Assembly: GCA_965205975.1 (NCBI GenBank)
Contig: OZ242195.1
Coordinates: 736,001-800,000, forward strand
Origin: Candidatus Latescibacterota bacterium
Lineage (GTDB): Bacteria; Latescibacterota; UBA2968
Reading direction: 5' to 3'
Length of the DNA: 64,000 nucleotides
The notes beneath the pieces were generated by a model. That model was not told the origin of the DNA and searched no databases. It was given only the letters and a program-made list of their open reading frames with translations. Both the position numbers and the translations under genes were made by a program. Shown piece by piece: positions 1-64,000 of this stretch. Positions within the stretch are counted from its first letter, which is position 1. Every line of letters starts with the position of its first letter.

Positions 1-1
1 C

Positions 2-112
2 CAGATGCTCGCCGAGCGATATGAAACGCCATTGCCGGACATCTCTGCACGCGTTGCTAACTTAGAGAGCCGGGTTGACCAACACCTTAAACGGATGGGT
101 TTCTCATGGTAG
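2..112 (+). CDS. hsdM: Type I RM methyltransferase HsdM, 3' end only (5'-partial)
   Basis: Frame 2 reads QMLAERYETPLPDISARVANLESRVDQHLKRMGFSW*, a typical HsdM C-terminus; lies directly upstream of hsdS-hsdR. Confidence 0.85.
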   Translation, partial: QMLAERYETPLPDISARVANLESRVDQHLKRMGFSW

Positions 113-416
113 CGGAGGACTGCTTGCGAGTAATGCTATGCAGAGGATCTCGGATGTATTCAACGCAAAGGTAGAAGGCAAATAAATATGATGAGTAAGA
201 AACAAGAGACAATGGGCAAAACCCTTGTAGCTGGACACACTCTATCGGAAGAGGTGCCGGTGGGTTACAAGCGTACAGAAGTGGGGATGGTTCCTGAGGA
301 TTGGAAGATCAAAAGAGTAAGCCAATTTGGAATCATTGTGACCGGAGGTACTCCTTCAACTCTGGTTCGTCAATACTGGAACGGACATCATCCGTGGATT
401 ACACCTACAGATATCT

Positions 417-1761
417 CTAGTGGGTCATTTGGTATGCGCGTTGCCATTGATAGAGTGCAGATTTAGACCGTCTCAAAGGTGATCTGGTGAAGGCCCTTGA
501 TCCGCCTATGGCATAGCGTCTATCTCTGCTGTGCTGTCGTCGTTTTGCTCTTTTACCACCCCACTCGAAAGGCGTTGGATTACCATTCCATCCCGCAGCA
601 GTGGCTTCCAACCAGTCGATGATTTGCTCAGGTGTTTGGGGATAGTGTCCGTCCAGTCCTCGCCGTTTCAAGATGCGCTGTATGGACTCTGTCATATTTA
701 ACCAAGATCCGCCAAGGGGGGTATAAAGCGGCATAACCCCTTGAGAGAATAGCCATAAGATCAACGATGTCGTGTGATGTCCTTTCAAGTTATCCATCAC
801 AAGTAGCAGGCGCAATGGCGGGAGGTCTTCAGGCAGGGTTATAGGCATCTCTAATCCCGCTTGCCAGGTCTGCCATAATGCGCGATTCTGCTTTGCTTTA
901 TGCGTCTTTTTTACCTTTGGTAAGCCTTTCAGGATCGCGGTGAGTTCTTCTTTCAGCCAGGGGTGCAAAACCTGATTGGCTGTGCTTGTGGTTCCCCGCA
1001 CACGCAGGCGACCTGTTTTGGGATGGAACAGCGTCATCAGCTTGGCTGTACCTGATCGAACATACTCGTGTGGCAAACGATGGGGTCGCCCTTCAGGATG
1101 CCAGCGCTGTCCGGGGTAAGGGATGGTTTGAAAGGGACCGGCTTCATCCTCACACCAGACGGATAGCCCCATTTTTTCACCGAGCGTGTAGGCTTTCTCA
1201 ATGAGCTTTTTTTTTTGCTTGTGCATCCGGATCAGTCACGGTGACCACACCTGTTTTTCGCTTACGTACCACTTGACCAGTCATACACCATGTCCGATCC
1301 TTTTGATAGGTCCAGCCCGCGTCATGCAATACGGTCCAAATCGTATAGGTGCTGACATTGGGCAACCCATCAGGGGCTTTTCTCAGTGCTGCTTGAAGCG
1401 TCGAAAGCGACCAGGTTGCTGTCCCATCCTGTATGCGATCTGGCACACGGTTTATCTCACAAAGAATACGTTGGCGTTCTTTTTCTGTATAGATCACTTG
1501 TCGTCCACCCCCGTATCGGGGTTCTATGGCTGCTATCCCTTCTTGATTAAAGCGGGCGACTAACTGACTGACGGCATCACCACTGCGACGACCTGCCCTT
1601 CGAGCCGCTTCACTAAACGAATGCCCTTCGGATACGGCCAGTAAGGCTTTGGCACGCGCAACAGGGGCAGCCGGTTGTGTTAAACTACGGCTGATGGCAT
1701 ACAGGGTGGTGCGTTCTTCTGCTGTTAAAATACGCAGGGGGTTATTTTGCCTTCGGGCCAT
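417..1761 (-). CDS. IS630 transposase split into orfA (HTH, 1761-1198) and orfB (DDE, to 417) at an A10 run
   Basis: orf[10 protein letters not shown]... follows a GGAGG RBS; orfB has WCEDEAG, VMDNL and SWLNMTE DDE motifs; T10 run at 1207-1216; stop TAG is formed by the target site. Confidence 0.88.
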
Positions 1762-1862
1762 TATACCTCCACGATAAAGACGAAAATGTGAAAGCTCTTG
1801 CTGATGCATAAAGATATATCTAAAATTACGCATTGGCTATAACCAAAGCAAATGACCCACTA
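418..1862 (-). mobile_element. IS630-family insertion sequence (about 1.44 kb) inserted at CTAG
   Basis: Terminal inverted repeats TAGTGGGTCATTTG (418-431) and CAAATGACCCACTA (1849-1862); CTAG at both ends (417-420, 1860-1863); encodes HTH and DDE ORFs. Confidence 0.93.
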
Positions 1863-2928
1863 GTGTTAGGGACATTTTTTCTAGTGAAAGATTAATTACT
1901 GATGCTGGATTGGATTCGATAAAAGAACTACCTCCCAATACCGTCTTGGTCACATGCATTGCGAGTATAGGAAAGAATGCAATTCTTAGGGTCCGTGGCG
2001 GGTGTAATCAGCAGATTAACGCGGTTGTGCCGAACAAACAACATTGGGCTGATTACCTTTATTACGTTTTTGAAAATGCAAAAGCATACCTGCTTGGAAA
2101 TGCTGGAACTACGGCGACAGCTATCATTTCCAAAGAGCTTTTTCAAAATCTTATCTTTCCTGTTCCTGCTCAGCACGAACAACGCGCCATCGCAGAGGCG
2201 TTGTCGGATGTGGATGAATTGCTTGATGCATTGGAGGAACTGATCGCTAAAAAGCGGGCTGTCAAGCAGGCTGCTATGCAGCAACTCCTCACAGGTAAGA
2301 CTCGCCTGCCGGGTTTCAGTGGGAAGTGGGAGACAAAGCGACTGGGAGAGATTGGTGACATCTCTGGGGCGGGAGTGGATAAAAAAGTTAGTATTAACGA
2401 GATGCCGGTCCGGCTCGTGAACTATCTTGATGTCTATCACAAGACATTTCTATATTCAGAGGATCTAACCCACGAAGTCTCAGCAAAATCGGATCAGGTT
2501 CGGCACTGTATGATTGAAAAAGGGGATATTTTCTTTACACCTACCTCTGAAGTGCGCGATGATATAGGCCGTTCTGCGGTCGCTATGGAGGATATTCCAG
2601 ATGGCGTTTATAGCTATCATGTCGTCCGATTGCGGTTGAAGACAGATTGGGACTTTTATTTTCGAGCTTATGCCTTCGATACAAAGGATTTTTTGGATCA
2701 AGCAAGCACGCAGTGCGAAGGCAGTGGTACGCGCTACGTCATAACCCTCCCAAAGTTCCGCGCGATGACCGTCTGTTTTCCACTAAACGTGGAGGAACAA
2801 GCTGCCATCGCCAACATCCTCTCCGACATGGACGCTGAGATCGATGCGCTGGAACAACGCCGGGACAAGGCCCGTACTATCAAGCAAGGCATGATGCAGG
2901 AACTTTTGACAGGGAAGGTACGACTGGT

Positions 2929-5900
2929 ATGAGTAATGTGCGAAAAGCAGAGAAGGTTACGCAGCGGCGTGTGATTGAGTTATTCCAAGATCAACTCGGT
3001 TATTCGTTTTTGGGTGACTGGACTGACCGTGAGAATAACAGCAATATCGAAGAGAAGTATCTGACCGCTTGGCTTGAGAAGCGAGTCTACACGCCAGAGC
3101 AGATCCGTCAGGCGCTTCTTCAGCTACACATTGAGGCGGACAATAGCAGTCGCGGCCTCTATGACAACAACGAAGCCGTTTACAGTCTGTTGCGCTATGG
3201 CGTGACGGTAAAGGTTGAAGCCGGAAAGCCGTCCGAGACCATTGATCTGATCGACTGGGACGAACCGGCGAAAAACGACTTCGCAATTGCCGAAGAGGTT
3301 ACGATAAAGGGCGGACATGAGCGTCGGCCGGATATTGTTCTCTACGTAAACGGTATCGCCATCGGTGTACTGGAGTTGAAGAATAGTCGGGTCAGCATTG
3401 GCGACGGCATTCGGCAGAATCTATCGAACCAGCAGCCTGAGTTTAACGCGTGGTTTTTCAGCACGGTTCAATTCGTCTTTGCTGGTAATGACACCGAGGG
3501 ACTGAAATATGGCACGATCGGGACGCCGGAAAAATATTTCCTCAAATGGAAGGAGGATGAAGAAGAGGACGAAGGCTATAAGCTCGACAAATATCTGACG
3601 AAAATTTGCCGCAAGGACCGGTTGATCGAACTTATGAAGGATTTCGTCCTTTTTGATGCTGGGGTGAAGAAACTGCCGCGTGTGCATCAGTATTTCGCGA
3701 TCAAGGCGGCGCAGGAGCATGTGAAGCGCCGCGAGGGTGGCATCATTTGGAATACCCAAGGCTCCGGTAAGAGCATCGTCATGGTGTTGCTCGCCAGGTG
3801 GATACTGGAGAACAATCCGAATGCTCGTGTGGCCATCATCACGGATCGGGATGAACTGGATAAACAGATCGAAGGCATTTTCTCCGATGCTGGCGAGTCG
3901 ATTGATCGAGCGAAAAGTGGTCGTGATCTTCTCGCAAAGCTGGGGGAGGCAAAGCCACGCCTTCTGTGTTCGCTTATTCACAAATTTGGCAAGCGGGATG
4001 TCGAGAATTTAGATAGCTGGCTCAAGGATCTCCAGGAGCAACCGAGCCCGACAGTTGGCGAGGTCTTCGTCTTCATCGATGAATGCCATCGCACCCAGAG
4101 CGGCAAGTTGCACAAGATGATGAAAGCAATAATGCCGAACGCTGTTTTCATCGGTTTTACTGGTACGCCGTTGCTGAAGAAGGATAAGAAGACCAGCATG
4201 GAAGTGTTTGGCGGATATATTCATACTTACAAGTTCAGCGAAGCGGTCGAGGATGAAGTTGTGCTCGACCTGGTCTATGAAGCCCGCGATATTGACCAGC
4301 GCCTTGGCTCGGAAGAGAAGTTCGAGACGTTGTTTGATGCCATGACCAGGGGGCTGAATGACTGGCAAAAGGGCGAGCTTCTTAAGAAGTGGGCCACGAT
4401 GCAAAGCGTGCTTAGTTCGAAATCGCGGATGGACCGAGTGGTCACGGATATTCTATTCGACTTCGGCACCAAGCCGCGCCTATCGAGCGAGCGAGGCAAC
4501 GCGATCCTGGTCTCATCGAGCATCTACGAGGCTTGTCGCTATTTTGATCTATTCGACAAGACGCTACTGAAAGACAAGTGTGCGATCGTCACCTCGTATA
4601 ACCCGAGCACACGGGATGTTACACGTGAGGAAATAGGTGCCAACTCCGAGACCGACAAACAGTTCATCTTCAATGTCTATAACGAACTGTTGGAAGATAT
4701 ACACCCGCGGTCGGGCAAATCCAAGACCGAGACCTATGAAGACAAGGCTAAGGATTTATTTAAAAATCAGCCAGCGAACATGAAGCTGCTGATCGTCGTT
4801 GACAAATTGCTGACAGGCTTTGATGCGCCGCCCTGTACATTTCTCTACATCGACAAATCAATGCAGGATCATGGGCTGTTTCAAGCGATTTGCCGTCCGA
4901 ATCGGCTTCACGATGAGGATAAGGATTTTGGGTACATTGTCGATTACAAAGATCTTTTCAAGAAGGTCGAAAACGCAATCGCGGTGTATTCGTCCGAACT
5001 TGATCACAGTGTGCCGGATCCCGACGTGTTGCTACAGGACCGTCTAACTAAGGGGCGTGAGCGATTAGATGATGCGCTCGAAATGCTTGAAAGGCTCTGC
5101 GAACGTGTCGAGCCTCCAAAGGACGATCTGGATTACATCCACTATTTCTGCGGCAATACTGAGATTCCATCAGACCTAGAAGAAAGTGAGCCACAGCGGG
5201 CAATGCTCTACAAGGCCGTCGCTGCCTTCGTGCGCGCTTACGCTAATATCGCCGACGAGATAGATAAAGCGGGCTATAGTCAGGCCGATATTGATCGGAT
5301 CAAAGAGCGACTGAAGCACTATATCGCCATCCGCGACATCATTAAAAAAGCGAGCGGCGAGATGATCGACTTGAAGGCCTACGAGGCAGACATGCGCCAC
5401 CTCATTGACACCTATATTGAAGCCGATGAGGCTCGCACAATCTCCCCGTTTGGCGATGAGAGCTTACTCGATCTTATCGTGAAAACCGGCATTGCCGATG
5501 TAATTGCATCAAAACTCGGCAACCTCAAGGGCAACAAGGAGGCAATCGCTGAAACGATTGAAAACAATGTTCGCCAAAGGATCATCAAAGAGCATCTTAA
5601 CGACCCAACCTTCTATGGTCGGATTTCGGATCTGCTCGACGAGATCATCAAATACCGGCGCGAGAAGGCGATTCAATACGAGGAGTACCTTAAGCAGATT
5701 GACAATCTTGTGAAAAGGCTGAATGCAGGCACAGCAGAAGAGACTTCCGAGAAGCTGGATACACCGGGGAAGCGAGCACTCTACAACAATCTTGGAGAGA
5801 ATGAAGAAATGGCGTTACGGGTTGATGCGGCGGTGAAGATGTACAGGCCGGACGGCTGGCGCGGCAACGAGGCCAAGGAGCGCACCATCAAGTATGTACT

Positions 5901-5973
5901 TTATAAGGAGCTTGACGACACGAATGAGGTCGAACGCATTTTTCCGGTCATTAAAGCCCAGGGAGAATATTGA
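2929..5973 (+). CDS. hsdR: Type I restriction endonuclease subunit R
   Basis: RPDIVLYVNG..LELK nuclease motif, TQGSGKS Walker A, DECHR, FTGTP, LLTGFDAP and QAICRPNR helicase motifs; 1014 aa. Confidence 0.96.
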   Translation: MSNVRKAEKVTQRRVIELFQDQLGYSFLGDWTDRENNSNIEEKYLTAWLEKRVYTPEQIRQALLQLHIEADNSSRGLYDNNEAVYSLLRYGVTVKVEAGKPSETIDLIDWDEPAKNDFAIAEEVTIKGGHERRPDIVLYVNGIAIGVLELKNSRVSIGDGIRQNLSNQQPEFNAWFFSTVQFVFAGNDTEGLKYGTIGTPEKYFLKWKEDEEEDEGYKLDKYLTKICRKDRLIELMKDFVLFDAGVKKLPRVHQYFAIKAAQEHVKRREGGIIWNTQGSGKSIVMVLLARWILENNPNARVAIITDRDELDKQIEGIFSDAGESIDRAKSGRDLLAKLGEAKPRLLCSLIHKFGKRDVENLDSWLKDLQEQPSPTVGEVFVFIDECHRTQSGKLHKMMKAIMPNAVFIGFTGTPLLKKDKKTSMEVFGGYIHTYKFSEAVEDEVVLDLVYEARDIDQRLGSEEKFETLFDAMTRGLNDWQKGELLKKWATMQSVLSSKSRMDRVVTDILFDFGTKPRLSSERGNAILVSSSIYEACRYFDLFDKTLLKDKCAIVTSYNPSTRDVTREEIGANSETDKQFIFNVYNELLEDIHPRSGKSKTETYEDKAKDLFKNQPANMKLLIVVDKLLTGFDAPPCTFLYIDKSMQDHGLFQAICRPNRLHDEDKDFGYIVDYKDLFKKVENAIAVYSSELDHSVPDPDVLLQDRLTKGRERLDDALEMLERLCERVEPPKDDLDYIHYFCGNTEIPSDLEESEPQRAMLYKAVAAFVRAYANIADEIDKAGYSQADIDRIKERLKHYIAIRDIIKKASGEMIDLKAYEADMRHLIDTYIEADEARTISPFGDESLLDLIVKTGIADVIASKLGNLKGNKEAIAETIENNVRQRIIKEHLNDPTFYGRISDLLDEIIKYRREKAIQYEEYLKQIDNLVKRLNAGTAEETSEKLDTPGKRALYNNLGENEEMALRVDAAVKMYRPDGWRGNEAKERTIKYVLYKELDDTNEVERIFPVIKAQGEY

Positions 5974-6722
5974 TGAACAGCACGCTGTGCCTTGGTGATA
6001 TATCAATCGACCTTGTGTTGAAGGACATCAAGAATGTCCATCTCAGCGTCCATCCACCGACCGGACGTGTGCGCATCGCTGCCCCGCAAAGCATGAGCCT
6101 TGATACGATCCGGCTATTCGCGATTTCCCGCCTCGGCTGGATCAAGCGCCAGCAACGTCGGCAACGCGCCCAAGACAGGGAGCCGCCGCGCGAGTATATC
6201 GAGCGCGAAAGCCACTATCTGTGGGGATACCGCTACCTGCTGCACATCGTTGAGGACGTGCCGCGCAGCTTCGTCTCCGTTGAGCACCGACATATCGAGC
6301 TTGGTGTTCCCGAAGGCGCCGACAGGGAAAAGCGGAAGGCCATTCTTGATAGATGGTACCGAAAAGAACTTCGGGCCGCTGCCTCAAAGTTGATTGACAA
6401 ATGGCAGGACGCGCTGGGCGTTAAGATTGAGCGCTTCTTCATTCAACGCATGAAAACCAAGTGGGGTGGAAGTAGCCCGAAGCGCCGCACCATTCGGATT
6501 AATCTCGAACTCGCCAAGAAAGATATCGAGTGCCTGGACTACGTTATCCTGCATGAACTCGCACACTTCATTGTCCCAAATCACAGCGAAAGCTTTGTCG
6601 CGCTTCTTGACCAGCATATGCCGAACTGGAGACACGTGAGAAAACACCTGAACGACCTGCCGCTCGGATCGGATAATGTTGAAGAAAAATGGCGGGAGAT
6701 AGAACATGAGGTGATTTGTTGA
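5970..6722 (+). CDS. YgjP/DUF45 (M48-like) zinc metallopeptidase, usual type I RM companion
   Basis: MKTKWG, RINLEL and HELAH (HExxH) motifs; overlaps hsdR stop. Confidence 0.9.
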   Translation: MMNSTLCLGDISIDLVLKDIKNVHLSVHPPTGRVRIAAPQSMSLDTIRLFAISRLGWIKRQQRRQRAQDREPPREYIERESHYLWGYRYLLHIVEDVPRSFVSVEHRHIELGVPEGADREKRKAILDRWYRKELRAAASKLIDKWQDALGVKIERFFIQRMKTKWGGSSPKRRTIRINLELAKKDIECLDYVILHELAHFIVPNHSESFVALLDQHMPNWRHVRKHLNDLPLGSDNVEEKWREIEHEVIC

Positions 6723-7046
6723 CCTGCCAGCGCATATCCAGTCTACTGGTTCACTGGAACGCAGGGTTTTGCCCTCTATACGGCGGTTTCAGGAGTTGGA
6801 TGTTGGAGACGGCGAACTCGATGCGCCCCAGACCATTGATCAACGCACACGGTCATTGCCCGAAGCGTCAGAGTAAGAAAGAATTTTGATCTGAATTCAC
6901 ACCGCAAATAATAGGGATGTGCTATTTTCAACCCATTGATTAGGGGATCAGGGCTTCAAGAGCGGATTGCCGCGGTTATCCCGTTCGCATCGTTATTCTG
7001 GAATCGCAGCCCTGCCTCTATTCCAGATTTATTACGTTACAGGTTC

Positions 7047-7319
7047 TTACATCACATCCAATATCGCTTGCGGATTTTTGTCTGCGATTATCAGTAGTGT
7101 CCGGGCTGCACCCGATGGACGACGGCGACCCTGCTCCCAGTCTTGCAACGTGCGAACAGATACACCCATCAATTGGGCAAACTGAGATTGAGAAAGACCC
7201 ACTTTCGCTCTCGTTTCGGCAATATCAGGTACTGTGATGGTACGACCGTGTTCGCCGCGCTTAATTTCCTGCAAACCAGATAGAATCTCTTGGCCAATAT
7301 CTCTATTCCTTTCATTCAT
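7047..7319 (-). CDS. higA: HigA-type XRE-HTH antitoxin
   Basis: GLSQSQFAQLMGVSVRTLQDWEQGRRRPSGAA HTH; downstream of and overlapping the toxin; GAGGAG RBS. Confidence 0.88.
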   Translation of the reverse strand: MNERNRDIGQEILSGLQEIKRGEHGRTITVPDIAETRAKVGLSQSQFAQLMGVSVRTLQDWEQGRRRPSGAARTLLIIADKNPQAILDVM

Positions 7320-7626
7320 TTTCGATCTCCTCACGGATTTGTTTGAGAATGTGGGCAGGAATATTGTCGCTCACATTTTTCGGATAGATCGTCAACATCC
7401 AAAATGTCTGTGTCGTCATTTTCACGAAATAGATGACTCTATAGCCACTGCGTTTTCCTCGCCCTTGTGCCCGCCATCTGATTTTTCGCACACCTCCCGA
7501 TCCGGAAATCACACTGCCAGCCTCAGGATTTAACAGTAAGGCTTTCTGCAATTCCGCGTATTCTTCGTCGGATAAGTATTTCCGTATGAGTTGGGTAAAA
7601 AGCTTTGTTTCAATGAAATTGTACAT
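7312..7626 (-). CDS. higB: RelE/HigB-family toxin (toxin-first operon)
   Basis: FIETKLF, GSGGVRKIRW, GKRSGYRVIYF and LTIYPKN motifs; start placed at ATG 7626 from promoter geometry. Confidence 0.88.
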   Translation of the reverse strand: MYNFIETKLFTQLIRKYLSDEEYAELQKALLLNPEAGSVISGSGGVRKIRWRAQGRGKRSGYRVIYFVKMTTQTFWMLTIYPKNVSDNIPAHILKQIREEIENE

Positions 7627-7632
7627 ACCCAA

Positions 7633-7660
7633 AATATACGGCATTGCCGTATAATATCAA
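7633..7660 (-). promoter_or_regulatory. higBA promoter with palindromic operator; probable leaderless transcript
   Basis: TTGATA-N16-TATATT-N6-ATG; perfect inverted repeat TATACGGCA-T-TGCCGTATA (7635-7653) spans the spacer and overlaps the -10 box. Confidence 0.72.
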
Positions 7661-7670
7661 GAATCAAAAT

Positions 7671-7716
7671 GTAGGGACGATCTTCCGTATAGATCACAGA
7701 ATTAAAGCGTTCCTAT
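7671..7716. repeat. Degenerate GTAGGG-type REP-like hairpin
   Basis: GTAGGGACG...CGTTCCTAT stem (with G-T pairs) and a competing GATCT/AGATC stem. Confidence 0.4.
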
Positions 7717-7845
7717 GAGGCTATTATGGGCCAGACTCTTGTGGCTGTCCACGTTTTTCGTATGGATCCTTTGTGCATTAAATTTTGAATATAATAATCT
7801 TTATACACCAAAATGCCATTGCAAACCCCTGTTTTTTCGAGTAAA

Positions 7846-7873
7846 TTGCAGATATTTGTAAAGATCGTAAGAT
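7846..7873 (+). promoter_or_regulatory. Putative sigma70 promoter for the + strand catabolic array
   Basis: TTGCAG-N16-TAAGAT in AT-rich intergenic DNA upstream of 7930. Confidence 0.4.
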
Positions 7874-7904
7874 ACGAGAGATCAGTATGTCATCCTGTTT
7901 GGGG

Positions 7905-7960
7905 ACACGACACTGGAGGAGTACAGGTTATGGGACAAGCATTGACGGAGCGTGAAATCG
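7905..7960 (+). repeat. Direct repeat A1: RBS plus first 10 codons of the PhyH gene
   Basis: 48/56 identical to 10914-10969. Confidence 0.9.
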
Positions 7961-8724
7961 AAGCCCTCGTCCGTGAGGTCACAGACGAAGAAGTGGCTTT
8001 TTACCACGAATACGGGTGGGTCATGATGAAGCAACTCGTGGACTCGGAGTTCGCAACGGAACTCCTACGCGTTGGTCAAGCGTGGTTGAATCGCAATGAC
8101 GAAGAGAAGGGCGGCAGACGGTCCGTCGGCCTGGCGCGGCGAGAAGAGACCGAGCCGTTCCGCTCGTTCATGTTCAGCGAGCGCATGTCAAAGAACGCGA
8201 TGCGACTCGTGAACAGGAAGCGGCTCAAGGGTGTAGATATCCCACTTCGCTATCGCATCGACATCCTCCAACACAAGCCCCCGGGGGCAGCCGGAGCCAC
8301 TTATCATCAGGACTCGTCAGAGCACGGCTCTGATCGCGTGGGCGAACTCCAGTTCTGGCTTGCACTGGTGGAAGTGCCACCAGAGATGAGTGCCATGCGA
8401 TTCGTCAGCCGCTCACATCGCGAAGGACCGCTTGGCTCGGTATTCAAAGATGACCGGGGCAACCTGCTCGAGCAGTACCCAAATCTGACGTCTGTGCTGG
8501 AGCTCTCTCCGCCCTTCCATTACCAGCCGGGTGACTGCACTGTGCATCACGGATACACCGTCCATGGCGGTCCACCCAACAGCACCGACAAGTCGCGCTG
8601 GTCCTACCTCTTCTCGTACTCGCCTTCCGACACGCGATACTGGAACGGCACCGCAGCCAACTGGGGCAGCGAGCGGAAGCGTTTGAGTGACCCGAACAAT
8701 CCCACAGTCCATTTTTCCGAATAG
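7930..8724 (+). CDS. PhyH-family Fe(II)/2-oxoglutarate dioxygenase
   Basis: FYHEYGW, YHQD (HxD), GDCTVHHGYTVHG (distal H); GGAGG RBS. Confidence 0.88.
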   Translation: MGQALTEREIEALVREVTDEEVAFYHEYGWVMMKQLVDSEFATELLRVGQAWLNRNDEEKGGRRSVGLARREETEPFRSFMFSERMSKNAMRLVNRKRLKGVDIPLRYRIDILQHKPPGAAGATYHQDSSEHGSDRVGELQFWLALVEVPPEMSAMRFVSRSHREGPLGSVFKDDRGNLLEQYPNLTSVLELSPPFHYQPGDCTVHHGYTVHGGPPNSTDKSRWSYLFSYSPSDTRYWNGTAANWGSERKRLSDPNNPTVHFSE

Positions 8725-8741
8725 GGTTTCAGGGGGTTGAA

Positions 8742-9467
8742 ATGATTTCTGTACAACAATGGGATTTTTTTCAAGAACACGGTTATCTGATCGTTGAAAA
8801 TGTAATCTCTGTGCAACGATTGGTAGCGTTGCGAGAGGCCCTGGAAAAGAGATATGATCTGGAGGGCGAAAAGGCAGGGACAGAAGGATCGACCCCTCCG
8901 GGCGTTCGCAGGTTGTGCAATCTCATTGGTAAAGGCCGCGTCTTAGAAGAGCTGGCAATCGAGCCGATTGCATTGGAAATGGCCAGGCTGGTGATTGGAG
9001 AGGATATGCGCTGGCAGGCCATGAATTTTCACGATCCCATGCCCGGTGATCCGCGTCCTATTCAGGCAATCCATGCCGATCGATCGTTCTTTAAGAATTG
9101 TACTGCATACCTCAATGTGGTGTGGGCACTTGATGATATGACAGAAGAAAACGGTGCGACGCGCCTTGTGCCGGGATCGCATAAAAAACCCTGGCCCCGA
9201 GATGTTCTGGACGATCTCAAAGAGGCAGTTGCTGGAGAAATCTACGCGACCTGTAAGGCTGGAACTGGCATTTTTTGCCACGGTGATATCTGGCATGGCG
9301 CACGTGCAAACCTTTCAAAATCGCCCAGGCGTGTGATCCATATGGGATACAGTTGTCCAAACACTGCGCCTCAATATGAAATTGCAGGCTCTTTGACGCA
9401 GGATATTCGCGAGCGGTTGGGCGAGCATTGTGCGCTCATTCCAGATCCCCTATCGTCATTTGGTTAG
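8742..9467 (+). CDS. PhyH-family dioxygenase
   Basis: FQEHGYL, IHAD, NGATRLVPGSH, IWHG. Confidence 0.9.
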   Translation: MISVQQWDFFQEHGYLIVENVISVQRLVALREALEKRYDLEGEKAGTEGSTPPGVRRLCNLIGKGRVLEELAIEPIALEMARLVIGEDMRWQAMNFHDPMPGDPRPIQAIHADRSFFKNCTAYLNVVWALDDMTEENGATRLVPGSHKKPWPRDVLDDLKEAVAGEIYATCKAGTGIFCHGDIWHGARANLSKSPRRVIHMGYSCPNTAPQYEIAGSLTQDIRERLGEHCALIPDPLSSFG

Positions 9468-9475
9468 GAGATCTT

Positions 9476-10909
9476 ATGGCCAATCAAAAACCATTGAATT
9501 TCATTTTTTTTCAACCAGACGAAATGCGAGCCGAAAGTTTGGCATGTTATGGCCATTCAGTGATCAAAACCCCAAATTACGATCGCCTGGCGGCAGAAGG
9601 GGTTCGCTTTGACCAATGCCATGTGCAAAACGCGCAATGTACGCCTTCCAGGGTTTCGATGATGACGGGGCTTTATCCCCATTGTGCCGGGCATCGCTCC
9701 ATGTGGCATTTGATCAGGCCCCACGAACCCCATCTTTTTAAGTATCTGTATGAAGCGGGCTACGATATTCACTGGTATGGCAAAAACGATTTACTCGCAC
9801 GGGATAGTTTGTCCTGCATAAAAGAATATTACGAACACAAAGACGATAAAAGGAAAAATCGCTGGAAAATCGGCGACAAGGAGTTCTATAGTTTTGATTT
9901 TGAGCCTTTGGATTGCGAGAGGGAAGAGGTCGCTGATTATATTAAAGTCAAAGCGGGGATCGATTTTCTGAACAATCGCAAAGATGATGACAATCCCTTC
10001 TTTTTGTTTTTGCCGCTTCTACAACCCCATCCAGGCTATACCACCCACCGCGATTTTTGTGACATGTATGATCCCAGAGATATACCGGACTTGAGACCCG
10101 CAGGGCTGGACAAAAAGCCGGACTTCTACGCGCTCATCAGAAAGTACCGCCGCTTAGATGAATTGTCGGGGGATTTCTTTCGAAAGTTGAATGCTGTTTA
10201 TCTCGGTATGATCAGCTATACGGACTGGCTTCTGGGGAAGTTGATGACTGTTATGGAGGAGAAGGGGCTTTTTGAAAATACGGTTCTGATCGTTTCTTCT
10301 GATCACGGTGACTGGGCAGGGGACTATGGTTTGGTGGAAAAATGGCCAAGTGATTATAGTGATGCGTTGACACGGGTGCCTCTATTGGTAAAAGCTCCCG
10401 GTAGCAAAACAGGTCATGTGGTGGAAGGTCCGGTTGAGATGTTCGATCTCATGCCATCTGTTATGGAACTGGCCGGTCTTTCTCCGAAACACACCCATTT
10501 CGCCAGGTCCTTTGTGCCTCAACTCCAGGGTGAAGCAGAAGATAAAGATCGATTGGTATTCGCAGAAGGGGGTTATGAAACACAAGAACTCCATGCGTTT
10601 GAAGGGCGATGGGACTGGAATAATCCCAACGAGGATGGTGTATATTTTCCCAAGGGCAAATTGCAACAAGAAGTGCGCGAAAGTGTTTGCCGTACGACGA
10701 TGATCAGGAGCTTAAATCACAAGCTCATTCGACGCACAGCCGGTCAGGATGAATTATACGATCTCAAAAATGATCCCCGGGAGTTGACAAATTTAATTGA
10801 TGACCCGGGTATGCGAGAGACAAAGTTAGATCTGGAAAGGTCTATGTTGGATTGGTTTATGAGAACTTCTGATACGGTTCCCGTAGGAGGGGATCCAAGG
10901 GGATTTTGA
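9476..10909 (+). CDS. Sulfatase (Cys-type, choline-sulfatase-like)
   Basis: CTPSR signature, TPNYDRLA, YGKND, SDHGD. Confidence 0.92.
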   Translation: MANQKPLNFIFFQPDEMRAESLACYGHSVIKTPNYDRLAAEGVRFDQCHVQNAQCTPSRVSMMTGLYPHCAGHRSMWHLIRPHEPHLFKYLYEAGYDIHWYGKNDLLARDSLSCIKEYYEHKDDKRKNRWKIGDKEFYSFDFEPLDCEREEVADYIKVKAGIDFLNNRKDDDNPFFLFLPLLQPHPGYTTHRDFCDMYDPRDIPDLRPAGLDKKPDFYALIRKYRRLDELSGDFFRKLNAVYLGMISYTDWLLGKLMTVMEEKGLFENTVLIVSSDHGDWAGDYGLVEKWPSDYSDALTRVPLLVKAPGSKTGHVVEGPVEMFDLMPSVMELAGLSPKHTHFARSFVPQLQGEAEDKDRLVFAEGGYETQELHAFEGRWDWNNPNEDGVYFPKGKLQQEVRESVCRTTMIRSLNHKLIRRTAGQDELYDLKNDPRELTNLIDDPGMRETKLDLERSMLDWFMRTSDTVPVGGDPRGF

Positions 10910-10913
10910 TGGA

Positions 10914-10969
10914 ACACGACACTGGAGGTGCACAGGTTATGAGACAATCATTGACAGATCGCGAGATCG
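10914..10969 (+). repeat. Direct repeat A2: orphan RBS plus start stub (MRQSLTDREI) of a PhyH homologue
   Basis: Homologous to 7905-7960; followed at once by the RBS and ATG of a different gene (10989). Confidence 0.9.
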
Positions 10970-10988
10970 GAAAAAGAAAGGAGCAACA

Positions 10989-11735
10989 ATGTCAATTGAG
11001 CAATTACAACAGTATGGCCTAACCGGCCCTTTTGAGTTGGCAGACAAATCCCTCGTCGATGCCGTATGTGAGGTCGGGATAGAACTACAAGCGCTACAAC
11101 GCCAGGAAAATATCGTGCGCCGGTTGGCAGGACAAGAACCCCAATTTAGAACGAAGATCGATAGACACATGGAATTCAAGGCGATGAGAGACCTCTGTCT
11201 CGATGACAATGTGAAGTCCGTGGTGTCCGAACATTTCGGCAATGATCTTTTTATCTGGGGTAGCGTCTTTCAATTGAAATCTGAAGGCGTGTCAGAAAAT
11301 ATATGGCACCACGATCGCGCATACGAAAATGGTCGCGATCAAGTCAATCTCTATGACACCACCAATCATTTCTCTATTCTATTTGCGTTGACCGACATTG
11401 GGTATGGTGCTGGCCGCATCGAATATGTGAAGGGATCTCATCAACCCATTGATGGGTGGAACAGAGATATGCGATTTGTAAAACAAGTGCCAGAACTCGT
11501 CCATGATAGGATCGGCACACTCACAATGGAAAGAGGCCAGTTCACGGTGTTTCATTCTCAAATTATGCATCGCAGCCTGCCTTTTGAGTATGGCGAGCCA
11601 AGAATCTCATTGGCCGTCAGACTCGCGAGGAAGGGCACACAAATCCCCGATTATTATCCACAAAATCCAAATCCGGCCGCAGAAACACAAGGGATCGCCC
11701 GTTTCAATCCGTCCGCGACATTTTCTTTTGACTAA
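10989..11735 (+). CDS. PhyH-family dioxygenase
   Basis: WHHD, EYVKGSH, FHSQIMHRS. Confidence 0.88.
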   Translation: MSIEQLQQYGLTGPFELADKSLVDAVCEVGIELQALQRQENIVRRLAGQEPQFRTKIDRHMEFKAMRDLCLDDNVKSVVSEHFGNDLFIWGSVFQLKSEGVSENIWHHDRAYENGRDQVNLYDTTNHFSILFALTDIGYGAGRIEYVKGSHQPIDGWNRDMRFVKQVPELVHDRIGTLTMERGQFTVFHSQIMHRSLPFEYGEPRISLAVRLARKGTQIPDYYPQNPNPAAETQGIARFNPSATFSFD

Positions 11736-11745
11736 GAGGCCAGTT

Positions 11746-12888
11746 ATGAAACACACAGGCTCAGACCATCCTGTCGAATTCACCCACGAGCAAAAACGAA
11801 CTTTCTATCGGGATGGATTCATTATTCTCAAAAACATCGTACCCAAAGAGCTGACCCACCGTGCCCGACGACTGGTCAATATCACCGCAGGTCAAATTGT
11901 GAATGGTACGATGGATGCGCCCAAAAGAAGAAACCGCTTTGTCGGCAGCGAAGACATCATTACAGATCTCATCAACAAAACGGCGCTAACCGAATTGCTC
12001 ACCAACACCATGGGGCCATTTGATCCTCCGACAAATGGCTTTGCGCCGATTCTGTATCCGCGCGAGCCAACCAGAGAAATCGGCATCCACGGCCTGCCGG
12101 ATGATGAAGTGCCCAATCATGCATTTTTCCCGCACCTGGACGGCCAGTGGACGGGACCCATTCCCAAAGCGGCGGACGAAGTAGATGATTGGTACGCGCC
12201 CAAAACACCGCACTTTGGTGATCGCAGCGCCAGCGTGATCGGGATAAATGGTTCGCCTTTGTTTCAGGACCCGGATTGCATGCTCTCCATCGGTAGCTTT
12301 ACCACATTCGTCGGCGTGATCCTGAGCGACCAATCCAAATTTGGCTACGGCAACTTTGCCGTCCTCCGCGGTGCCCATCATCACACAGCCGAATTCTTTC
12401 GCCGGCAACGCGCCCAGGGCGGCGTCATCGGCCCCGAAGGTCCTGATTGGCCACGTTTAAAACGCGTTGGCGATAAGGGTGTGGGCATTAATTACATGCC
12501 GGAATGGATCGCTAATCATTATCGAGACGGCGCGCAATACACACCCGATGGTCTCATGTGGCTGGAGCCTACACCCTTGCTCGTTGAAGAGGGCGATGCC
12601 TTTATTACGGCTCACGGTATCCCACATTGTGGCACCCGCAACGACATGGGTGCCGACCCTCGTATTAGTGCCTATTTTCGGCTGCGTCGCCATCGCCCGG
12701 GAGGGGCAAAAGTGCGAGGAGACAGCGATCACCCCGACCGCGGTTGGGAAGGCGAGTTTCTCGAATATCCCGATGGTTATAATCCCTGGCAGGTCGCAAT
12801 CGATAAATTGTGCGATCCCTGGAGTGAATGGGACGGTATGCAGGAAGTCGTTGCCGAGGCAAGGGGTTTGGGAGATCAAAATAACTAA
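11746..12888 (+). CDS. Large PhyH-like dioxygenase
   Basis: FYRDGFIIL, PHLDG, GNFAVLRGAH, AHGIPHCG; start placed at ATG 11746 after AAGAGG. Confidence 0.75.
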   Translation: MKHTGSDHPVEFTHEQKRTFYRDGFIILKNIVPKELTHRARRLVNITAGQIVNGTMDAPKRRNRFVGSEDIITDLINKTALTELLTNTMGPFDPPTNGFAPILYPREPTREIGIHGLPDDEVPNHAFFPHLDGQWTGPIPKAADEVDDWYAPKTPHFGDRSASVIGINGSPLFQDPDCMLSIGSFTTFVGVILSDQSKFGYGNFAVLRGAHHHTAEFFRRQRAQGGVIGPEGPDWPRLKRVGDKGVGINYMPEWIANHYRDGAQYTPDGLMWLEPTPLLVEEGDAFITAHGIPHCGTRNDMGADPRISAYFRLRRHRPGGAKVRGDSDHPDRGWEGEFLEYPDGYNPWQVAIDKLCDPWSEWDGMQEVVAEARGLGDQNN

Positions 12889-12910
12889 CTGTGCGACAAA
12901 GGAGTGCCAC

Positions 12911-13736
12911 ATGCCCCCAACTCAGAAATTTGAAGAACGCGTCGTTCGCGTGGAGAAACCTTCCGCTCACTTCACGCTGTTGAGAAACGAAAAGGGTGAT
13001 TTCCTGGGCGTATCAGAAGGCAAAATAGCCGTCTTTGACCACGCCGATGACAAAGCGATCTGGAAAGAAGAAGGCGACGCCTATCGCCACGTGGTGTCGG
13101 GAAATTCGGCTGGCGCACAGGCCCGGTTTCGCCGTCGTGGCTCCGGATGACGGTGAACGCCAAGTGGGGGGGTGGCATTCGGATTATCCATACCTCTGGG
13201 GGATCGCCAGGAATTCTTCTGATGGCAATCGGATTGTACCGCACAATGCGCTGAATCTCGTGCTTGGCGTTCAGCGAAATTTGTGTGTGACTGAATTTAA
13301 GAGTGAAAATGGCGCGACCTGTTTCAAACTCGGATCGCATACGCTTGGGCAAGGCCCTCCTCCAGAATGGGGGAGTGGGAATACGTACAGGGAGGAGGGA
13401 TCTCGCGAGGCAAGGGGCCTCCCCTATACAGGCTCCGAAGCAGATGTCGTCGAGGCGCCGGCGGGCAGCTACGTCATCTATGATGCCCGAACCTGGCATC
13501 GAGCAGGTGTGAACCGCACGGACAAAAAGCGGGCGGCGATGCTTCAGTCCGTCGTTCCTATGTACATCATGCCTTTTATGGAGACCGCTCGTCCCTACAA
13601 GGAGTTCCTTTCAAGCCCTCTGGCGAGTCAACTTAAGGAGCGGGAGCATATCGAGTTGGAATCCCTCCTGGTAAGCCGAATTGATGGGCCTCAAGGGCGT
13701 ATTGCGATCACTATGGATGAGGAGCTTTCCAGATGA
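12911..13736 (+). pseudogene. Internally deleted, frameshifted PhyH-domain gene
   Basis: N-terminal frame MPPTQKFEE... (AAGGAG RBS) stops at 13150; another frame from about 13100 carries WHSD, NGATCFKLGSH and TWHRAG. Confidence 0.75.
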
Positions 13737-14497
13737 ACGAATACAAGACGCACTTTGATACCCCAGAAGATGCCTACTTCGGCTTTTTTGAAGCCGATGC
13801 CTCCCAAAATGGAGATGCCTGGGCTGCCGTGATGAGCTATCCCCATGTCCGCGTTGACGCATCGGGGCGGACCGCCTACTACGATACGGCACGGGATTAC
13901 GCGGATAATGCCGACTGGACGTCAAGGGTAGCGACGGGTTGGGTCCTGACGAGGGGGCGAGAACCCGTCCGGCTGCACCAATCTCCCAACAAGGTCCACC
14001 TGGTAGGCGGGTGGACGCGATACAATGCAGACGACGATCCCATCCTGTGGAACCGCGTCACTTATATTGTCACCAAACCCGCTGATTCGTGGGGGATCCA
14101 GGCGCGGTTTGCTCTTGGTACTTATTACGACGGGCGTGACGACGAAACAGCTATCGTCCAGGCTACCGAAGCGGCAATTGGTCAGGTGCGACGCTATTGC
14201 GATGCACTGGACAAAAACGATGGCGATGCTTGCGCCAACCTCTGTCGTTTTCCGCTGATTGAGGTCGGCGTTGGTGCGGTGACACGGATCGAAGATGGCG
14301 CCAAACTGGCGCAACAGGTCAACGAAAGAACCACATCGGTCAGCAATATCGAAGTCGAGGCAGCACAATCCGGTCCCAGGGGCGTCCTTGTGGCAGTGAC
14401 TGCTGACGATGCCTCTGGCAACAGCGAGGAATCCATCGTGGTGGTCAGCAGATCGGCTGACGCATGGCAGATCGCTGGCATTTCGAGAATGCTGTAA
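13733..14497 (+). CDS. Hypothetical protein with two SnoaL/NTF2-like halves
   Basis: Two similar helix-plus-strand modules (AWAAVMSYPHV and ACANLCRFPLI); ATGA overlap with the upstream ORF. Confidence 0.6.
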   Translation: MNEYKTHFDTPEDAYFGFFEADASQNGDAWAAVMSYPHVRVDASGRTAYYDTARDYADNADWTSRVATGWVLTRGREPVRLHQSPNKVHLVGGWTRYNADDDPILWNRVTYIVTKPADSWGIQARFALGTYYDGRDDETAIVQATEAAIGQVRRYCDALDKNDGDACANLCRFPLIEVGVGAVTRIEDGAKLAQQVNERTTSVSNIEVEAAQSGPRGVLVAVTADDASGNSEESIVVVSRSADAWQIAGISRML

Positions 14498-14521
14498 AGC
14501 CCTGACACAAGGAGGAATATC

Positions 14522-15676
14522 TTGAAGATTACATCGGTAAAAGCAGTTCCCGCATCATCTTCACCGCAAGGCCGCCCGCCACGCAACTACATGTTTGTGA
14601 AGATTGAAACCGATGAAGGCATCACAGGCTGGGGGGAGGCGACCGCCGGTCCGCTTAGCGTTGCAACCCAGATCGACGAGGTCGGTCAGGTGTTGGTGGG
14701 CGAAGACCCCTGGCAGATCGAGAAACACTGGCAGACACTCTACCATCACTTTTTTGTGCGGGGCGGTGTCGTGCAGATGTCGGCCATAAGTGGCATAGAA
14801 ATCGCTTTGTGGGACATCAAAGGCCAAGCCGTGGGACTGCCCATATACGAAATGCTGGGTGGAAAGATGAGAGATCGGATCTGGTGCTATGGCAGGTGGG
14901 ATGGGCCTACACCTGAAGGGGCTGCTGAAACTGCGATGAATAACGTATCAAATGGATTGACGGCGCTCAAGGGGGATCCGTTTGACCATTGCGGGCTGTT
15001 TATTCCGGCAGAAGCCGAACGCGTCGCCATCAAGAAACTGGAAGCTGTTCGCAAAGCAGTGGGCGACGACGTTGAGTTGCTCGTGGAGGTACATGGACGG
15101 CTTGCGCCCGCGGACGCCATCCGCATCGGCAATGCGATGGCCGACTGTCGGCCTTTTGTGTACGAAGAACCCGTGCCACCAACAAACCTCGACGCGATGC
15201 AACGGGTTGCCGAGGCCGTAAGCATCCCACTGGCGACAGGTGAACGGCTTTACACCAAGTGGGAATTTACCGACTTGCTGAGCCGCCAAATTGTGAAGAT
15301 GATTCAACCCGATATTGTTCAGGGGGGCGGCATATTGGAGTTGAAGAAGATTGCGGCGATGGCGGAAGCCCATTATGTCGGTTTTCAACCACACAATCCC
15401 TACGGCCCACTTTGCACGATCGCGTCTTTGCATCTCGACGCCTGTACCCCAAATTTTATGATTCAGGAAGGCGGTATCAGCCCGTGGTTTCAGGACGCTT
15501 GCACGGGCGACTTCCCGGTTCAGAAGGATGGCTTTCTGCCAATTCCGCCGGGGCCCGGGCTGGGCGTGGCCATGAACGAAGCGTGGCTCAAGGCAAACCC
15601 CTGGTGTGACGACGCAAATATTTGGCGGCCCCGTCCTGGCACGGTCGCATCATTGCAAGATACAAAATGGGTCTAA
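14522..15676 (+). CDS. Mandelate racemase-subgroup enolase (galactonate dehydratase-like)
   Basis: GWGE, ALWDIKG, KGD, EVHGR, EEP, GER, QPD, PHNP; TTG start with GGAGG RBS. Confidence 0.9.
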   Translation: MKITSVKAVPASSSPQGRPPRNYMFVKIETDEGITGWGEATAGPLSVATQIDEVGQVLVGEDPWQIEKHWQTLYHHFFVRGGVVQMSAISGIEIALWDIKGQAVGLPIYEMLGGKMRDRIWCYGRWDGPTPEGAAETAMNNVSNGLTALKGDPFDHCGLFIPAEAERVAIKKLEAVRKAVGDDVELLVEVHGRLAPADAIRIGNAMADCRPFVYEEPVPPTNLDAMQRVAEAVSIPLATGERLYTKWEFTDLLSRQIVKMIQPDIVQGGGILELKKIAAMAEAHYVGFQPHNPYGPLCTIASLHLDACTPNFMIQEGGISPWFQDACTGDFPVQKDGFLPIPPGPGLGVAMNEAWLKANPWCDDANIWRPRPGTVASLQDTKWV

Positions 15677-15706
15677 TCATCAGCACCGAGTATAGGAGAG
15701 ACGTCT

Positions 15707-17113
15707 ATGCCACAACCGGCTCAACAGCCCAACATCCTGTTTGTGTTTTCCGACCAGCAGCGTGCATCGGCAATGGGGTGCTACTACGGCGATGAAGATC
15801 TGGAGACACCGCACTTCGACGCATTCGCCAGGCAGGGAATGAAATTGGAAAGTGCCGTGTCAACGACCCCGCTTTGTTGCCCCTACAGGGCCATATTGAT
15901 GACGGGATTACACGGCCATCGCATGGGGATAACGACCAACGGGTATCATCCGGATCTAAGTGAATATGCCCACATCGGCAAGGCTTTCAAAAACGCAGGG
16001 TACCGCTGTGGTTATATCGGCAAATGGCATTTAGGAGATGTACAACTCGATTCGGGTCATCCGATGCGTCTGGGATTCGACGAAGAATGGTTTGTACCTC
16101 TGGTATCGAGTCACGCGAGTCCCAATCGAAACTATGCGGTGAACAGCACTGAGACTGTGGTTGGAGAAGGGTTCGACAAGCCGCAGATCGAGGCCAACAG
16201 GGCCATTGAGTTCATTCGAGGACAGGGCGGTGGGGCGCCCTGGTGCCTGTTTCTTTCATGGTATCCCCCTCATCCCCCACTGGTATCTCCAGAGGTATAT
16301 CTCGAAAAATATCGGGGACGGGACCTGAAGTTTCATCCCAATGTGAAGACCGTAGATGCAGAGGCGTTCAATCGTTTTCAGGACCATTATGCGCATTATT
16401 ACGGTCTCGTAACGGGCCTGGATACTGAGTGGGAACGCTTGATGCAGGCCCTGGAAGACAGTGGTCAGGCGGAAAACACCATTGTGGTGTACACCTCGGA
16501 TCACGGTGAAATGCTAAACAGCCAGGGCTGGCGAGGCAAACGATGGCCTCATCGCGAATCCACCCAGGTTCCTTTTTTGATTCGATGGCCAGGCAAGATT
16601 GAAGCCAACGCCACACTGGACATGCCGTTTGGCACGCCAGACATTTTTCCCACGCTATGTGGACTCGCAGGGATCAATGTGCCATCAAGGTTGGACGGGG
16701 CCGATCTGTCCGGCGTCATCCTCGGCAGCGATTCCAATGGGCACCAGCAAGAGTACGCCTATATGGCGATGCATCACAGCTTCATTCCGTGGCCCGGCTG
16801 GCGCGGGATTCGCACAGCGAAGTACAATTACGCGCGAATGGAGGAAGGACCATGGGTGTGTTTCGATCTTGAAAACGATCCCTATGAACAGAACAACCTG
16901 GTCGAAGAGAATGGCGCGGTCGTGTCGGAACTGGATGGGCTTCTTGTAGATGCGATGAAAAAAACGGGCGATTCCTGGCGCGATGTCGGCAGGGAAGTAG
17001 GCGATTGGCAGGCGTGGCACGGCAATAAACAGATTGAGCAACTCGGATTGGATGCTGAATACCCGGGTTCCGAGGCCATTCGAATCTGGGCAGAACGGAA
17101 CAATCTTGTGTAG
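15707..17113 (+). CDS. Sulfatase
   Basis: PNILFVFSDQ, CCPYR, GKWHL, SDHGE. Confidence 0.92.
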   Translation: MPQPAQQPNILFVFSDQQRASAMGCYYGDEDLETPHFDAFARQGMKLESAVSTTPLCCPYRAILMTGLHGHRMGITTNGYHPDLSEYAHIGKAFKNAGYRCGYIGKWHLGDVQLDSGHPMRLGFDEEWFVPLVSSHASPNRNYAVNSTETVVGEGFDKPQIEANRAIEFIRGQGGGAPWCLFLSWYPPHPPLVSPEVYLEKYRGRDLKFHPNVKTVDAEAFNRFQDHYAHYYGLVTGLDTEWERLMQALEDSGQAENTIVVYTSDHGEMLNSQGWRGKRWPHRESTQVPFLIRWPGKIEANATLDMPFGTPDIFPTLCGLAGINVPSRLDGADLSGVILGSDSNGHQQEYAYMAMHHSFIPWPGWRGIRTAKYNYARMEEGPWVCFDLENDPYEQNNLVEENGAVVSELDGLLVDAMKKTGDSWRDVGREVGDWQAWHGNKQIEQLGLDAEYPGSEAIRIWAERNNLV

Positions 17114-17209
17114 CGAGCGGCGACTATCGAGTACGAGCCCGGTCGTCTCTTCGTCATTTACTGGGGACATGAGCCTGGCGAGGTGAGTTGTATCCAGGGG
17201 ACCTATTAG
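17114..17209 (+). pseudogene. Orphan C-terminal remnant, sialidase/BNR-propeller-like
   Basis: Reads RAATIEYEPGRLFVIYWGHEPGEVSCIQGTY* with no start codon of its own. Confidence 0.5.
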
Positions 17210-17230
17210 TCTAACATAAAAGGAATTGAA

Positions 17231-18478
17231 ATGAATCGCTCTGTTCTGGACTGGCCAACAGGTGTTACCGTCTATCACCCCGACCGATGTTATAATGGGT
17301 ACACGCTCGTTCACGGGCGAGGACCCTGGGATCCCGTGCGTGGTATCTCGGCTGAACAGGTCGATCGATGGCACTTGATAGACATGAAGGGTCAGGTGGT
17401 TCACGAGTTCTACGGAAACCCGGCGACGCAGCGCGGCTCTCAGCTATTTGAACGCGTTGCAAACGGCCACTATATCAGCAATGGGGCCTCCATCACCGAA
17501 CAGGACTGGGATGGAAATATTGTCTGGTCTCTGTCCTCAGACTTCCGCAAGGATGCGCGCCCAACGGGTTTCCATCACGACATCCAGAAGACTTCTGAAC
17601 ACACCTATCTCGCTATGGTCGCGGATCGCATCGATGCCCCTCAGGTATCGCGCGTCACACTCAAAGACGATCACATCATGGAAATAACTTCGGAGGGCGA
17701 GATCGTCTGGGAATGGTGGGGGCATCACCACTTGGAAGAATTCGGGTTCAGCGATCGTGCGAGGCAGATCATATTTGAAACTGGCGGGGGGCAACAGCCC
17801 GGACAGGAAGGGGACTGGCTCCATCTGAACACGCTTCACACACTTCCCGACAATCCCCTATATGATCAGGGCGGCACGAGATTCAAGCCGGGAAATATTC
17901 TCAGCTGTTCCAGAAATGGAAATCAGATATTCATTATCGAGAAATCGACTGGAAGCATCGTCTGGAAGTGGGGCTATTTGGATCAGATGGAAACCATGTG
18001 GTTGAACGGGACCGAAAGACAGAATCAATACCTGGTAGGCCCACACGATCCCAAAATGTTGCACAACGGAAATATCCTGATCTACGACAATGGAGGCGGT
18101 ACGGGTTATCCTCCGATTAATCGTTTCTACACCCGGCTTGTAGAAATCAATCCCGTGAGTGGAGAAGTCGTATGGGAATATGCTGCGGGGCCTCAGGCCA
18201 GCAAATTCCTGAGCATTGTTACCGGCGGTGTACAGCGTCTCCCAAATGGGAATACGCTGAGTCTGGACACGGACAAGGGACGGATCTTCGAAGTGACCTG
18301 GGAAGGTGAAATCGTGTGGGAGTACATCAACCCGAGAGGCGGATTCTACAGAACCCAGCGCATTGCCTACCTCGATTGCCCTCTGGATCCTCCTGACCTG
18401 GAGCCAGCAGATCTCCCGGTTCCCGATCACCTCGGCCTGCCGGTGTCAGATACCCTGGATTACTGCCCATCTCTCTAA
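17231..18478 (+). CDS. Arylsulfotransferase (ASST)-like beta-propeller protein
   Basis: GYTL, FHHD, DWLHLN, GPHDP, YDNG, QRLPNGNTL, GEIVWEYINP. Confidence 0.82.
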   Translation: MNRSVLDWPTGVTVYHPDRCYNGYTLVHGRGPWDPVRGISAEQVDRWHLIDMKGQVVHEFYGNPATQRGSQLFERVANGHYISNGASITEQDWDGNIVWSLSSDFRKDARPTGFHHDIQKTSEHTYLAMVADRIDAPQVSRVTLKDDHIMEITSEGEIVWEWWGHHHLEEFGFSDRARQIIFETGGGQQPGQEGDWLHLNTLHTLPDNPLYDQGGTRFKPGNILSCSRNGNQIFIIEKSTGSIVWKWGYLDQMETMWLNGTERQNQYLVGPHDPKMLHNGNILIYDNGGGTGYPPINRFYTRLVEINPVSGEVVWEYAAGPQASKFLSIVTGGVQRLPNGNTLSLDTDKGRIFEVTWEGEIVWEYINPRGGFYRTQRIAYLDCPLDPPDLEPADLPVPDHLGLPVSDTLDYCPSL

Positions 18479-18513
18479 AATTCGATGTCACCCTTCATTC
18501 TGACTACAGGATT

Positions 18514-19446
18514 ATGCTCATGTCCGATTACACATTTAAACTTGCCATGTTTACGACCGAACTGAGACTGCCCTATGACCGGGCATTTCCCAAAGCGAAA
18601 GAGATCGGCGCGGATCGCATCTGGTACGCGCCTTCGGCGGGCGATCTTCCGTTCGAAGCCATGACCGACGCGGATATAGACCGCATCGGCGCATGTGCGG
18701 AGCAGCATCAAACGGATATTTTCCTGCTCTGCGGAGGCCGTAAGTTTAAAACCGTGCATCTCAGCGATCTGGATCTGGACGATATGGCCGAACACCCCGA
18801 ATTCCGGGAAGCCCGAGAGGAATTGAACGCCGCCATGAAGATGGCCGCCCGGCTCAAAATTCCGGCAGTGGCCACATTTACATTTGCCTGGCCGGGTGAA
18901 TATACCGCCGGTAAGCCGACCTGGCCCATGCGATGGATGACCCGCGGCGGCGTCATTTCTGATCTGGACATGGACAAACTGGTCCGGGCGTTTACGCTGC
19001 TGGCCGAAGACGCTGACCGCTACAATGTGGATCTGCCGCTGTGCATGATGCCGTGGAATTACACGAATACCACGGAACACATGCGGCAGGTGATCGAGGC
19101 GGTCGGTTCACCTCGCCTGAAAACGGTCTGGGGGCCGGCGGATACCATGAATTGCGGCGAATCGGACACCGCCACCCGCGGATTTCAGAATGTCCGTCCG
19201 TATCTTCATACGCTCCACATAAAAGATCTGCAAGTCATAGACGGTCTGAAATGCGAGTTTGAATACTGTCCCATCGGCGAAGGGGACGTGGATTTTCCGA
19301 CGGTACTGCGGAACCTGCGCGATCATCAGATCGACGCGGTGATATCCATCGCCACCCACTTCAAGCCGGAAAGCGGATCGGCGGAAGAAGCGATGCGTAT
19401 CAACTTTGCCAATATGAAGGCGTTGATCGGTGGGGTAGGGGACTGA
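18514..19446 (+). CDS. Sugar-phosphate isomerase/epimerase (AP-endonuclease-2 TIM barrel) with atypical ligand positions
   Basis: LHIKD and PIGEGDVDF motifs. Confidence 0.75.
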   Translation: MLMSDYTFKLAMFTTELRLPYDRAFPKAKEIGADRIWYAPSAGDLPFEAMTDADIDRIGACAEQHQTDIFLLCGGRKFKTVHLSDLDLDDMAEHPEFREAREELNAAMKMAARLKIPAVATFTFAWPGEYTAGKPTWPMRWMTRGGVISDLDMDKLVRAFTLLAEDADRYNVDLPLCMMPWNYTNTTEHMRQVIEAVGSPRLKTVWGPADTMNCGESDTATRGFQNVRPYLHTLHIKDLQVIDGLKCEFEYCPIGEGDVDFPTVLRNLRDHQIDAVISIATHFKPESGSAEEAMRINFANMKALIGGVGD

Positions 19447-19453
19447 TTTTCGA

Positions 19454-20500
19454 TTATTGTGGTACTGCGTCGCTCATGAACGCTTCGTTTCTCACCAGGA
19501 CCTGGAGATCCAGATTTGTCATGGGGAAATCCACCCGGGCGTTGCCCAACCGCTCCGATTCGTGAAGAGAAAGCACCATTTCCAGCGCAGCCCGTCCATC
19601 TTCTCCAGTGGATATTGTGTCCTGATCGCGGTCGAGGCTTTCTGCAATCTCCTCTACTGACAACGGGATCACACATCGGCCTACGTTCGTTGTATTCAGC
19701 TTGTGTTCCTCTGGTATTTCGGGGAATTTTTCCTCTTTATTTTTGACGAAGAGCTTGAACTGCCGTGTATTGGCCACCGTTATCCGCCCCCTGGATCCCA
19801 ACAATTCAAATAGGTGCTGGGCGCTCGCTCCGGTAGATCCATTTACAATGCATTGTACGCCATTCTTAAAATGAAAGTATCCGACGCCACGGGGATCCAG
19901 CGCATCTGGATCCAATAGGTGACCGGTTGCCCACGCGACATCGCCTGCAAAGAAGCGCAGCATGTCAAAATAGTGGGTTCCGTTGTTGGCAAGCCCGGCG
20001 CTGTACTGGAGCGTCATCGCCTGAAGGGAGCCGATTACTTCCTGATTGATTAGCGCCTTGATTTGGCGAAATTGCCAATCCCATCGGCGCGTGTGGTTAA
20101 TGCTCAGCTTTACATTGTTTTTCCGGCAAGCATCAATCATTTCGTCTGCCTCTCGCAATGTAGTCGCCATCGCCTTTTCACAGAATATGGCTTTTACGCC
20201 TGACTGAGCCGCGGCAACGACGATATCCCGATGCGGAATGGGATAGGTGCAAACACTCACGATATCCAGCTTCTCAGTATCCAGCATTTCCCGCCAATCT
20301 GTGTACAGACCCGGAACATCCCATTTGCCTCCAAAACTCTGTCGGCGTTCATCGTCCCGATCTGCTGCTGCGACAATACGGGTTCGATCACAGTGATTGT
20401 AACAACCCGCATGAGTGTTCGGCGTTCCGCGATGTGTTTCTTGCTCCAGTAAACTCGCAATCCTGCCACAGCCGATAACACCAACGTTATAAACTTGCAT
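19454..20500 (-). CDS. Gfo/Idh/MocA oxidoreductase
   Basis: GVIGCGRIA, FCEKAM, NHTRRW, GTHYFD. Confidence 0.92.
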   Translation of the reverse strand: MQVYNVGVIGCGRIASLLEQETHRGTPNTHAGCYNHCDRTRIVAAADRDDERRQSFGGKWDVPGLYTDWREMLDTEKLDIVSVCTYPIPHRDIVVAAAQSGVKAIFCEKAMATTLREADEMIDACRKNNVKLSINHTRRWDWQFRQIKALINQEVIGSLQAMTLQYSAGLANNGTHYFDMLRFFAGDVAWATGHLLDPDALDPRGVGYFHFKNGVQCIVNGSTGASAQHLFELLGSRGRITVANTRQFKLFVKNKEEKFPEIPEEHKLNTTNVGRCVIPLSVEEIAESLDRDQDTISTGEDGRAALEMVLSLHESERLGNARVDFPMTNLDLQVLVRNEAFMSDAVPQ

Positions 20501-20565
20501 AGAAAAGCTCCGGGGAAAATCGTGAGAAGAGATCACTGTATATCGAAAAAAAACCTGATATTACA

Positions 20566-22113
20566 CTAATGTACTCCTAAGGCAAAGAGTTCTCGACGTG
20601 TTTTGGGGTAGTCTTGTTCGATAATTAAATCCAGCAGTCGGTCTCGTAAATGTATCCTGGTCTCCGCAAAGGCGGGATCGGCTACGAGATTATGTTGTTC
20701 ATCCGGATCTTTGAGTAAGTCAAAGAGTTGCTCACCATAACCATCGGGATAGTAGGTGTACCGATATTGATCCGTGCGCACTGTGCGTGCCCATTGACCG
20801 AAATGTATTGAGTTAATGTGATTGTAGCTTTCACAATAAGCAGCCGTTCGCCAATCTTCTGGCGCACCGGTAGCACACAGCGGCAACAGGGACCGGCCTG
20901 GTAGTATCGGAAATTCCCCGGCTTTAATTATGGGGTGATTTGCCTTTTGGGGCACATGTGGCATGTGTTGTCCAGTGGCATCCAGGATGGTCGGGCAAAT
21001 ATCTTCGTGTTGCACAATGGCATCACATGTTAGCCCAGTCGATAATCCGGGTCCTGAAATGATCAAAGGAACCCGAATACACGTATCATAGTGTTTTTCT
21101 TCCTTGGACTTGAAGCCATGATCAAAGCACATCTCGCCGTGATCTGAGAGGAATATGATGTACGTGTTGTCGAGACGGTTGGTGGTTTCGAGGGCTTCCA
21201 GAACACGGCCCAATTGTTCATCCAGGTGACACAGATCAGCAAAGTAACAATGCCGAGCATATTCCCAATCGCCCGTCATAGGCTTACGCCGTGACAGTTC
21301 TTTGGGGGCGTGCGGATCATCTACCCATTCTGCTGGTACTGGTTCTGGTATTTTGTCGATGTTGACACGAGATAAATACTCTGCCGGTACATGAAAAGGA
21401 CCGTGTGGTTGTACATAGCTGATTTGTGCAAAAAACGGCTGATCAGCATCCATATTGTGGATAAAGTTCAGCGCGTGCATCGTAATCCAGTTTGTCTGAC
21501 AGACCTCCTGGGGAAACGGTAAGGTTGAAGCGCCAAACGTATTGCGAGGGTGTTCGTCTGTGGCCCATTGAAAGTCTTTGCGAATATTCTCAATCCGGGT
21601 GCGCAGGTCCCGTTGACCTCGACCGTATGCAGCAAATTCTGGGATCTGAGTTGGCCAGATTGTGGCCAGCACCGCCTCGTAGTGTTCGGGGTGATTTTCT
21701 TCGACCCAGTCCAACCACTCGCCGCCTCTCGAATCCTCTGTGATGTGCGTCTCGTCGAACCCATAAGGCTTGTAATCTGGATAGAGGCCGCGATAATGGG
21801 GTTGAAAATGGACCTTGCCAAAGGCACCGGTGCGCCAGCCGCCTTTTTGAAGCATCTGCATAAAGGTCGGCAATTCGGGGTCTAACTGGTACCCATTTTC
21901 CAACACACCATGACCTCGTGTTGTTAAACCTGTCGCAAACGTCGCGCGTGATGCCATACATACAGGGTTGTTGGCGAAGGCTTGTGCAAAAGTTACACCG
22001 CGTGTTTTTAAACCACGGATATTTGGCAGATCACACACGCCTTCCTCAGACTTTTCTATCCATTTGGCCGATAGTTGGTCGACCATAAAGAGTACAACAT
22101 TGGGGTTATTCAT
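20566..22113 (-). CDS. Sulfatase (CxAxR variant)
   Basis: MVDQ, NPVCMASR, FGKVH, SDHGE; paralogue of 51166-53022 and 53051-54685. Confidence 0.9.
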   Translation of the reverse strand: MNNPNVVLFMVDQLSAKWIEKSEEGVCDLPNIRGLKTRGVTFAQAFANNPVCMASRATFATGLTTRGHGVLENGYQLDPELPTFMQMLQKGGWRTGAFGKVHFQPHYRGLYPDYKPYGFDETHITEDSRGGEWLDWVEENHPEHYEAVLATIWPTQIPEFAAYGRGQRDLRTRIENIRKDFQWATDEHPRNTFGASTLPFPQEVCQTNWITMHALNFIHNMDADQPFFAQISYVQPHGPFHVPAEYLSRVNIDKIPEPVPAEWVDDPHAPKELSRRKPMTGDWEYARHCYFADLCHLDEQLGRVLEALETTNRLDNTYIIFLSDHGEMCFDHGFKSKEEKHYDTCIRVPLIISGPGLSTGLTCDAIVQHEDICPTILDATGQHMPHVPQKANHPIIKAGEFPILPGRSLLPLCATGAPEDWRTAAYCESYNHINSIHFGQWARTVRTDQYRYTYYPDGYGEQLFDLLKDPDEQHNLVADPAFAETRIHLRDRLLDLIIEQDYPKTRRELFALGVH

Positions 22114-22162
22114 TGATTTTCTCCTGCGAAAATTCCATTTAACGCTGAACCATTACATATAT

Positions 22163-22258
22163 CTAAATCACCGGGCTTGGATCTCTCCGCGTAACACCCT
22201 CCTCGAAAGCCACCGCAGTTGCGTATGTAAAGCCATCGAAATGAGCAAATTTACTCAT
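22163..22258 (-). pseudogene. 5' stub of a GH117/GH43-like glycosidase
   Basis: AAAGGAA RBS then MSKFAHFDGFTYATAVAFEEGVTRRDPSPVI*; overlaps the upstream PhyH stop. Confidence 0.6.
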
Positions 22259-23117
22259 ACGTATTCCTTTTTATATTGTAATCGTAGGGCCGGTTTCTGA
22301 AGAGGTAGTCTATCGGTTCATCTACAAAAATTATGTTCGGGTCCAGGTCGCTTTCTGCAAAGGCGGTTTCACAGCCGGTATTGAACCGGAGAGGGGGAGG
22401 ACGACGCATCCAGTGGCATGAGTAGATCGCTGCGATCATGAACCGCGTTTGGTCGGAGAGATTTGGCATTCCCCGGTGCCAGAGCCGGGGATCGCGGATC
22501 AGGATGCTTCCCTTTTTTGTATTTCCCCGAATCGGCGGTGCCACTTTCCGGCGTGCTTCCTGCAGGTGTTCTGCGACCTTGATATCATCTCCAACCACCT
22601 TTTGTGTTTCCAGATGGGAGCCGGGCCAGAGTTCGATACTCCCGTTGACTTCGGTCACTTCGTCCAGGGCAATATTGACAATGACTTTGGACGGCGGGTG
22701 CGCGACATCCAGGTTCGGCCAGAGTTGTCCCGAATCGACATGTACCGGCTGGCGTTCGCTGCCCGGCAAGTTGGTGTTGCCGGTATAGCGATTGTTGAAG
22801 ATCCCTTCGCCGAGCAGGGATTTGGAGATCTGGACCACATAGGGGTTCGCCATAACGTCGCGAAAGACGTACGGGGGGAAGGGGGGCGGGTCTTGCTGGA
22901 CGTTTCCCCAGACGAAGTTATGGGGTGGCGCAGGGGCATTCAGGATCTTCTCTATGTCTTCGGTCATCCGCTCACAGAGAAGATCGAGGTGTTCGTGCGC
23001 GACCACTGCATTGAGGATGATGTAGCCTTCCGTTCGAATGGCATTGAGGGCCTGTTTCAGGTGCGCGTCGGTAAGCGATTCGGCTGCGCACTCTTCCGGT
23101 GTGACGGTGATTTCCAC
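22251..23117 (-). CDS. PhyH-family dioxygenase
   Basis: QPVHVD, NGSIELWPGSH, RLWHRG; GTG start. Confidence 0.9.
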   Translation of the reverse strand: MEITVTPEECAAESLTDAHLKQALNAIRTEGYIILNAVVAHEHLDLLCERMTEDIEKILNAPAPPHNFVWGNVQQDPPPFPPYVFRDVMANPYVVQISKSLLGEGIFNNRYTGNTNLPGSERQPVHVDSGQLWPNLDVAHPPSKVIVNIALDEVTEVNGSIELWPGSHLETQKVVGDDIKVAEHLQEARRKVAPPIRGNTKKGSILIRDPRLWHRGMPNLSDQTRFMIAAIYSCHWMRRPPPLRFNTGCETAFAESDLDPNIIFVDEPIDYLFRNRPYDYNIKRNTYE

Positions 23118-23130
23118 GGCTACTCATCTC
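23113..23130 (-). repeat. Direct repeat B1: RBS and GTG start of the PhyH gene
   Basis: TCCACGGCTACTCATCTC, identical to 34533-34550. Confidence 0.8.
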
Positions 23131-23155
23131 CATTTGAGAAATGCTGGACGCTTTC

Positions 23156-24001
23156 TCAAATTCGTGCGAATTTTTGCAGTCGGTTGGGTTGGCGGGGCAC
23201 TTCGGTGACGTAAATATCACCGCGACTATCAACACAGATGCCGTGCGCGGGATCGATAAACTGCCCGGGATCTGAGCCTTCCTCGCCCCATCTTGCCAGC
23301 AGAGCACCATCCAGGTCAAAAATGCTGACGCGCTGGGGCGATTCGGCAATATAGACAATATGATCTGCATCGATGTGAATGTTATTTGGAGATTGGATAT
23401 CTGTCCACTCCTCCAGAAAGTTCCCATCAAAATCGAAAAGCTGAATACGGTGGTTTTCCCGGTCACTTACAAGCACACGATCGCGTGGGTCAATGCACAA
23501 ATCGTGTGGCAGGGCAAACTGGCCGGGTCCCGTGCCTTCCTCGCCCCAGGAAAGAATCCGATCGCCGTTCGCTGAAAAACGATGTACCCGGTGCTGGCCG
23601 TATCCATCCGAAACAAAAATCTCACCTGAGGGCGTGGCCATTGCCTTGGTTGGCCTGTTGAACGGTTCGCCCGGTGAACCTGTCTGGCCTGGCATACCCA
23701 GGGTCTGAAGCACTTCTCCATCCGTGCTGAAGATACGCACCGTATGATCGTCAACATCCGCACAATAAATCCGATCCGCCGGATCAATCCAGATATTGTG
23801 CGGATTTGAGAGCACATCATCACCCCATGCACCGAGAAAGCGACCTTCCGAATCGTAAACCAGAATACCCGCAGGCTCTCGCAGGGTGACATAAACGCGA
23901 TCCTGCGAGTCAACTGCCACATCGGGTACGACCCCACCCATCTCTTTCCCTTCAGGGCCTCGCCCCCACCCTTCGACCACGCGGTATTGATAAGTTGCCA
24001 C
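23156..24001 (-). CDS. NHL-repeat protein (peptidyl-alpha-hydroxyglycine lyase-like)
   Basis: FNRPT, VSDGYG, GQFALPH, DRENHRIQ repeats. Confidence 0.88.
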   Translation of the reverse strand: MATYQYRVVEGWGRGPEGKEMGGVVPDVAVDSQDRVYVTLREPAGILVYDSEGRFLGAWGDDVLSNPHNIWIDPADRIYCADVDDHTVRIFSTDGEVLQTLGMPGQTGSPGEPFNRPTKAMATPSGEIFVSDGYGQHRVHRFSANGDRILSWGEEGTGPGQFALPHDLCIDPRDRVLVSDRENHRIQLFDFDGNFLEEWTDIQSPNNIHIDADHIVYIAESPQRVSIFDLDGALLARWGEEGSDPGQFIDPAHGICVDSRGDIYVTEVPRQPNRLQKFARI

Positions 24002-24027
24002 TGTGTACTCCTTTCAGATATGCCCGA

Positions 24028-24855
24028 CTACCTGTCCAGTTTAACCCAATCGGGCCAAACGCTGGCAAAAAATGCCCGCTGGATGCCTCGTACGCTCTCT
24101 CCGCCGTCAACAACGAGATTGGAGCCTACACTGAAATTGCCGGCTTGCGAAGCGAGAAAGATGGCCATGCCTGCGACGTTTTCTTTCTCCCCAACCCGCT
24201 TGCCCGGAATGCTCTTCTTCATCGCGTCTGTGTGATCCCGGGCCACCTTATTCAAATCGCTGGGAAAATCACCAGGGGAGATGGTATTGACTTGAATCCC
24301 TTCCCAGGCCAAACTATCACCCAGGTGTCGGCCCAAATGGATCACACCTGCTTTGCTGGCTCCATAGGCATAATTGTAAGCTGTGTTGAGTTTACCACAG
24401 CCGTCGATAGACGCGATATTGATCACATTGCGTGGTGTTTCTGGCGAAGCCCCCACGCGCAGGAATGGCAGAAATGCCTGGGTCATAAAAAAGATGCTTT
24501 TTAGATTGAGATCCATCACCGCGTCCCATGTTTCCTCCGTCACATCCTCGATCTCCCTGCGACCATCGCTGATTCCAGCGTTGTTGACCAAAATATCGAG
24601 CGACTGTTCTCGTTCACCGTAAGCCTTTGCCAGCGCCTTGATTCCGGAGACTGAACTTACATCGGCTGCTATGTACTCGCAGGAGCCGATTTGTGCAAGT
24701 TCCGCCTGCTTCTTTTTTAGAACGTCTTCTCTGCGCGCGACAATGTAAACCTTCGCCCCAAAATTGACAAAGCCTTCGGCGATCATCGCTCCGATGCCGG
24801 TCGAACCACCAGTCACCAGTGCGGTTTTTCCCGCCAGTGAAAATAGATCTCTCAT
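24028..24855 (-). CDS. Short-chain dehydrogenase/reductase
   Basis: TGGSTGIG, NNAG, YGASK. Confidence 0.93.
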   Translation of the reverse strand: MRDLFSLAGKTALVTGGSTGIGAMIAEGFVNFGAKVYIVARREDVLKKKQAELAQIGSCEYIAADVSSVSGIKALAKAYGEREQSLDILVNNAGISDGRREIEDVTEETWDAVMDLNLKSIFFMTQAFLPFLRVGASPETPRNVINIASIDGCGKLNTAYNYAYGASKAGVIHLGRHLGDSLAWEGIQVNTISPGDFPSDLNKVARDHTDAMKKSIPGKRVGEKENVAGMAIFLASQAGNFSVGSNLVVDGGESVRGIQRAFFASVWPDWVKLDR

Positions 24856-24903
24856 TTTCGTTTCTCCGTGAGTTGGGCAATCTGTCGATGTTCGGCTGTC
24901 TGA

Positions 24904-25614
24904 TTACACATCCCATCGCCACGTATTGCGACAGGCAAGCCGTGGATACTCATTCACGTTCTTGCTTCCCGCGTGTACAAAAAAGTTTTGGTAAAACAGA
25001 ATGTCTCCACGCTTCGCCACCACTTCCACACCTTCGCCAATATCCACCTTATGCATATCCGAATTCACGTCCCACAGATAGGGATACTTCTCTGGATTGC
25101 TCTCTGCAAGACCCCGCATCTTTTTATGTGAACCCGGCCATCCAAACGTGCAACCTCCATGCGATTCTGTATCACTCAAATACAAAATTGAATGCACACT
25201 GATTGGAATCGGAAACGTCACATTAAACTTCTCCCGGTTGGTTCCGCCATCGAAGTGAGGTTTCTGGTGGCTCCATTCCCCTTCCGTCGGAAACGTGTTC
25301 TGCGTCAGAATATCCTTCGGTGCGTGGATCTCCTCACGTCCCACACCCGTCAATTCAGAAAGTACGGTCAAAATATCATCCGTATAACACGCTAAGATAT
25401 CCGGCGCGCCCAATCTACGATTTTCCGGCAATGCGCGATGCCGTTGACTAATCGCATGCGCTGACACGCGGTCCCAGGTTTCAGGATCGTCACGGTCCAT
25501 TCCCAGAGCCGCCCACATCGCGTCTTCACCCTTGCGAGCTACATCCTCAGAAATCAAACCCGACGCCAGCAAATACCCTTCTTCGCGAAACTGCTTCTTC
25601 TGCTCATCTGTCAT
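24904..25614 (-). CDS. PhyH-family dioxygenase
   Basis: FREEGYL, PHFDG, WPGSH, FVHAG. Confidence 0.87.
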   Translation of the reverse strand: MTDEQKKQFREEGYLLASGLISEDVARKGEDAMWAALGMDRDDPETWDRVSAHAISQRHRALPENRRLGAPDILACYTDDILTVLSELTGVGREEIHAPKDILTQNTFPTEGEWSHQKPHFDGGTNREKFNVTFPIPISVHSILYLSDTESHGGCTFGWPGSHKKMRGLAESNPEKYPYLWDVNSDMHKVDIGEGVEVVAKRGDILFYQNFFVHAGSKNVNEYPRLACRNTWRWDV

Positions 25615-25623
25615 TATTTGCTC

Positions 25624-26970
25624 CTAATTCTGTTGTGCAGGTCTGTTTCTATTTCTCCGAGGTCTTCTAATCCTCGGTGCCATCTGGCTTCTCCATGCCT
25701 TGAATTTTTTTTGTAGTCGCTGAACAATTTCCGGTTGTTGGTTTGCCAGATCGTTTTTCTCACCTATATCTGCATCCAGATCGTACAATTCCAGCTTCTT
25801 AGACCTGCTAAATGTAAGCTTCCATTTCCCTTCTCGAATCGCCCAGGTTCCCGAATCGCCATCCCAATACAACGCATCGTGCAATGCCCCTTCTGTTTTA
25901 CCTTGCAAGACTGGCAACATATTTTTGCCATCGTAGATACGGTCTTCGGGCAATGGAATGCCAACAGCGGCACAGACAGTCGGCAAAATATCCATACAAA
26001 TAACCGGTTCATCACACACACCACCTGCTTCCAAATGCCCTGGCCAGGACACGAGAAACGGCACGCGTAGCCCTCCCTCATAGACATTTTGCTTGTAACC
26101 GCGCAGGGGCATATTGTTTGCATTTGTGGCTCTTGCACCACCATTATCTGAAAAATAAAAGATGAGTGTATTTTCCCACACGCCACTGGTCTTGAGTGCT
26201 GCCACCACATCGCCAACAGCGATATCCATTCTTTTGAGCATGCCCATCAAGATATCGCGTTTGGAGTCTCCTGTATTAAATTGTTTGATATCCTCTTCGG
26301 GAGCTTGCAATGGCGCATGCACGGCATTAAAAGGAAGATAAAGGAAGAATGGGTCGTTTTTGTTTCGTTCAATGAAGCCAACAGCCTCTCGCGCCAGATT
26401 ATCGGTCAAGTACCCGATATCATTGATAATCTCGTTATTTCGATAGATCGCATTATGGGCTCTGTCCTCTTTATAATTCAAATCAAAATAGTCGTGCCCT
26501 CCATGCCCTAAAAATCCGTAAAATTCATCAAATCCGCGGTTGTTTGGATGATATTCAGGCGTCAAACCCAAATGCCATTTTCCAAATACCCCCGTCCTGT
26601 ATCCCGCTTTTTTGAGTAGATCTGCAAGTGTAATTTCATCAACCGGCATACCGGCGCGTGAGTCACTGGCCGTATAAAAACCAAAGCGCTGTTGGTATCG
26701 ACCGGTCATCAAACCCGCTCTGGTGGGCGCACATACAAAGGCACTGGCATATCCATTTGTCATTCGAATGCCCGAGTTGGCCAGTGCGTCGATATGCGGT
26801 GTATGGACTTCTGGGGGATGTGCCTGGTAACTCACATCTCCAAAGCCCTGGTCGTCTGACAAAATCACCACAATGTTTGGACGTTTGGCATCTTCGGCCC
26901 ATATAAAAGGACTTGCTATCATTCCAGATACTCCTATTCCCAATGCTTTTAAAGCTGCGCGTCGATCCAT
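25624..26970 (-). CDS. Tat-exported arylsulfatase
   Basis: MDRRAALK twin-arginine signal, DDQG, CAPTR, GKWHLG, SDNG; AAGGAG RBS. Confidence 0.9.
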   Translation of the reverse strand: MDRRAALKALGIGVSGMIASPFIWAEDAKRPNIVVILSDDQGFGDVSYQAHPPEVHTPHIDALANSGIRMTNGYASAFVCAPTRAGLMTGRYQQRFGFYTASDSRAGMPVDEITLADLLKKAGYRTGVFGKWHLGLTPEYHPNNRGFDEFYGFLGHGGHDYFDLNYKEDRAHNAIYRNNEIINDIGYLTDNLAREAVGFIERNKNDPFFLYLPFNAVHAPLQAPEEDIKQFNTGDSKRDILMGMLKRMDIAVGDVVAALKTSGVWENTLIFYFSDNGGARATNANNMPLRGYKQNVYEGGLRVPFLVSWPGHLEAGGVCDEPVICMDILPTVCAAVGIPLPEDRIYDGKNMLPVLQGKTEGALHDALYWDGDSGTWAIREGKWKLTFSRSKKLELYDLDADIGEKNDLANQQPEIVQRLQKKFKAWRSQMAPRIRRPRRNRNRPAQQN

Positions 26971-27083
26971 ATTGTAACGCTCCTTTTGATGGGTGTAGAA
27001 TGAGATGTCGATCCCACCGCGCATGCGAATTTCATCCCCAAATCGGGTAATAATCCTTCCTGATTTGATGGATACACGCCAGA

Positions 27084-27176
27084 CTACGCTGCACAAAAGA
27101 ATATATCCCATTTGAAGTGGAACGCATAGTGGAAGATACACTGGCCGAGAGCCTCGAAGAAGTCCTCCTTATCCAT
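27084..27176 (-). pseudogene. 30-aa ORF or stub immediately after the AAA gene
   Basis: ATG 2 nt after the AAA stop: MDKEDFFEALGQCIFHYAFHFKWDIFFCAA*. Confidence 0.3.
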
Positions 27177-27178
27177 AA

Positions 27179-29242
27179 TCAAAAGCCCGTCTTGCGCGAA
27201 TAGTTCGGCTTGGCCTCGCACTCGGCGCACAACAATTCGGCGAGTGCCTCCGCGTCTTGCAGGTGGCCGAGGATTTCGGCTTTTCGGCGGACTACGGCGA
27301 AATCGCCGGGGGTCAGGGTGGCGAGGTCTCCGATTTCGGGTGGAGCTTCGAGCGCGAAATAGGTGCGGAACGCCGCTTGCGACTGGTCGGGGGTGAGATA
27401 ATCGAGCGCGATCTTGAAGGTGAAGCGGCGCAGGGTGGCCGGGTCGAGGTTTTCGCCGAAGTTGGTCGTACATGCGAACGGCAGGGGGTGGCTCTCCATC
27501 CACGTCAGCATTTCGTTGACTTGGCTGACCTCCCAAGAGCGCACGGCATCTCGGCGGGCGGCGAGCAGGGAGTCGGCTTCGTCGAAGACGAGGATGGTGC
27601 CTTCGGCGCGGGCCTCGGCAAAGGCGTCCGCGATTCGCTGTTCGGTTTGGCCGACCCACATCGACATCAGGTCGGAAGCCCGCTTTTGGGTGACTTGGAG
27701 GCCGAGTCGTTCGGATAGGTAGCGGACGAATGCACTCTTGCCGGTGCCGGGTGGACCTTGCAGACAGAGGGAAAAATGCTTGCCGCCGCTTTTTGCGATG
27801 CGATCTGCGAAGCTGACCGGGTCAATGTCGGCTCGGACTAAGGCGAGGTCGAATTTTTCGGGAGGCCCCTGATTTGCGGGGGGCTTCTCGCCATTAATCA
27901 CTTGGGACAGGCTACGGATGCCGAGGCGCACGGTGGCGAGGTCGCCGCCGCAGAGACTCGCGGACGCAATGGCACTGGACGCCACGCCTGGGGTCACGTC
28001 GAATTCTTGGGCCAGGGTTTGGGCGTCTTCTGCGGTTGCGTCGATGTGGTGACGCGCTAACTCTCGCTGCCAGATGCGCGCCCGCACTTTGGGCGGTGGT
28101 TGGCGCAACTCTAGGGCAAAGCTCATGCGGCGCAGGAGGGCATGGTCGGTCTCTCGAGCGGAGTTTGAGGTCCACAGCGTGGGAACCGGTGCGCGTTCGA
28201 GCAGCCGGTTTAGGAACACTTTGGAGCTGTTGGAGCGGAGGCGACCGAACGACGCGAATGGGAACCAACCCGCTGGGTCCGAAAGCAGGTCCTCCATTTC
28301 GTCGAAGAGTAGGATGGACTTGCGGCTTGGCGCGAGGAGGTGTTGAGCGAGCCGGAGTTCTTGTAGCCGTTCGCGCCGGTTGGGATCGCAGCCTCGCTCG
28401 TCCTCTTCGCCGACGCTGTAGAGATTGACCTCTATCTGGGCGGCCAGCGTCTTGCAAAACTCGGTTTTGCCGGTGCCCGGTGGGCCGTACACCAAGATGT
28501 TTACACCCGCTTTGCCAGCGGTGAGTGCGCCTTTGACCAATTTTTCGATGTGGTCGCGTTTCTCTGCTACGTGGTCGAAGTCCGACCACTTTAGCTCGCT
28601 TGGGGGCGCCGCGTCGAGCAACAGGCTACACACGTCGCAGGTGCGGGTCTCTGGGGCGGAAAATAGCCGGAGCAATCGCCTGACGACTTCGATATCGCCA
28701 TCTTGTTCCACGAACATAAGCCCGGACTTCACGAGCGGTGCATTGGCCGCGAAGCGGGCGCGGAATGCGCTGTCCGATAGGCCGAGCAGGCAGGGTAGGA
28801 CGGGGTGCATGGTGTTGAAGAAGCGATGTCTGTGATGGTAGCGACGGCCAGATTCCAAAGAATCGCTCAGATCCGTAAAGATCGGCTGGGTTTCGCAGCG
28901 GGCCCAAATTTCTATGAGCGCGAGGTCGGCGGGTGCGAGGTCCATTTCCCGCCCAAGCCGCTGGAGTTGTCGCGCCATGCGGTCTTTTCGCGCCTTTTTG
29001 CGGGCGGCTGCGTACTCTTTTTTAATAATCTCCCGCAGGACCTTCCAATCCCGAGCGGACAATTTTTTTTCGCGATGCTCCCACAGGTCGCTCAGCACTT
29101 CGTTCTCGTCAGCGAGCGCGAGGATGTCGCGGTTATCGGCCATCCAACTGGCCAGGGCCTCCTGTTGGTAGGTGTTGTGGAAGCGCGAGGCGGCGTTGGA
29201 AAGATAAAAGAGAACAAGCTGTCGTTCGTAGGCGTTGAGCAT
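27179..29242 (-). CDS. Double-AAA+ ATPase (two classic AAA modules plus N-terminal domain)
   Basis: GPPGTGKT/ILLFDE and GPPGTGKS/LVFDE, LRRF arginine fingers; 687 aa. Confidence 0.92.
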   Translation of the reverse strand: MLNAYERQLVLFYLSNAASRFHNTYQQEALASWMADNRDILALADENEVLSDLWEHREKKLSARDWKVLREIIKKEYAAARKKARKDRMARQLQRLGREMDLAPADLALIEIWARCETQPIFTDLSDSLESGRRYHHRHRFFNTMHPVLPCLLGLSDSAFRARFAANAPLVKSGLMFVEQDGDIEVVRRLLRLFSAPETRTCDVCSLLLDAAPPSELKWSDFDHVAEKRDHIEKLVKGALTAGKAGVNILVYGPPGTGKTEFCKTLAAQIEVNLYSVGEEDERGCDPNRRERLQELRLAQHLLAPSRKSILLFDEMEDLLSDPAGWFPFASFGRLRSNSSKVFLNRLLERAPVPTLWTSNSARETDHALLRRMSFALELRQPPPKVRARIWQRELARHHIDATAEDAQTLAQEFDVTPGVASSAIASASLCGGDLATVRLGIRSLSQVINGEKPPANQGPPEKFDLALVRADIDPVSFADRIAKSGGKHFSLCLQGPPGTGKSAFVRYLSERLGLQVTQKRASDLMSMWVGQTEQRIADAFAEARAEGTILVFDEADSLLAARRDAVRSWEVSQVNEMLTWMESHPLPFACTTNFGENLDPATLRRFTFKIALDYLTPDQSQAAFRTYFALEAPPEIGDLATLTPGDFAVVRRKAEILGHLQDAEALAELLCAECEAKPNYSRKTGF

Positions 29243-29347
29243 GGTCCTTTCCTCCAGATGAAGTGAAACGTCAAAATCTCTAACTCACTGTTCACAATGC
29301 AAAATGTGTGCATACTGCATTGTATGGCAGGAGTAGTGTTTATAGGA

Positions 29348-29381
29348 AACTTACATAGGAGGTGCGACAGATCGCGTCGCG
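29348..29381 (-). promoter_or_regulatory. WYL-box promoter 2 (upstream of the AAA gene)
   Basis: Palindrome GCGAC-N7-GTCGC (29364-29380); minus strand reads TGTCGC-N10-TAAGTT; A/T tract upstream. Confidence 0.75.
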
Positions 29382-29623
29382 GGAGAAATTTTTTATAAAA
29401 AGATCAATTTTCGTCAAAATCGTCCGTCTAATCGCCTTTCCGGCCAAGGGCTATCGGACCGAGAGAGGGGTCTTGCAATAGGTGCTGGATGGTCTAAGAG
29501 AATTTGTCGAGAAAGATCGGCGTAGGAGGGTGCTTGGGACGCGCCTGTAGCGCTGGATTGGTAGAAAGAGGGAGGCCGTGTATGGTGTCAGAGGGCTACT
29601 TAGTGGTAGAGATGTTGCAGCTA

Positions 29624-30445
29624 CTACGAAAATATAGTCAAGTTGGGATTTATCTCAGTATCTGCATATTTCCGGAGAAGAACTTGCCTGAAGTCTCCAA
29701 CGAACTGTTGCACGTAGCTGGCCTTCACTTGATTCTCGGCCTCCTGCAGCCACCCCTGTGCCCAGTCCACTAGGATCACGCAGGCGAAGCGACCTTCCTT
29801 TTCCAGTTTGGTTCGGCGCACTGATGAAAGGCTCTCAGGGGGCGGTGGTTTTCCGTCGGGGGTCAAGTACAGCAACAGATATTGCCCCTTGTACTTTCTA
29901 TTTAGGTTTTTGGCGTAGGCGTGTAGTTGACCTGGTGGATGCCCTTCACCCGGTTTGTTCTCAATCGCAATCCCTACTAATCTCCCGTCAACATTCATGC
30001 TGATCTCTATATCAATTCTCCGCTTCCGGTTATCGATGTGAGTGGTCGGCGCTTCTCTGTAAACTAGCGGATGCGACCAGTTAGAATCGTCTGGTAAAAT
30101 CCGCTTCATACCTAGTTGCGTCGCTTCGTCGTCCCGCAAATGCTTCAAGAGAGCGGCCAAGAACAGGTCTCTCTGTCCATGAGCAGAATCGGGTCTAAGC
30201 AGGTCCGCCAGCACGTCGGACATACGGTTTTCGTCGAGATGGATATACTTGAAAGTGCTGAAACGTCGAGCAAGGTGACGGTCAAGTTCAATTACGGCTG
30301 GCCTCAAAACGTTAAGACCTTGCTGGGCACCCTCGAAGAATCGCGAGATCTCTTGCCTGAGCCTTGTATCGCGGGCTTTCTTCAAACTATCAAGACCTTG
30401 CTTGGCATCCTCAAAAAATCTCCGGGTCTTTTGCTCAAGGTTCAT
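29624..30445 (-). CDS. PD-(D/E)XK nuclease (PDDEXK_4-like)
   Basis: ENRMSDVLADLL..HGQ..FL, RRIDI, IAIENK, QLHAY, YLTPDG; GGAGG upstream of ATG 30445. Confidence 0.85.
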   Translation of the reverse strand: MNLEQKTRRFFEDAKQGLDSLKKARDTRLRQEISRFFEGAQQGLNVLRPAVIELDRHLARRFSTFKYIHLDENRMSDVLADLLRPDSAHGQRDLFLAALLKHLRDDEATQLGMKRILPDDSNWSHPLVYREAPTTHIDNRKRRIDIEISMNVDGRLVGIAIENKPGEGHPPGQLHAYAKNLNRKYKGQYLLLYLTPDGKPPPPESLSSVRRTKLEKEGRFACVILVDWAQGWLQEAENQVKASYVQQFVGDFRQVLLRKYADTEINPNLTIFS

Positions 30446-30459
30446 TTCGCTGGCCACCT

Positions 30460-31062
30460 TCACTCCTCCAGTGACTCCGAAATGGCCTTCGCAGAAAGCA
30501 CCAATATGTATGTAAAGTGCTCGATCTTCTCTTGCCTGAGTTCGTCGTCGTGCAGTGTGCACAGGTCGTCAAAGGATTTGTGGCTGTCTTTTAGATAGGA
30601 CTGCCAACGCCAAGAATCCTCGGAATCTCAGGATCAGACCCGTATCCTGGAAATAGTCAGAGAGATCCTCCGCCGTTGGACAAGCCTCGTTTGCTGCAGG
30701 CGTTCCCACGAATATATCTTCCCAATAGCCGAGATATATTTTGATCTCTTGATCTTCATAGTCATCACGTAGATAATTTTTTCCGCCCTAGTACTTTCAA
30801 ACCTGTTCTCTTCCCTTGTACTATCAGATTCGTTTCTAACCTTCGTTTCTATAACCTTTGTCTTCCACTGCCGGAGTCGGCCACACGCCTCGAGTTTTTT
30901 CCTGACATTCTTATCGAGTTTCTTCAGAAAGGAAGACAGAATTTTTGCCCGTAGTTGTACTTGTATATGACCGATTGCCAGCGCAAGCCTAGTATTCTCC
31001 TTGGATTCCATGCAGTATTTTACCAGATATTTTTCTTCTTCAGGCGTCAGTTCCCTCATCAT
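30460..31062 (-). pseudogene. Hypothetical gene with two frameshifts
   Basis: MMRELTPEEE... continues in other frames as EDQEIKIYLGYWEDIFVG... and SWRWQSYLK...ISESLEE*, ending just before the nuclease start. Confidence 0.55.
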
Positions 31063-31353
31063 AGTCTCCTTTACGTGAATTCATGGTTTTCTCCTCGCCC
31101 CTCTGCGAAGGTGTTTAAAATAACGTGCGTTCGGGTTAAGCGGCCCTCTAACTGGAGTCGTGCTTCCGCTTAGTAGCATACGGTTGCAATGTATGCATTT
31201 ACACACAAAAAATACGACCATTCCCTGTGTCAACCAAGACATGTTGATTTTAGCTTGGCGATCAACTGGAAATCAAAGCGCGTGCTCAGTATTGAACTCG
31301 AAAAATCAGCCTGTCGAGCTGTTGCCCCTCTGCTTATTCCCCACTCACGTAAG

Positions 31354-31387
31354 ATATTAATAAACCCCTGCGACAGATCACGTCGCA
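31354..31387 (-). promoter_or_regulatory. WYL-box promoter 1 (overlaps the WYL stop codon)
   Basis: Palindrome TGCGAC-N7-GTCGCA (31369-31387); minus strand reads TGTCGC-N10-TAATAT. Confidence 0.78.
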
Positions 31388-32355
31388 CCCCCATCATCCA
31401 ATCCCAACGCCGCCCGCATCTCCTCCCGCACCGCCGCCCGCAATTCCTCCGGCTCCAGCACCTCAGCCGCTGCCCCAAAACTCAACACCCAACTCTTGAT
31501 CTCGTAAAACCCCCCAGCCCGTAGCCGCAACACCACCCGCCCGTCGTCCAACTCTTCCAGTGTCTGGCTCGGATGCCAGAGCCGCTCCCGTATGTAGGGT
31601 GCCTGCTCCTCGGTGAACCGAACCACCACGTCCATCGGCTCCTCGAACGAGACGCCGAACGCATTGCTTACTTGCTCGTCAACCGACAGGTGATCCGGCG
31701 GCTCGAACTCCTCCTCGGTCACTTCCACCGACTCAAAGCGGTCCACCGCCTGCGTGATGAGCTGGTCGTAGTAGGGCATCCGCGAGATTACATATAGACC
31801 ACCCCGGTGCGGCAGGAGGCGCAGCGGTTCGATGTTGTACTGCTGGGCACTCTCCGCCCATGGCGAGCGGTAGCTCACCCGACACACGCGGTGCTCCAGG
31901 AGGGCGTCGTGTAGGTTTTCGAGTATTTCGCGGGCGTCTTCATAAGGCTTGTGCCCGCGCGCCAGCGGCACGTATGCCTCTGCGGCTCGCTCTATGAATT
32001 GCCGCATCTCCGGGGGCATGGCCTGGGTCAGCCGGCGAATCGCCGACCGCAGGTGCTCGCCGAATGGTGTTCCCACCAACCCCATGCCCGCCTGCTCAGC
32101 AAAGATCATCGCCGCGATTTCCATAATCGGAAAGTTTAGCGGCAGCTTGGTGTCCTTCTGTAGTTGGTAGTAGATGCGCTGATCGGCGCGCCGTGTTTCG
32201 TGCAGTATAAATCCGGCCTCGCGCAGGTCACCCAAATCGCGCTGTATGGTGCGCCTATCTACGTTGTACTCGTCCGCCAGTTCGCGTACACTCATCCCGT
32301 AACGCCGCGCCTGCAACTCCCGCAGGATGTCCAGTTGTCGCACAATCTGCTTCAT
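31378..32355 (-). CDS. HTH-WYL-WCX transcriptional regulator (DriD/PafC-like)
   Basis: N-terminal wHTH (ELADEYNVDRRTIQRDL), WYL core (IEPLRL..GLYVI), WCX (WHPSQ, WVLSFGAAAEVLEPEELR); 325 aa. Confidence 0.92.
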   Translation of the reverse strand: MKQIVRQLDILRELQARRYGMSVRELADEYNVDRRTIQRDLGDLREAGFILHETRRADQRIYYQLQKDTKLPLNFPIMEIAAMIFAEQAGMGLVGTPFGEHLRSAIRRLTQAMPPEMRQFIERAAEAYVPLARGHKPYEDAREILENLHDALLEHRVCRVSYRSPWAESAQQYNIEPLRLLPHRGGLYVISRMPYYDQLITQAVDRFESVEVTEEEFEPPDHLSVDEQVSNAFGVSFEEPMDVVVRFTEEQAPYIRERLWHPSQTLEELDDGRVVLRLRAGGFYEIKSWVLSFGAAAEVLEPEELRAAVREEMRAALGLDDGGAT

Positions 32356-32368
32356 TGAATCAACGCCC

Positions 32369-32602
32369 CTATTCCGCCGCTCGTTTCACTAAGTAATCAA
32401 ATAGCTTTACCCAAATCGTCTTAGGCATCCGCTCCGGGTGAAACTGCACGCCGATCAAGCGGCCATCCGCGCATTCATTGCGTTTTGTCCGGTCGAGGTC
32501 ACACACCCCAACAAGGTCAAAATGATCAGAATCGAGATATGGCTTCACATAAATTTTGCCTCTGCCACCAAGGCCGAGTTGGGCAACACGGTGCTTTTTC
32601 AT
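32369..32602 (-). pseudogene. Chimeric remnant: Gfo/Idh/MocA N-terminus fused to class I glutamine amidotransferase C-terminus
   Basis: VAQLGLGGRG...VGVCDLD joined in frame to LIGVQFHPE...LFDYLVKRA. Confidence 0.7.
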
Positions 32603-32611
32603 AAATTCTCT

Positions 32612-33283
32612 CTATGCTATCAGCCATGTAATTGCGTTGTCAATAAGCTTCGCAGTCATTGGATGCATAAGAATAGCCTGATCGTGCCCGGGCACCAGCA
32701 TCATCACACGTCCACTTCCATACTCATGACACCAACCTTGCACATGCCGTCCATTGGTCACAGAATAGCTCTCAAGAAATACAGATGTTTGCGATTCATC
32801 CAGGTCCATAATGTACTCTTCTTCTTGAACACAATAGGGTTCAACACCATCGGTCAGTTCGGGTAATACGCCCGTCGGACGGATTTCGACATCGATTCGC
32901 TTTGGATGGTTGTGAAAACGAGACTTTGAGACGCGCTGAATACCGCCACCTTCGGAATAAAACGCAACGGCATCGTGGTGAAGAAATAGTCGGCCGCCAT
33001 TTTGTGCATATGCCTCAATGAGCGTTTCCTCATCTTCAGAAAGCCACTTGTGTTTATGCCCTTGCTGAAGAGTAAACTGCAACTCACGAGCATTTCGTAC
33101 ATCGTCGAATGCATATCGGCTAATGAGCACCATATCAAAAGATGAGAGATCGTCCCAGGGCACCGCGTTGTCAAATACAATTGTCGGATCATACCCTCGC
33201 ACCTGTAGTGGTCTCACAAGCGCAGTAACCAGATGCGCCGGACAGTGGTAAGCGTCTCCAAGAACTGCGAGTAATTTTTTCAT
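32612..33283 (-). CDS. ThuA-like (GATase-fold) domain protein
   Basis: GDAYH, GGRLFLHH, EEEY, YGSGRV..VPGH. Confidence 0.75.
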   Translation of the reverse strand: MKKLLAVLGDAYHCPAHLVTALVRPLQVRGYDPTIVFDNAVPWDDLSSFDMVLISRYAFDDVRNARELQFTLQQGHKHKWLSEDEETLIEAYAQNGGRLFLHHDAVAFYSEGGGIQRVSKSRFHNHPKRIDVEIRPTGVLPELTDGVEPYCVQEEEYIMDLDESQTSVFLESYSVTNGRHVQGWCHEYGSGRVMMLVPGHDQAILMHPMTAKLIDNAITWLIA

Positions 33284-33330
33284 AACCTGCTCCTTTTGGC
33301 GGTCAGGACGGCAACCGCATAACTAAAGCC

Positions 33331-34491
33331 CTACTCATAGACCATCTCCCCGGTCTTGTGGTTTTCGATCCAGTCCCGGTCGAACTCCACCCCCAGTCCC
33401 GGCCCCTCCGGCACTTCGACACAGCCGTTCTCATCGACCGAATCCAACTCGTCGAGCCAGCGTCTTTCTGGATAGACCGCCGGCTTGGTATCGGGCACCA
33501 GGGGATGCACCAGGCCCAATTCGTAGTAATTGGCGTTGCGCAGGGTCGCCATGATATGCCGGTGCGCCAGATTGCCACCATGCAACTCCACGTCCAGCCC
33601 GTGTGCCTCGGCCATAGCAGCGATCTTCATTACCCCGGTGATGCCGCCGTCGGTCTGGGCGTTGGCGCGTACGAAGTCGGTGGCGCCGGCAGTAATCGTA
33701 TCGGCCTTGGCTTCAAGCCCACGCACGTGTTCGCCCATCAGCATCGGCGTATTGATCAGTTCGCGCAGCTTGGCGTGGGCAAAGCGCGAAAAGCCGCCGC
33801 CCCTAAACGGGTCTTCATACCACATATAACGCGCCTCGTCGCAGGCGCGCCCCACCTTGAGCACGTCCTCGAATGTGGGAAAACACCCGGCCGGATCGAG
33901 CAACAGATCCATATCGTCGCCCACCGCTTCGCGGATGGCTAATACCGCCGCTACCTCGCGATCGATCGGCCCGTTGACCCAGCCGTGGATCTTAAACGCT
34001 GGATAGCCGTATTGCTCCTTGCAGCGCAACGCGAATTGCGCAAAGTCGTCCGGCGTCGTCAAACCGCCGTTTTCATCGCCGTGGTAGGTCGAGGCGTAGG
34101 CCGGTAGCTTCTTGCGCCAGCCCCCGCCCAACAGTTCGTAGATCGGCGCGTCGTAGAGCTTGCCAGCGAAATCCCACAGCGCGATATCTACCGCGCCCGG
34201 CGGCGTGCCGTCCTGCCCGCGGCGCGAGCGCTTGAGGTCGTGCCAGATGATCTCGCGGTCCAGCGGGTTGCGGCCGAGCAAGTACTGCGCCGGGCGGGAA
34301 TCGATGCCACCGGACGCAATGCCGCTGATGCCGACGCTGGTCTCTATGGTCAGCAAGCCGCCCCCCAGAGTCAGGCGGCCGCCCTTGCGATAGACCGTGT
34401 CGAAGCCCAATTGCTCCTCCAACTCCATATCGGCGATCTCGTAGGCGAAACTCGTCGAGGTAATGCGGGTGATCTCAATATCTCGCGCCAT
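33331..34491 (-). CDS. Mandelate racemase/muconate lactonizing enzyme family enolase
   Basis: DIALWD, YAST, FKIH, LLD, YEDP, GEH, ELH. Confidence 0.9.
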   Translation of the reverse strand: MARDIEITRITSTSFAYEIADMELEEQLGFDTVYRKGGRLTLGGGLLTIETSVGISGIASGGIDSRPAQYLLGRNPLDREIIWHDLKRSRRGQDGTPPGAVDIALWDFAGKLYDAPIYELLGGGWRKKLPAYASTYHGDENGGLTTPDDFAQFALRCKEQYGYPAFKIHGWVNGPIDREVAAVLAIREAVGDDMDLLLDPAGCFPTFEDVLKVGRACDEARYMWYEDPFRGGGFSRFAHAKLRELINTPMLMGEHVRGLEAKADTITAGATDFVRANAQTDGGITGVMKIAAMAEAHGLDVELHGGNLAHRHIMATLRNANYYELGLVHPLVPDTKPAVYPERRWLDELDSVDENGCVEVPEGPGLGVEFDRDWIENHKTGEMVYE

Positions 34492-34532
34492 GGTGCTCTC
34501 TCCTTCGCTGTGTGTTTGGTTTTAACTTCTGC

Positions 34533-34550
34533 TCCACGGCTACTCATCTC
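34533..34550 (-). repeat. Direct repeat B2: orphan copy of the PhyH RBS and start; contains the stop of the C-N hydrolase gene
   Basis: 18/18 identical to 23113-23130. Confidence 0.8.
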
Positions 34551-35428
34551 ACGATCTGAGGTGACGCATAAAGATCGGGCCTGGCCTCGTTCGCTGTGAA
34601 GCAACCGGATGATCGCGCTTTCTCTATTAAATCTCTCGAGACCTCGGTCACGATCATGCCTTCCACTGGCGCGTGTTCGTCGATGAACTGGCCGTTCGGA
34701 TCGATCGCGAAGGCGAGCCCTGGAAACCAGGCGTTGCCGCTTTTTCCCGCCTGGTTGGCGTAGAAAATGTAGAGCGCATTGTCCACTGCCCTTGCTGGCA
34801 AGACCTGGGCGGCAAGCTGTCGATGTTCGGCTGCCTGTTCGGTCTGATCGCCGTCAGGGGTGACGTTGTCAGCGCGGCCGCTTGCACCTACGGCGAGGAG
34901 GAAAAAGTCCGCGCCCTCCTGTGCGGCGGTTCGGAAGATCTCCGGAAACCTCAGGTCGTAGCAGATCCCCACGCCGAAGGTCCAGCCTTGCGATGTCACG
35001 ATAGGGAGTTGGCTCCCCGGTTCGAACCAGGCCCGCTCGGTTTCATTCGGGATGTGCAGTTTGGTGAAGGTCGCGAGGTAACCGCTGGGCCCTACGATGT
35101 AGGCGCTGTTGCGATAGCGTTCGCCCGCTGGCTCGATGGTACCGACGACAAGGGTCATGTCGAGTTCGCTGCAGAGCGATTCGAGGAACGGAATTGATTT
35201 CTCGGCCGCTGCTTCTGCGATCCGCAGGGACTCCTCGGGAGGAATGTCCGATTTGTTCATCGAGCCCGTGATGCACTCTTCGGGAAAGAGCGCAAACGCG
35301 GCACCTTGCCTGTGAGCCTCTCTCGACCACTCGGCAATCCGGTCGAGGTTGGTCGTGGGGTCGCCCATCGCGCTGTGCATGGCGACCGATGCGATACGTG
35401 TTTTTGTGTTGTTCATGGGATCTGCCAT
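34544..35428 (-). CDS. Carbon-nitrogen hydrolase (nitrilase superfamily)
   Basis: FPE, TKLH and GICYDLRFPE catalytic triad motifs. Confidence 0.92.
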   Translation of the reverse strand: MADPMNNTKTRIASVAMHSAMGDPTTNLDRIAEWSREAHRQGAAFALFPEECITGSMNKSDIPPEESLRIAEAAAEKSIPFLESLCSELDMTLVVGTIEPAGERYRNSAYIVGPSGYLATFTKLHIPNETERAWFEPGSQLPIVTSQGWTFGVGICYDLRFPEIFRTAAQEGADFFLLAVGASGRADNVTPDGDQTEQAAEHRQLAAQVLPARAVDNALYIFYANQAGKSGNAWFPGLAFAIDPNGQFIDEHAPVEGMIVTEVSRDLIEKARSSGCFTANEARPDLYASPQIVR

Positions 35429-35466
35429 TCGACCCTTTCTCCGATGCGTGGTTATTCATGTGTACT

Positions 35467-36432
35467 TCATACAGCCGAACGGACCGAATAAACCGCTTCG
35501 AGCGAACCGACGTTCGGACGGCGGTTCTCATCGTTCTGCCGGATGTTGCGGGCGAAGAAATCGTCGAACAGTTCCAACTCAAATTCTCTCGCAATGTCTA
35601 TGGCCGAGCGCTTATCCGAATTGCTGTGGATCAAGGCGGTCCCGATATAGCTCGGTATGTCGATTGTGACCTCATCCTGGTATTTCTTCTCGATCAGCGG
35701 AAACTTGCTGGAGTTTCCGCTGCGTTTGACCAGCACGCGGTCCAGGTTGATTGTTGCGCACATCGTGCGTGAATAGTTGGTGTTTAGTTTCACGGGCTGG
35801 CCGAGGGGATTGATCACCCCGCCTCCGTAGAACCGAAGCGCGGTCAGATAGTAGCACTGGCATTCGTACGCCCATTGCTGCTGAAGGAATCCGCCGTGAT
35901 AGGCACTGGGAAATGTGAGGATGTCCGGTTTCAGGTCCCGGTAATCGAACCGAAGTTGTTCGAATTTCTGGTCGAAACAAACCACCCCTCCAAGGCGACC
36001 GATCGCGGTGTCGAAAACTTTGGGGCCGTCACCCGAGCGCAGCCCTTGTTTTCGTTCGTTATCCGTCAGGAACGTCTTGTGATAGGCACCGATCACTGAG
36101 CCATCAGGGCCGATATACACAATAGAATTGAACACATCGTCGCCTTCGCGGAGCTTGATGGATCCGGCCACATGGCATGACTCGGTCCTGGCGAAATCCC
36201 GGTACATTGACAAAAACGGACCCGGCTGTTCCACGGTCTCGGCCGTTTCCAGGGTCTGGCCGTATCCTTCGACCAGCTCACAGGTCAACACGAGGTCCAG
36301 GTTGTATCCTTTCAATGAATTGAGGTCGTTTCGGGTCATGCGCAGTACTTTTTCCATGCTCTCGGGTTCACCCCGCTGCAAATCGGCAAATGCACTGAAC
36401 TGAATCGACCCCACTCTTACGAATCGTGCCAT
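35467..36432 (-). CDS. Carbon-nitrogen hydrolase
   Basis: LTCE, YHKTF and VCFD triad motifs. Confidence 0.87.
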   Translation of the reverse strand: MARFVRVGSIQFSAFADLQRGEPESMEKVLRMTRNDLNSLKGYNLDLVLTCELVEGYGQTLETAETVEQPGPFLSMYRDFARTESCHVAGSIKLREGDDVFNSIVYIGPDGSVIGAYHKTFLTDNERKQGLRSGDGPKVFDTAIGRLGGVVCFDQKFEQLRFDYRDLKPDILTFPSAYHGGFLQQQWAYECQCYYLTALRFYGGGVINPLGQPVKLNTNYSRTMCATINLDRVLVKRSGNSSKFPLIEKKYQDEVTIDIPSYIGTALIHSNSDKRSAIDIAREFELELFDDFFARNIRQNDENRRPNVGSLEAVYSVRSAV

Positions 36433-36473
36433 ATATCTCTCCTTTCACAATGCTAATCGTGCTGGACCGTCCA

Positions 36474-36893
36474 TTAGAGCGCGGCGTTGCCCGCCTCCGT
36501 CCGCAAGCTGTGTCGGCCCTCTATATGCGCGTGCCAGTCCATGCCGATCTCCGGTCGTGATCGGGTCGGTCTGGGCAGCGCATGCCGCAGCGGACACACC
36601 TCGTCCATTACCTTGCGAACGAAGCTCCAGGAGATGCCGCCGACCTGGTCGCCATTTTCGCACATCCGCGTGATATGGGGCAACTCGGACCAGTAGTCCA
36701 CCACCGAACGCCCCAGATTCCAAACCAGATGGTCGCAGCCCGCTTGCAGGTGCAGGTCGATGCACTCGTCCAGTGCTTTGGGGCCCGGGCACGGCTTGTC
36801 GTAGTTGGCGTAGTAGCACATCCACTCCGAAATGCCGAACACCGGTTTTTCGTTGCCGCTTGCCGCGCGCAATTCGAGTTGCTCTCGCGCCAT
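36474..36893 (-). pseudogene. Truncated or internally deleted TIM-barrel glycosidase-like gene
   Basis: AGGAGG RBS; HLQAGCDHLVWNLGRS..CPLRHAL, then an abrupt short tail; 139 aa. Confidence 0.5.
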
Positions 36894-36932
36894 TTGATAT
36901 GACCTCCTGATCGGGTGTATTTATCGAAAGCA

Positions 36933-37868
36933 TTAAGCGGACCATCGCGCGGTGCCGATGGCGTAATACTTGTGTACAAAAGGTGGTTTGGTGCGCGAAG
37001 CGTACCACAGGCGCAGGGAGCCGTCGGTTAGGCGCAAGAGCGAATGGCTGGTGGTAAAGTGCGATTCCCAGGACCGCGAAGGGTCGGGGCCGAAGATCGG
37101 ATTGCGAGGGCTTTTCGTCCAGTTGAAGCCGTCTTCGCTGATGGCAAATCCGATGGAGGTTTTCATGACCTCGGGCGGATAGCTGCTATAGCTGCCGTAC
37201 CACATCAGATAATAACCGTCTTCTTTGAGAACGGTTGGATAGACCAGGCGCTGGAACTCCCATTCCTGATCCAATTCCAGCACTGGCTGGGGATGGACTT
37301 GCCACTCAAAGCCGTCGTCGCTGGTGGCAGCGCGTATGGTCCAGGGGTCGGCGGTCACATCGGTGTACCACAGGCGGTAGTGGTCGTCTTCCCAAAACAG
37401 GGTGGGGGCGTAGGCGTTTTCTAATAGGGGAGGGGAGGGCGTCTCCCAGCGGAGTCCGTCGTCGCTGGTCATGGCGTGCAGGGTGTGGCGTGTGTCGCCA
37501 GAAGGAAAATCGGTCGAGGAAAAAAACATACGCAGCTTGCCCGCCTCGCGTCTCAGGGAGCCGTCCGGGTGGCGTACCAGGGTGGGGGTGAGGATGGAGT
37601 GGTCGGTCTCCAGGGTGCAAACCGGGGAGGCGGGGTGTCGTGTAAAATGCAGGCCGTCGTCGCTGGTGGCCAGCCCCAGAGCAAAAACCCGCAGATCTAC
37701 TTCGCCGCGCGAGCCGCTGTACCACATGTAATAGCGCCCGTCTTCCAAAGCGACACAGGGAGCAAAAATGTGGGTGTCGTCAAATTGACCGGCTGCGCCC
37801 AGGGACAGACAAGGTGCATCAATGTCTCGCTCCCAGGGTTGTGGATCCAGCCATTGGTTTTTGTCCAT
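36933..37868 (-). CDS. Five-bladed beta-propeller glycoside hydrolase (GH32/43/130-like)
   Basis: Repeated YxMWYxG and ATSDDGxxW blades, YPTVL, NPIFGP. Confidence 0.8.
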   Translation of the reverse strand: MDKNQWLDPQPWERDIDAPCLSLGAAGQFDDTHIFAPCVALEDGRYYMWYSGSRGEVDLRVFALGLATSDDGLHFTRHPASPVCTLETDHSILTPTLVRHPDGSLRREAGKLRMFFSSTDFPSGDTRHTLHAMTSDDGLRWETPSPPLLENAYAPTLFWEDDHYRLWYTDVTADPWTIRAATSDDGFEWQVHPQPVLELDQEWEFQRLVYPTVLKEDGYYLMWYGSYSSYPPEVMKTSIGFAISEDGFNWTKSPRNPIFGPDPSRSWESHFTTSHSLLRLTDGSLRLWYASRTKPPFVHKYYAIGTARWSA

Positions 37869-37885
37869 GATCTATTTTCCTCATT

Positions 37886-39310
37886 TTACCTCGCCGTATA
37901 ATCCCCCTCCAAAATACAGGGGAGACCATCGCGGGCCATCAGTGCAATCCGCGCCAATCCATGCTGTAAAAAACTCGGTCCCATCTGCGACTCGTACCAA
38001 TCAATTCCCGACGCACCTCTCGGCAGATCGCCGTCCATATAAATGGCCACAAGCTTCTCGGCAAGGGCCAGGCCCCCGTCCAGCCACCTGGTTTCTCCCG
38101 TCAGATCATATAAATCTGCCAATAACTCCAATCCTAATCCGGCATCCATCGCCGGTACGGCAATGTCATCCGGGAAATCGGTTTCCAAATAGCTCTTTCC
38201 AACTGCGAGGGTCCACTCTAAAAGCCCTTGATAGGGCCGAATGCGATGGCCACACAGGGCAAATAGTGCGGCATAACAGGCGGGCCAGTTTCCATATACG
38301 CTGCCCCAAACCGGCATCGTCCCTTTCGCCTCGTTGGAACCCCGGTGAAAGGAATTCACATAGATACCCCGTTCCAGATCGTGGGGAGCTTTTAAAAATC
38401 CGTCGATATAAACGGCCGCCCGTTCTCTCATGCGGGTGGCCAGATCTGGTAACGCACCTGCAATCAACTCGGCGGATTCAAGCAGGCTCACCCCCAGGGA
38501 GAGCGTCTGTCCAGGCGCATTGATTTGATAAAAATCCACATCGTCCTCGGGCGACCGGCTCTCCGTCTGTAGCAGGCCCAGGTCGTCTCGCTTCTCCCAC
38601 CAGTAGTCCAGCATGGTTTCGATCTGTTGTACAAAATCCGTCCGACCCGTCTTCAAGTGGGCAAACGCCCAATCGAAAATGTAAAATCCCCCATGCCTCG
38701 GGAAATCGCAGGACCGCGTCCCCCGGGCATAGGGTCGTTTCTCATCGATATATGCATGCCGAATGTATTCCAGTGGCTCTCCTTCGGTCCAATGTCCGTT
38801 GATTCCCTCGGCAAAGCGCTCGACGCATGGCGGATTGAAGGCATACAGTTTTTCCCACAGCCAGAGCGGTGCCTGTCGCAGGTGATCGTGTGTCGTCTTG
38901 CTGGGCATTGCTCCCTCCCGCAACTGATAGCTGTCTGCCACCCGATCTTCCAATAGGTGCCAGTACGCGTGTTCTCCCCAGGGAAAAATACCCGTTATTG
39001 TATTCGTACAGTGGGTTGCAAACCGCTGCAAATACCGGTCTGCCGCCTGTGCATAATCCGGGCGGTCCAGCGCCTCGGCAAGCGCGTACATTGTCTTTAG
39101 CGCCGCCTGATCGTGGATCAGATTGCTGCCCAAGTGTGACCGATCGCCGTCCCGCTGTCCCGCAATCCCCGGCGGCATTTTCGTCATCATCTGATGGGTC
39201 GATCGATCAATAATCGAGGGGAATAACCCCTCATAGATCGCTCCCAATGCGACCAGAATATCCAGCGAACGGCACACTTTCTCAAGCATGGTTTCGGGGT
39301 TCATCAGCAT
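37886..39310 (-). CDS. Hypothetical (alpha/alpha)-barrel carbohydrate-active-like protein
   Basis: 474-aa ORF with GGAGG RBS; FPWGEH, FPRHGG and YDLTGETRWLD motifs. Confidence 0.6.
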   Translation of the reverse strand: MLMNPETMLEKVCRSLDILVALGAIYEGLFPSIIDRSTHQMMTKMPPGIAGQRDGDRSHLGSNLIHDQAALKTMYALAEALDRPDYAQAADRYLQRFATHCTNTITGIFPWGEHAYWHLLEDRVADSYQLREGAMPSKTTHDHLRQAPLWLWEKLYAFNPPCVERFAEGINGHWTEGEPLEYIRHAYIDEKRPYARGTRSCDFPRHGGFYIFDWAFAHLKTGRTDFVQQIETMLDYWWEKRDDLGLLQTESRSPEDDVDFYQINAPGQTLSLGVSLLESAELIAGALPDLATRMRERAAVYIDGFLKAPHDLERGIYVNSFHRGSNEAKGTMPVWGSVYGNWPACYAALFALCGHRIRPYQGLLEWTLAVGKSYLETDFPDDIAVPAMDAGLGLELLADLYDLTGETRWLDGGLALAEKLVAIYMDGDLPRGASGIDWYESQMGPSFLQHGLARIALMARDGLPCILEGDYTAR

Positions 39311-39330
39311 CCTCCGATCTAAAGAAAAGA

Positions 39331-39361
39331 ATTATATATAGCCTTTTAGGGGTCAGGTCAA
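39331..39361 (-). promoter_or_regulatory. Putative sigma70 promoter
   Basis: TTGACC-N17-TATATA(AT) upstream of 39310. Confidence 0.4.
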
Positions 39362-39416
39362 GTGGTGTAAGGCGTGGATTGAAAGGCAGAGAGGCAATAA
39401 TTTTCCACTGCTATGC

Positions 39417-40763
39417 TCAGGTTACCGATTCAATAAACCACTTTTCCCGAGACAGTTGGTAAATTAGCTGGGCAAAAAGGGAATTTGCGGTTCCGAAGCC
39501 ACGGGTGGGAGAGTTGTGGGGAATCCTGTTTGAGGAATCGTTTGGATCGACACACTCAAGCATATACTCAGTGTTGTCATCTGTTGCTTCGAGATAATCA
39601 ACAACAGTGAGGATTTCGTCATGGTCTGAAGTCGTGAGGGCTTGCATGACCAACCCCATTGGCCAGAGCCAGCCTATCTTTCCAAAATGCATTCCCCCCA
39701 GCCCTTTACCGAGAGATCCTTCGGCATAATAAGGGTTATCATGGCTCAAAATGAAGTTCCGTGTATTGCAGTAAACCGGATCGTTCTTATCGCAGAAACC
39801 GAAATAGGGCATAGAGAGCAGATTGGGGATATAACCTTCATCTGCAAGCTCGTAATGTCCAAAACCGTCTGTCTCATAACAATAGATTTTGCCATGACGC
39901 GGATGCTCAACAGTAGCATAGAGCGCAATCCCATCATCGATTTCTGTTTTGAGGTTTACCGCATAATCGGCCAGGCTTTCGTCACTGTAAATTGAGGTGG
40001 CAATTTCAACGATGTGGCTGAGCGTGACAGAGGCAAACATGTTGGATGGAATATAGTAACCGTATTTGCAGGTGTCATCACTCGGTCTGAAACCAGACCA
40101 GCTCATACCGGTATAGGTAACAGGCATACCCAAGCCGTCATTGGGCAATGACTCAATCTTATTGGGGCATTGGTAACGGTAAACTGAACGTTCGGTGTGA
40201 CGCTGTTCGAGCTTCCACTGTTCAACCAGCCGTCGGATTATTGCGTGAAACCAGAAGTCAAAAACATTGATCCGGCCAGTGGCTTGCCAATATTTAGCTG
40301 CCAGCCAGATGGGATAGCAGACGGCATCCAGTTCATACTTGCGCCGCCAGATCCAGGGATTCTCAAATGCGATTTCCCCCTCTCGTCGGACTTCCGGATT
40401 GGGTTCACGTTTAAAACTGTGAGCGTATGAATCGAGCAGCATGCACCTGACCTGTCGGCGAATTAAACCCGCAATCATACGGGCAAGGTTTTCATCTTTA
40501 GCTGCAAAAGGGAGGTACGGGATAACCCCGATAGCCATGTCCCGATGGTGGTTGATCGGCACCTGACCGATAAACGTTGTACCATCTTCAAGCAGTGTTG
40601 CTCTGCCTGCGGTAAACATCAGGCAATTGCTGTACATCTGCGCAAGTTTCGGTCGTTTGGCAAACAACTGTAAGACCCGTTCTGTTTCTTGGGTCAGGAC
40701 GGTCGGCTGAGGAAAATTTGCTGTCCACTGAGGACCAGGGGGATCATGCCACAGATTTGCCAT
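39417..40763 (-). CDS. GH125-like glycoside hydrolase (alpha-1,6-mannosidase family), divergent
   Basis: RKYELD, TGMSWSGFRPSDD, YETDGFG, NLLSMPY, WPM, ANSLF. Confidence 0.85.
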   Translation of the reverse strand: MANLWHDPPGPQWTANFPQPTVLTQETERVLQLFAKRPKLAQMYSNCLMFTAGRATLLEDGTTFIGQVPINHHRDMAIGVIPYLPFAAKDENLARMIAGLIRRQVRCMLLDSYAHSFKREPNPEVRREGEIAFENPWIWRRKYELDAVCYPIWLAAKYWQATGRINVFDFWFHAIIRRLVEQWKLEQRHTERSVYRYQCPNKIESLPNDGLGMPVTYTGMSWSGFRPSDDTCKYGYYIPSNMFASVTLSHIVEIATSIYSDESLADYAVNLKTEIDDGIALYATVEHPRHGKIYCYETDGFGHYELADEGYIPNLLSMPYFGFCDKNDPVYCNTRNFILSHDNPYYAEGSLGKGLGGMHFGKIGWLWPMGLVMQALTTSDHDEILTVVDYLEATDDNTEYMLECVDPNDSSNRIPHNSPTRGFGTANSLFAQLIYQLSREKWFIESVT

Positions 40764-40782
40764 TGGTGATTTTTTTCCCATA

Positions 40783-41742
40783 TCAGATCCTTGTACGGCG
40801 ACTTTCGTCTGACCAGGATAGGTGGATTTGGTCGGCAACGGAATCGCCGGTTTGAATGAGATCGAGAATCCAGTCATCGCAGTCATTGGGTGTGTGAAGC
40901 TGGTCTTTTGATGTGACGAGGCCGATTTCTTTGCGCTCGGTTGGGTGTTGTGGATTGATCCATTCGGCGCGATAGGTTCCTTCGCAGGTGATGTTGAAAG
41001 AGGTCTGCGTATGGAAATAGACCACGATGCGTTGGGCTTCGGCATCGGCAAGGCAATAGCCGTTGGTCACGAGATCCCGATTGGGGCTGAGAATGTAGAA
41101 CGGGAAGGTTTCAAACGCGTCCCAAACACGGTGAATGATGTCGTGAATGGGTTGCTTTTTGAGTGCGAGGTCTGGGCGTCCACTAAAACCCGAAGATGAG
41201 AGCCCGTCCATGTCGGCAAAGTTAATGGTTGCCCCAGAGAAAAGCATGGTAAACGCATTTTTGCGAATGTCGTCAGGCGTATAATCATGCCCGATGCGAT
41301 TGCCGTGCAATTCGTTGCCCGGCCAAAGCGTTTCTTGTGCATAGAGTGGTTTGGCGGGATAGCTGTTGCGAATGTGATCTTTGTAGAGCTTTTCTCTGTC
41401 AACCGTTTTGGGGCCTTGCAGAATGACGTAAGAGACCCAATCTTCTTGTCGAAAATAATCATCGCCTGTGGGGTTGTGTACCGATACCAGATGATCGAAT
41501 GGGTCGTTATCGCGAATGAACCGACCGATGCGGTTCACATCTTCGGGTGTGAGGTAACGACCGTTTTTCATGTGGGGTTCTGGGCCGCCTACCATGAACA
41601 GCACATTCCAGTAGGGTGCCAGGCGTGCGATTGTGTAGCGGATATAAGCTTCTTGTCTGGCGGGGTCTTTGGGGTGGTTAGACTCTCGGCCTAAAAAGCC
41701 AGCGAATGGATATTCGAACATGTCCCATTGGCCGACTTGCAT
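40783..41742 (-). pseudogene. Internally deleted DUF5060/DUF4038-type gene with a truncated C-terminal domain
   Basis: MQVGQWDMFE joined straight to YPFAGF..YTIARLAPYWNV; ends just after QIHLSW, which resembles the start of a purple-acid-phosphatase N-domain. Confidence 0.55.
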
Positions 41743-41770
41743 GACTCATTCCTTTGTTCTTCCTGTTTTT

Positions 41771-44700
41771 TTAAAATCCGTCCGTCGAACGGCTCAAGCT
41801 GTACCGGGCATTTGTGACCAGAGAGATAATATCCTCCAGAATCATATACAGACAGGGCACTAACAAAAGAATTATAGACGTTGCGAAAACAATACCAAAT
41901 CCGAGAGAGATTGCCATAGGAATGAGATAATAAGCCTGGCGGGATGTCTCCAAAATAATCGGTGTCAAACCACCGAACGTTGTCAACGTCGTCAGAATAA
42001 TAGGCTTGAAGCGCCGAAGCCCAGCAGTATGAATCGCCTCAAAAGCCGAACTATGGGCACGCCTTTTATTTGCATAATCGATCATAATCAGTGAGTCATT
42101 TACCACAACACCCGACAGGGCGATCACCCCCATCAAACTGATAAGCGACAAATCATAACCGAGCAAAATATGACCGATCACAGCGCCCACAATTCCAAAC
42201 GGAATCGCCGCCATCACAATCAAGGGCTGGACATAGCTGCCAAATGCAATGGCGAGTAACATATACACAATGGCCATCGCCATGGCAAACCCGCCCCATA
42301 GTGCCTGCGTTGACTCGCGCATCTCAGCCTGCGTCCCCTGAAACGTCCAGGTTAATCCGGGATACTCAGCGCGAATTTGTGGCAACACATCGGTTTTAAT
42401 CGCTTCCATAACGCGCGTCATCGCTCGCTTGGGTTCCACATCCATACTCACCGTCACCACGCGCCGACCATCTCGCCGATTAATACTTGTAAACGCTTCG
42501 CCGCGCTCAATATCTACCACATCCATCAAAGGTGCTTCTGTGCCATCAGGTGTACGCACAACAAATTCTTCGAGATGGCGAATATCCTTTCGCTCTGCCA
42601 TCGGTAATTTCACGCGCATTTCAATTTCATTTGTACCGCGCAACTGACGCATCGCCAGTGCGCCGAAAAATGCATCGCGCAACTGACGCCCTACCTCAAC
42701 CGGCGTCAATCCCAAATTTCGGCCTTCCGGACGCAATACAAAATCAAACTGCGCTTTGCCTTTATTGTAATTGTCACTCACATCGTGCGTCTCTTCAAAC
42801 CCTTCGGCGCGCTCTAAAAATGCTCGACTGGCTTTGGCCAACACGTCAATATCCGAATGGCTCAAATCGACACTGATATCCTGTTGCCAGCCGCCCGGCC
42901 CACTCTCGGCCTCAAACGTAATCTGATTGACACCATCAATATCCCCGATGTTATCGCGCCATAGTGAGATGATCTCTCCTGTCGTCATATCGTGTTCATC
43001 GGGCGGTTTCATCACAATTTCTACATCGATAAAACTCCCCCTGCGCACATTGGTTTTAATCCCTTCGGCCACGCGATAAAGGTTGTGCGCTTCAAACATG
43101 TGATGGGTCGATTCGGTCACATCATGTGCAACCCGCGCTGCTTGATCCCGCGTGGTCCCCACAGGCAATCGGATACCCGCCTCAATCTCATCGGCAGAAA
43201 CTTCGGGCATCATAATCATACCCATATGATCGCTGTATCCATAACCGCCCACCATCACCAGCAAAGCAACAGCAGATGCAACCGTAACGTACCGATACCG
43301 AATGCATACATCCAGAAACCTGCGATAGTGTTGGTCGATAAACCGATTGAAATGGCTGGCAATAGATCGTTGCCAGCGATGCACAGTGCCATTTACCGGG
43401 GAAACAGCGCGTTTTGAAAGGTGCCCGAGATGCGCAGGCAAAATAAATAGCGCCTCCAAAAGAGACACGGCCAGCACAGTGATCACAACCGCAGGCAATG
43501 GCCACCAGAATTTTCCCGTGGTGCCGGGCATAAATAAAAGCGGCACAAAAGCCACAATCGTAGTCAAAATGCTGAACGTAACCGGCTTGGCAATATCGCG
43601 TGTACCCGCAATGGCCGCCTGCATCGGACCCATACCTTGTTCCCGATATTCATGCACATTTTCACCCACAACAATCGCATCATCCACCACAATGCCGAGC
43701 ACCACCAAAAATGCAAACATAGAAACCATATTGATGCTTACATCAATAGCAGGCAGAAACACCAGACTGCCTATGAAAGAAATGGCCATCCCCATCATCA
43801 CCCAAAATGCAAGCCGAAACTCGAGGAACATCGCCAGAATAAGCAAAACAATCACAATAGCTAGCACCCCGTTTTCGATCAGCAAAAACAACCGATCTTT
43901 GTAATCCTCTGCACTGTTGCTGTCGATCCGATACTTCACACCAGGCGGCAGGGTGGTCTCAAAATCTGCCATGATATTTTTAACGGCCTCGGCAATCTCA
44001 AGTGGCGATTGATTCCCAATCCGATAGATATCCACACCAACTGTAAGCTGCCGATTAAACCGTTCGTGAAATCCGCCTTCTTCAAAGCCATCGGTGATCT
44101 TTGCCAGGTCCGCCAGTGTAACCCCACCGCCTCCTTCTGAAGGGATAATCACAATACGACTATATTCATTGGCCCACTGCTTGCGCTCTTTCATGCGCAA
44201 CAAAATTTCGCCCGTACCCGTCTCCACAGAACCCGCAGGAATGTCTTCACTCGACGCAACAATCACGCGTGCCACATCGCGTAGTGTAAGACCGTATTCA
44301 CGCAACCTGTGCTGAGGAATTTCAATATGCGTCCTGTATTCTGGCACATTGCCAAGCTCAACCTGTGTAATGGTCGGATCGCTCAGCAATCGATCCCTTA
44401 GCTGTTCGGCCAGACTTCTCAGCGTACCGATATCTACATCGCCATACAGCCCAATATCCATCACATTGCGCTGTTGTGCCCTCAGGCTGACTTCGGGTTG
44501 TTCTATATCATCGGGAAATGTCCGAATCCGATTGACTGCCTGATCAATATCCTGAAAGGCTTTCCCCCGGTTGGTGCCTGCCACCAGTTCGATGGTCACA
44601 CTCCCACGCCCTTCGCGAGCCTGCGACGTCATTTCCATGATCCCCTGCACACCGCGCACAGCTTCTTCTATCGGCTGTAAAATCCCCTGTTCTACCTCCG

Positions 44701-44905
44701 CAGGTGCCGCACCCGGATAGCCCACACTGACCGAGACGATATCCAGTTCATACTGCGGATAGACCTCCTTCTGGATATGAAAAGCCGTCCAGATCCCGCC
44801 CCCAACGAGGATGACCATAAACAGATTGGCCGCAATAGCATTGCGCGCCATCCAGGCAATCGGACCTCGTGCTTCTTCAAATGTATCCTGTGTCTCATTC
44901 ATCAC
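41771..44905 (-). CDS. RND efflux transporter permease (AcrB family)
   Basis: [27 protein letters not shown]; 1044 aa. Confidence 0.94.
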
Positions 44906-46101
44906 CGGGTGCCTCCCAGGGTTTTAGGATCTTCCTTTCCAACGCTTTTCACACGCAATTCTGCACCATCAGCCACTCGAGACAAATTGGTCGTAACCAC
45001 CCGATCCTTATCCTGCAACCCATCCGATATATAAGCATAGTCGGCATCTTGAAAAACGATCTCGACAGACCGAATCCGCAACAGACCGTCTTTCATCACC
45101 CAGACCGTATTGCCAGCCCGGATATAATCGCGTGCCAGACGCACCACATTGGGAATTTCGTTGGCCTCAATATACGTCTCGACAAATGCGCCAATCATCA
45201 ATGGAGACAGATGATCAGATCCATCCTGATGGGCAAGCGGATCAGAAACAGAAACCAGTACCCGCGCCATACGCGTCTTTTCTGCCAAAGCACCAATGAG
45301 TCTGTGAAGAGAGCCTGTGCGATAAGCACCTTTTTTTTGGGTCACACGATTGCGAATCTGTACCAACGATCCCCTTTCTGCCTCGCTGCTGGGAAAAGAA
45401 AGCCACGGAATTTTGGAAAGCGGAACGGTTGTCACCACCCAGTATGTATCCAGACCAACCAGACGCCCGAGATTATCGCGTGGAGAAACCAGAGAACCCA
45501 CATTGGCATTGCGACTTAAAATGTGCGCGTCAAAAGGCGCTTTAATGGTTGTTCTCTGCAATTCCAGTTCAGCCTGATTCACTGCCGCCTGCGCCGCTTC
45601 TACCCGTGCCCGAGTTGCATTGAGCTGAGGTTGGCGCAGCACAAGCGCCTCAAGCTCACCAGACAGCGTCTCATTCAGAATCTGATAATCTTTCTGCGCC
45701 ACATTCTGCCGTCCCATCTCAATATTCAAATCAGCAGTGGCACGACGCAGATCGCTCTTTTTTTCCAAAAGTGCATTCTGATAATCTGCCGGATCAATCT
45801 GCAACAGTACCTGACCCTTTTTGACAAACCCACCCGGCGTAAAAGTTGATGACAGCGAAAGTACCCGTCCACCGACTTGTGGACTCAGGATGATATCCTG
45901 TTCTGCTTCAACCGTCCCTGTCGCCACAATCACAGGGCGATACGTGCCGCGTTGCACCTCAAACACATCGACGAGCATCGCGGTTTTCTTAGTCGCCGCA
46001 ACGCGCGTCGCCGTAGGCTCCGTCATAAAAATCAGCGCAGTAATACCTGCACCCACAATCAAAATACAAAAACAAATAATCAGCCCTTTTTTGCTATCCA
46101 C
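44902..46101 (-). CDS. RND periplasmic adaptor (membrane fusion protein)
   Basis: N-terminal TM helix, [22 protein letters not shown] start inferred. Confidence 0.9.
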
Positions 46102-46117
46102 GTTATGCCATCCGTTT

Positions 46118-47476
46118 TTATAATGATTTGTTACGAGCAATTTCAAAACCACCTGCGAGCGCCCGATAAAGCGCAATGCGGAATTCCAGCAAATCGAGTT
46201 TCGCAGAGATCAACGCTCGCCGGAGCCTCTGTTCGTTTGTCAGCGCGGTAAGCACGTCGAGATAATCGCTGATGCCATTTAAGTACTCCAGCCTTAACTG
46301 ATCATACGTCTGCCTCACCAGAGCGACCTGCGCTTCGAGACTCGCGATGCGTTCAACCTGTTTTTGTTCTTGAACCAATGCATTTTCCACTTCGGCAAAT
46401 GCCGTCAAAACCGTCTGCCCATAAGCCGACAGTTGCGCGCTTTTGTTGGCTTGATTGTGCTTGATTTCTGCCCCCCGTTCACCACCATCGATAACGGGTA
46501 GCAAAAGATTGCCTATCAGATTGCCCACCCAATCTTTAAACAGACCACCGCGATCATCACCCGATGCCAATGCTGCCAGGCTCAAACGCGGATACCGATT
46601 GCTGATAGCAACCGCCACATCGCGATCCGCCGCCAGCAGCAGGTTATAAGCCCTTTTGACATCTGGACGTCGCTGAATCAATTCAACGGGCAAACCCGTA
46701 TCCGGCAGAGGTGGCAGATCTGGCAAAGCGCGATGCGTGTAGGCAATTCCATCCTGAGGGGCATAGCCCGACAGAACAGCGAGTTGGTGTTCTAACACCT
46801 CGATTCTGGATTCTGTCACGATTTTTTGTTCGCGTGTGGATTCGATCAATTGCCTTTGTCGCAAAATATCCACACTGCGAATCTGCCCACTGCCAAAACG
46901 CGCGCGAATCAGACTCAGCACTTGCTGGTTGGTCTCAATCTGATGCTCAAAAAGTTCGTGCTGACTTTGTGCTTCCATCAACTGAAAATAAGTACGCACG
47001 ACCTCTGCTGAAAGCGACAATGCCGCAGTCTGATAATCCGCCTCAGTCGCCCGCATTCGATAACGCGCGGCATCCACACCCGAACGAATCTGCCCCCACA
47101 GATCTATTTCGTATTCGGACGTGATGCCCAAACGGATCTGTGCATTATTTTCAGAATCGGGACGTTGAACCTCACCGCGCCCGGATACTTCCAGCGTTGG
47201 AAACCGGCCAGCCCCTTCGCGATCCACAACAGCCTGTGCACTTCGCAACCGATGCCACGCTGTTTCCAAATTGAAATTGGACTGCAATGCGCGATCGACC
47301 AGGCTGTCCATACGCGCATCTCCAAAAGCGGTCCACCACCGTTCAGAAAGCGCCTGTGAGGCATGACTGGAAAAAGCTGTGGGAGGTTCAAAAGGAAGGG
47401 TGAGATTTGCAGACCTGGGCGAACACCCAAAAACAAACACGGGCCAGATCAAAAGAAATAAGCGAACATATAGCAT
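46118..47476 (-). CDS. RND outer-membrane factor lipoprotein (TolC/OprM family)
   Basis: Lipobox VFGC, WWTAFGD, YEIDLWG, RRPDV, LYRALAGG. Confidence 0.9.
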   Translation of the reverse strand: MLYVRLFLLIWPVFVFGCSPRSANLTLPFEPPTAFSSHASQALSERWWTAFGDARMDSLVDRALQSNFNLETAWHRLRSAQAVVDREGAGRFPTLEVSGRGEVQRPDSENNAQIRLGITSEYEIDLWGQIRSGVDAARYRMRATEADYQTAALSLSAEVVRTYFQLMEAQSQHELFEHQIETNQQVLSLIRARFGSGQIRSVDILRQRQLIESTREQKIVTESRIEVLEHQLAVLSGYAPQDGIAYTHRALPDLPPLPDTGLPVELIQRRPDVKRAYNLLLAADRDVAVAISNRYPRLSLAALASGDDRGGLFKDWVGNLIGNLLLPVIDGGERGAEIKHNQANKSAQLSAYGQTVLTAFAEVENALVQEQKQVERIASLEAQVALVRQTYDQLRLEYLNGISDYLDVLTALTNEQRLRRALISAKLDLLEFRIALYRALAGGFEIARNKSL

Positions 47477-47613
47477 GTGTAAGATAATTTCCAAATGACA
47501 ACAAAAAAAGTTACTGTAGTGTAAACCGCCACAATATAATAACCAAATAGAATTATGGAAGCAAGTAACCACTTACTTATTTGCCAATTATTTTTCAGGC
47601 GGGCAGATCGGGT

Positions 47614-47733
47614 CTATGCGGAAAACCCCAGGCCCGAAGCGTTGAATACGTCGATGAGGTCGGCGCCGTGCTTGTCGCCGACGCGGTTGAGCAGTTGGCG
47701 GCGAGTGAAGTTGCGGCCAAAGAGCCTGGGCAT
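47614..47733 (-). pseudogene. 5' stub of a DUF4432/aldose-1-epimerase-like gene
   Basis: AGGAGG RBS then MPRLFGRNFTRRQLLNRVGDKHGADLIDVFNASGLGFSA*. Confidence 0.6.
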
Positions 47734-47766
47734 GGGGGACCTCCTGTAGGAAATACTAATCGGTTG

Positions 47767-48591
47767 TTAATGATCAAGGATCTGAAATTCGACCTGAACC
47801 GGTTTATGGTCGGATGGATAAACACCGTCAATATTGTAGTCCACGACCTCATACGAACGGACTTCAACGTTCCCTCTGAACAAAATCCAGTCGATTCCGT
47901 TGCCGCCTTCTATACTGTCTTTCAGTACGCCAGGCTCTGCCGAGCCTTTATCCCCGACAAATGTTTTATAGACATCGCTCCCCGGTCTTGCGTTGAAATC
48001 TGCCAACAGAAATACAGGGCGCGGCCTGGTCCATTCACCAAACCGGTCGAGCGCACGGACCCGCTCGACAATTAGTCTTGCACTATTCAGCCTTGCCAGA
48101 GCCATTCCCTCGCCTGGGGCCAGATGCGTGTTGAAGACATACATCTCCTGAGTATTCTCCCAGTGCCCCCTGTAGTCCATTGGGTAGGGACTCGTTTCTC
48201 TATCTGCCGGTCTGTTGATGATCGCGAGGCGGGCCCATGTGACCATACGAGGATTGTTAGCAGGGCCGCTACCGATGACTTCCGGCGTTTCCGATAGCTG
48301 AAAACTGCCCATTTCCCTGAGTCGGAATCTATCGCGCTTGAAGAAGATGGCCATATGCTCGTCATCATCCCCTCCCTTTCGGCCTTCTCCGATGACCACG
48401 TATTCGGGCAAATGATCCATCAGATAGTCGATCTGCTCCTTCAAGCCTTCCTGGGTACCAATGATGTCGGGATTGTGTTTGCGAATCAGTGCCACTTGCA
48501 TATCGCGCCGCACTTCCCAGGGCGGCTCAAACGTGGGACTGGCATATTTCAGGTTATAAGTCATAAACTTGATCGTCTTCTCGTCGGCCAT
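47767..48591 (-). CDS. Endonuclease/exonuclease/phosphatase (EEP) family protein
   Basis: MTYNL, GTQE, NTHL, DFNA, IDWI, SDHKP. Confidence 0.9.
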   Translation of the reverse strand: MADEKTIKFMTYNLKYASPTFEPPWEVRRDMQVALIRKHNPDIIGTQEGLKEQIDYLMDHLPEYVVIGEGRKGGDDDEHMAIFFKRDRFRLREMGSFQLSETPEVIGSGPANNPRMVTWARLAIINRPADRETSPYPMDYRGHWENTQEMYVFNTHLAPGEGMALARLNSARLIVERVRALDRFGEWTRPRPVFLLADFNARPGSDVYKTFVGDKGSAEPGVLKDSIEGGNGIDWILFRGNVEVRSYEVVDYNIDGVYPSDHKPVQVEFQILDH

Positions 48592-48604
48592 CGGATCTCC
48601 TCAT

Positions 48605-50710
48605 TCAATCTTCGATTAGCACGGTGTCCATCGCTGGAATCTGGACCGATCGGTCCGCCAGTTCTATGGACTCGGACACTGTTGTGAAGTTTGCAACGGC
48701 GGTCACGTCGCTGGTGCGGGATCGGAAGCGATAGGCCCTGATCCCGTCCTGGGCTGTTTGCAGTCTCTCCACGCCATGGCCTATGCGGCGCGTTCCGGCA
48801 CGCCCCTGGCGTATGACACACGCGAAGTTCCGGACGGTTCTACCGCTTGCTCCGGGACGCAGGAATACGCGATCCTGGAGCAAGTTCTTCCACCGCTCGG
48901 GCGTATTTCTCTCCGCGGCATCTTCATACAGAAGCTGCTCGCCACACGTCTCGATCCCCAAACATCCCGCGATCTTGATCCAGGTCGAACCAGTTTCGAT
49001 TATCCGTGCTCGTCCGCCGACGCCTCGTATGGTGCGACGACCGCCTTCGAAGGAGATCGGGACCCGGTTGCCGTTCAGGAAATCGTTCATGATATAGACG
49101 CCAAATCCCTCGTTCAGCGAGAGCGCGACATCCGCGACTGTCCAGTCTATTACGAGCGAAGTTTCCCCGTCTTCGAGCGCGACGACGGCGATCGATTGTC
49201 GAATGCGACCATCCGCGTACTCGATTGCGCCCGTGGTTGTGAAGCCTTTTTCCGATGTGTGATCGGTGTGGAAGAGCGGCGTGGGATTCAGACGCTCGCC
49301 GTTGATCTCGAAACGTCCGACGAAGGCGTCCTGGTCCGATCCCAGCGTGTTCTCTCCGCCAGCCGGCACGACCATTCCCATTATGTTGTGTGATAGGGAT
49401 CGCCAGGCGAATGAGAAGAGGCCTTGCTTGCTGCGGCGAACCTGTAGCCAGACATAGGGATAGGTCTCAGTTCCGACCTGCTCGCGTCTGAATTCCTCGA
49501 CGGATATCGGCGAGACATCGGGTATGCCGGCAATCACGAGAGCGCCCAGCTGCCCCATGATGCCCGTTTCGAACTGGAAGTAGCGACCACCAGCCGCGTG
49601 TGGCATTCGGGCGTTGAATCGGCCGTCTTCTGCGTCCCGCATTGACCCGTCGAGATACACGAGGTTCTGCCACAGCATATGACCTGCAAATCGGTCGCCG
49701 AATTCCTCGAACATGACGGCGTGCTGGTAGTTGATGTCGGATTCGTGGTAGGTCCAGTCCTGGCCGGATGGGTAGGCCGTAAATCCGTTGTAGAGAAAGA
49801 AACGCCTCAGCACCTTCCAGGCATCGTGGACGCGGTGCAGGTAGTGGGGGGGAGGTGTCTTGCCCGTCAGTGTGAAGGCGAGGCGCCCCATCATCAGGAG
49901 GACGCCACAGGCGAGGTACCCCGGATGGAAGGAGCCGTGGTTCTCCACGGTGAGGTCGGGGTGGGACGTTTGCGTGCAGATCCAGTCTTTCAGCGGCCTA
50001 CCGTCGAAGAGTCGCGTATCGACCCGATCGAGGTCCGTGGTGAAGGTGTTGATGGCGAACAGCTTGCCCCGGTAGAGCCATTCGTCCGCGTGGGGATGGT
50101 CGGGTAGGAGGCAATGCGCCCAGGCGAGAAGATAGCTGTCCCACGCATTTTCCTCCTCCTTTGTGTCGTGCCAGCGTCCGTCCGGGGGATCGACCCCGAG
50201 AAATCGATCCGCTTCAAAGGCGAGCACGCGATGGAAGGCTTCGAGCACGTCCGGCTCCAGTTCGTCCGCAACGTGGTTGGCCGCCATTGCGATGTCCGCG
50301 ATCCAGAGGGACGATTCCCAGTCGTCGCCCCACTGACCGTTCCATTCGAGCGGCTCCGTCCTTCGCGATCCGCTCAGATGGTGCGCACAGATCCAGCGGA
50401 GACATCGGTTTAATCGGTCGAGCAGGATGGGTTTCTCGATTCCGGCGACCGAGGGGTCGAAGAACGCGCTTTGATGGAGGGCTGCGTAGCCTCGAAGCTC
50501 ATCGCCCAGGGATCGGATGATCATTTCGTTGATCGGTCCGCCCGGGGGTTGAAATTCGTTCACATCGAGGGAGCCGAAGTAGCCGTGTTCCTCGTCCTCA
50601 TAGACCCAGTACTGCTCGATGTAGGGCACGTGCCGACACATGAGGTGAACGAGGTCGGCCTCGGACGGAAAAGTCGGCGCGCTCGTGTCGAGTGGGGGGT
50701 AGTCGATCAT
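48605..50710 (-). CDS. Hypothetical protein, possibly polysaccharide-lyase-like (alpha-barrel plus beta domain)
   Basis: 701-aa ORF; DTKEEENAWD, TVENHGSFHPGY and YPSGQDW motifs. Confidence 0.65.
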   Translation of the reverse strand: MIDYPPLDTSAPTFPSEADLVHLMCRHVPYIEQYWVYEDEEHGYFGSLDVNEFQPPGGPINEMIIRSLGDELRGYAALHQSAFFDPSVAGIEKPILLDRLNRCLRWICAHHLSGSRRTEPLEWNGQWGDDWESSLWIADIAMAANHVADELEPDVLEAFHRVLAFEADRFLGVDPPDGRWHDTKEEENAWDSYLLAWAHCLLPDHPHADEWLYRGKLFAINTFTTDLDRVDTRLFDGRPLKDWICTQTSHPDLTVENHGSFHPGYLACGVLLMMGRLAFTLTGKTPPPHYLHRVHDAWKVLRRFFLYNGFTAYPSGQDWTYHESDINYQHAVMFEEFGDRFAGHMLWQNLVYLDGSMRDAEDGRFNARMPHAAGGRYFQFETGIMGQLGALVIAGIPDVSPISVEEFRREQVGTETYPYVWLQVRRSKQGLFSFAWRSLSHNIMGMVVPAGGENTLGSDQDAFVGRFEINGERLNPTPLFHTDHTSEKGFTTTGAIEYADGRIRQSIAVVALEDGETSLVIDWTVADVALSLNEGFGVYIMNDFLNGNRVPISFEGGRRTIRGVGGRARIIETGSTWIKIAGCLGIETCGEQLLYEDAAERNTPERWKNLLQDRVFLRPGASGRTVRNFACVIRQGRAGTRRIGHGVERLQTAQDGIRAYRFRSRTSDVTAVANFTTVSESIELADRSVQIPAMDTVLIED

Positions 50711-50946
50711 GTGGACGCTCCCGACTCTACGGTTTCGTGTGGTTCGTCGCAGCGGAAAACGACGAGTTTGCCGCTGTCGATGCGGTTTTTCACATCCCGC
50801 ACGAATTCACGGGCGAGGTTGGTATCGTAGAGTACCAGGGCGCCCGGTGACTGTGTGTGGGTTTGGAGTCGCTCCGATTTTTCACTCCAGGTCGATTGAA
50901 GCGTGTCGGATGCATCTCCTTCTGCGATAAGTATGACGTATGCCAT
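50707..50946 (-). CDS. Small hypothetical protein or remnant
   Basis: AGGAAG RBS, 79 aa, ATGA overlap with the downstream gene. Confidence 0.4.
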   Translation of the reverse strand: MAYVILIAEGDASDTLQSTWSEKSERLQTHTQSPGALVLYDTNLAREFVRDVKNRIDSGKLVVFRCDEPHETVESGAST

Positions 50947-51165
50947 GTGGTTTCTTCCTATTATGTGCTCATATCTAAATGAAGTATTCCTGCCTTTCGG
51001 TTATCAGGGGTATTATACCTAATTATGCGAACTTTTGTTCAAAAAATACGTCGGTTGCATGATGGATCAAAAACATGGCACCAGGCTCGTCAAAAGTCAG
51101 TTGGTAGTCAACGCCATTGAGCGTATCTTCCGTGCGAAATGAGCCATCTTCAGCCATTGAGGAGG

Positions 51166-53022
51166 TCAACTATGGTAGCGGATACAGAACTCCGCAAACA
51201 GCACCAGCGTGATGCGATCCTTCGAGATCGTATGCGGAAGGCATTTGACATGGCGTACGACACGGATGCTGCGCTCATCGTCCGCTGGAATCCGTTCTTT
51301 CCCCGTTTCAACGGCCACACCGTCGCCCAGCAATCCCTGGACTACGCCATCCTCCTGCTGCTGTCCGACGACCGCACCTACGGGACGGACGATGCCGGTG
51401 AGGCCAACCGAATCATTCGCCGAATCCTGGATCACCAGGACCTGCGACCGAAGTCCGAGACCTTCGGCAATTTCTTCTGGCGGTGGTAACGGGAATTCCT
51501 GGAGCATGACGCGGTGCATCATTTCCTTCATTAGTTGCTGACGCGTCTGCTGGTATGCCGGATCATGTACGACGTTGACCAGTTCGTCGGGGTCTCTGGT
51601 GAGATCGAAGAGTTCTTCCCCGTCATCGCGCCCTGGCGTGACCGAGTAGCGGAATTCGCTGTTTCGCAGCGTCTCTTTCCAGGGGAACTTCATGATCCCC
51701 TCATGGAAGGGCGACTCGCACAGGCCGCCGAACGACTCGGAGAATGCCGACTGCCGCCAGTCCGAAACCCGCTCTCCCTTGCACAGGGGCATCAGCGAAC
51801 GGCCGGCACATAGCGGATGGCCATCGCCGACTCCACGCCGCGACAGAGGCCTCGGATGATGTTCTATAAGCGTTTCGTGCATATCCAACACGGTAGGGCA
51901 GATGTCTTCGTGCTGCACGATGAGGTCGCAAGAGCTGCCCTGCTTCAGGCCCGGTCCGGCTACAATCAGCGGGATGCGGATGACGGCGTCGTAGTGTCTG
52001 GCGGATTTTCCGCCCAGATTGTGGTCCATGAGCATCTCGCCGTGGTCAGACACAAAGATGAAGTAGCTGTTCTCCATCCTGCCAACTTGTTCCAGGCGCT
52101 CCAGGATGCGACCGATCTGTTCGTCGAGGTGGATAAAATCGGCAAAGTAGAGCTTGCGGTAGTAGCGCCAGTTGGGGATCCTGTCAGGCCCATTCCAGTG
52201 GTCCGTGTCGTAACCGACAGGGTCGGGGATGAGATCCTCGTTGACCCTCTCCAGGAATCGCTCCGGCGGATGAAATGGGGGGTGGGGCTGAACATAGCTG
52301 ATGTGGGTGTATAGAGGTTGATCTGGGGGCGTTTCATCGATGAAATTCAGGGCATGTTCCGTGATCCAGTTGGTCTGGGAAATCTCTTCAGGGAAGGGTA
52401 GGGGATAGTAGCCTTCGGTGCGGGTTTTGTTCCCTCCGTCATCGCCTTTAGTCCATGCCATTTTCTTCTTTGCCCGGCGCATCCTTTCGGTCAGGTTGAC
52501 TTTCCGCTCGCCATACGCATCGTAATAAGGCAACTGAGAATTCCAGTTTGCCGGGGTTGCCATGATCGCATCATAGTGTTCGGGATGCTCCTTCTCGATC
52601 CAGTCGTGCCACTCGCCAGTCCGGTTGTCTTCGGTGTTGTGGACAACGTCCCAGCCATATTCCCGGTAGTCCGGGTATGGGTAGTATTCCGAGTCAAAGG
52701 GATAGAAGTGGATCTTGCCGAACGCGCCGGTTCGCCATCCGGCCATCTGCAATGTCTTCATGAAAGTGGGGATGTCGGGATTGAGCCGGTAGCCATTGGA
52801 GAGCAGGCCGTGGCCTCGGCTGGTCAGACCCGTGGCAATGCCCGCCCGGGCCGGACAGCAGACCGGGTTGTTGGAAAATGCATTGCTGAAGGTCACGCCC
52901 ATGCTCTGGAGGCGTTTCAGGTTGGGCAGGTCGCAGATGCCATTCATGGCCGCTTCCAGCCACTTGGCCCCCATCTGATCGACCATGAGGAAGATGACGT
53001 TGGGTTTGTTGTTTGAGTTCAT
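51166..53022 (-). CDS. Sulfatase that lost its native C-terminus near 51480 and reads on through the antisense fragment
   Basis: MVDQ, NPVCCPAR, SDHGE; similarity to paralogues ends at QEFPLPP. Confidence 0.85.
   Translation of the reverse strand: MNSNNKPNVIFLMVDQMGAKWLEAAMNGICDLPNLKRLQSMGVTFSNAFSNNPVCCPARAGIATGLTSRGHGLLSNGYRLNPDIPTFMKTLQMAGWRTGAFGKIHFYPFDSEYYPYPDYREYGWDVVHNTEDNRTGEWHDWIEKEHPEHYDAIMATPANWNSQLPYYDAYGERKVNLTERMRRAKKKMAWTKGDDGGNKTRTEGYYPLPFPEEISQTNWITEHALNFIDETPPDQPLYTHISYVQPHPPFHPPERFLERVNEDLIPDPVGYDTDHWNGPDRIPNWRYYRKLYFADFIHLDEQIGRILERLEQVGRMENSYFIFVSDHGEMLMDHNLGGKSARHYDAVIRIPLIVAGPGLKQGSSCDLIVQHEDICPTVLDMHETLIEHHPRPLSRRGVGDGHPLCAGRSLMPLCKGERVSDWRQSAFSESFGGLCESPFHEGIMKFPWKETLRNSEFRYSVTPGRDDGEELFDLTRDPDELVNVVHDPAYQQTRQQLMKEMMHRVMLQEFPLPPPEEIAEGLGLRSQVLVIQDSANDSVGLTGIVRPVGAVVGQQQEDGVVQGLLGDGVAVETGKERIPADDERSIRVVRHVKCLPHTISKDRITLVLFAEFCIRYHS
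51172..51489 (+). pseudogene. 5' fragment of a hypothetical gene, cut at a convergent junction
   Basis: GAGGAGG RBS, MVADTELRK...ILDHQD..FGNFFW, then runs into antisense sulfatase sequence. Confidence 0.65.
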
Positions 53023-53050
53023 CGACAAGCCTCTTATCAGGTTACATTTT

Positions 53051-54685
53051 TTAGTGAATACCAAACCAGAACAGATCACGCGGAGACACAGGATAATCCT
53101 GGCGGATAATCTGTTCCATCAGGCGATCTTTCATCTCCCGGCGTAAAGCGGCATGCTCCGGATCATTGACAAGATTCTTCTGCTCGTCCGGATCCGCCTC
53201 GAGATCGAAAAGTTGCTCGCCGTGTCCATCGGGGTAAAATGTATATCGGTATCTGGATGTGCGTACGGTGCGCGCCCAGGCTCCCAGAGTCCCTGGACCG
53301 AAGCATGGAAAAGATTCAACGTACGCCTCTTCCCGCCAATCGTCCGGCACCTCTCCACGGCAAAGCTCAACCAATGACCTTCCTGAAATCGCTGGCGCAC
53401 TGTCGTCCAGGTGGCCACCAAAATGGCGAAAGCGCAGGTGAGGCAGGGGCACGTCGGTCATTTCGAGAATGGTGGGGCAGAGGTCTTCCAGTTGTACGAT
53501 TTCCTGGCATATGGCGTTTTTCTGCAGGCCGGGACCCACAATGATTAGTGGCACTCGAATACCGCCGTCGTAGTGGCGCTCCTGTTTTTGCCAGAAGCCG
53601 TGATCACCGAGAAATTCACCGTGATCAGACACAAAAATGATGTACGTGTTGTCAAGACGCCCGGCGTCTTGCAAAGCCTTCCTGACCCGACCCAGTTGTT
53701 CGTCCAGGTGGGTAATGTCGGCAAAGTAGCAATGACGCTCGTGGCTGAGATCCGGTATCAGGGGGGGCTGTTCATTCGAACTGGATGTAACAGCTATATC
53801 TTTCATCCAGGATGGTCGGTCGTCGCTCTCGCCGTGCAACACCCGCGCCATTTTCTGAAAATATTCGGGTGCGTCAGTATCGTTGAGCCAATCCGCCGGG
53901 ACCGGAGCGGGGATTTTCTCGGGGTTGACGCGGTCCATGAATTCGCCTGGGGGACAAAACGGGCCGTGGGGTGCCACGTAGCTGATATGGACAAAGAAAG
54001 ACTGCTCCGAATGGGTGTCGCGGATGAAATCCAGCGCCCTTGCAGTTATCCACGATGACTGCGATACCTCCTCGGGAAACGGCAGTGTATAGGCCTTGGG
54101 AGAGTTCTTGGGCCACGCCTCTGTGGGGTGTGGATAACGCTCTTTAGCGGCGCGTATGGCCGGTCTCAGATCGACGCCATCGGGACCGTATTCGGCGTAA
54201 CCCGGAACAGCGGGCCAGGCCGTTGAAAGGGCCGCTTCATAATGTTCAGGATGCGCCTCTTTGACCCAGTCGAGCCACTCGCCAGCGCGGTCATCCTCAG
54301 TGCCGTGTACGACATCGAAACCATAGGGGTGGTAGTCGTGTACGAGGCTTTCGTGATGCGGCCTGAGGTGTAGCTTTCCGAAAGCGCCAGTCCGCCACCC
54401 TTCCTTTTGCAGTGCTTGCATGAAGGTCGGAATCTCAGGGTTGAGCGCGTATCCGTTCATGATCAAACCATGCGCTCTCGAACAAAGCCCGGTGGCAATC
54501 GTTGCCCGGGTAGGTGAGCATACCGGATTGCTGGAGAATGTCCGGGCAAAGGACGTGCCGTTTTCACGCAGCCAGTCCAGGTTCGGCAGGGCGCAGATTC
54601 CTCTGTCCCGAGCCACTTCGAGCCACCTGGCCGACAACTGATCGACCATGAAAAGGATGACGTTGGGTTTGTTTTGTGACTGCAT
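53051..54685 (-). CDS. Sulfatase
   Basis: MVDQ, NPVCSPTR, FGKLH, SDHGE. Confidence 0.92.
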   Translation of the reverse strand: MQSQNKPNVILFMVDQLSARWLEVARDRGICALPNLDWLRENGTSFARTFSSNPVCSPTRATIATGLCSRAHGLIMNGYALNPEIPTFMQALQKEGWRTGAFGKLHLRPHHESLVHDYHPYGFDVVHGTEDDRAGEWLDWVKEAHPEHYEAALSTAWPAVPGYAEYGPDGVDLRPAIRAAKERYPHPTEAWPKNSPKAYTLPFPEEVSQSSWITARALDFIRDTHSEQSFFVHISYVAPHGPFCPPGEFMDRVNPEKIPAPVPADWLNDTDAPEYFQKMARVLHGESDDRPSWMKDIAVTSSSNEQPPLIPDLSHERHCYFADITHLDEQLGRVRKALQDAGRLDNTYIIFVSDHGEFLGDHGFWQKQERHYDGGIRVPLIIVGPGLQKNAICQEIVQLEDLCPTILEMTDVPLPHLRFRHFGGHLDDSAPAISGRSLVELCRGEVPDDWREEAYVESFPCFGPGTLGAWARTVRTSRYRYTFYPDGHGEQLFDLEADPDEQKNLVNDPEHAALRREMKDRLMEQIIRQDYPVSPRDLFWFGIH

Positions 54686-54695
54686 AATGATTTCT

Positions 54696-55634
54696 CTATG
54701 CTGATTTTCCGGACGGGCAGATCGTGTCTATCTTGTCCAGGGTGGCTCTATCGAGTTCCCCATCGGCAGCGGCAGCGTTCTGTTTTGCCTGCTCGGGTGT
54801 CTTCATTCCGGGAATGGGGCAGGTAACGGCAGGATTGGCGAGGGTGAACCTGAGCGCGAGGTCAACCATGTTCATGCCTTTGGGTACTAACTCGCGCAGT
54901 GCCGCAACCTTGTCGAGTTTGGCGAGGAAATCATCGCGTTGACTTTTTCCTGGATTCCAGAGATCTCGAACCGTGTCTTCAAACCTTGTATCTGCGGTGA
55001 ATTTATCCGCCAAAAGACCCTGAGCGATTGGTCCTCGCAGTAACACCCCGATATTGTTGTCCAGACAGTGGGGGAGGATGTCATTTTCAGGTCGCCGGTT
55101 AAGGAGCGAGTAGTTGATTTGGCACGATGCACATGCGCCCTCTGAGTTGAGCGCTTTGAGCGAATTTAGGTCGTTGGTAGATATCGCGTAGTGACGGATC
55201 TTTCCCTCTTTCTTTAACAACTCAAAGGCTTCGACAAAGATCTCGGGATGTTCCGGGGTTCCGATGTGACACTGATACAGGTCGATATAATCTGTATCGA
55301 GACGGTAAAGGCTTGCGTGACAGCAATTGATGATGCTGTATATCGTCCTGTACCCGAGGGGGTCTCCCTGACGGCGTCCCCAGTTGCCAACCTTTGTCGC
55401 GATATAGACCTCAGATCGCTTGCTTTTCAGCGCTTTGCCTGTGTAGATTTCACTCTGACCACAACCGTAGCCATCCGCGGTGTCAAACAAATTAACGCCC
55501 GCGTCGAGAGCCGCGTTGATGGTGTCGAGGGCCTGCTTTTCTTCAACCGGGCCCCACTGGCCGCCGATGCCCCAGCATCCCATGGAGACAGTGCTCACAT
55601 TCCACCCCGTTTTCCCAAGCGTTCTATACTGCAT
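54696..55634 (-). CDS. Aldo/keto reductase
   Basis: FDTADGYG, IATKVG, DYIDLYQCH, PIPG. Confidence 0.93.
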   Translation of the reverse strand: MQYRTLGKTGWNVSTVSMGCWGIGGQWGPVEEKQALDTINAALDAGVNLFDTADGYGCGQSEIYTGKALKSKRSEVYIATKVGNWGRRQGDPLGYRTIYSIINCCHASLYRLDTDYIDLYQCHIGTPEHPEIFVEAFELLKKEGKIRHYAISTNDLNSLKALNSEGACASCQINYSLLNRRPENDILPHCLDNNIGVLLRGPIAQGLLADKFTADTRFEDTVRDLWNPGKSQRDDFLAKLDKVAALRELVPKGMNMVDLALRFTLANPAVTCPIPGMKTPEQAKQNAAAADGELDRATLDKIDTICPSGKSA

Positions 55635-55647
55635 GGTATTCCTCCGT

Positions 55648-56496
55648 TTATGCTTTTTTCCGACGAGGCGTCACGCGCCAGTCGGTTCGCAGTTTGGCAA
55701 CGCGGTCAGCCGGCTGCTGCAGGAAGCGCTTGACTCTTACACTGGCTTTCGCTTGCAGCTCAGGCCCGGCCAGTTCCCAGGCATTGTAGAACAGCCGGTC
55801 GCCGTTTGGTACGATGCGGATGTTCAGGGTGCGCCGGGGCTTGTGAGTCTGATTTACGCCTGCGCAATGCAGGCCTCCCGCGTTTACAATCAGTAAATCA
55901 CCCGGATCGCCGGTCGCCTGGATCTTGTTGCTGTCTGAATCCGGCTCGGGATCCATCATTTCGGGTTCGTCGGCTTTGAAACAATGTGTGCGCGGAATCA
56001 ACCGGGTGCCGCCATTTTCCGCTGAATAGCCGTCGAGCATAAAGAAGAACCACAGGCCGTTGTGCTTGCCTTCGTCCGTGAGGCCGGGCCTGAAGTCGCG
56101 ATGGAAGCGCCCCTGCCGCGCTTCCGGGTGATAGCGTACAGTGTTGGCAACGAGATCTAAAAAATGGTAGGTGCCCAGAGCGCGTTCGCAGATCCCGTGA
56201 ACGGTGTCGTGGTCGAGCAGATCCATGGCCGCTTTACCCCACATGAAACAGGCGCGGGCGTTCGGATTGATTGTGAAGTTGCGTTTTCCCTTTCCGTCGA
56301 GAATGCGCACTTCGGGCAACTTCATCCCTCCTCGCCACTCGGCGATATAATCATCCGCTGCACGCTGGGCGATATCCCGAAGAGGGTCGAGATACCCGGG
56401 TGCGATTTGCTCCCGCAGGATGACATAACCGTTTTCTTGCAGATCGGCTACATGTGCGTCCAATTCCCCGTCGCTCATTGGATGGACTGGTTGCAT
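55648..56496 (-). CDS. PhyH-family dioxygenase
   Basis: ENGYVIL, FHRD, NGGTRLIPRTH, GLHCAG. Confidence 0.88.
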   Translation of the reverse strand: MQPVHPMSDGELDAHVADLQENGYVILREQIAPGYLDPLRDIAQRAADDYIAEWRGGMKLPEVRILDGKGKRNFTINPNARACFMWGKAAMDLLDHDTVHGICERALGTYHFLDLVANTVRYHPEARQGRFHRDFRPGLTDEGKHNGLWFFFMLDGYSAENGGTRLIPRTHCFKADEPEMMDPEPDSDSNKIQATGDPGDLLIVNAGGLHCAGVNQTHKPRRTLNIRIVPNGDRLFYNAWELAGPELQAKASVRVKRFLQQPADRVAKLRTDWRVTPRRKKA

Positions 56497-56511
56497 AGGT
56501 TGATCTCCTTA
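56478..56511 (-). repeat. Direct repeat C1: RBS plus first 6 codons (MQPVHP) of the PhyH gene
   Basis: 32/34 identical to 60463-60496. Confidence 0.9.
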
Positions 56512-56535
56512 TTGTTCGTCCACAATGTTTGTCCT

Positions 56536-59043
56536 TCAGTCTTTTTTTAACTCGGGAATATTGTTCGGCATAAAAGATAGCTCTCGCATACCTTCGTCGC
56601 CCAAAAACTGAATTGTAACACCACCTATGGATAGCATGTGCTGCAAATCCTCAATATTTCTCACCTTCTCATTGTCCACAGACAAAATCACAGTATCGCC
56701 TAATAACCCTACCTGAGCGGCTTCTGACTCTGCTGGAACATCAATTACCAAAACACCATCATTGTGCTCTAATTCCACAGCCCCGATCACCGCAGATTCC
56801 CGACCATAATTTACCAGACTACGCAAGGTCGCCCCCATCCAGTCATACAGATCAGCATTGACATAGGTGCCCCAAAACTCAGCGTTTTTATCAAACGCTT
56901 GCCCCAGACCAGACCAGATGCGCACGTCAGATTTGAACCTCGAATCTTGCACACCAAATTGATCCATAGGGAAATTTTCAAATCCGACCTCAGATCCAAA
57001 TTCCGCCCGATAATCTCCAGATGATGGATTGTAAAAACCTGGATCACATGTTTTCGAATGCACGTCCAGACCCAACGCCCTGTGCTCTTCCGGAGGCTCA
57101 TAAACCGCAAACAGATTTTCATCCACCAAATTATCTTCTCCCTGGCAACCCGCCATTCCCATTCCGCGCGGTGAATAAGCTTCTCGACGAACAAGAATAT
57201 TTCGCCAAACCACATCGCCGCTATTGGGATACCAAACGTGTGGGCTGAATAAGGTAGAAATATTGTTCTCTACAGTTCGAAAAAAGCCTTCACGCAACTT
57301 GATACCACCTTGCAAACACAAATTGCCATAAATGTGATAATGCCCGGACCCATCGTCTAAATCAATATCGTATCCATGCGCACATTGAATCCGATTGTGG
57401 CGCAAAACAATTGGATCGACACAATCCAGCTTCGCCATCGTGCGCATGCGGGCGAATTCTTCAGGTGTTGCCTCGCCCTTTAGCTTCATCCAGTACCGAT
57501 CCCGTCCCCACGAATTATAAGCTCCGTGTTCTCGCGTGGCCATTGACGTATCAAAAATATCGTTCCATTCAATCACATGTCCACCCCAACATCCATCGTT
57601 CACATTGATCGCAGCACGCGGCACATCGTAAATACTATTATGGCTGACTGTAATCTCTTTGGCCTTAGAAATGAACACACCTGCAATCTGTTTCTCTACA
57701 CTGCCCAACTGCGTCATCAAATTGTCGTGAATCACACACCGGGCCGGATAATTGTTGTTCTGAGGCCCTGCTTCTAAATCGACCAACTCATGTCCTTCAT
57801 CCAGCATTTCAGACGGCAACTTTGCCATACTCTCATTCTCAAATGGCCTGCCATTTACCATCGGTGTTTCACCCCGCATACCTTCAGGCCACCCCCACCA
57901 ATGTGCCCATCGCGACCTCACGGCAGAATTATTTCCCTCAAGTAAAACAGCACTCGCACCCGTCTTTACAAACCGACACCCGCTCACAGTGACGTCCCGA
58001 CTATAATTTTGAATAAAAACCCCATTCCCACCTATGCGCTCAAACGAGCAATTTTGAACGGTGCACAATTCAGCGCCTTCAAAAACAACAGCGCCTCCCC
58101 GATACACCTTCCAATCGCCACCACTTGGTATGACATCCGTTTCCATAAACGTGTAAGACGTATGGGTCAGTGTCAGCCCATCCAGAGTGATATAACAAAC
58201 GGGGTTGTCCTCCGACCCTCGAAACTCAAACAAATGCCTCAGCACCACGACTTCCACTGTGGCATCGTCAAGAGTCTGTCCTTCTTCAGGCTTGAAATAC
58301 AGTGTATGCGTTTTTCGATCTAAAAACCATTCTTTAGGAGCGTCCAATTCTTCAAACACGTTTTCAATAAACATCCGTCCTTCAGCCAACACATCATACG
58401 GATTGGTTCTTCGCCCACTGTTTTGCCACCCACCTTCTACCTTCCGATCCTTCTCGTACTCAAAGGTATAAACCCCATCTGGATCTTTTTCCAAAATACG
58501 AAAGTGCAATGTACCCCACCCCATCGACATCATCCCGTGTACAAAAGCACCCACCGGATTGGCATATCCTTTTAAGCGCGCCGAATCAATGGCATCTTGA
58601 GAGGTCTCTGGCGAAATCCATCGAATGCTGCCATCAAAAAACCCATCTCGCGGATCAGCATTTGGATAGCGACAGCGAACCATCTTTTCACCATTGATAA
58701 AAAGCTGATCAAAATCCAAGCCCTCAGGCACCTTAGCCTTCACCAGCCCATCTCCGGCGTCTTCCCAAATCAAGTCCACAGACTCTGCCCCACTAACAAC
58801 AACCTCTTCGTCCTCATAAGCCCGATAAACAATGGGCGCATCTTTCGTCCCAGAATCTTCTGCACCAAAAATGAGTGTCTCGTTCAAATAATAAGTTCCC
58901 TGTCTCAAGCACACTGTTATCGGCCCGTTTTGTTTGCATGCACGAACAACCTCTTGCGCCTGTTTTAGCGTAGCAAGAGGTTGTTCTTCGGTGCCAGAAT
59001 TTCTATCATCACCTTTAGATGAAACAAAAAGCGTCTGACCCAT
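56536..59043 (-). CDS. Right-handed beta-helix protein with C-terminal PDZ domain (GH141-like)
   Basis: FVSSKGDD..GT..PLATL, FIENVFEELDAPKEW, HNSIYDVPR, DLDDGS; PDZ-like tail. Confidence 0.8.
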   Translation of the reverse strand: MGQTLFVSSKGDDRNSGTEEQPLATLKQAQEVVRACKQNGPITVCLRQGTYYLNETLIFGAEDSGTKDAPIVYRAYEDEEVVVSGAESVDLIWEDAGDGLVKAKVPEGLDFDQLFINGEKMVRCRYPNADPRDGFFDGSIRWISPETSQDAIDSARLKGYANPVGAFVHGMMSMGWGTLHFRILEKDPDGVYTFEYEKDRKVEGGWQNSGRRTNPYDVLAEGRMFIENVFEELDAPKEWFLDRKTHTLYFKPEEGQTLDDATVEVVVLRHLFEFRGSEDNPVCYITLDGLTLTHTSYTFMETDVIPSGGDWKVYRGGAVVFEGAELCTVQNCSFERIGGNGVFIQNYSRDVTVSGCRFVKTGASAVLLEGNNSAVRSRWAHWWGWPEGMRGETPMVNGRPFENESMAKLPSEMLDEGHELVDLEAGPQNNNYPARCVIHDNLMTQLGSVEKQIAGVFISKAKEITVSHNSIYDVPRAAINVNDGCWGGHVIEWNDIFDTSMATREHGAYNSWGRDRYWMKLKGEATPEEFARMRTMAKLDCVDPIVLRHNRIQCAHGYDIDLDDGSGHYHIYGNLCLQGGIKLREGFFRTVENNISTLFSPHVWYPNSGDVVWRNILVRREAYSPRGMGMAGCQGEDNLVDENLFAVYEPPEEHRALGLDVHSKTCDPGFYNPSSGDYRAEFGSEVGFENFPMDQFGVQDSRFKSDVRIWSGLGQAFDKNAEFWGTYVNADLYDWMGATLRSLVNYGRESAVIGAVELEHNDGVLVIDVPAESEAAQVGLLGDTVILSVDNEKVRNIEDLQHMLSIGGVTIQFLGDEGMRELSFMPNNIPELKKD

Positions 59044-59100
59044 AAAATCACTCCTTGCACACCTGGTTTTGAATAAGGGGTCATACTTATTTGGCGGAAA

Positions 59101-60447
59101 TCAGGATTGGAAAATCGTCCCGGGCCACGGGTATGCGTTGGATCCAGCATCATCGTCGATGGGGCCTTCCGGCAGTGTGGCTTGCCAATCCATGACCTGC
59201 TCTGACATCTGCTTGACCAGGGGCTCTTCAAATTTGGCGTGATTGACGAGTTCCATTGGGTCTGCGGGAATGTTGTAAAGTTCAACACGACTTCTGTCCG
59301 GGTTGAGAAGCAGCTTCCAGTCACCCTCGCGGATTGAAAGGATCGGGCTTTTGTGAAGGCAATGGCCGTGAACCCGAAATCGCCACTCCCACATCAACGG
59401 CGTCGTGCGATCTACTGAGTTACCTCGAAAGGCGGCTGTCATATCCTCGCCTTGCAGACCAATGTTGTCGGGAATTTCTACACCAGCGATAGAACAAAAA
59501 GTAGGCAACAGATCTACAGCACATAAGGGCGTCGTGTTGTCAACTTTGCCTTTTGGTCCGCCACTGCCTGGCCACCGAAGAATGAAAGGGGTTCGCACGC
59601 CGCCTTCGTAGAGGCTTCTTTTTCGACCTCGAAAGGGACCAGAAGAACCGACGCCACTGTGTGACGCATTTCGAACGTGGATATCCTCAGGGCCGTTGTC
59701 AGCTGAGAAGATGACAATCGTGTTGTCGGAAAGGCCCAGTTGGTCCAGCCGATCCATGAGCCGTCCAATGTGGTAATCTGCGTTGGTAACGACAGAATAG
59801 TAGATGCGTAGTGCACCTTTGTGTTTGTCTTCCAGGCCTTGAGCGGTAAAATTCATATAGGGTTCCATCTGCTCCTCTGTAGGATCCAGAGTGGCGTGGG
59901 TATCGAGCAACCACGCTTGAACAAAGAAAGGCTCATCCCGATGTCTTTCGATGAAGGATACGGTTTCATCTATAATTACCTCTGTAGATTGAGATCTGCC
60001 TTCGGGGGTCTCAATGGGGGGTCCGACCGCATTGAATGTTTTGGATTCGTCAATCCCATAAGCCGTGGTATCGGGTGCTTCTTCGCCCCTTCCCAGGTGC
60101 CACTTGCCAAAGTGTCCAACAGCATAGCCACTTTGTTGCAGGAGACCCGTGATGGTCGTTGCATCGGGATCCAACCAGTCTGGCATGCCGCGTTGGGCGT
60201 TCTGCTCGTGACCGGCAAAATGGCCATGTATGCCCCAGTGGGCAGGAAATCGACCCGTCATGACCGCTGCCCGGCTGGGTGAGCACACACCCGAGCACAC
60301 ATAGAATTGTGAGAAGAGAATACCCTGCGAAGCGAGCCGATCCAGATTTGGCGTTTTTACAAACTGGTGGCCGTAGCAACTCAAGTCACCCCACCCCCAA
60401 TCGTCGGCGAAGACAAATACGATATTGGGTCTTTTCGATTCAGCCAT
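59101..60447 (-). CDS. Sulfatase (N-acetylgalactosamine-6-sulfatase-like)
   Basis: ADDWG, CSPSR, GKWHLG, ADNG, YEGGVR. Confidence 0.92.
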   Translation of the reverse strand: MAESKRPNIVFVFADDWGWGDLSCYGHQFVKTPNLDRLASQGILFSQFYVCSGVCSPSRAAVMTGRFPAHWGIHGHFAGHEQNAQRGMPDWLDPDATTITGLLQQSGYAVGHFGKWHLGRGEEAPDTTAYGIDESKTFNAVGPPIETPEGRSQSTEVIIDETVSFIERHRDEPFFVQAWLLDTHATLDPTEEQMEPYMNFTAQGLEDKHKGALRIYYSVVTNADYHIGRLMDRLDQLGLSDNTIVIFSADNGPEDIHVRNASHSGVGSSGPFRGRKRSLYEGGVRTPFILRWPGSGGPKGKVDNTTPLCAVDLLPTFCSIAGVEIPDNIGLQGEDMTAAFRGNSVDRTTPLMWEWRFRVHGHCLHKSPILSIREGDWKLLLNPDRSRVELYNIPADPMELVNHAKFEEPLVKQMSEQVMDWQATLPEGPIDDDAGSNAYPWPGTIFQS

Positions 60448-60462
60448 TGCGATTCTCCTTTG

Positions 60463-60496
60463 TTGGATGGACTGGTTGCATAGGATGATCTCTTTA
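60463..60496 (-). repeat. Direct repeat C2: orphan PhyH start stub upstream of the sulfatase
   Basis: Copy of 56478-56511 with SD changed from AAGGAG to AAAGAG; encodes MQPVHPTKENRNG* overlapping the sulfatase ATG. Confidence 0.9.
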
Positions 60497-60504
60497 ATTT
60501 CGAT

Positions 60505-61653
60505 TCACGAGTTCAGTGCATTGCAGATGACGGCAGGTGGCGCAACTGTTACCGTTTCGCTCAAGGCAAACGGTGCACCTACTGGCGCGGCCACCCAGGA
60601 CTGATCCGGTTGGACATCGTCCAGCGCCGACCAGAAGCCGCGCTCGAGGCGGGGCGAGGACGATGCTTTGATCTCCACCGCGACGAGCTTATTTCTCCGT
60701 CGGATCAGCAGATCGATCTCAGCGCCAGCCGAGGTCCGGTAGAAGCTCAGTTCGGCGTCGGGCACCGCCGCGGCGATTTGCTCGATGACGTATCCTTCCC
60801 AGGAGTTGCCGCGAACCGGATGGCCATCCAGGTCGTCGAAAGAATCCAAACGCAGCAACCGGTGAAGGATGCCGGTATCTCTGAGATAAACACGGGGGCT
60901 CTTCACCAGGCGCTTCTTGACGTTGGCCGCGCAGGGCGAAAGCCGCCTTACCATGTAGGCCTGCTCAAGGATGCGGAGGTAATGTCCAACCGTCTTGCCC
61001 GTTACGCCCAGGGAAGAAGCCACTTTGGCGTGGTTCCACAGATCCCCGTGCAGGTGAGCGCACATCTCCCAGAATTGTCGCAGCGTTATCGCGGGTATGC
61101 GGATACCCAGTTGAGGAATGTCGCGTTCGAGAAACGTCTGGATGAAACTGTCCAGCCACGCCCGGCTCATTTCGTCTGATGGGGCTAGGTAGCTTCGCGG
61201 GAATCCGCCTCGTAGCCAGAGCCTTGACTGATTCTCCGCCCCGATCTCTTCTTCGATAAAGGGTGCCAGTTCGATGAAACCGATACGACCAGCGAGCGTC
61301 TCAGACGACTGCTGGAGCAGAGCTGGAGAAGCCGACCCCAGCACCATGAACTGTCCCGGAGAACCGGTCTCATCGCAAAGCCCGCGAAGTACGCGGAACA
61401 ATTCGGGGACGCGCTGGATCTCGTCGAGGCAGACGATGTGATCCCGATGGCGGCGGAGGTAATCTTCAGGCTCGACCAGACGTGCGACGTCGGAGGGGAG
61501 CTCAAGGTCGAGATAGTGTGACGCCGGCTGTTCAGCAAGCCACGTCTTGGCCAGGGTGGTCTTTCCACACTGGCGAGGCCCCAGAATTGCCGTGACAGGG
61601 AAGTACCTCGCGTATTCAGAGACCTTTGTCTGAATTTTTCTGTTGATGTTCAT
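60505..61653 (-). CDS. AAA_14/DUF4143 ATP-binding protein
   Basis: GPRQCGKTT, LDEIQ, GGFP, KSPRVYLRDTG, EIDL..VEIK. Confidence 0.92.
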   Translation of the reverse strand: MNINRKIQTKVSEYARYFPVTAILGPRQCGKTTLAKTWLAEQPASHYLDLELPSDVARLVEPEDYLRRHRDHIVCLDEIQRVPELFRVLRGLCDETGSPGQFMVLGSASPALLQQSSETLAGRIGFIELAPFIEEEIGAENQSRLWLRGGFPRSYLAPSDEMSRAWLDSFIQTFLERDIPQLGIRIPAITLRQFWEMCAHLHGDLWNHAKVASSLGVTGKTVGHYLRILEQAYMVRRLSPCAANVKKRLVKSPRVYLRDTGILHRLLRLDSFDDLDGHPVRGNSWEGYVIEQIAAAVPDAELSFYRTSAGAEIDLLIRRRNKLVAVEIKASSSPRLERGFWSALDDVQPDQSWVAAPVGAPFALSETVTVAPPAVICNALNS

Positions 61654-61654
61654 T

Positions 61655-61689
61655 CTTGTAATATGGGAGTCTATCTCCCGATTTGCAAG
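61655..61689 (-). promoter_or_regulatory. Leaderless promoter with overlapping imperfect palindrome
   Basis: TTGCAA-N17-CATATT-N6-ATG; inverted repeat CTTGTAATATGGGAG-N5-CTCCCGATTTGCAAG. Confidence 0.65.
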
Positions 61690-61700
61690 GATAAAACAAA

Positions 61701-61727
61701 GTAGGCGGTAAGCCTTTACGCCCCTAC
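61701..61727. repeat. GTAGGGGCG-type REP-like hairpin
   Basis: Minus strand GTAGGGGCGTAA-AGGC-TTACCGCCTAC. Confidence 0.55.
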
Positions 61728-61859
61728 GGTGCAGTTTTCAAACCTGGTGGCTTCGCTGGCAAAGCGATCCAGATGAGGTGTCGCTCCGACGGGATTGCCA
61801 TAGCATCCTAATGCGCGAGCGGCAAGATGCTCAATGGTGATCACCACAATGTTTTTCAT
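61716..61859 (-). pseudogene. 5' stub of a sulfatase, truncated at the REP-like element
   Basis: MKNIVVITIEHLAARALGCYGNPVGATPHLDRFASEATRFENCTVGA*; ends just before the expected CxPxR. Confidence 0.8.
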
Positions 61860-61939
61860 CTCTTATCCAGTCTCTGTGGATGTGTAAAAGGGCTGATCAC
61901 GATATTCGGGTAGGAACCGCTGTTGTTATCACCCATCAT
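61856..61939 (-). pseudogene. Second short sulfatase-like start stub
   Basis: MMGDNNSGSYPNIVISPFTHPQRLDKR*; TGATG overlap upstream and ATGA overlap downstream. Confidence 0.5.
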
Positions 61940-63246
61940 CACGATCCTTTCGCCCGTTGAAACCAGTCAATGAGTTGGCTTTTAAGATCGTTATAAATCT
62001 CAGGATATTGACTGGCCAAATCATTGGCTTCGCCAATATCCTGATCGAGCTTGTACAATTCAAATTGCAATTCTTCAATAGCCGGAATAGCCTCGGCAAA
62101 TTGCCCGCGATGATTAGGGCCTGTACCAACCAGTTTCCAATCGTCTTTTACCGCTCCCATTTTCCCAAACAAATCCCAAAACACATACCGCCCTGGCAAA
62201 TCTTCTTGCCCATGTGATCTCAAATGCGCAAGCAAACTCACTCCATGAACTGGATGCTGTCCATTCATTTTGGGAATCTCAATGCCAGCCGCATCCAGCA
62301 CAGTGGCAAACAAATCAAAATGCACAGCACCTGCATCAGATACCATCCCTTTGGGAATAACACCCGGCCACTGCATCACCGCAGGCACGCGGATTCCACC
62401 TTCATATGTCATTCCTTTTTGCCCGCGTAAAGGGCCATTATTGCCCGGAAATTTATCAATCATTGCACCATTATCGCTCAAGTAGATGACAAGTGTGTTA
62501 TCTACGATAGCCAACTCATGCAATGTCGCCATGATTTTACCCACACCATCATCCATATGATCCAGCACCGCAAAATAGTCGCGCTTGGGGAACTCAATAC
62601 CGCGATCTTCATACTTTTTTAACCACTCGGCTTTGCCCGATGTTTTGGGTGCCTGTTCTCGCCACAAGGGACCATGCACAGCATTGTAAGGCACATAACA
62701 AAAAAACGGCTTATCACGATGTTTCCGAATAAAGTCAATCGCATAACCAGTAAACACATCCGTCAAATGATCTTCATGCACCAGGGGCTGGTCATTGTGC
62801 AAAAGGCGACTACCATCAAAAGGCCAATAGGGGTGTGCACCACCCAAAAATCCGACAAATTCTTCAAAACCGCGTTCATTGGGCACATTGGGTGCATCAT
62901 ATCCCAAATGCCACTTGCCAAACATGCCAGTTTTATATCCTGCTTCCTTCAAAAACTCGGGCAAAAGTTTTACATCATCATGAATGCGCCTTGGCAACGT
63001 ATCTGTTTTCTGCCCCGGCAGTGATGGGCCACGCCACATGCCGCATTCCAAAGAATACTGCCCAGAAAAAAGAGATGCACGCGTTGGCGCACAAAGTGGA
63101 TTGACCCTCAACTGTGTAAAACGCACCCCATTTTTTGCAATCGCATCCATCGTTGGTGTATCGACCTCTGTATCCCAATAACAACCCGCATCTCCATACC
63201 CCTGATCGTCTGTAACAATGATGAGAAAATTTGGTTTTGTGGCCAT
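61939..63246 (-). CDS. Arylsulfatase
   Basis: PNFLIIVTDDQG, CAPTR, GKWHLG, SDNG, YEGGIR. Confidence 0.92.
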   Translation of the reverse strand: MATKPNFLIIVTDDQGYGDAGCYWDTEVDTPTMDAIAKNGVRFTQLRVNPLCAPTRASLFSGQYSLECGMWRGPSLPGQKTDTLPRRIHDDVKLLPEFLKEAGYKTGMFGKWHLGYDAPNVPNERGFEEFVGFLGGAHPYWPFDGSRLLHNDQPLVHEDHLTDVFTGYAIDFIRKHRDKPFFCYVPYNAVHGPLWREQAPKTSGKAEWLKKYEDRGIEFPKRDYFAVLDHMDDGVGKIMATLHELAIVDNTLVIYLSDNGAMIDKFPGNNGPLRGQKGMTYEGGIRVPAVMQWPGVIPKGMVSDAGAVHFDLFATVLDAAGIEIPKMNGQHPVHGVSLLAHLRSHGQEDLPGRYVFWDLFGKMGAVKDDWKLVGTGPNHRGQFAEAIPAIEELQFELYKLDQDIGEANDLASQYPEIYNDLKSQLIDWFQRAKGS

Positions 63247-63251
63247 AATGA

Positions 63252-64000
63252 TCATTCCTTGAGTGCGGCAGCATCCTCAGCGATCCACTCTTCCCATCTT
63301 TCTTCGTCGGGTTGCATAAATCCACTGTTGGCTCGCCGAAATACATTTGCATCTTCGCCCAGGAGGCGCAGTAGTCGACGATTGCCAGTCTCTCGTGCTC
63401 GCGCTTTGACTGCTTGAGAAATTGGGCCTGAATAATTGGCTCTGTGTTTAAGCCAGGAGTGATTCATCGTTAAAAAGAAAAGGTATCGGTATTCCTTTGA
63501 GTAATTGGCCGTTCCCGAGTGTACTATCGCATTGTGAAATACGGCGATATCTCCAGATTTGGGATAAAGGATGACTTCGTCGGGGTGGGGTTGCTTTCTT
63601 TCTTCTTGTGTTAAAGATATTGCCTTCATGTGAGAACCTGGAATAATACGCAGGGGGCCAATTTCATCATCGAGATCCTGCAAATAGCTCAGAGCATTGA
63701 AGAGTAAGGGCCTTTGGTAGATGCCTTCTTGAGGAAACTCGGCGAACATGTCCCGGTGAAAACCCAGTACCGGGTTTGTGTTTGGGTCCTGTGGTGCCGT
63801 GCGCCGATATGTGATGGATTCGAGCTGGACATGCGGGCCCACGATCATTTCACAAAAATCCAATAGGCGATCATTTTGTAAGGCCGAAAGAATGAGATCG
63901 GGTTTGTGTTCGAGCACATCGACAAAGACCTGGGGTCGGCTGCCATCGGGATTGGGGAGGCGATCACCGATTTCTTCAAATGAATTTCGCATGGCTTTGA
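63252..64000 (-). CDS. PhyH-family dioxygenase (probably 5'-partial)
   Basis: FHRD, GPLRIIPGSH, IVHSG; frame stays open to the window edge. Confidence 0.85.
   Translation of the reverse strand, partial: KAMRNSFEEIGDRLPNPDGSRPQVFVDVLEHKPDLILSALQNDRLLDFCEMIVGPHVQLESITYRRTAPQDPNTNPVLGFHRDMFAEFPQEGIYQRPLLFNALSYLQDLDDEIGPLRIIPGSHMKAISLTQEERKQPHPDEVILYPKSGDIAVFHNAIVHSGTANYSKEYRYLFFLTMNHSWLKHRANYSGPISQAVKARARETGNRRLLRLLGEDANVFRRANSGFMQPDEERWEEWIAEDAAALKE

Follow-up and report, generated by a model that had tools for sequence, protein, structure and literature searches.

The window analysed here is a stretch of 64,000 nucleotides in the Candidatus Latescibacterota genome G000 (other G numbers denote related Ca. 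Latescibacterota genomes and X numbers denote public runs). It contains three pairs of short direct repeats, and in each pair one copy heads a full gene of the PhyH family (Pfam PF05721 in all three). Gene calling places the starts of these PhyH genes at 7930 (+), 23117 (-, GTG) and 56496 (-). The features are as follows, in window positions unless a contig coordinate is given:

7800-64000, on to about G000:C1:826000 (no strand): PhyH- and sulfatase-rich catabolic hotspot with local, orientation-keeping shuffling
7905-7960 (+): pair 1, copy heading an intact PhyH gene (RBS and first 10 codons; alignment, Pfam, gene calling)
7930-8724 (+): g653, intact PhyH gene (PF05721; start from gene calling)
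10914-10969 (+): pair 1 stub, probable 5' remnant of a deleted g653 paralog (comparison with relatives)
10989-11735 (+): PhyH gene after stub 1 (Pfam)
22251-23117 (-): g668, intact PhyH gene with a GTG start (Pfam)
23113-23130 (-): pair 2, copy heading g668, made of the last 7 nt of a nitrilase-family gene (with the RBS), a spacer and the first 5 nt of g668 (alignment)
24876-24902 (-): 27-nt internal fragment of a nitrilase-family gene, matching 34811-34837 (repeat search)
26986-32577 (no strand): insert with an AAA ATPase, a PD-(D/E)XK nuclease and a WYL protein (Pfam, comparison with relatives)
34533-34550 (-): pair 2 stub, nitrilase stop plus the probable start of a deleted g668 copy (comparison with relatives)
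34544-35428 (-): g679, carbon-nitrogen hydrolase (nitrilase family) with its stop codon within the pair 2 repeat (Pfam)
52949-53022 (-): 5' end of the sulfatase gene g694, 82-85% like the head of the sulfatase gene g695 at 54612-54685 (sequence comparison)
55648-56496 (-): g697, intact PhyH gene (Pfam)
56478-56511 (-): pair 3, copy heading g697 (alignment)
59093-59256 (-): 3' end of the sulfatase gene g699, with a second 164-nt copy at G000:C1:800130-800293, just outside the window
59101-60447 (-): g699, sulfatase, the next gene after stub 3 (Pfam)
60463-60496 (-): pair 3 stub, probable 5' remnant of a deleted g697 copy (comparison with relatives and run contigs)
61844-61865 (-): head of the decayed sulfatase gene g701, with a second copy adjoining the g699 tail remnant outside the window
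63200-63254 (-): head of the sulfatase gene g702, 98% identical to the head of the sulfatase gene g705 outside the window

The coordinates and identities given in the preliminary description are exact (48/56 for pair 1, 18/18 for pair 2 and 32/34 for pair 3). Exact 18-mer direct pairs no more than 20 kb apart have a chance expectation of 0.015 in the window. The genome has 851 direct repeats 0.4-20 kb apart with a score of at least 18, against 26 inverted repeats and 40 and 22 in two far-distance control sets. The three repeats are genuine and beyond chance. They had also been described as the RBS and first codons of a PhyH gene, with the second copy a stub followed by an unrelated gene. PhyH heads are present in all three pairs, but the 18-mer of pair 2 also contains the stop codon of a nitrilase-family gene, and the gene that follows stub 1 is itself PhyH. 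The stub lies downstream of the full gene in pair 1 and upstream of it in pairs 2 and 3. The window also contains relics of kinds other than PhyH starts.

Mis-assembly does not account for pair 3, which is covered by contigs from three public runs, one of them from a separate study: records 5 and 6 of X1 span both copies, record 11 of X15 spans the full copy and record 23 of X17 spans the stub. For pairs 1 and 2, the same junctions recur in independently assembled relatives.

Stub 1 is probably the head of a deleted paralog that is still intact in four relatives. This paralog, about 85% identical to g653, stands at the place of the stub in G004, G010, G015 and G016, and has differing deletions in G000, G002 and G009. 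The stub matches the heads of the intact paralogs at 48-52 of 56 positions and the heads of g653 at 46-48 of 56, and its upstream flank is that of the paralog.

Pair 2 is most readily explained as an old nitrilase-stop/PhyH-start junction which survives as reciprocal halves. The stub is 18/18 identical in five relatives (G008, G009, G010, G012 and G016), and in G008 a 59-nt piece of the nitrilase gene remains upstream of g668. The 27-nt nitrilase fragment is a further relic within the 11.4-kb block. The insert at 26986-32577 has no high-identity match in the relatives compared, and its ends lie away from the repeats.

The second copy of g697 is whole in G006 and is reduced to a 5' plus 3' remnant in G012 and in run X5. 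Stub 3 is also present in G004 and G015, both of which are without a close full copy of g697. Stub 3 is likely to be the leftover of a deleted second g697 copy.

The sulfatase genes have similar relics. The second head of g701 together with the g699 tail remnant is a collapsed g701..g699 block. The heads of g702 and g705 are 98% identical, whereas their proteins are 32% identical. Fusions in which g705 and g702 have swapped heads occur in G004, G015 and L062, and G012 has a fusion of the g695 head to the g694 body. The start-to-start mechanism put forward earlier appears as a by-product in two sulfatase head swaps. G008 has a two-gene block in two intact copies with 96-97% identity. A three-gene block has collapsed in G004 and G015, where fragments of all its genes lie 7-20 kb away from the intact version. 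None of the genomes compared showed a recent tandem duplicate with close to 100% identity.

The region is a shuffling hotspot of degradative enzyme genes in a sponge-associated Ca. Latescibacterota lineage. Relative to G006, there are 8 order descents per 40 genes inside the hotspot and 6 per 370 outside; relative to G008, there are 3 per 54 and 5 per 735. Once a duplicate artefact is dropped, the contrast, which covers these two relatives only, is 7/40 against 6/370 for G006 (p=6e-5) and 2/54 against 5/735 for G008 (p=0.077, not significant). Third-position divergence to G008 is 7.3% inside the hotspot and 13.0% outside, about half that of the backbone. Since the PhyH and sulfatase genes outside the hotspot have background identity, the low divergence suggests that the region was recently exchanged between lineages.

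Orientation is kept at 133 of 134 junctions and order is changed at 24. The overlap is 2 nt or less at 87 junctions. A start or stop lies within 25 nt of 77 junctions (null mean 9, maximum 17 in 200 draws), although this count is inflated by design because the junction definition requires abutting alignments and so favours eroded boundaries. The Shine-Dalgarno core is found in 6 of the 43 junction microhomologies of at least 4 nt, and no common motif was seen across all junction rows. The proposed turnover without an integrase, with orientation kept and breakpoints at gene boundaries, is borne out. The loci of 16 genomes contain 26 5', 40 3' and 26 internal remnants, counted as gene-by-class types (six of nine loci from one group were omitted from the all-against-all set as likely redundant).

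Of 395 stub-type repeats, 14 covered a start in a naive genome-wide test, where shuffling gave a mean of 30. This set consists mostly of intergenic arrays and was replaced by a per-gene test with multi-copy DNA masked, in which the density of relics at both ends of genes is about 3-4 times that in gene interiors. The expected enrichment at gene starts is present in the per-gene test, with more relics at stops. Among 3816 genes, 12 have a start-covering stub and 14 a stop-covering one. For PhyH genes the number with a start-covering stub is 3 of 156, all within this window. Families with 5' remnants are 7 of 12 for PhyH and 13 of 53 for the others (p=0.036, uncorrected and with kin non-independent). 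Relic density has no relation to PhyH/sulfatase density in 100-kb bins (Spearman 0.004).

The repeats can be explained, with a probability of about 0.8, as scars of duplicate-then-delete shuffling (TDRL/SNAP-like) in a catabolic hotspot. On comparison of the sequences, they seem to be products of turnover and not the recombination sites of an integron-like system. A run of several genes would first come to stand twice, head to tail; this end state is observed, and the event itself is inferred. The redundant copies then shrink bit by bit through deletions with little or no need of homology, as seen at the junctions. The breakpoint positions suggest that a deletion halts before it harms the kept gene, at the upstream stop or the downstream RBS, so that small 5', 3' or internal stubs would stay behind. 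Loss of different copies would change gene order while orientation is kept, and a stub together with the surviving copy would mimic a direct repeat around a block, as the relatives illustrate. Shared gene heads may later act as ordinary short-homology recombination substrates, as in the two sulfatase cases. PhyH 5' stubs are somewhat enriched and all three named start-stubs of the window are PhyH, which the duplicate-then-delete model does not predict. Excision of a circle and its re-insertion nearby would lead to similar end states.

The second copy may come from additive uptake of a relative's allele, for which the odds seem slightly better than even, or from amplification within the genome, for which they fall a little short of even; both sources are inferred. 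Comparison of the remnants with their possible sources gives a mixed picture. Of 20 scored remnants, 5, among them both long G008 duplicates, match the copy in their own genome strictly better than any other (3 more are unscorable). The g699 tail remnant in G000 is 99.4% identical to L062, a foreign copy, and 95.7% identical to its own gene.

The preliminary description had proposed translation-start regions as integrase-free cassette sites, with blocks entering or leaving mainly through recombination between them. Breakpoints do cluster just upstream of Shine-Dalgarno sites, and for g668 and g697 alike at least 4 different genes occur as upstream neighbour, with the join at or close to the RBS. 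The sulfatase fusions g705/g702 and g695/g694 and the PhyH 5' stub excess (p=0.036) are also in line with recombination at gene starts, but the three named pairs are not, since each stub traces to a probable deleted second copy. No empty-site allele was found for any pair in the relatives fetched or searched. An empty site would place the anchors less than 100 nt apart; at loci with both anchors they are 1.8-3.9 kb apart for pair 1 (n=3), 5.3-9.9 kb for pair 2 (n=4) and 3.8-5.0 kb for pair 3 (n=4). A joint between the pair 3 copies, whether of an empty site or of a circle, is absent from the contigs of 4 runs, although contigs drop rare variants and rare excision is possible. Stub 3 persists in two genomes without a close full copy, most junctions overlap by no more than 2 nt (87/134), the Shine-Dalgarno core is in only 6 of 43 longer overlaps, and there are more 3' than 5' remnants (40 to 26). 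Start stubs affect only 12 of 3816 genes against 14 for stop stubs, and the three of 156 PhyH genes are confined to this window. Start regions are therefore improbable as the main recombination sites.

The absence of an integrase or attC site nearby, as first described, was confirmed by profile searches and a pattern scan. The best stretch for the integron integrase IntI (TIGR02249) scores 88 bits against a cut-off of 265, with none over the cut-off in the one genome searched. Six tyrosine recombinase matches were found genome-wide, the nearest more than 770 kb away; no serine recombinase was found in the genome, and Pfam finds no recombinase in the three bracketed blocks. A simple scan with the commonly known attC core pattern and size range gave 5 matches in the window, all within ORFs and none between genes. 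The co-oriented spacers of the window have a median of 39 nt (n=41).

The distance to the nearest tyrosine recombinase and the lack of a serine recombinase also count against the blocks being horizontally acquired inserts, with the repeats as target duplications or replacement fragments of an element at a gene 5' end. Pairs 2 and 3 have the layout expected of such an insert, with the stub first and the intact gene past the block, but in pair 1 this order is turned round. Most relatives share the bracketed genes, whose movements do not follow those of the repeats, the sole G000-specific insert ends elsewhere, and the uninterrupted target was not seen in the relatives compared. This origin is very improbable. 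Pure gene loss from a larger ancestral array of old paralogs, without new duplications, accounts fully for pair 1, where the 85% paralogs predate the species split, and for many differences in presence and absence. Loss cannot alter gene order, yet 24 of 134 junctions do, and there are duplicates at 93-98% identity and collapsed second block copies, so loss by itself has a similarly slight chance of being correct. Chimeric assembly of co-occurring strains is negligible, since even though the genomes are metagenome-assembled and the runs examined contain strain mixtures, the junctions recur in independent assemblies (the pair 2 stub in 5 relatives and the pair 3 stub in 2) and contigs from runs of two studies span the pair 3 copies.

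Duplicate-then-delete shuffling resembles several known systems. TDRL in animal mitochondrial genomes (PMC5569537) is similar in its local order change, kept orientation and short duplicated residues at breakpoints. Here, orientation is kept with local order change, and remnants of lost duplicates stand in the expected order (G004, G015 and the pair 2 halves). Unlike TDRL, this locus is on a bacterial chromosome, involves accessory catabolic genes and many overlapping rounds, and has a second copy that is possibly foreign. SNAP (Brandis and Hughes 2020, PMC7055797; experiment in PMC9016547) likewise has duplication followed by asymmetric loss and a new order. PMC7055797 states that direct evidence of SNAP in modern species was lacking, that leftover duplicates and pseudogenes with active matches would be a test, and that no unique mark remains of completed events. 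The present locus is rich in such leftovers. SNAP requires a selected duplication that is locked by essential-gene loss, with natural examples of 8-355 kb; here the blocks measure about 1-20 kb and consist of non-core genes, and reciprocal loss is seen.

Transfer hotspots free of mobile elements (Oliveira et al. 2017, PMC5635113, in excerpt) also have fast turnover at one place without an integrase, linked there to homologous recombination. In G000 a ComEC gene is present, and the hotspot is younger than the backbone. The excerpt covers gain and loss, whereas local reordering and nested remnants are additional here. In merodiploids and enlarged hybrids after DNA uptake (excerpts of PMC3784515 and PMC9551528), incoming homologous DNA similarly gives tandem or additive duplicates in which both copies are pruned by deletion. 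Those events were seen in the laboratory, cover 100 kb to more than 1 Mb and have IS, rrn or rhs repeats at their ends, unlike the kilobase-scale blocks here, which have no such bounding repeats. Integron arrays share co-oriented single-gene units with content and order that vary between relatives, but this locus has no IntI, no attC-like intergenic sites, no shared junction motif and ubiquitous partial gene remnants. No description of such shuffling in Latescibacterota was found in the literature searched, which included few subscription journals, and a term search of the available part of PMC12993501 gave no mention of sulfatase, island, duplication, rearrangement or synteny.

The way in which gene order shifts in bacteria in the absence of mobile elements is an open question. 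The repeats may record natural reshuffling by duplication and loss. The locus keeps all stages (an intact duplicate, a collapsed block, a two-ended remnant and an 18-nt stub). With these stages spread over a dozen closely related, partly complete genomes, it is directly testable where the duplicates come from and what part selection plays. The locus is also a warning that short direct repeats at gene starts are not necessarily attachment sites. A speculative and rather unlikely extension is that the region is a recombination-run gene library of co-occurring symbiont species, in which alleles land in tandem and are pruned to whole genes, and relic heads stay functional and seed in-frame start-to-start exchanges, some as translation-coupling leader ORFs. 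If true, this would be integron-like behaviour without a dedicated enzyme and direct natural evidence of SNAP-type reordering.

Conservation of the stub leader ORFs is not counted as evidence of function because a nearby stop is expected by chance. An ORF of 13-27 codons begins in each of the three window stubs and runs 5-31 nt beyond the next start; its frame is conserved in 2 of 2 relatives for pair 3 and, for pair 2, in 4 of 5, with a shorter frame in G010. Loss of mismatch repair was rejected as a cause since MutS is present. At the left edge, outside the blocks, Pfam identifies an IS630-like transposase together with a type I RM system.

The three repeat pairs of the window were recovered at the places and with the identities claimed for them on recomputation, and this observation is confirmed.

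Repeat pairs in the window (stub, the copy other than that heading the full gene)
7905-7960 and 10914-10969: pair 1, 48/56 identical, full gene g653 first, stub second
23113-23130 (heading full gene g668) and 34533-34550 (stub): pair 2, 18/18 identical, stub first in gene direction
56478-56511 (heading full gene g697) and 60463-60496 (stub): pair 3, 32/34 identical, stub first in gene direction

All three full genes encode PhyH proteins, as previously described. PhyH accounts for 8 of 53 scanned ORFs of the window and for 147 matches in the source genome (G000); gene numbers come from our own simple gene caller and are approximate. The chance expectation for an exact 18-mer pair within 20 kb in the window is 0.015. 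The window corresponds to G000:C1:736001-800000 and is drawn from a single 5.56-Mb contig. Close relatives of G000 are titled Ca. Latescibacterota, 14 of 19 public runs holding window 54000-62000 carry a sponge metagenome label, and long matching contigs are present in the two sponge-labelled runs examined.

The preliminary description took these repeats as sites where gene blocks recombine like integron cassettes. The named repeats are not supported as such sites; their stubs trace to deleted gene copies. An intact g653 paralog sits exactly at the place of the pair 1 stub in four relatives (G004, G010, G015 and G016). Identity between this paralog and g653 is 85-87%, and the paralog belongs to a separate clade. 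The stub matches the paralog heads at 48-52 of 56 positions, compared with 46-48 for the g653 heads, and has the upstream flank of the paralog. Therefore, the 48/56 match is old paralogy laid bare by deletion. The same paralog is gone from relatives G002 and G009, with differing deletion endpoints.

In the pair 2 18-mer, the last 7 nt of the nitrilase-family gene g679 (including the stop) are followed by a spacer and then by the first 5 nt of g668. In one of the two copies g679 is retained and g668 lost; the other retains g668 and has lost g679 except for the letters serving as the g668 ribosome-binding site. In relative G008, 59 nt of g679 remain upstream of g668, and G000 has a fragment:

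24876-24902: g679 fragment, 27 nt

Pair 2 is a reciprocal loss from a duplicated g679/g668 junction. For pair 3, the region upstream of sulfatase g699 contains a complete g697 together with a 98-nt 3' end of reductase g696 in relative G006, the g697 head and tail with the middle deleted in relative G012 and public run X5, and the g697 head only in G000, G004 and G015. Whole-genome searches of G004 and G015 found no close full g697, just a 71% paralog, so the stub there has no recombination partner.

The actual result is a natural record, well preserved, of gene order being shuffled through duplication and loss. Gene order in 12 relatives shows local swaps with numerous gains and losses, and every stage of duplication and loss was found by within-genome comparison. 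G008 has g664-g665 as two intact copies (96-97% identity).

Intact duplicate in G008
L025:11403-13484 and 16623-18705: TIM-barrel and oxidoreductase gene pair, two intact copies, 96.4% identical, 5.2 kb apart

G004 has one and G015 two collapsed versions of a three-gene block, each made up of ordered pieces of all three genes and lying 7-20 kb away from where the block is intact. The 242 junction records reduce to 134 distinct junctions, with orientation kept in 133 and order changed in 24. Junctions lie <=25 nt from a start or stop in 77 of the 134 (null mean 9, maximum 17), under a rule biased toward eroded ends and with events common to kin counted in the set. Overlap length is at most 2 nt in 87 junctions, between 3 and 9 nt in 30 and at least 10 nt in 17; an SD core occurs in 6 of the 43 overlaps of at least 4 nt. 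The sole orientation-changing junction is a third g653 paralog (L036:7239-8046 in G006 and L066:179), inverted and ~50 kb away. The remnant census of loci from 16 genomes, which includes in-place remnants of genes without a surviving copy, counted gene-by-class types: 26 were 5', 40 were 3' and 26 were internal. For families found intact in 3 or more genomes, 5' remnants occur in 7/12 PhyH families versus 13/53 others (p=0.036), a modest bias, and 3' remnants in 5/12 versus 23/53.

Other eroded genes were also seen. In relatives, one PhyH gene encodes ~395 aa; its G000 counterpart (window 12911-13736) is split in two with ~350 nt missing, and g701 (61716-61859) is cut to 47 codons. Just past the window, at G000:C1:800130-800311, the g701..g699 block occurs a second time in collapsed form: a 22-nt piece of the g701 head abuts a 164-nt piece of the g699 tail. 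This remnant resembles a foreign allele more than it does the resident gene.

Second gene copies were once present and were then lost piece by piece, which changed order and left orientation unchanged. Deletion would run as far as the nearest retained stop codon or ribosome-binding site. Duplication followed by deletion is the probable overall explanation (about 0.8). Of 23 remnants tried, 20 could be scored, and for 5 of these, the long G008 duplicates among them, the genome's own copy was a strictly closer match than any other; the g699 tail remnant of G000 is 99.4% identical to relatives' locus L062 versus 95.7% to its own gene. G000 has MutS and a ComEC gene, the latter alone being no proof of competence. 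Additive uptake from relatives agrees with the ComEC gene and the region's young age, and PMC3784515 and PMC9551528 describe ways in which taken-up DNA leads to duplication.

The shuffling operates like mitochondrial tandem duplication-random loss (PMC5569537) and SNAP, in which duplication and asymmetric loss give a new order (PMC7055797; PMC9016547; PMC8046335), and sits within a hotspot of the type presented in PMC5635113. It is not assignable to SNAP, whose definition also calls for selection on the duplication and loss of essential genes. The literature searched held no report of such shuffling in Latescibacterota.

Start-to-start recombination that keeps an expressed gene holds for two sulfatase gene pairs, but these two pairs stand against a total of 134 junctions. 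At the protein level, sulfatases g702 and g705 share 32% identity, but their genes have a 55-65 nt head in common at 94-98%:

63200-63254 and G000:C1:801648-801702: common g702/g705 head, 55 nt, 98%, both sulfatases intact

The g702 body has g705 upstream sequence and head in G004, G015 and L062, and the g694 body has the g695 head in G012. These swaps require ordinary short homology only. Mosaic g702/g705 heads are carried by relatives. Among 3816 genes genome-wide, stubs are start-covering in 12, stop-covering in 14, near-stop in 13 and internal in 25; the few start stubs speak against start sites, and the PhyH cases (3/156 genes) are all the window's pairs.

Wherever a locus contained both anchors of a pair, the proposed empty-site allele was absent. 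Such an allele predicts an anchor distance <100 nt; by fuzzy matching, distances were 1.8-3.9 kb for pair 1 (3 loci), 5.3-9.9 kb for pair 2 (4) and 3.8-5.0 kb for pair 3 (4, including G000). No g679-g668 empty site occurred among 30 relatives searched with window 19500-37000, and every single-contig case of both genes retained genes between. Contigs of 4 runs on 44001-64000 held no joint between the pair 3 copies, though rare events could escape contigs. Integron identity was rejected for the region, in line with the described lack of integrase and attC near the blocks: none of 6 tyrosine recombinase matches in the genome (nearest >770 kb away) came near the IntI cut-off, no serine recombinase was found in the genome, and the 5 attC-like core matches all fall within ORFs.

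Genome-wide, close direct repeats are in strong excess (851 versus 26 inverted). Achaz et al. in 2002 reportedly found such an excess to be general in bacteria. Order descents affect 8/40 syntenic genes inside G000 743-826 kb versus 6/370 outside when compared with G006, and 3/54 versus 5/735 with G008 (p=6e-5 and p=0.077, one artefact dropped each). Compared with the backbone the region is younger, with identity higher inside than outside (96.6 versus 93.8% for G008; 94.0 versus 91.8% for G006) and third-position divergence lower (7.3% versus 13.0%). PhyH and sulfatase genes outside the region have background identity. In 5/18 same-genus genomes, distant paralogs were the only matches to window 54000-62000.

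Other relic-rich bins of G000:C1 lie at 2.1-2.2 Mb (15), 0.9-1.0 Mb (7) and 1.6 and 3.3 Mb (6 each), and are not PhyH/sulfatase-rich. An insert at window 26986-32577, with no high-identity match in relatives, encodes a double AAA ATPase, a PD-(D/E)XK nuclease and an HTH-WYL-WCX protein, and looks like a defence module. The left edge of the hotspot (window 417-7644) has a two-ORF IS630-like transposase, type I restriction S and R subunits, a YgjP-like protein and a RelE-family toxin-antitoxin gene. A selenocysteine tRNA is located at G000:C1:3425281-3425378.
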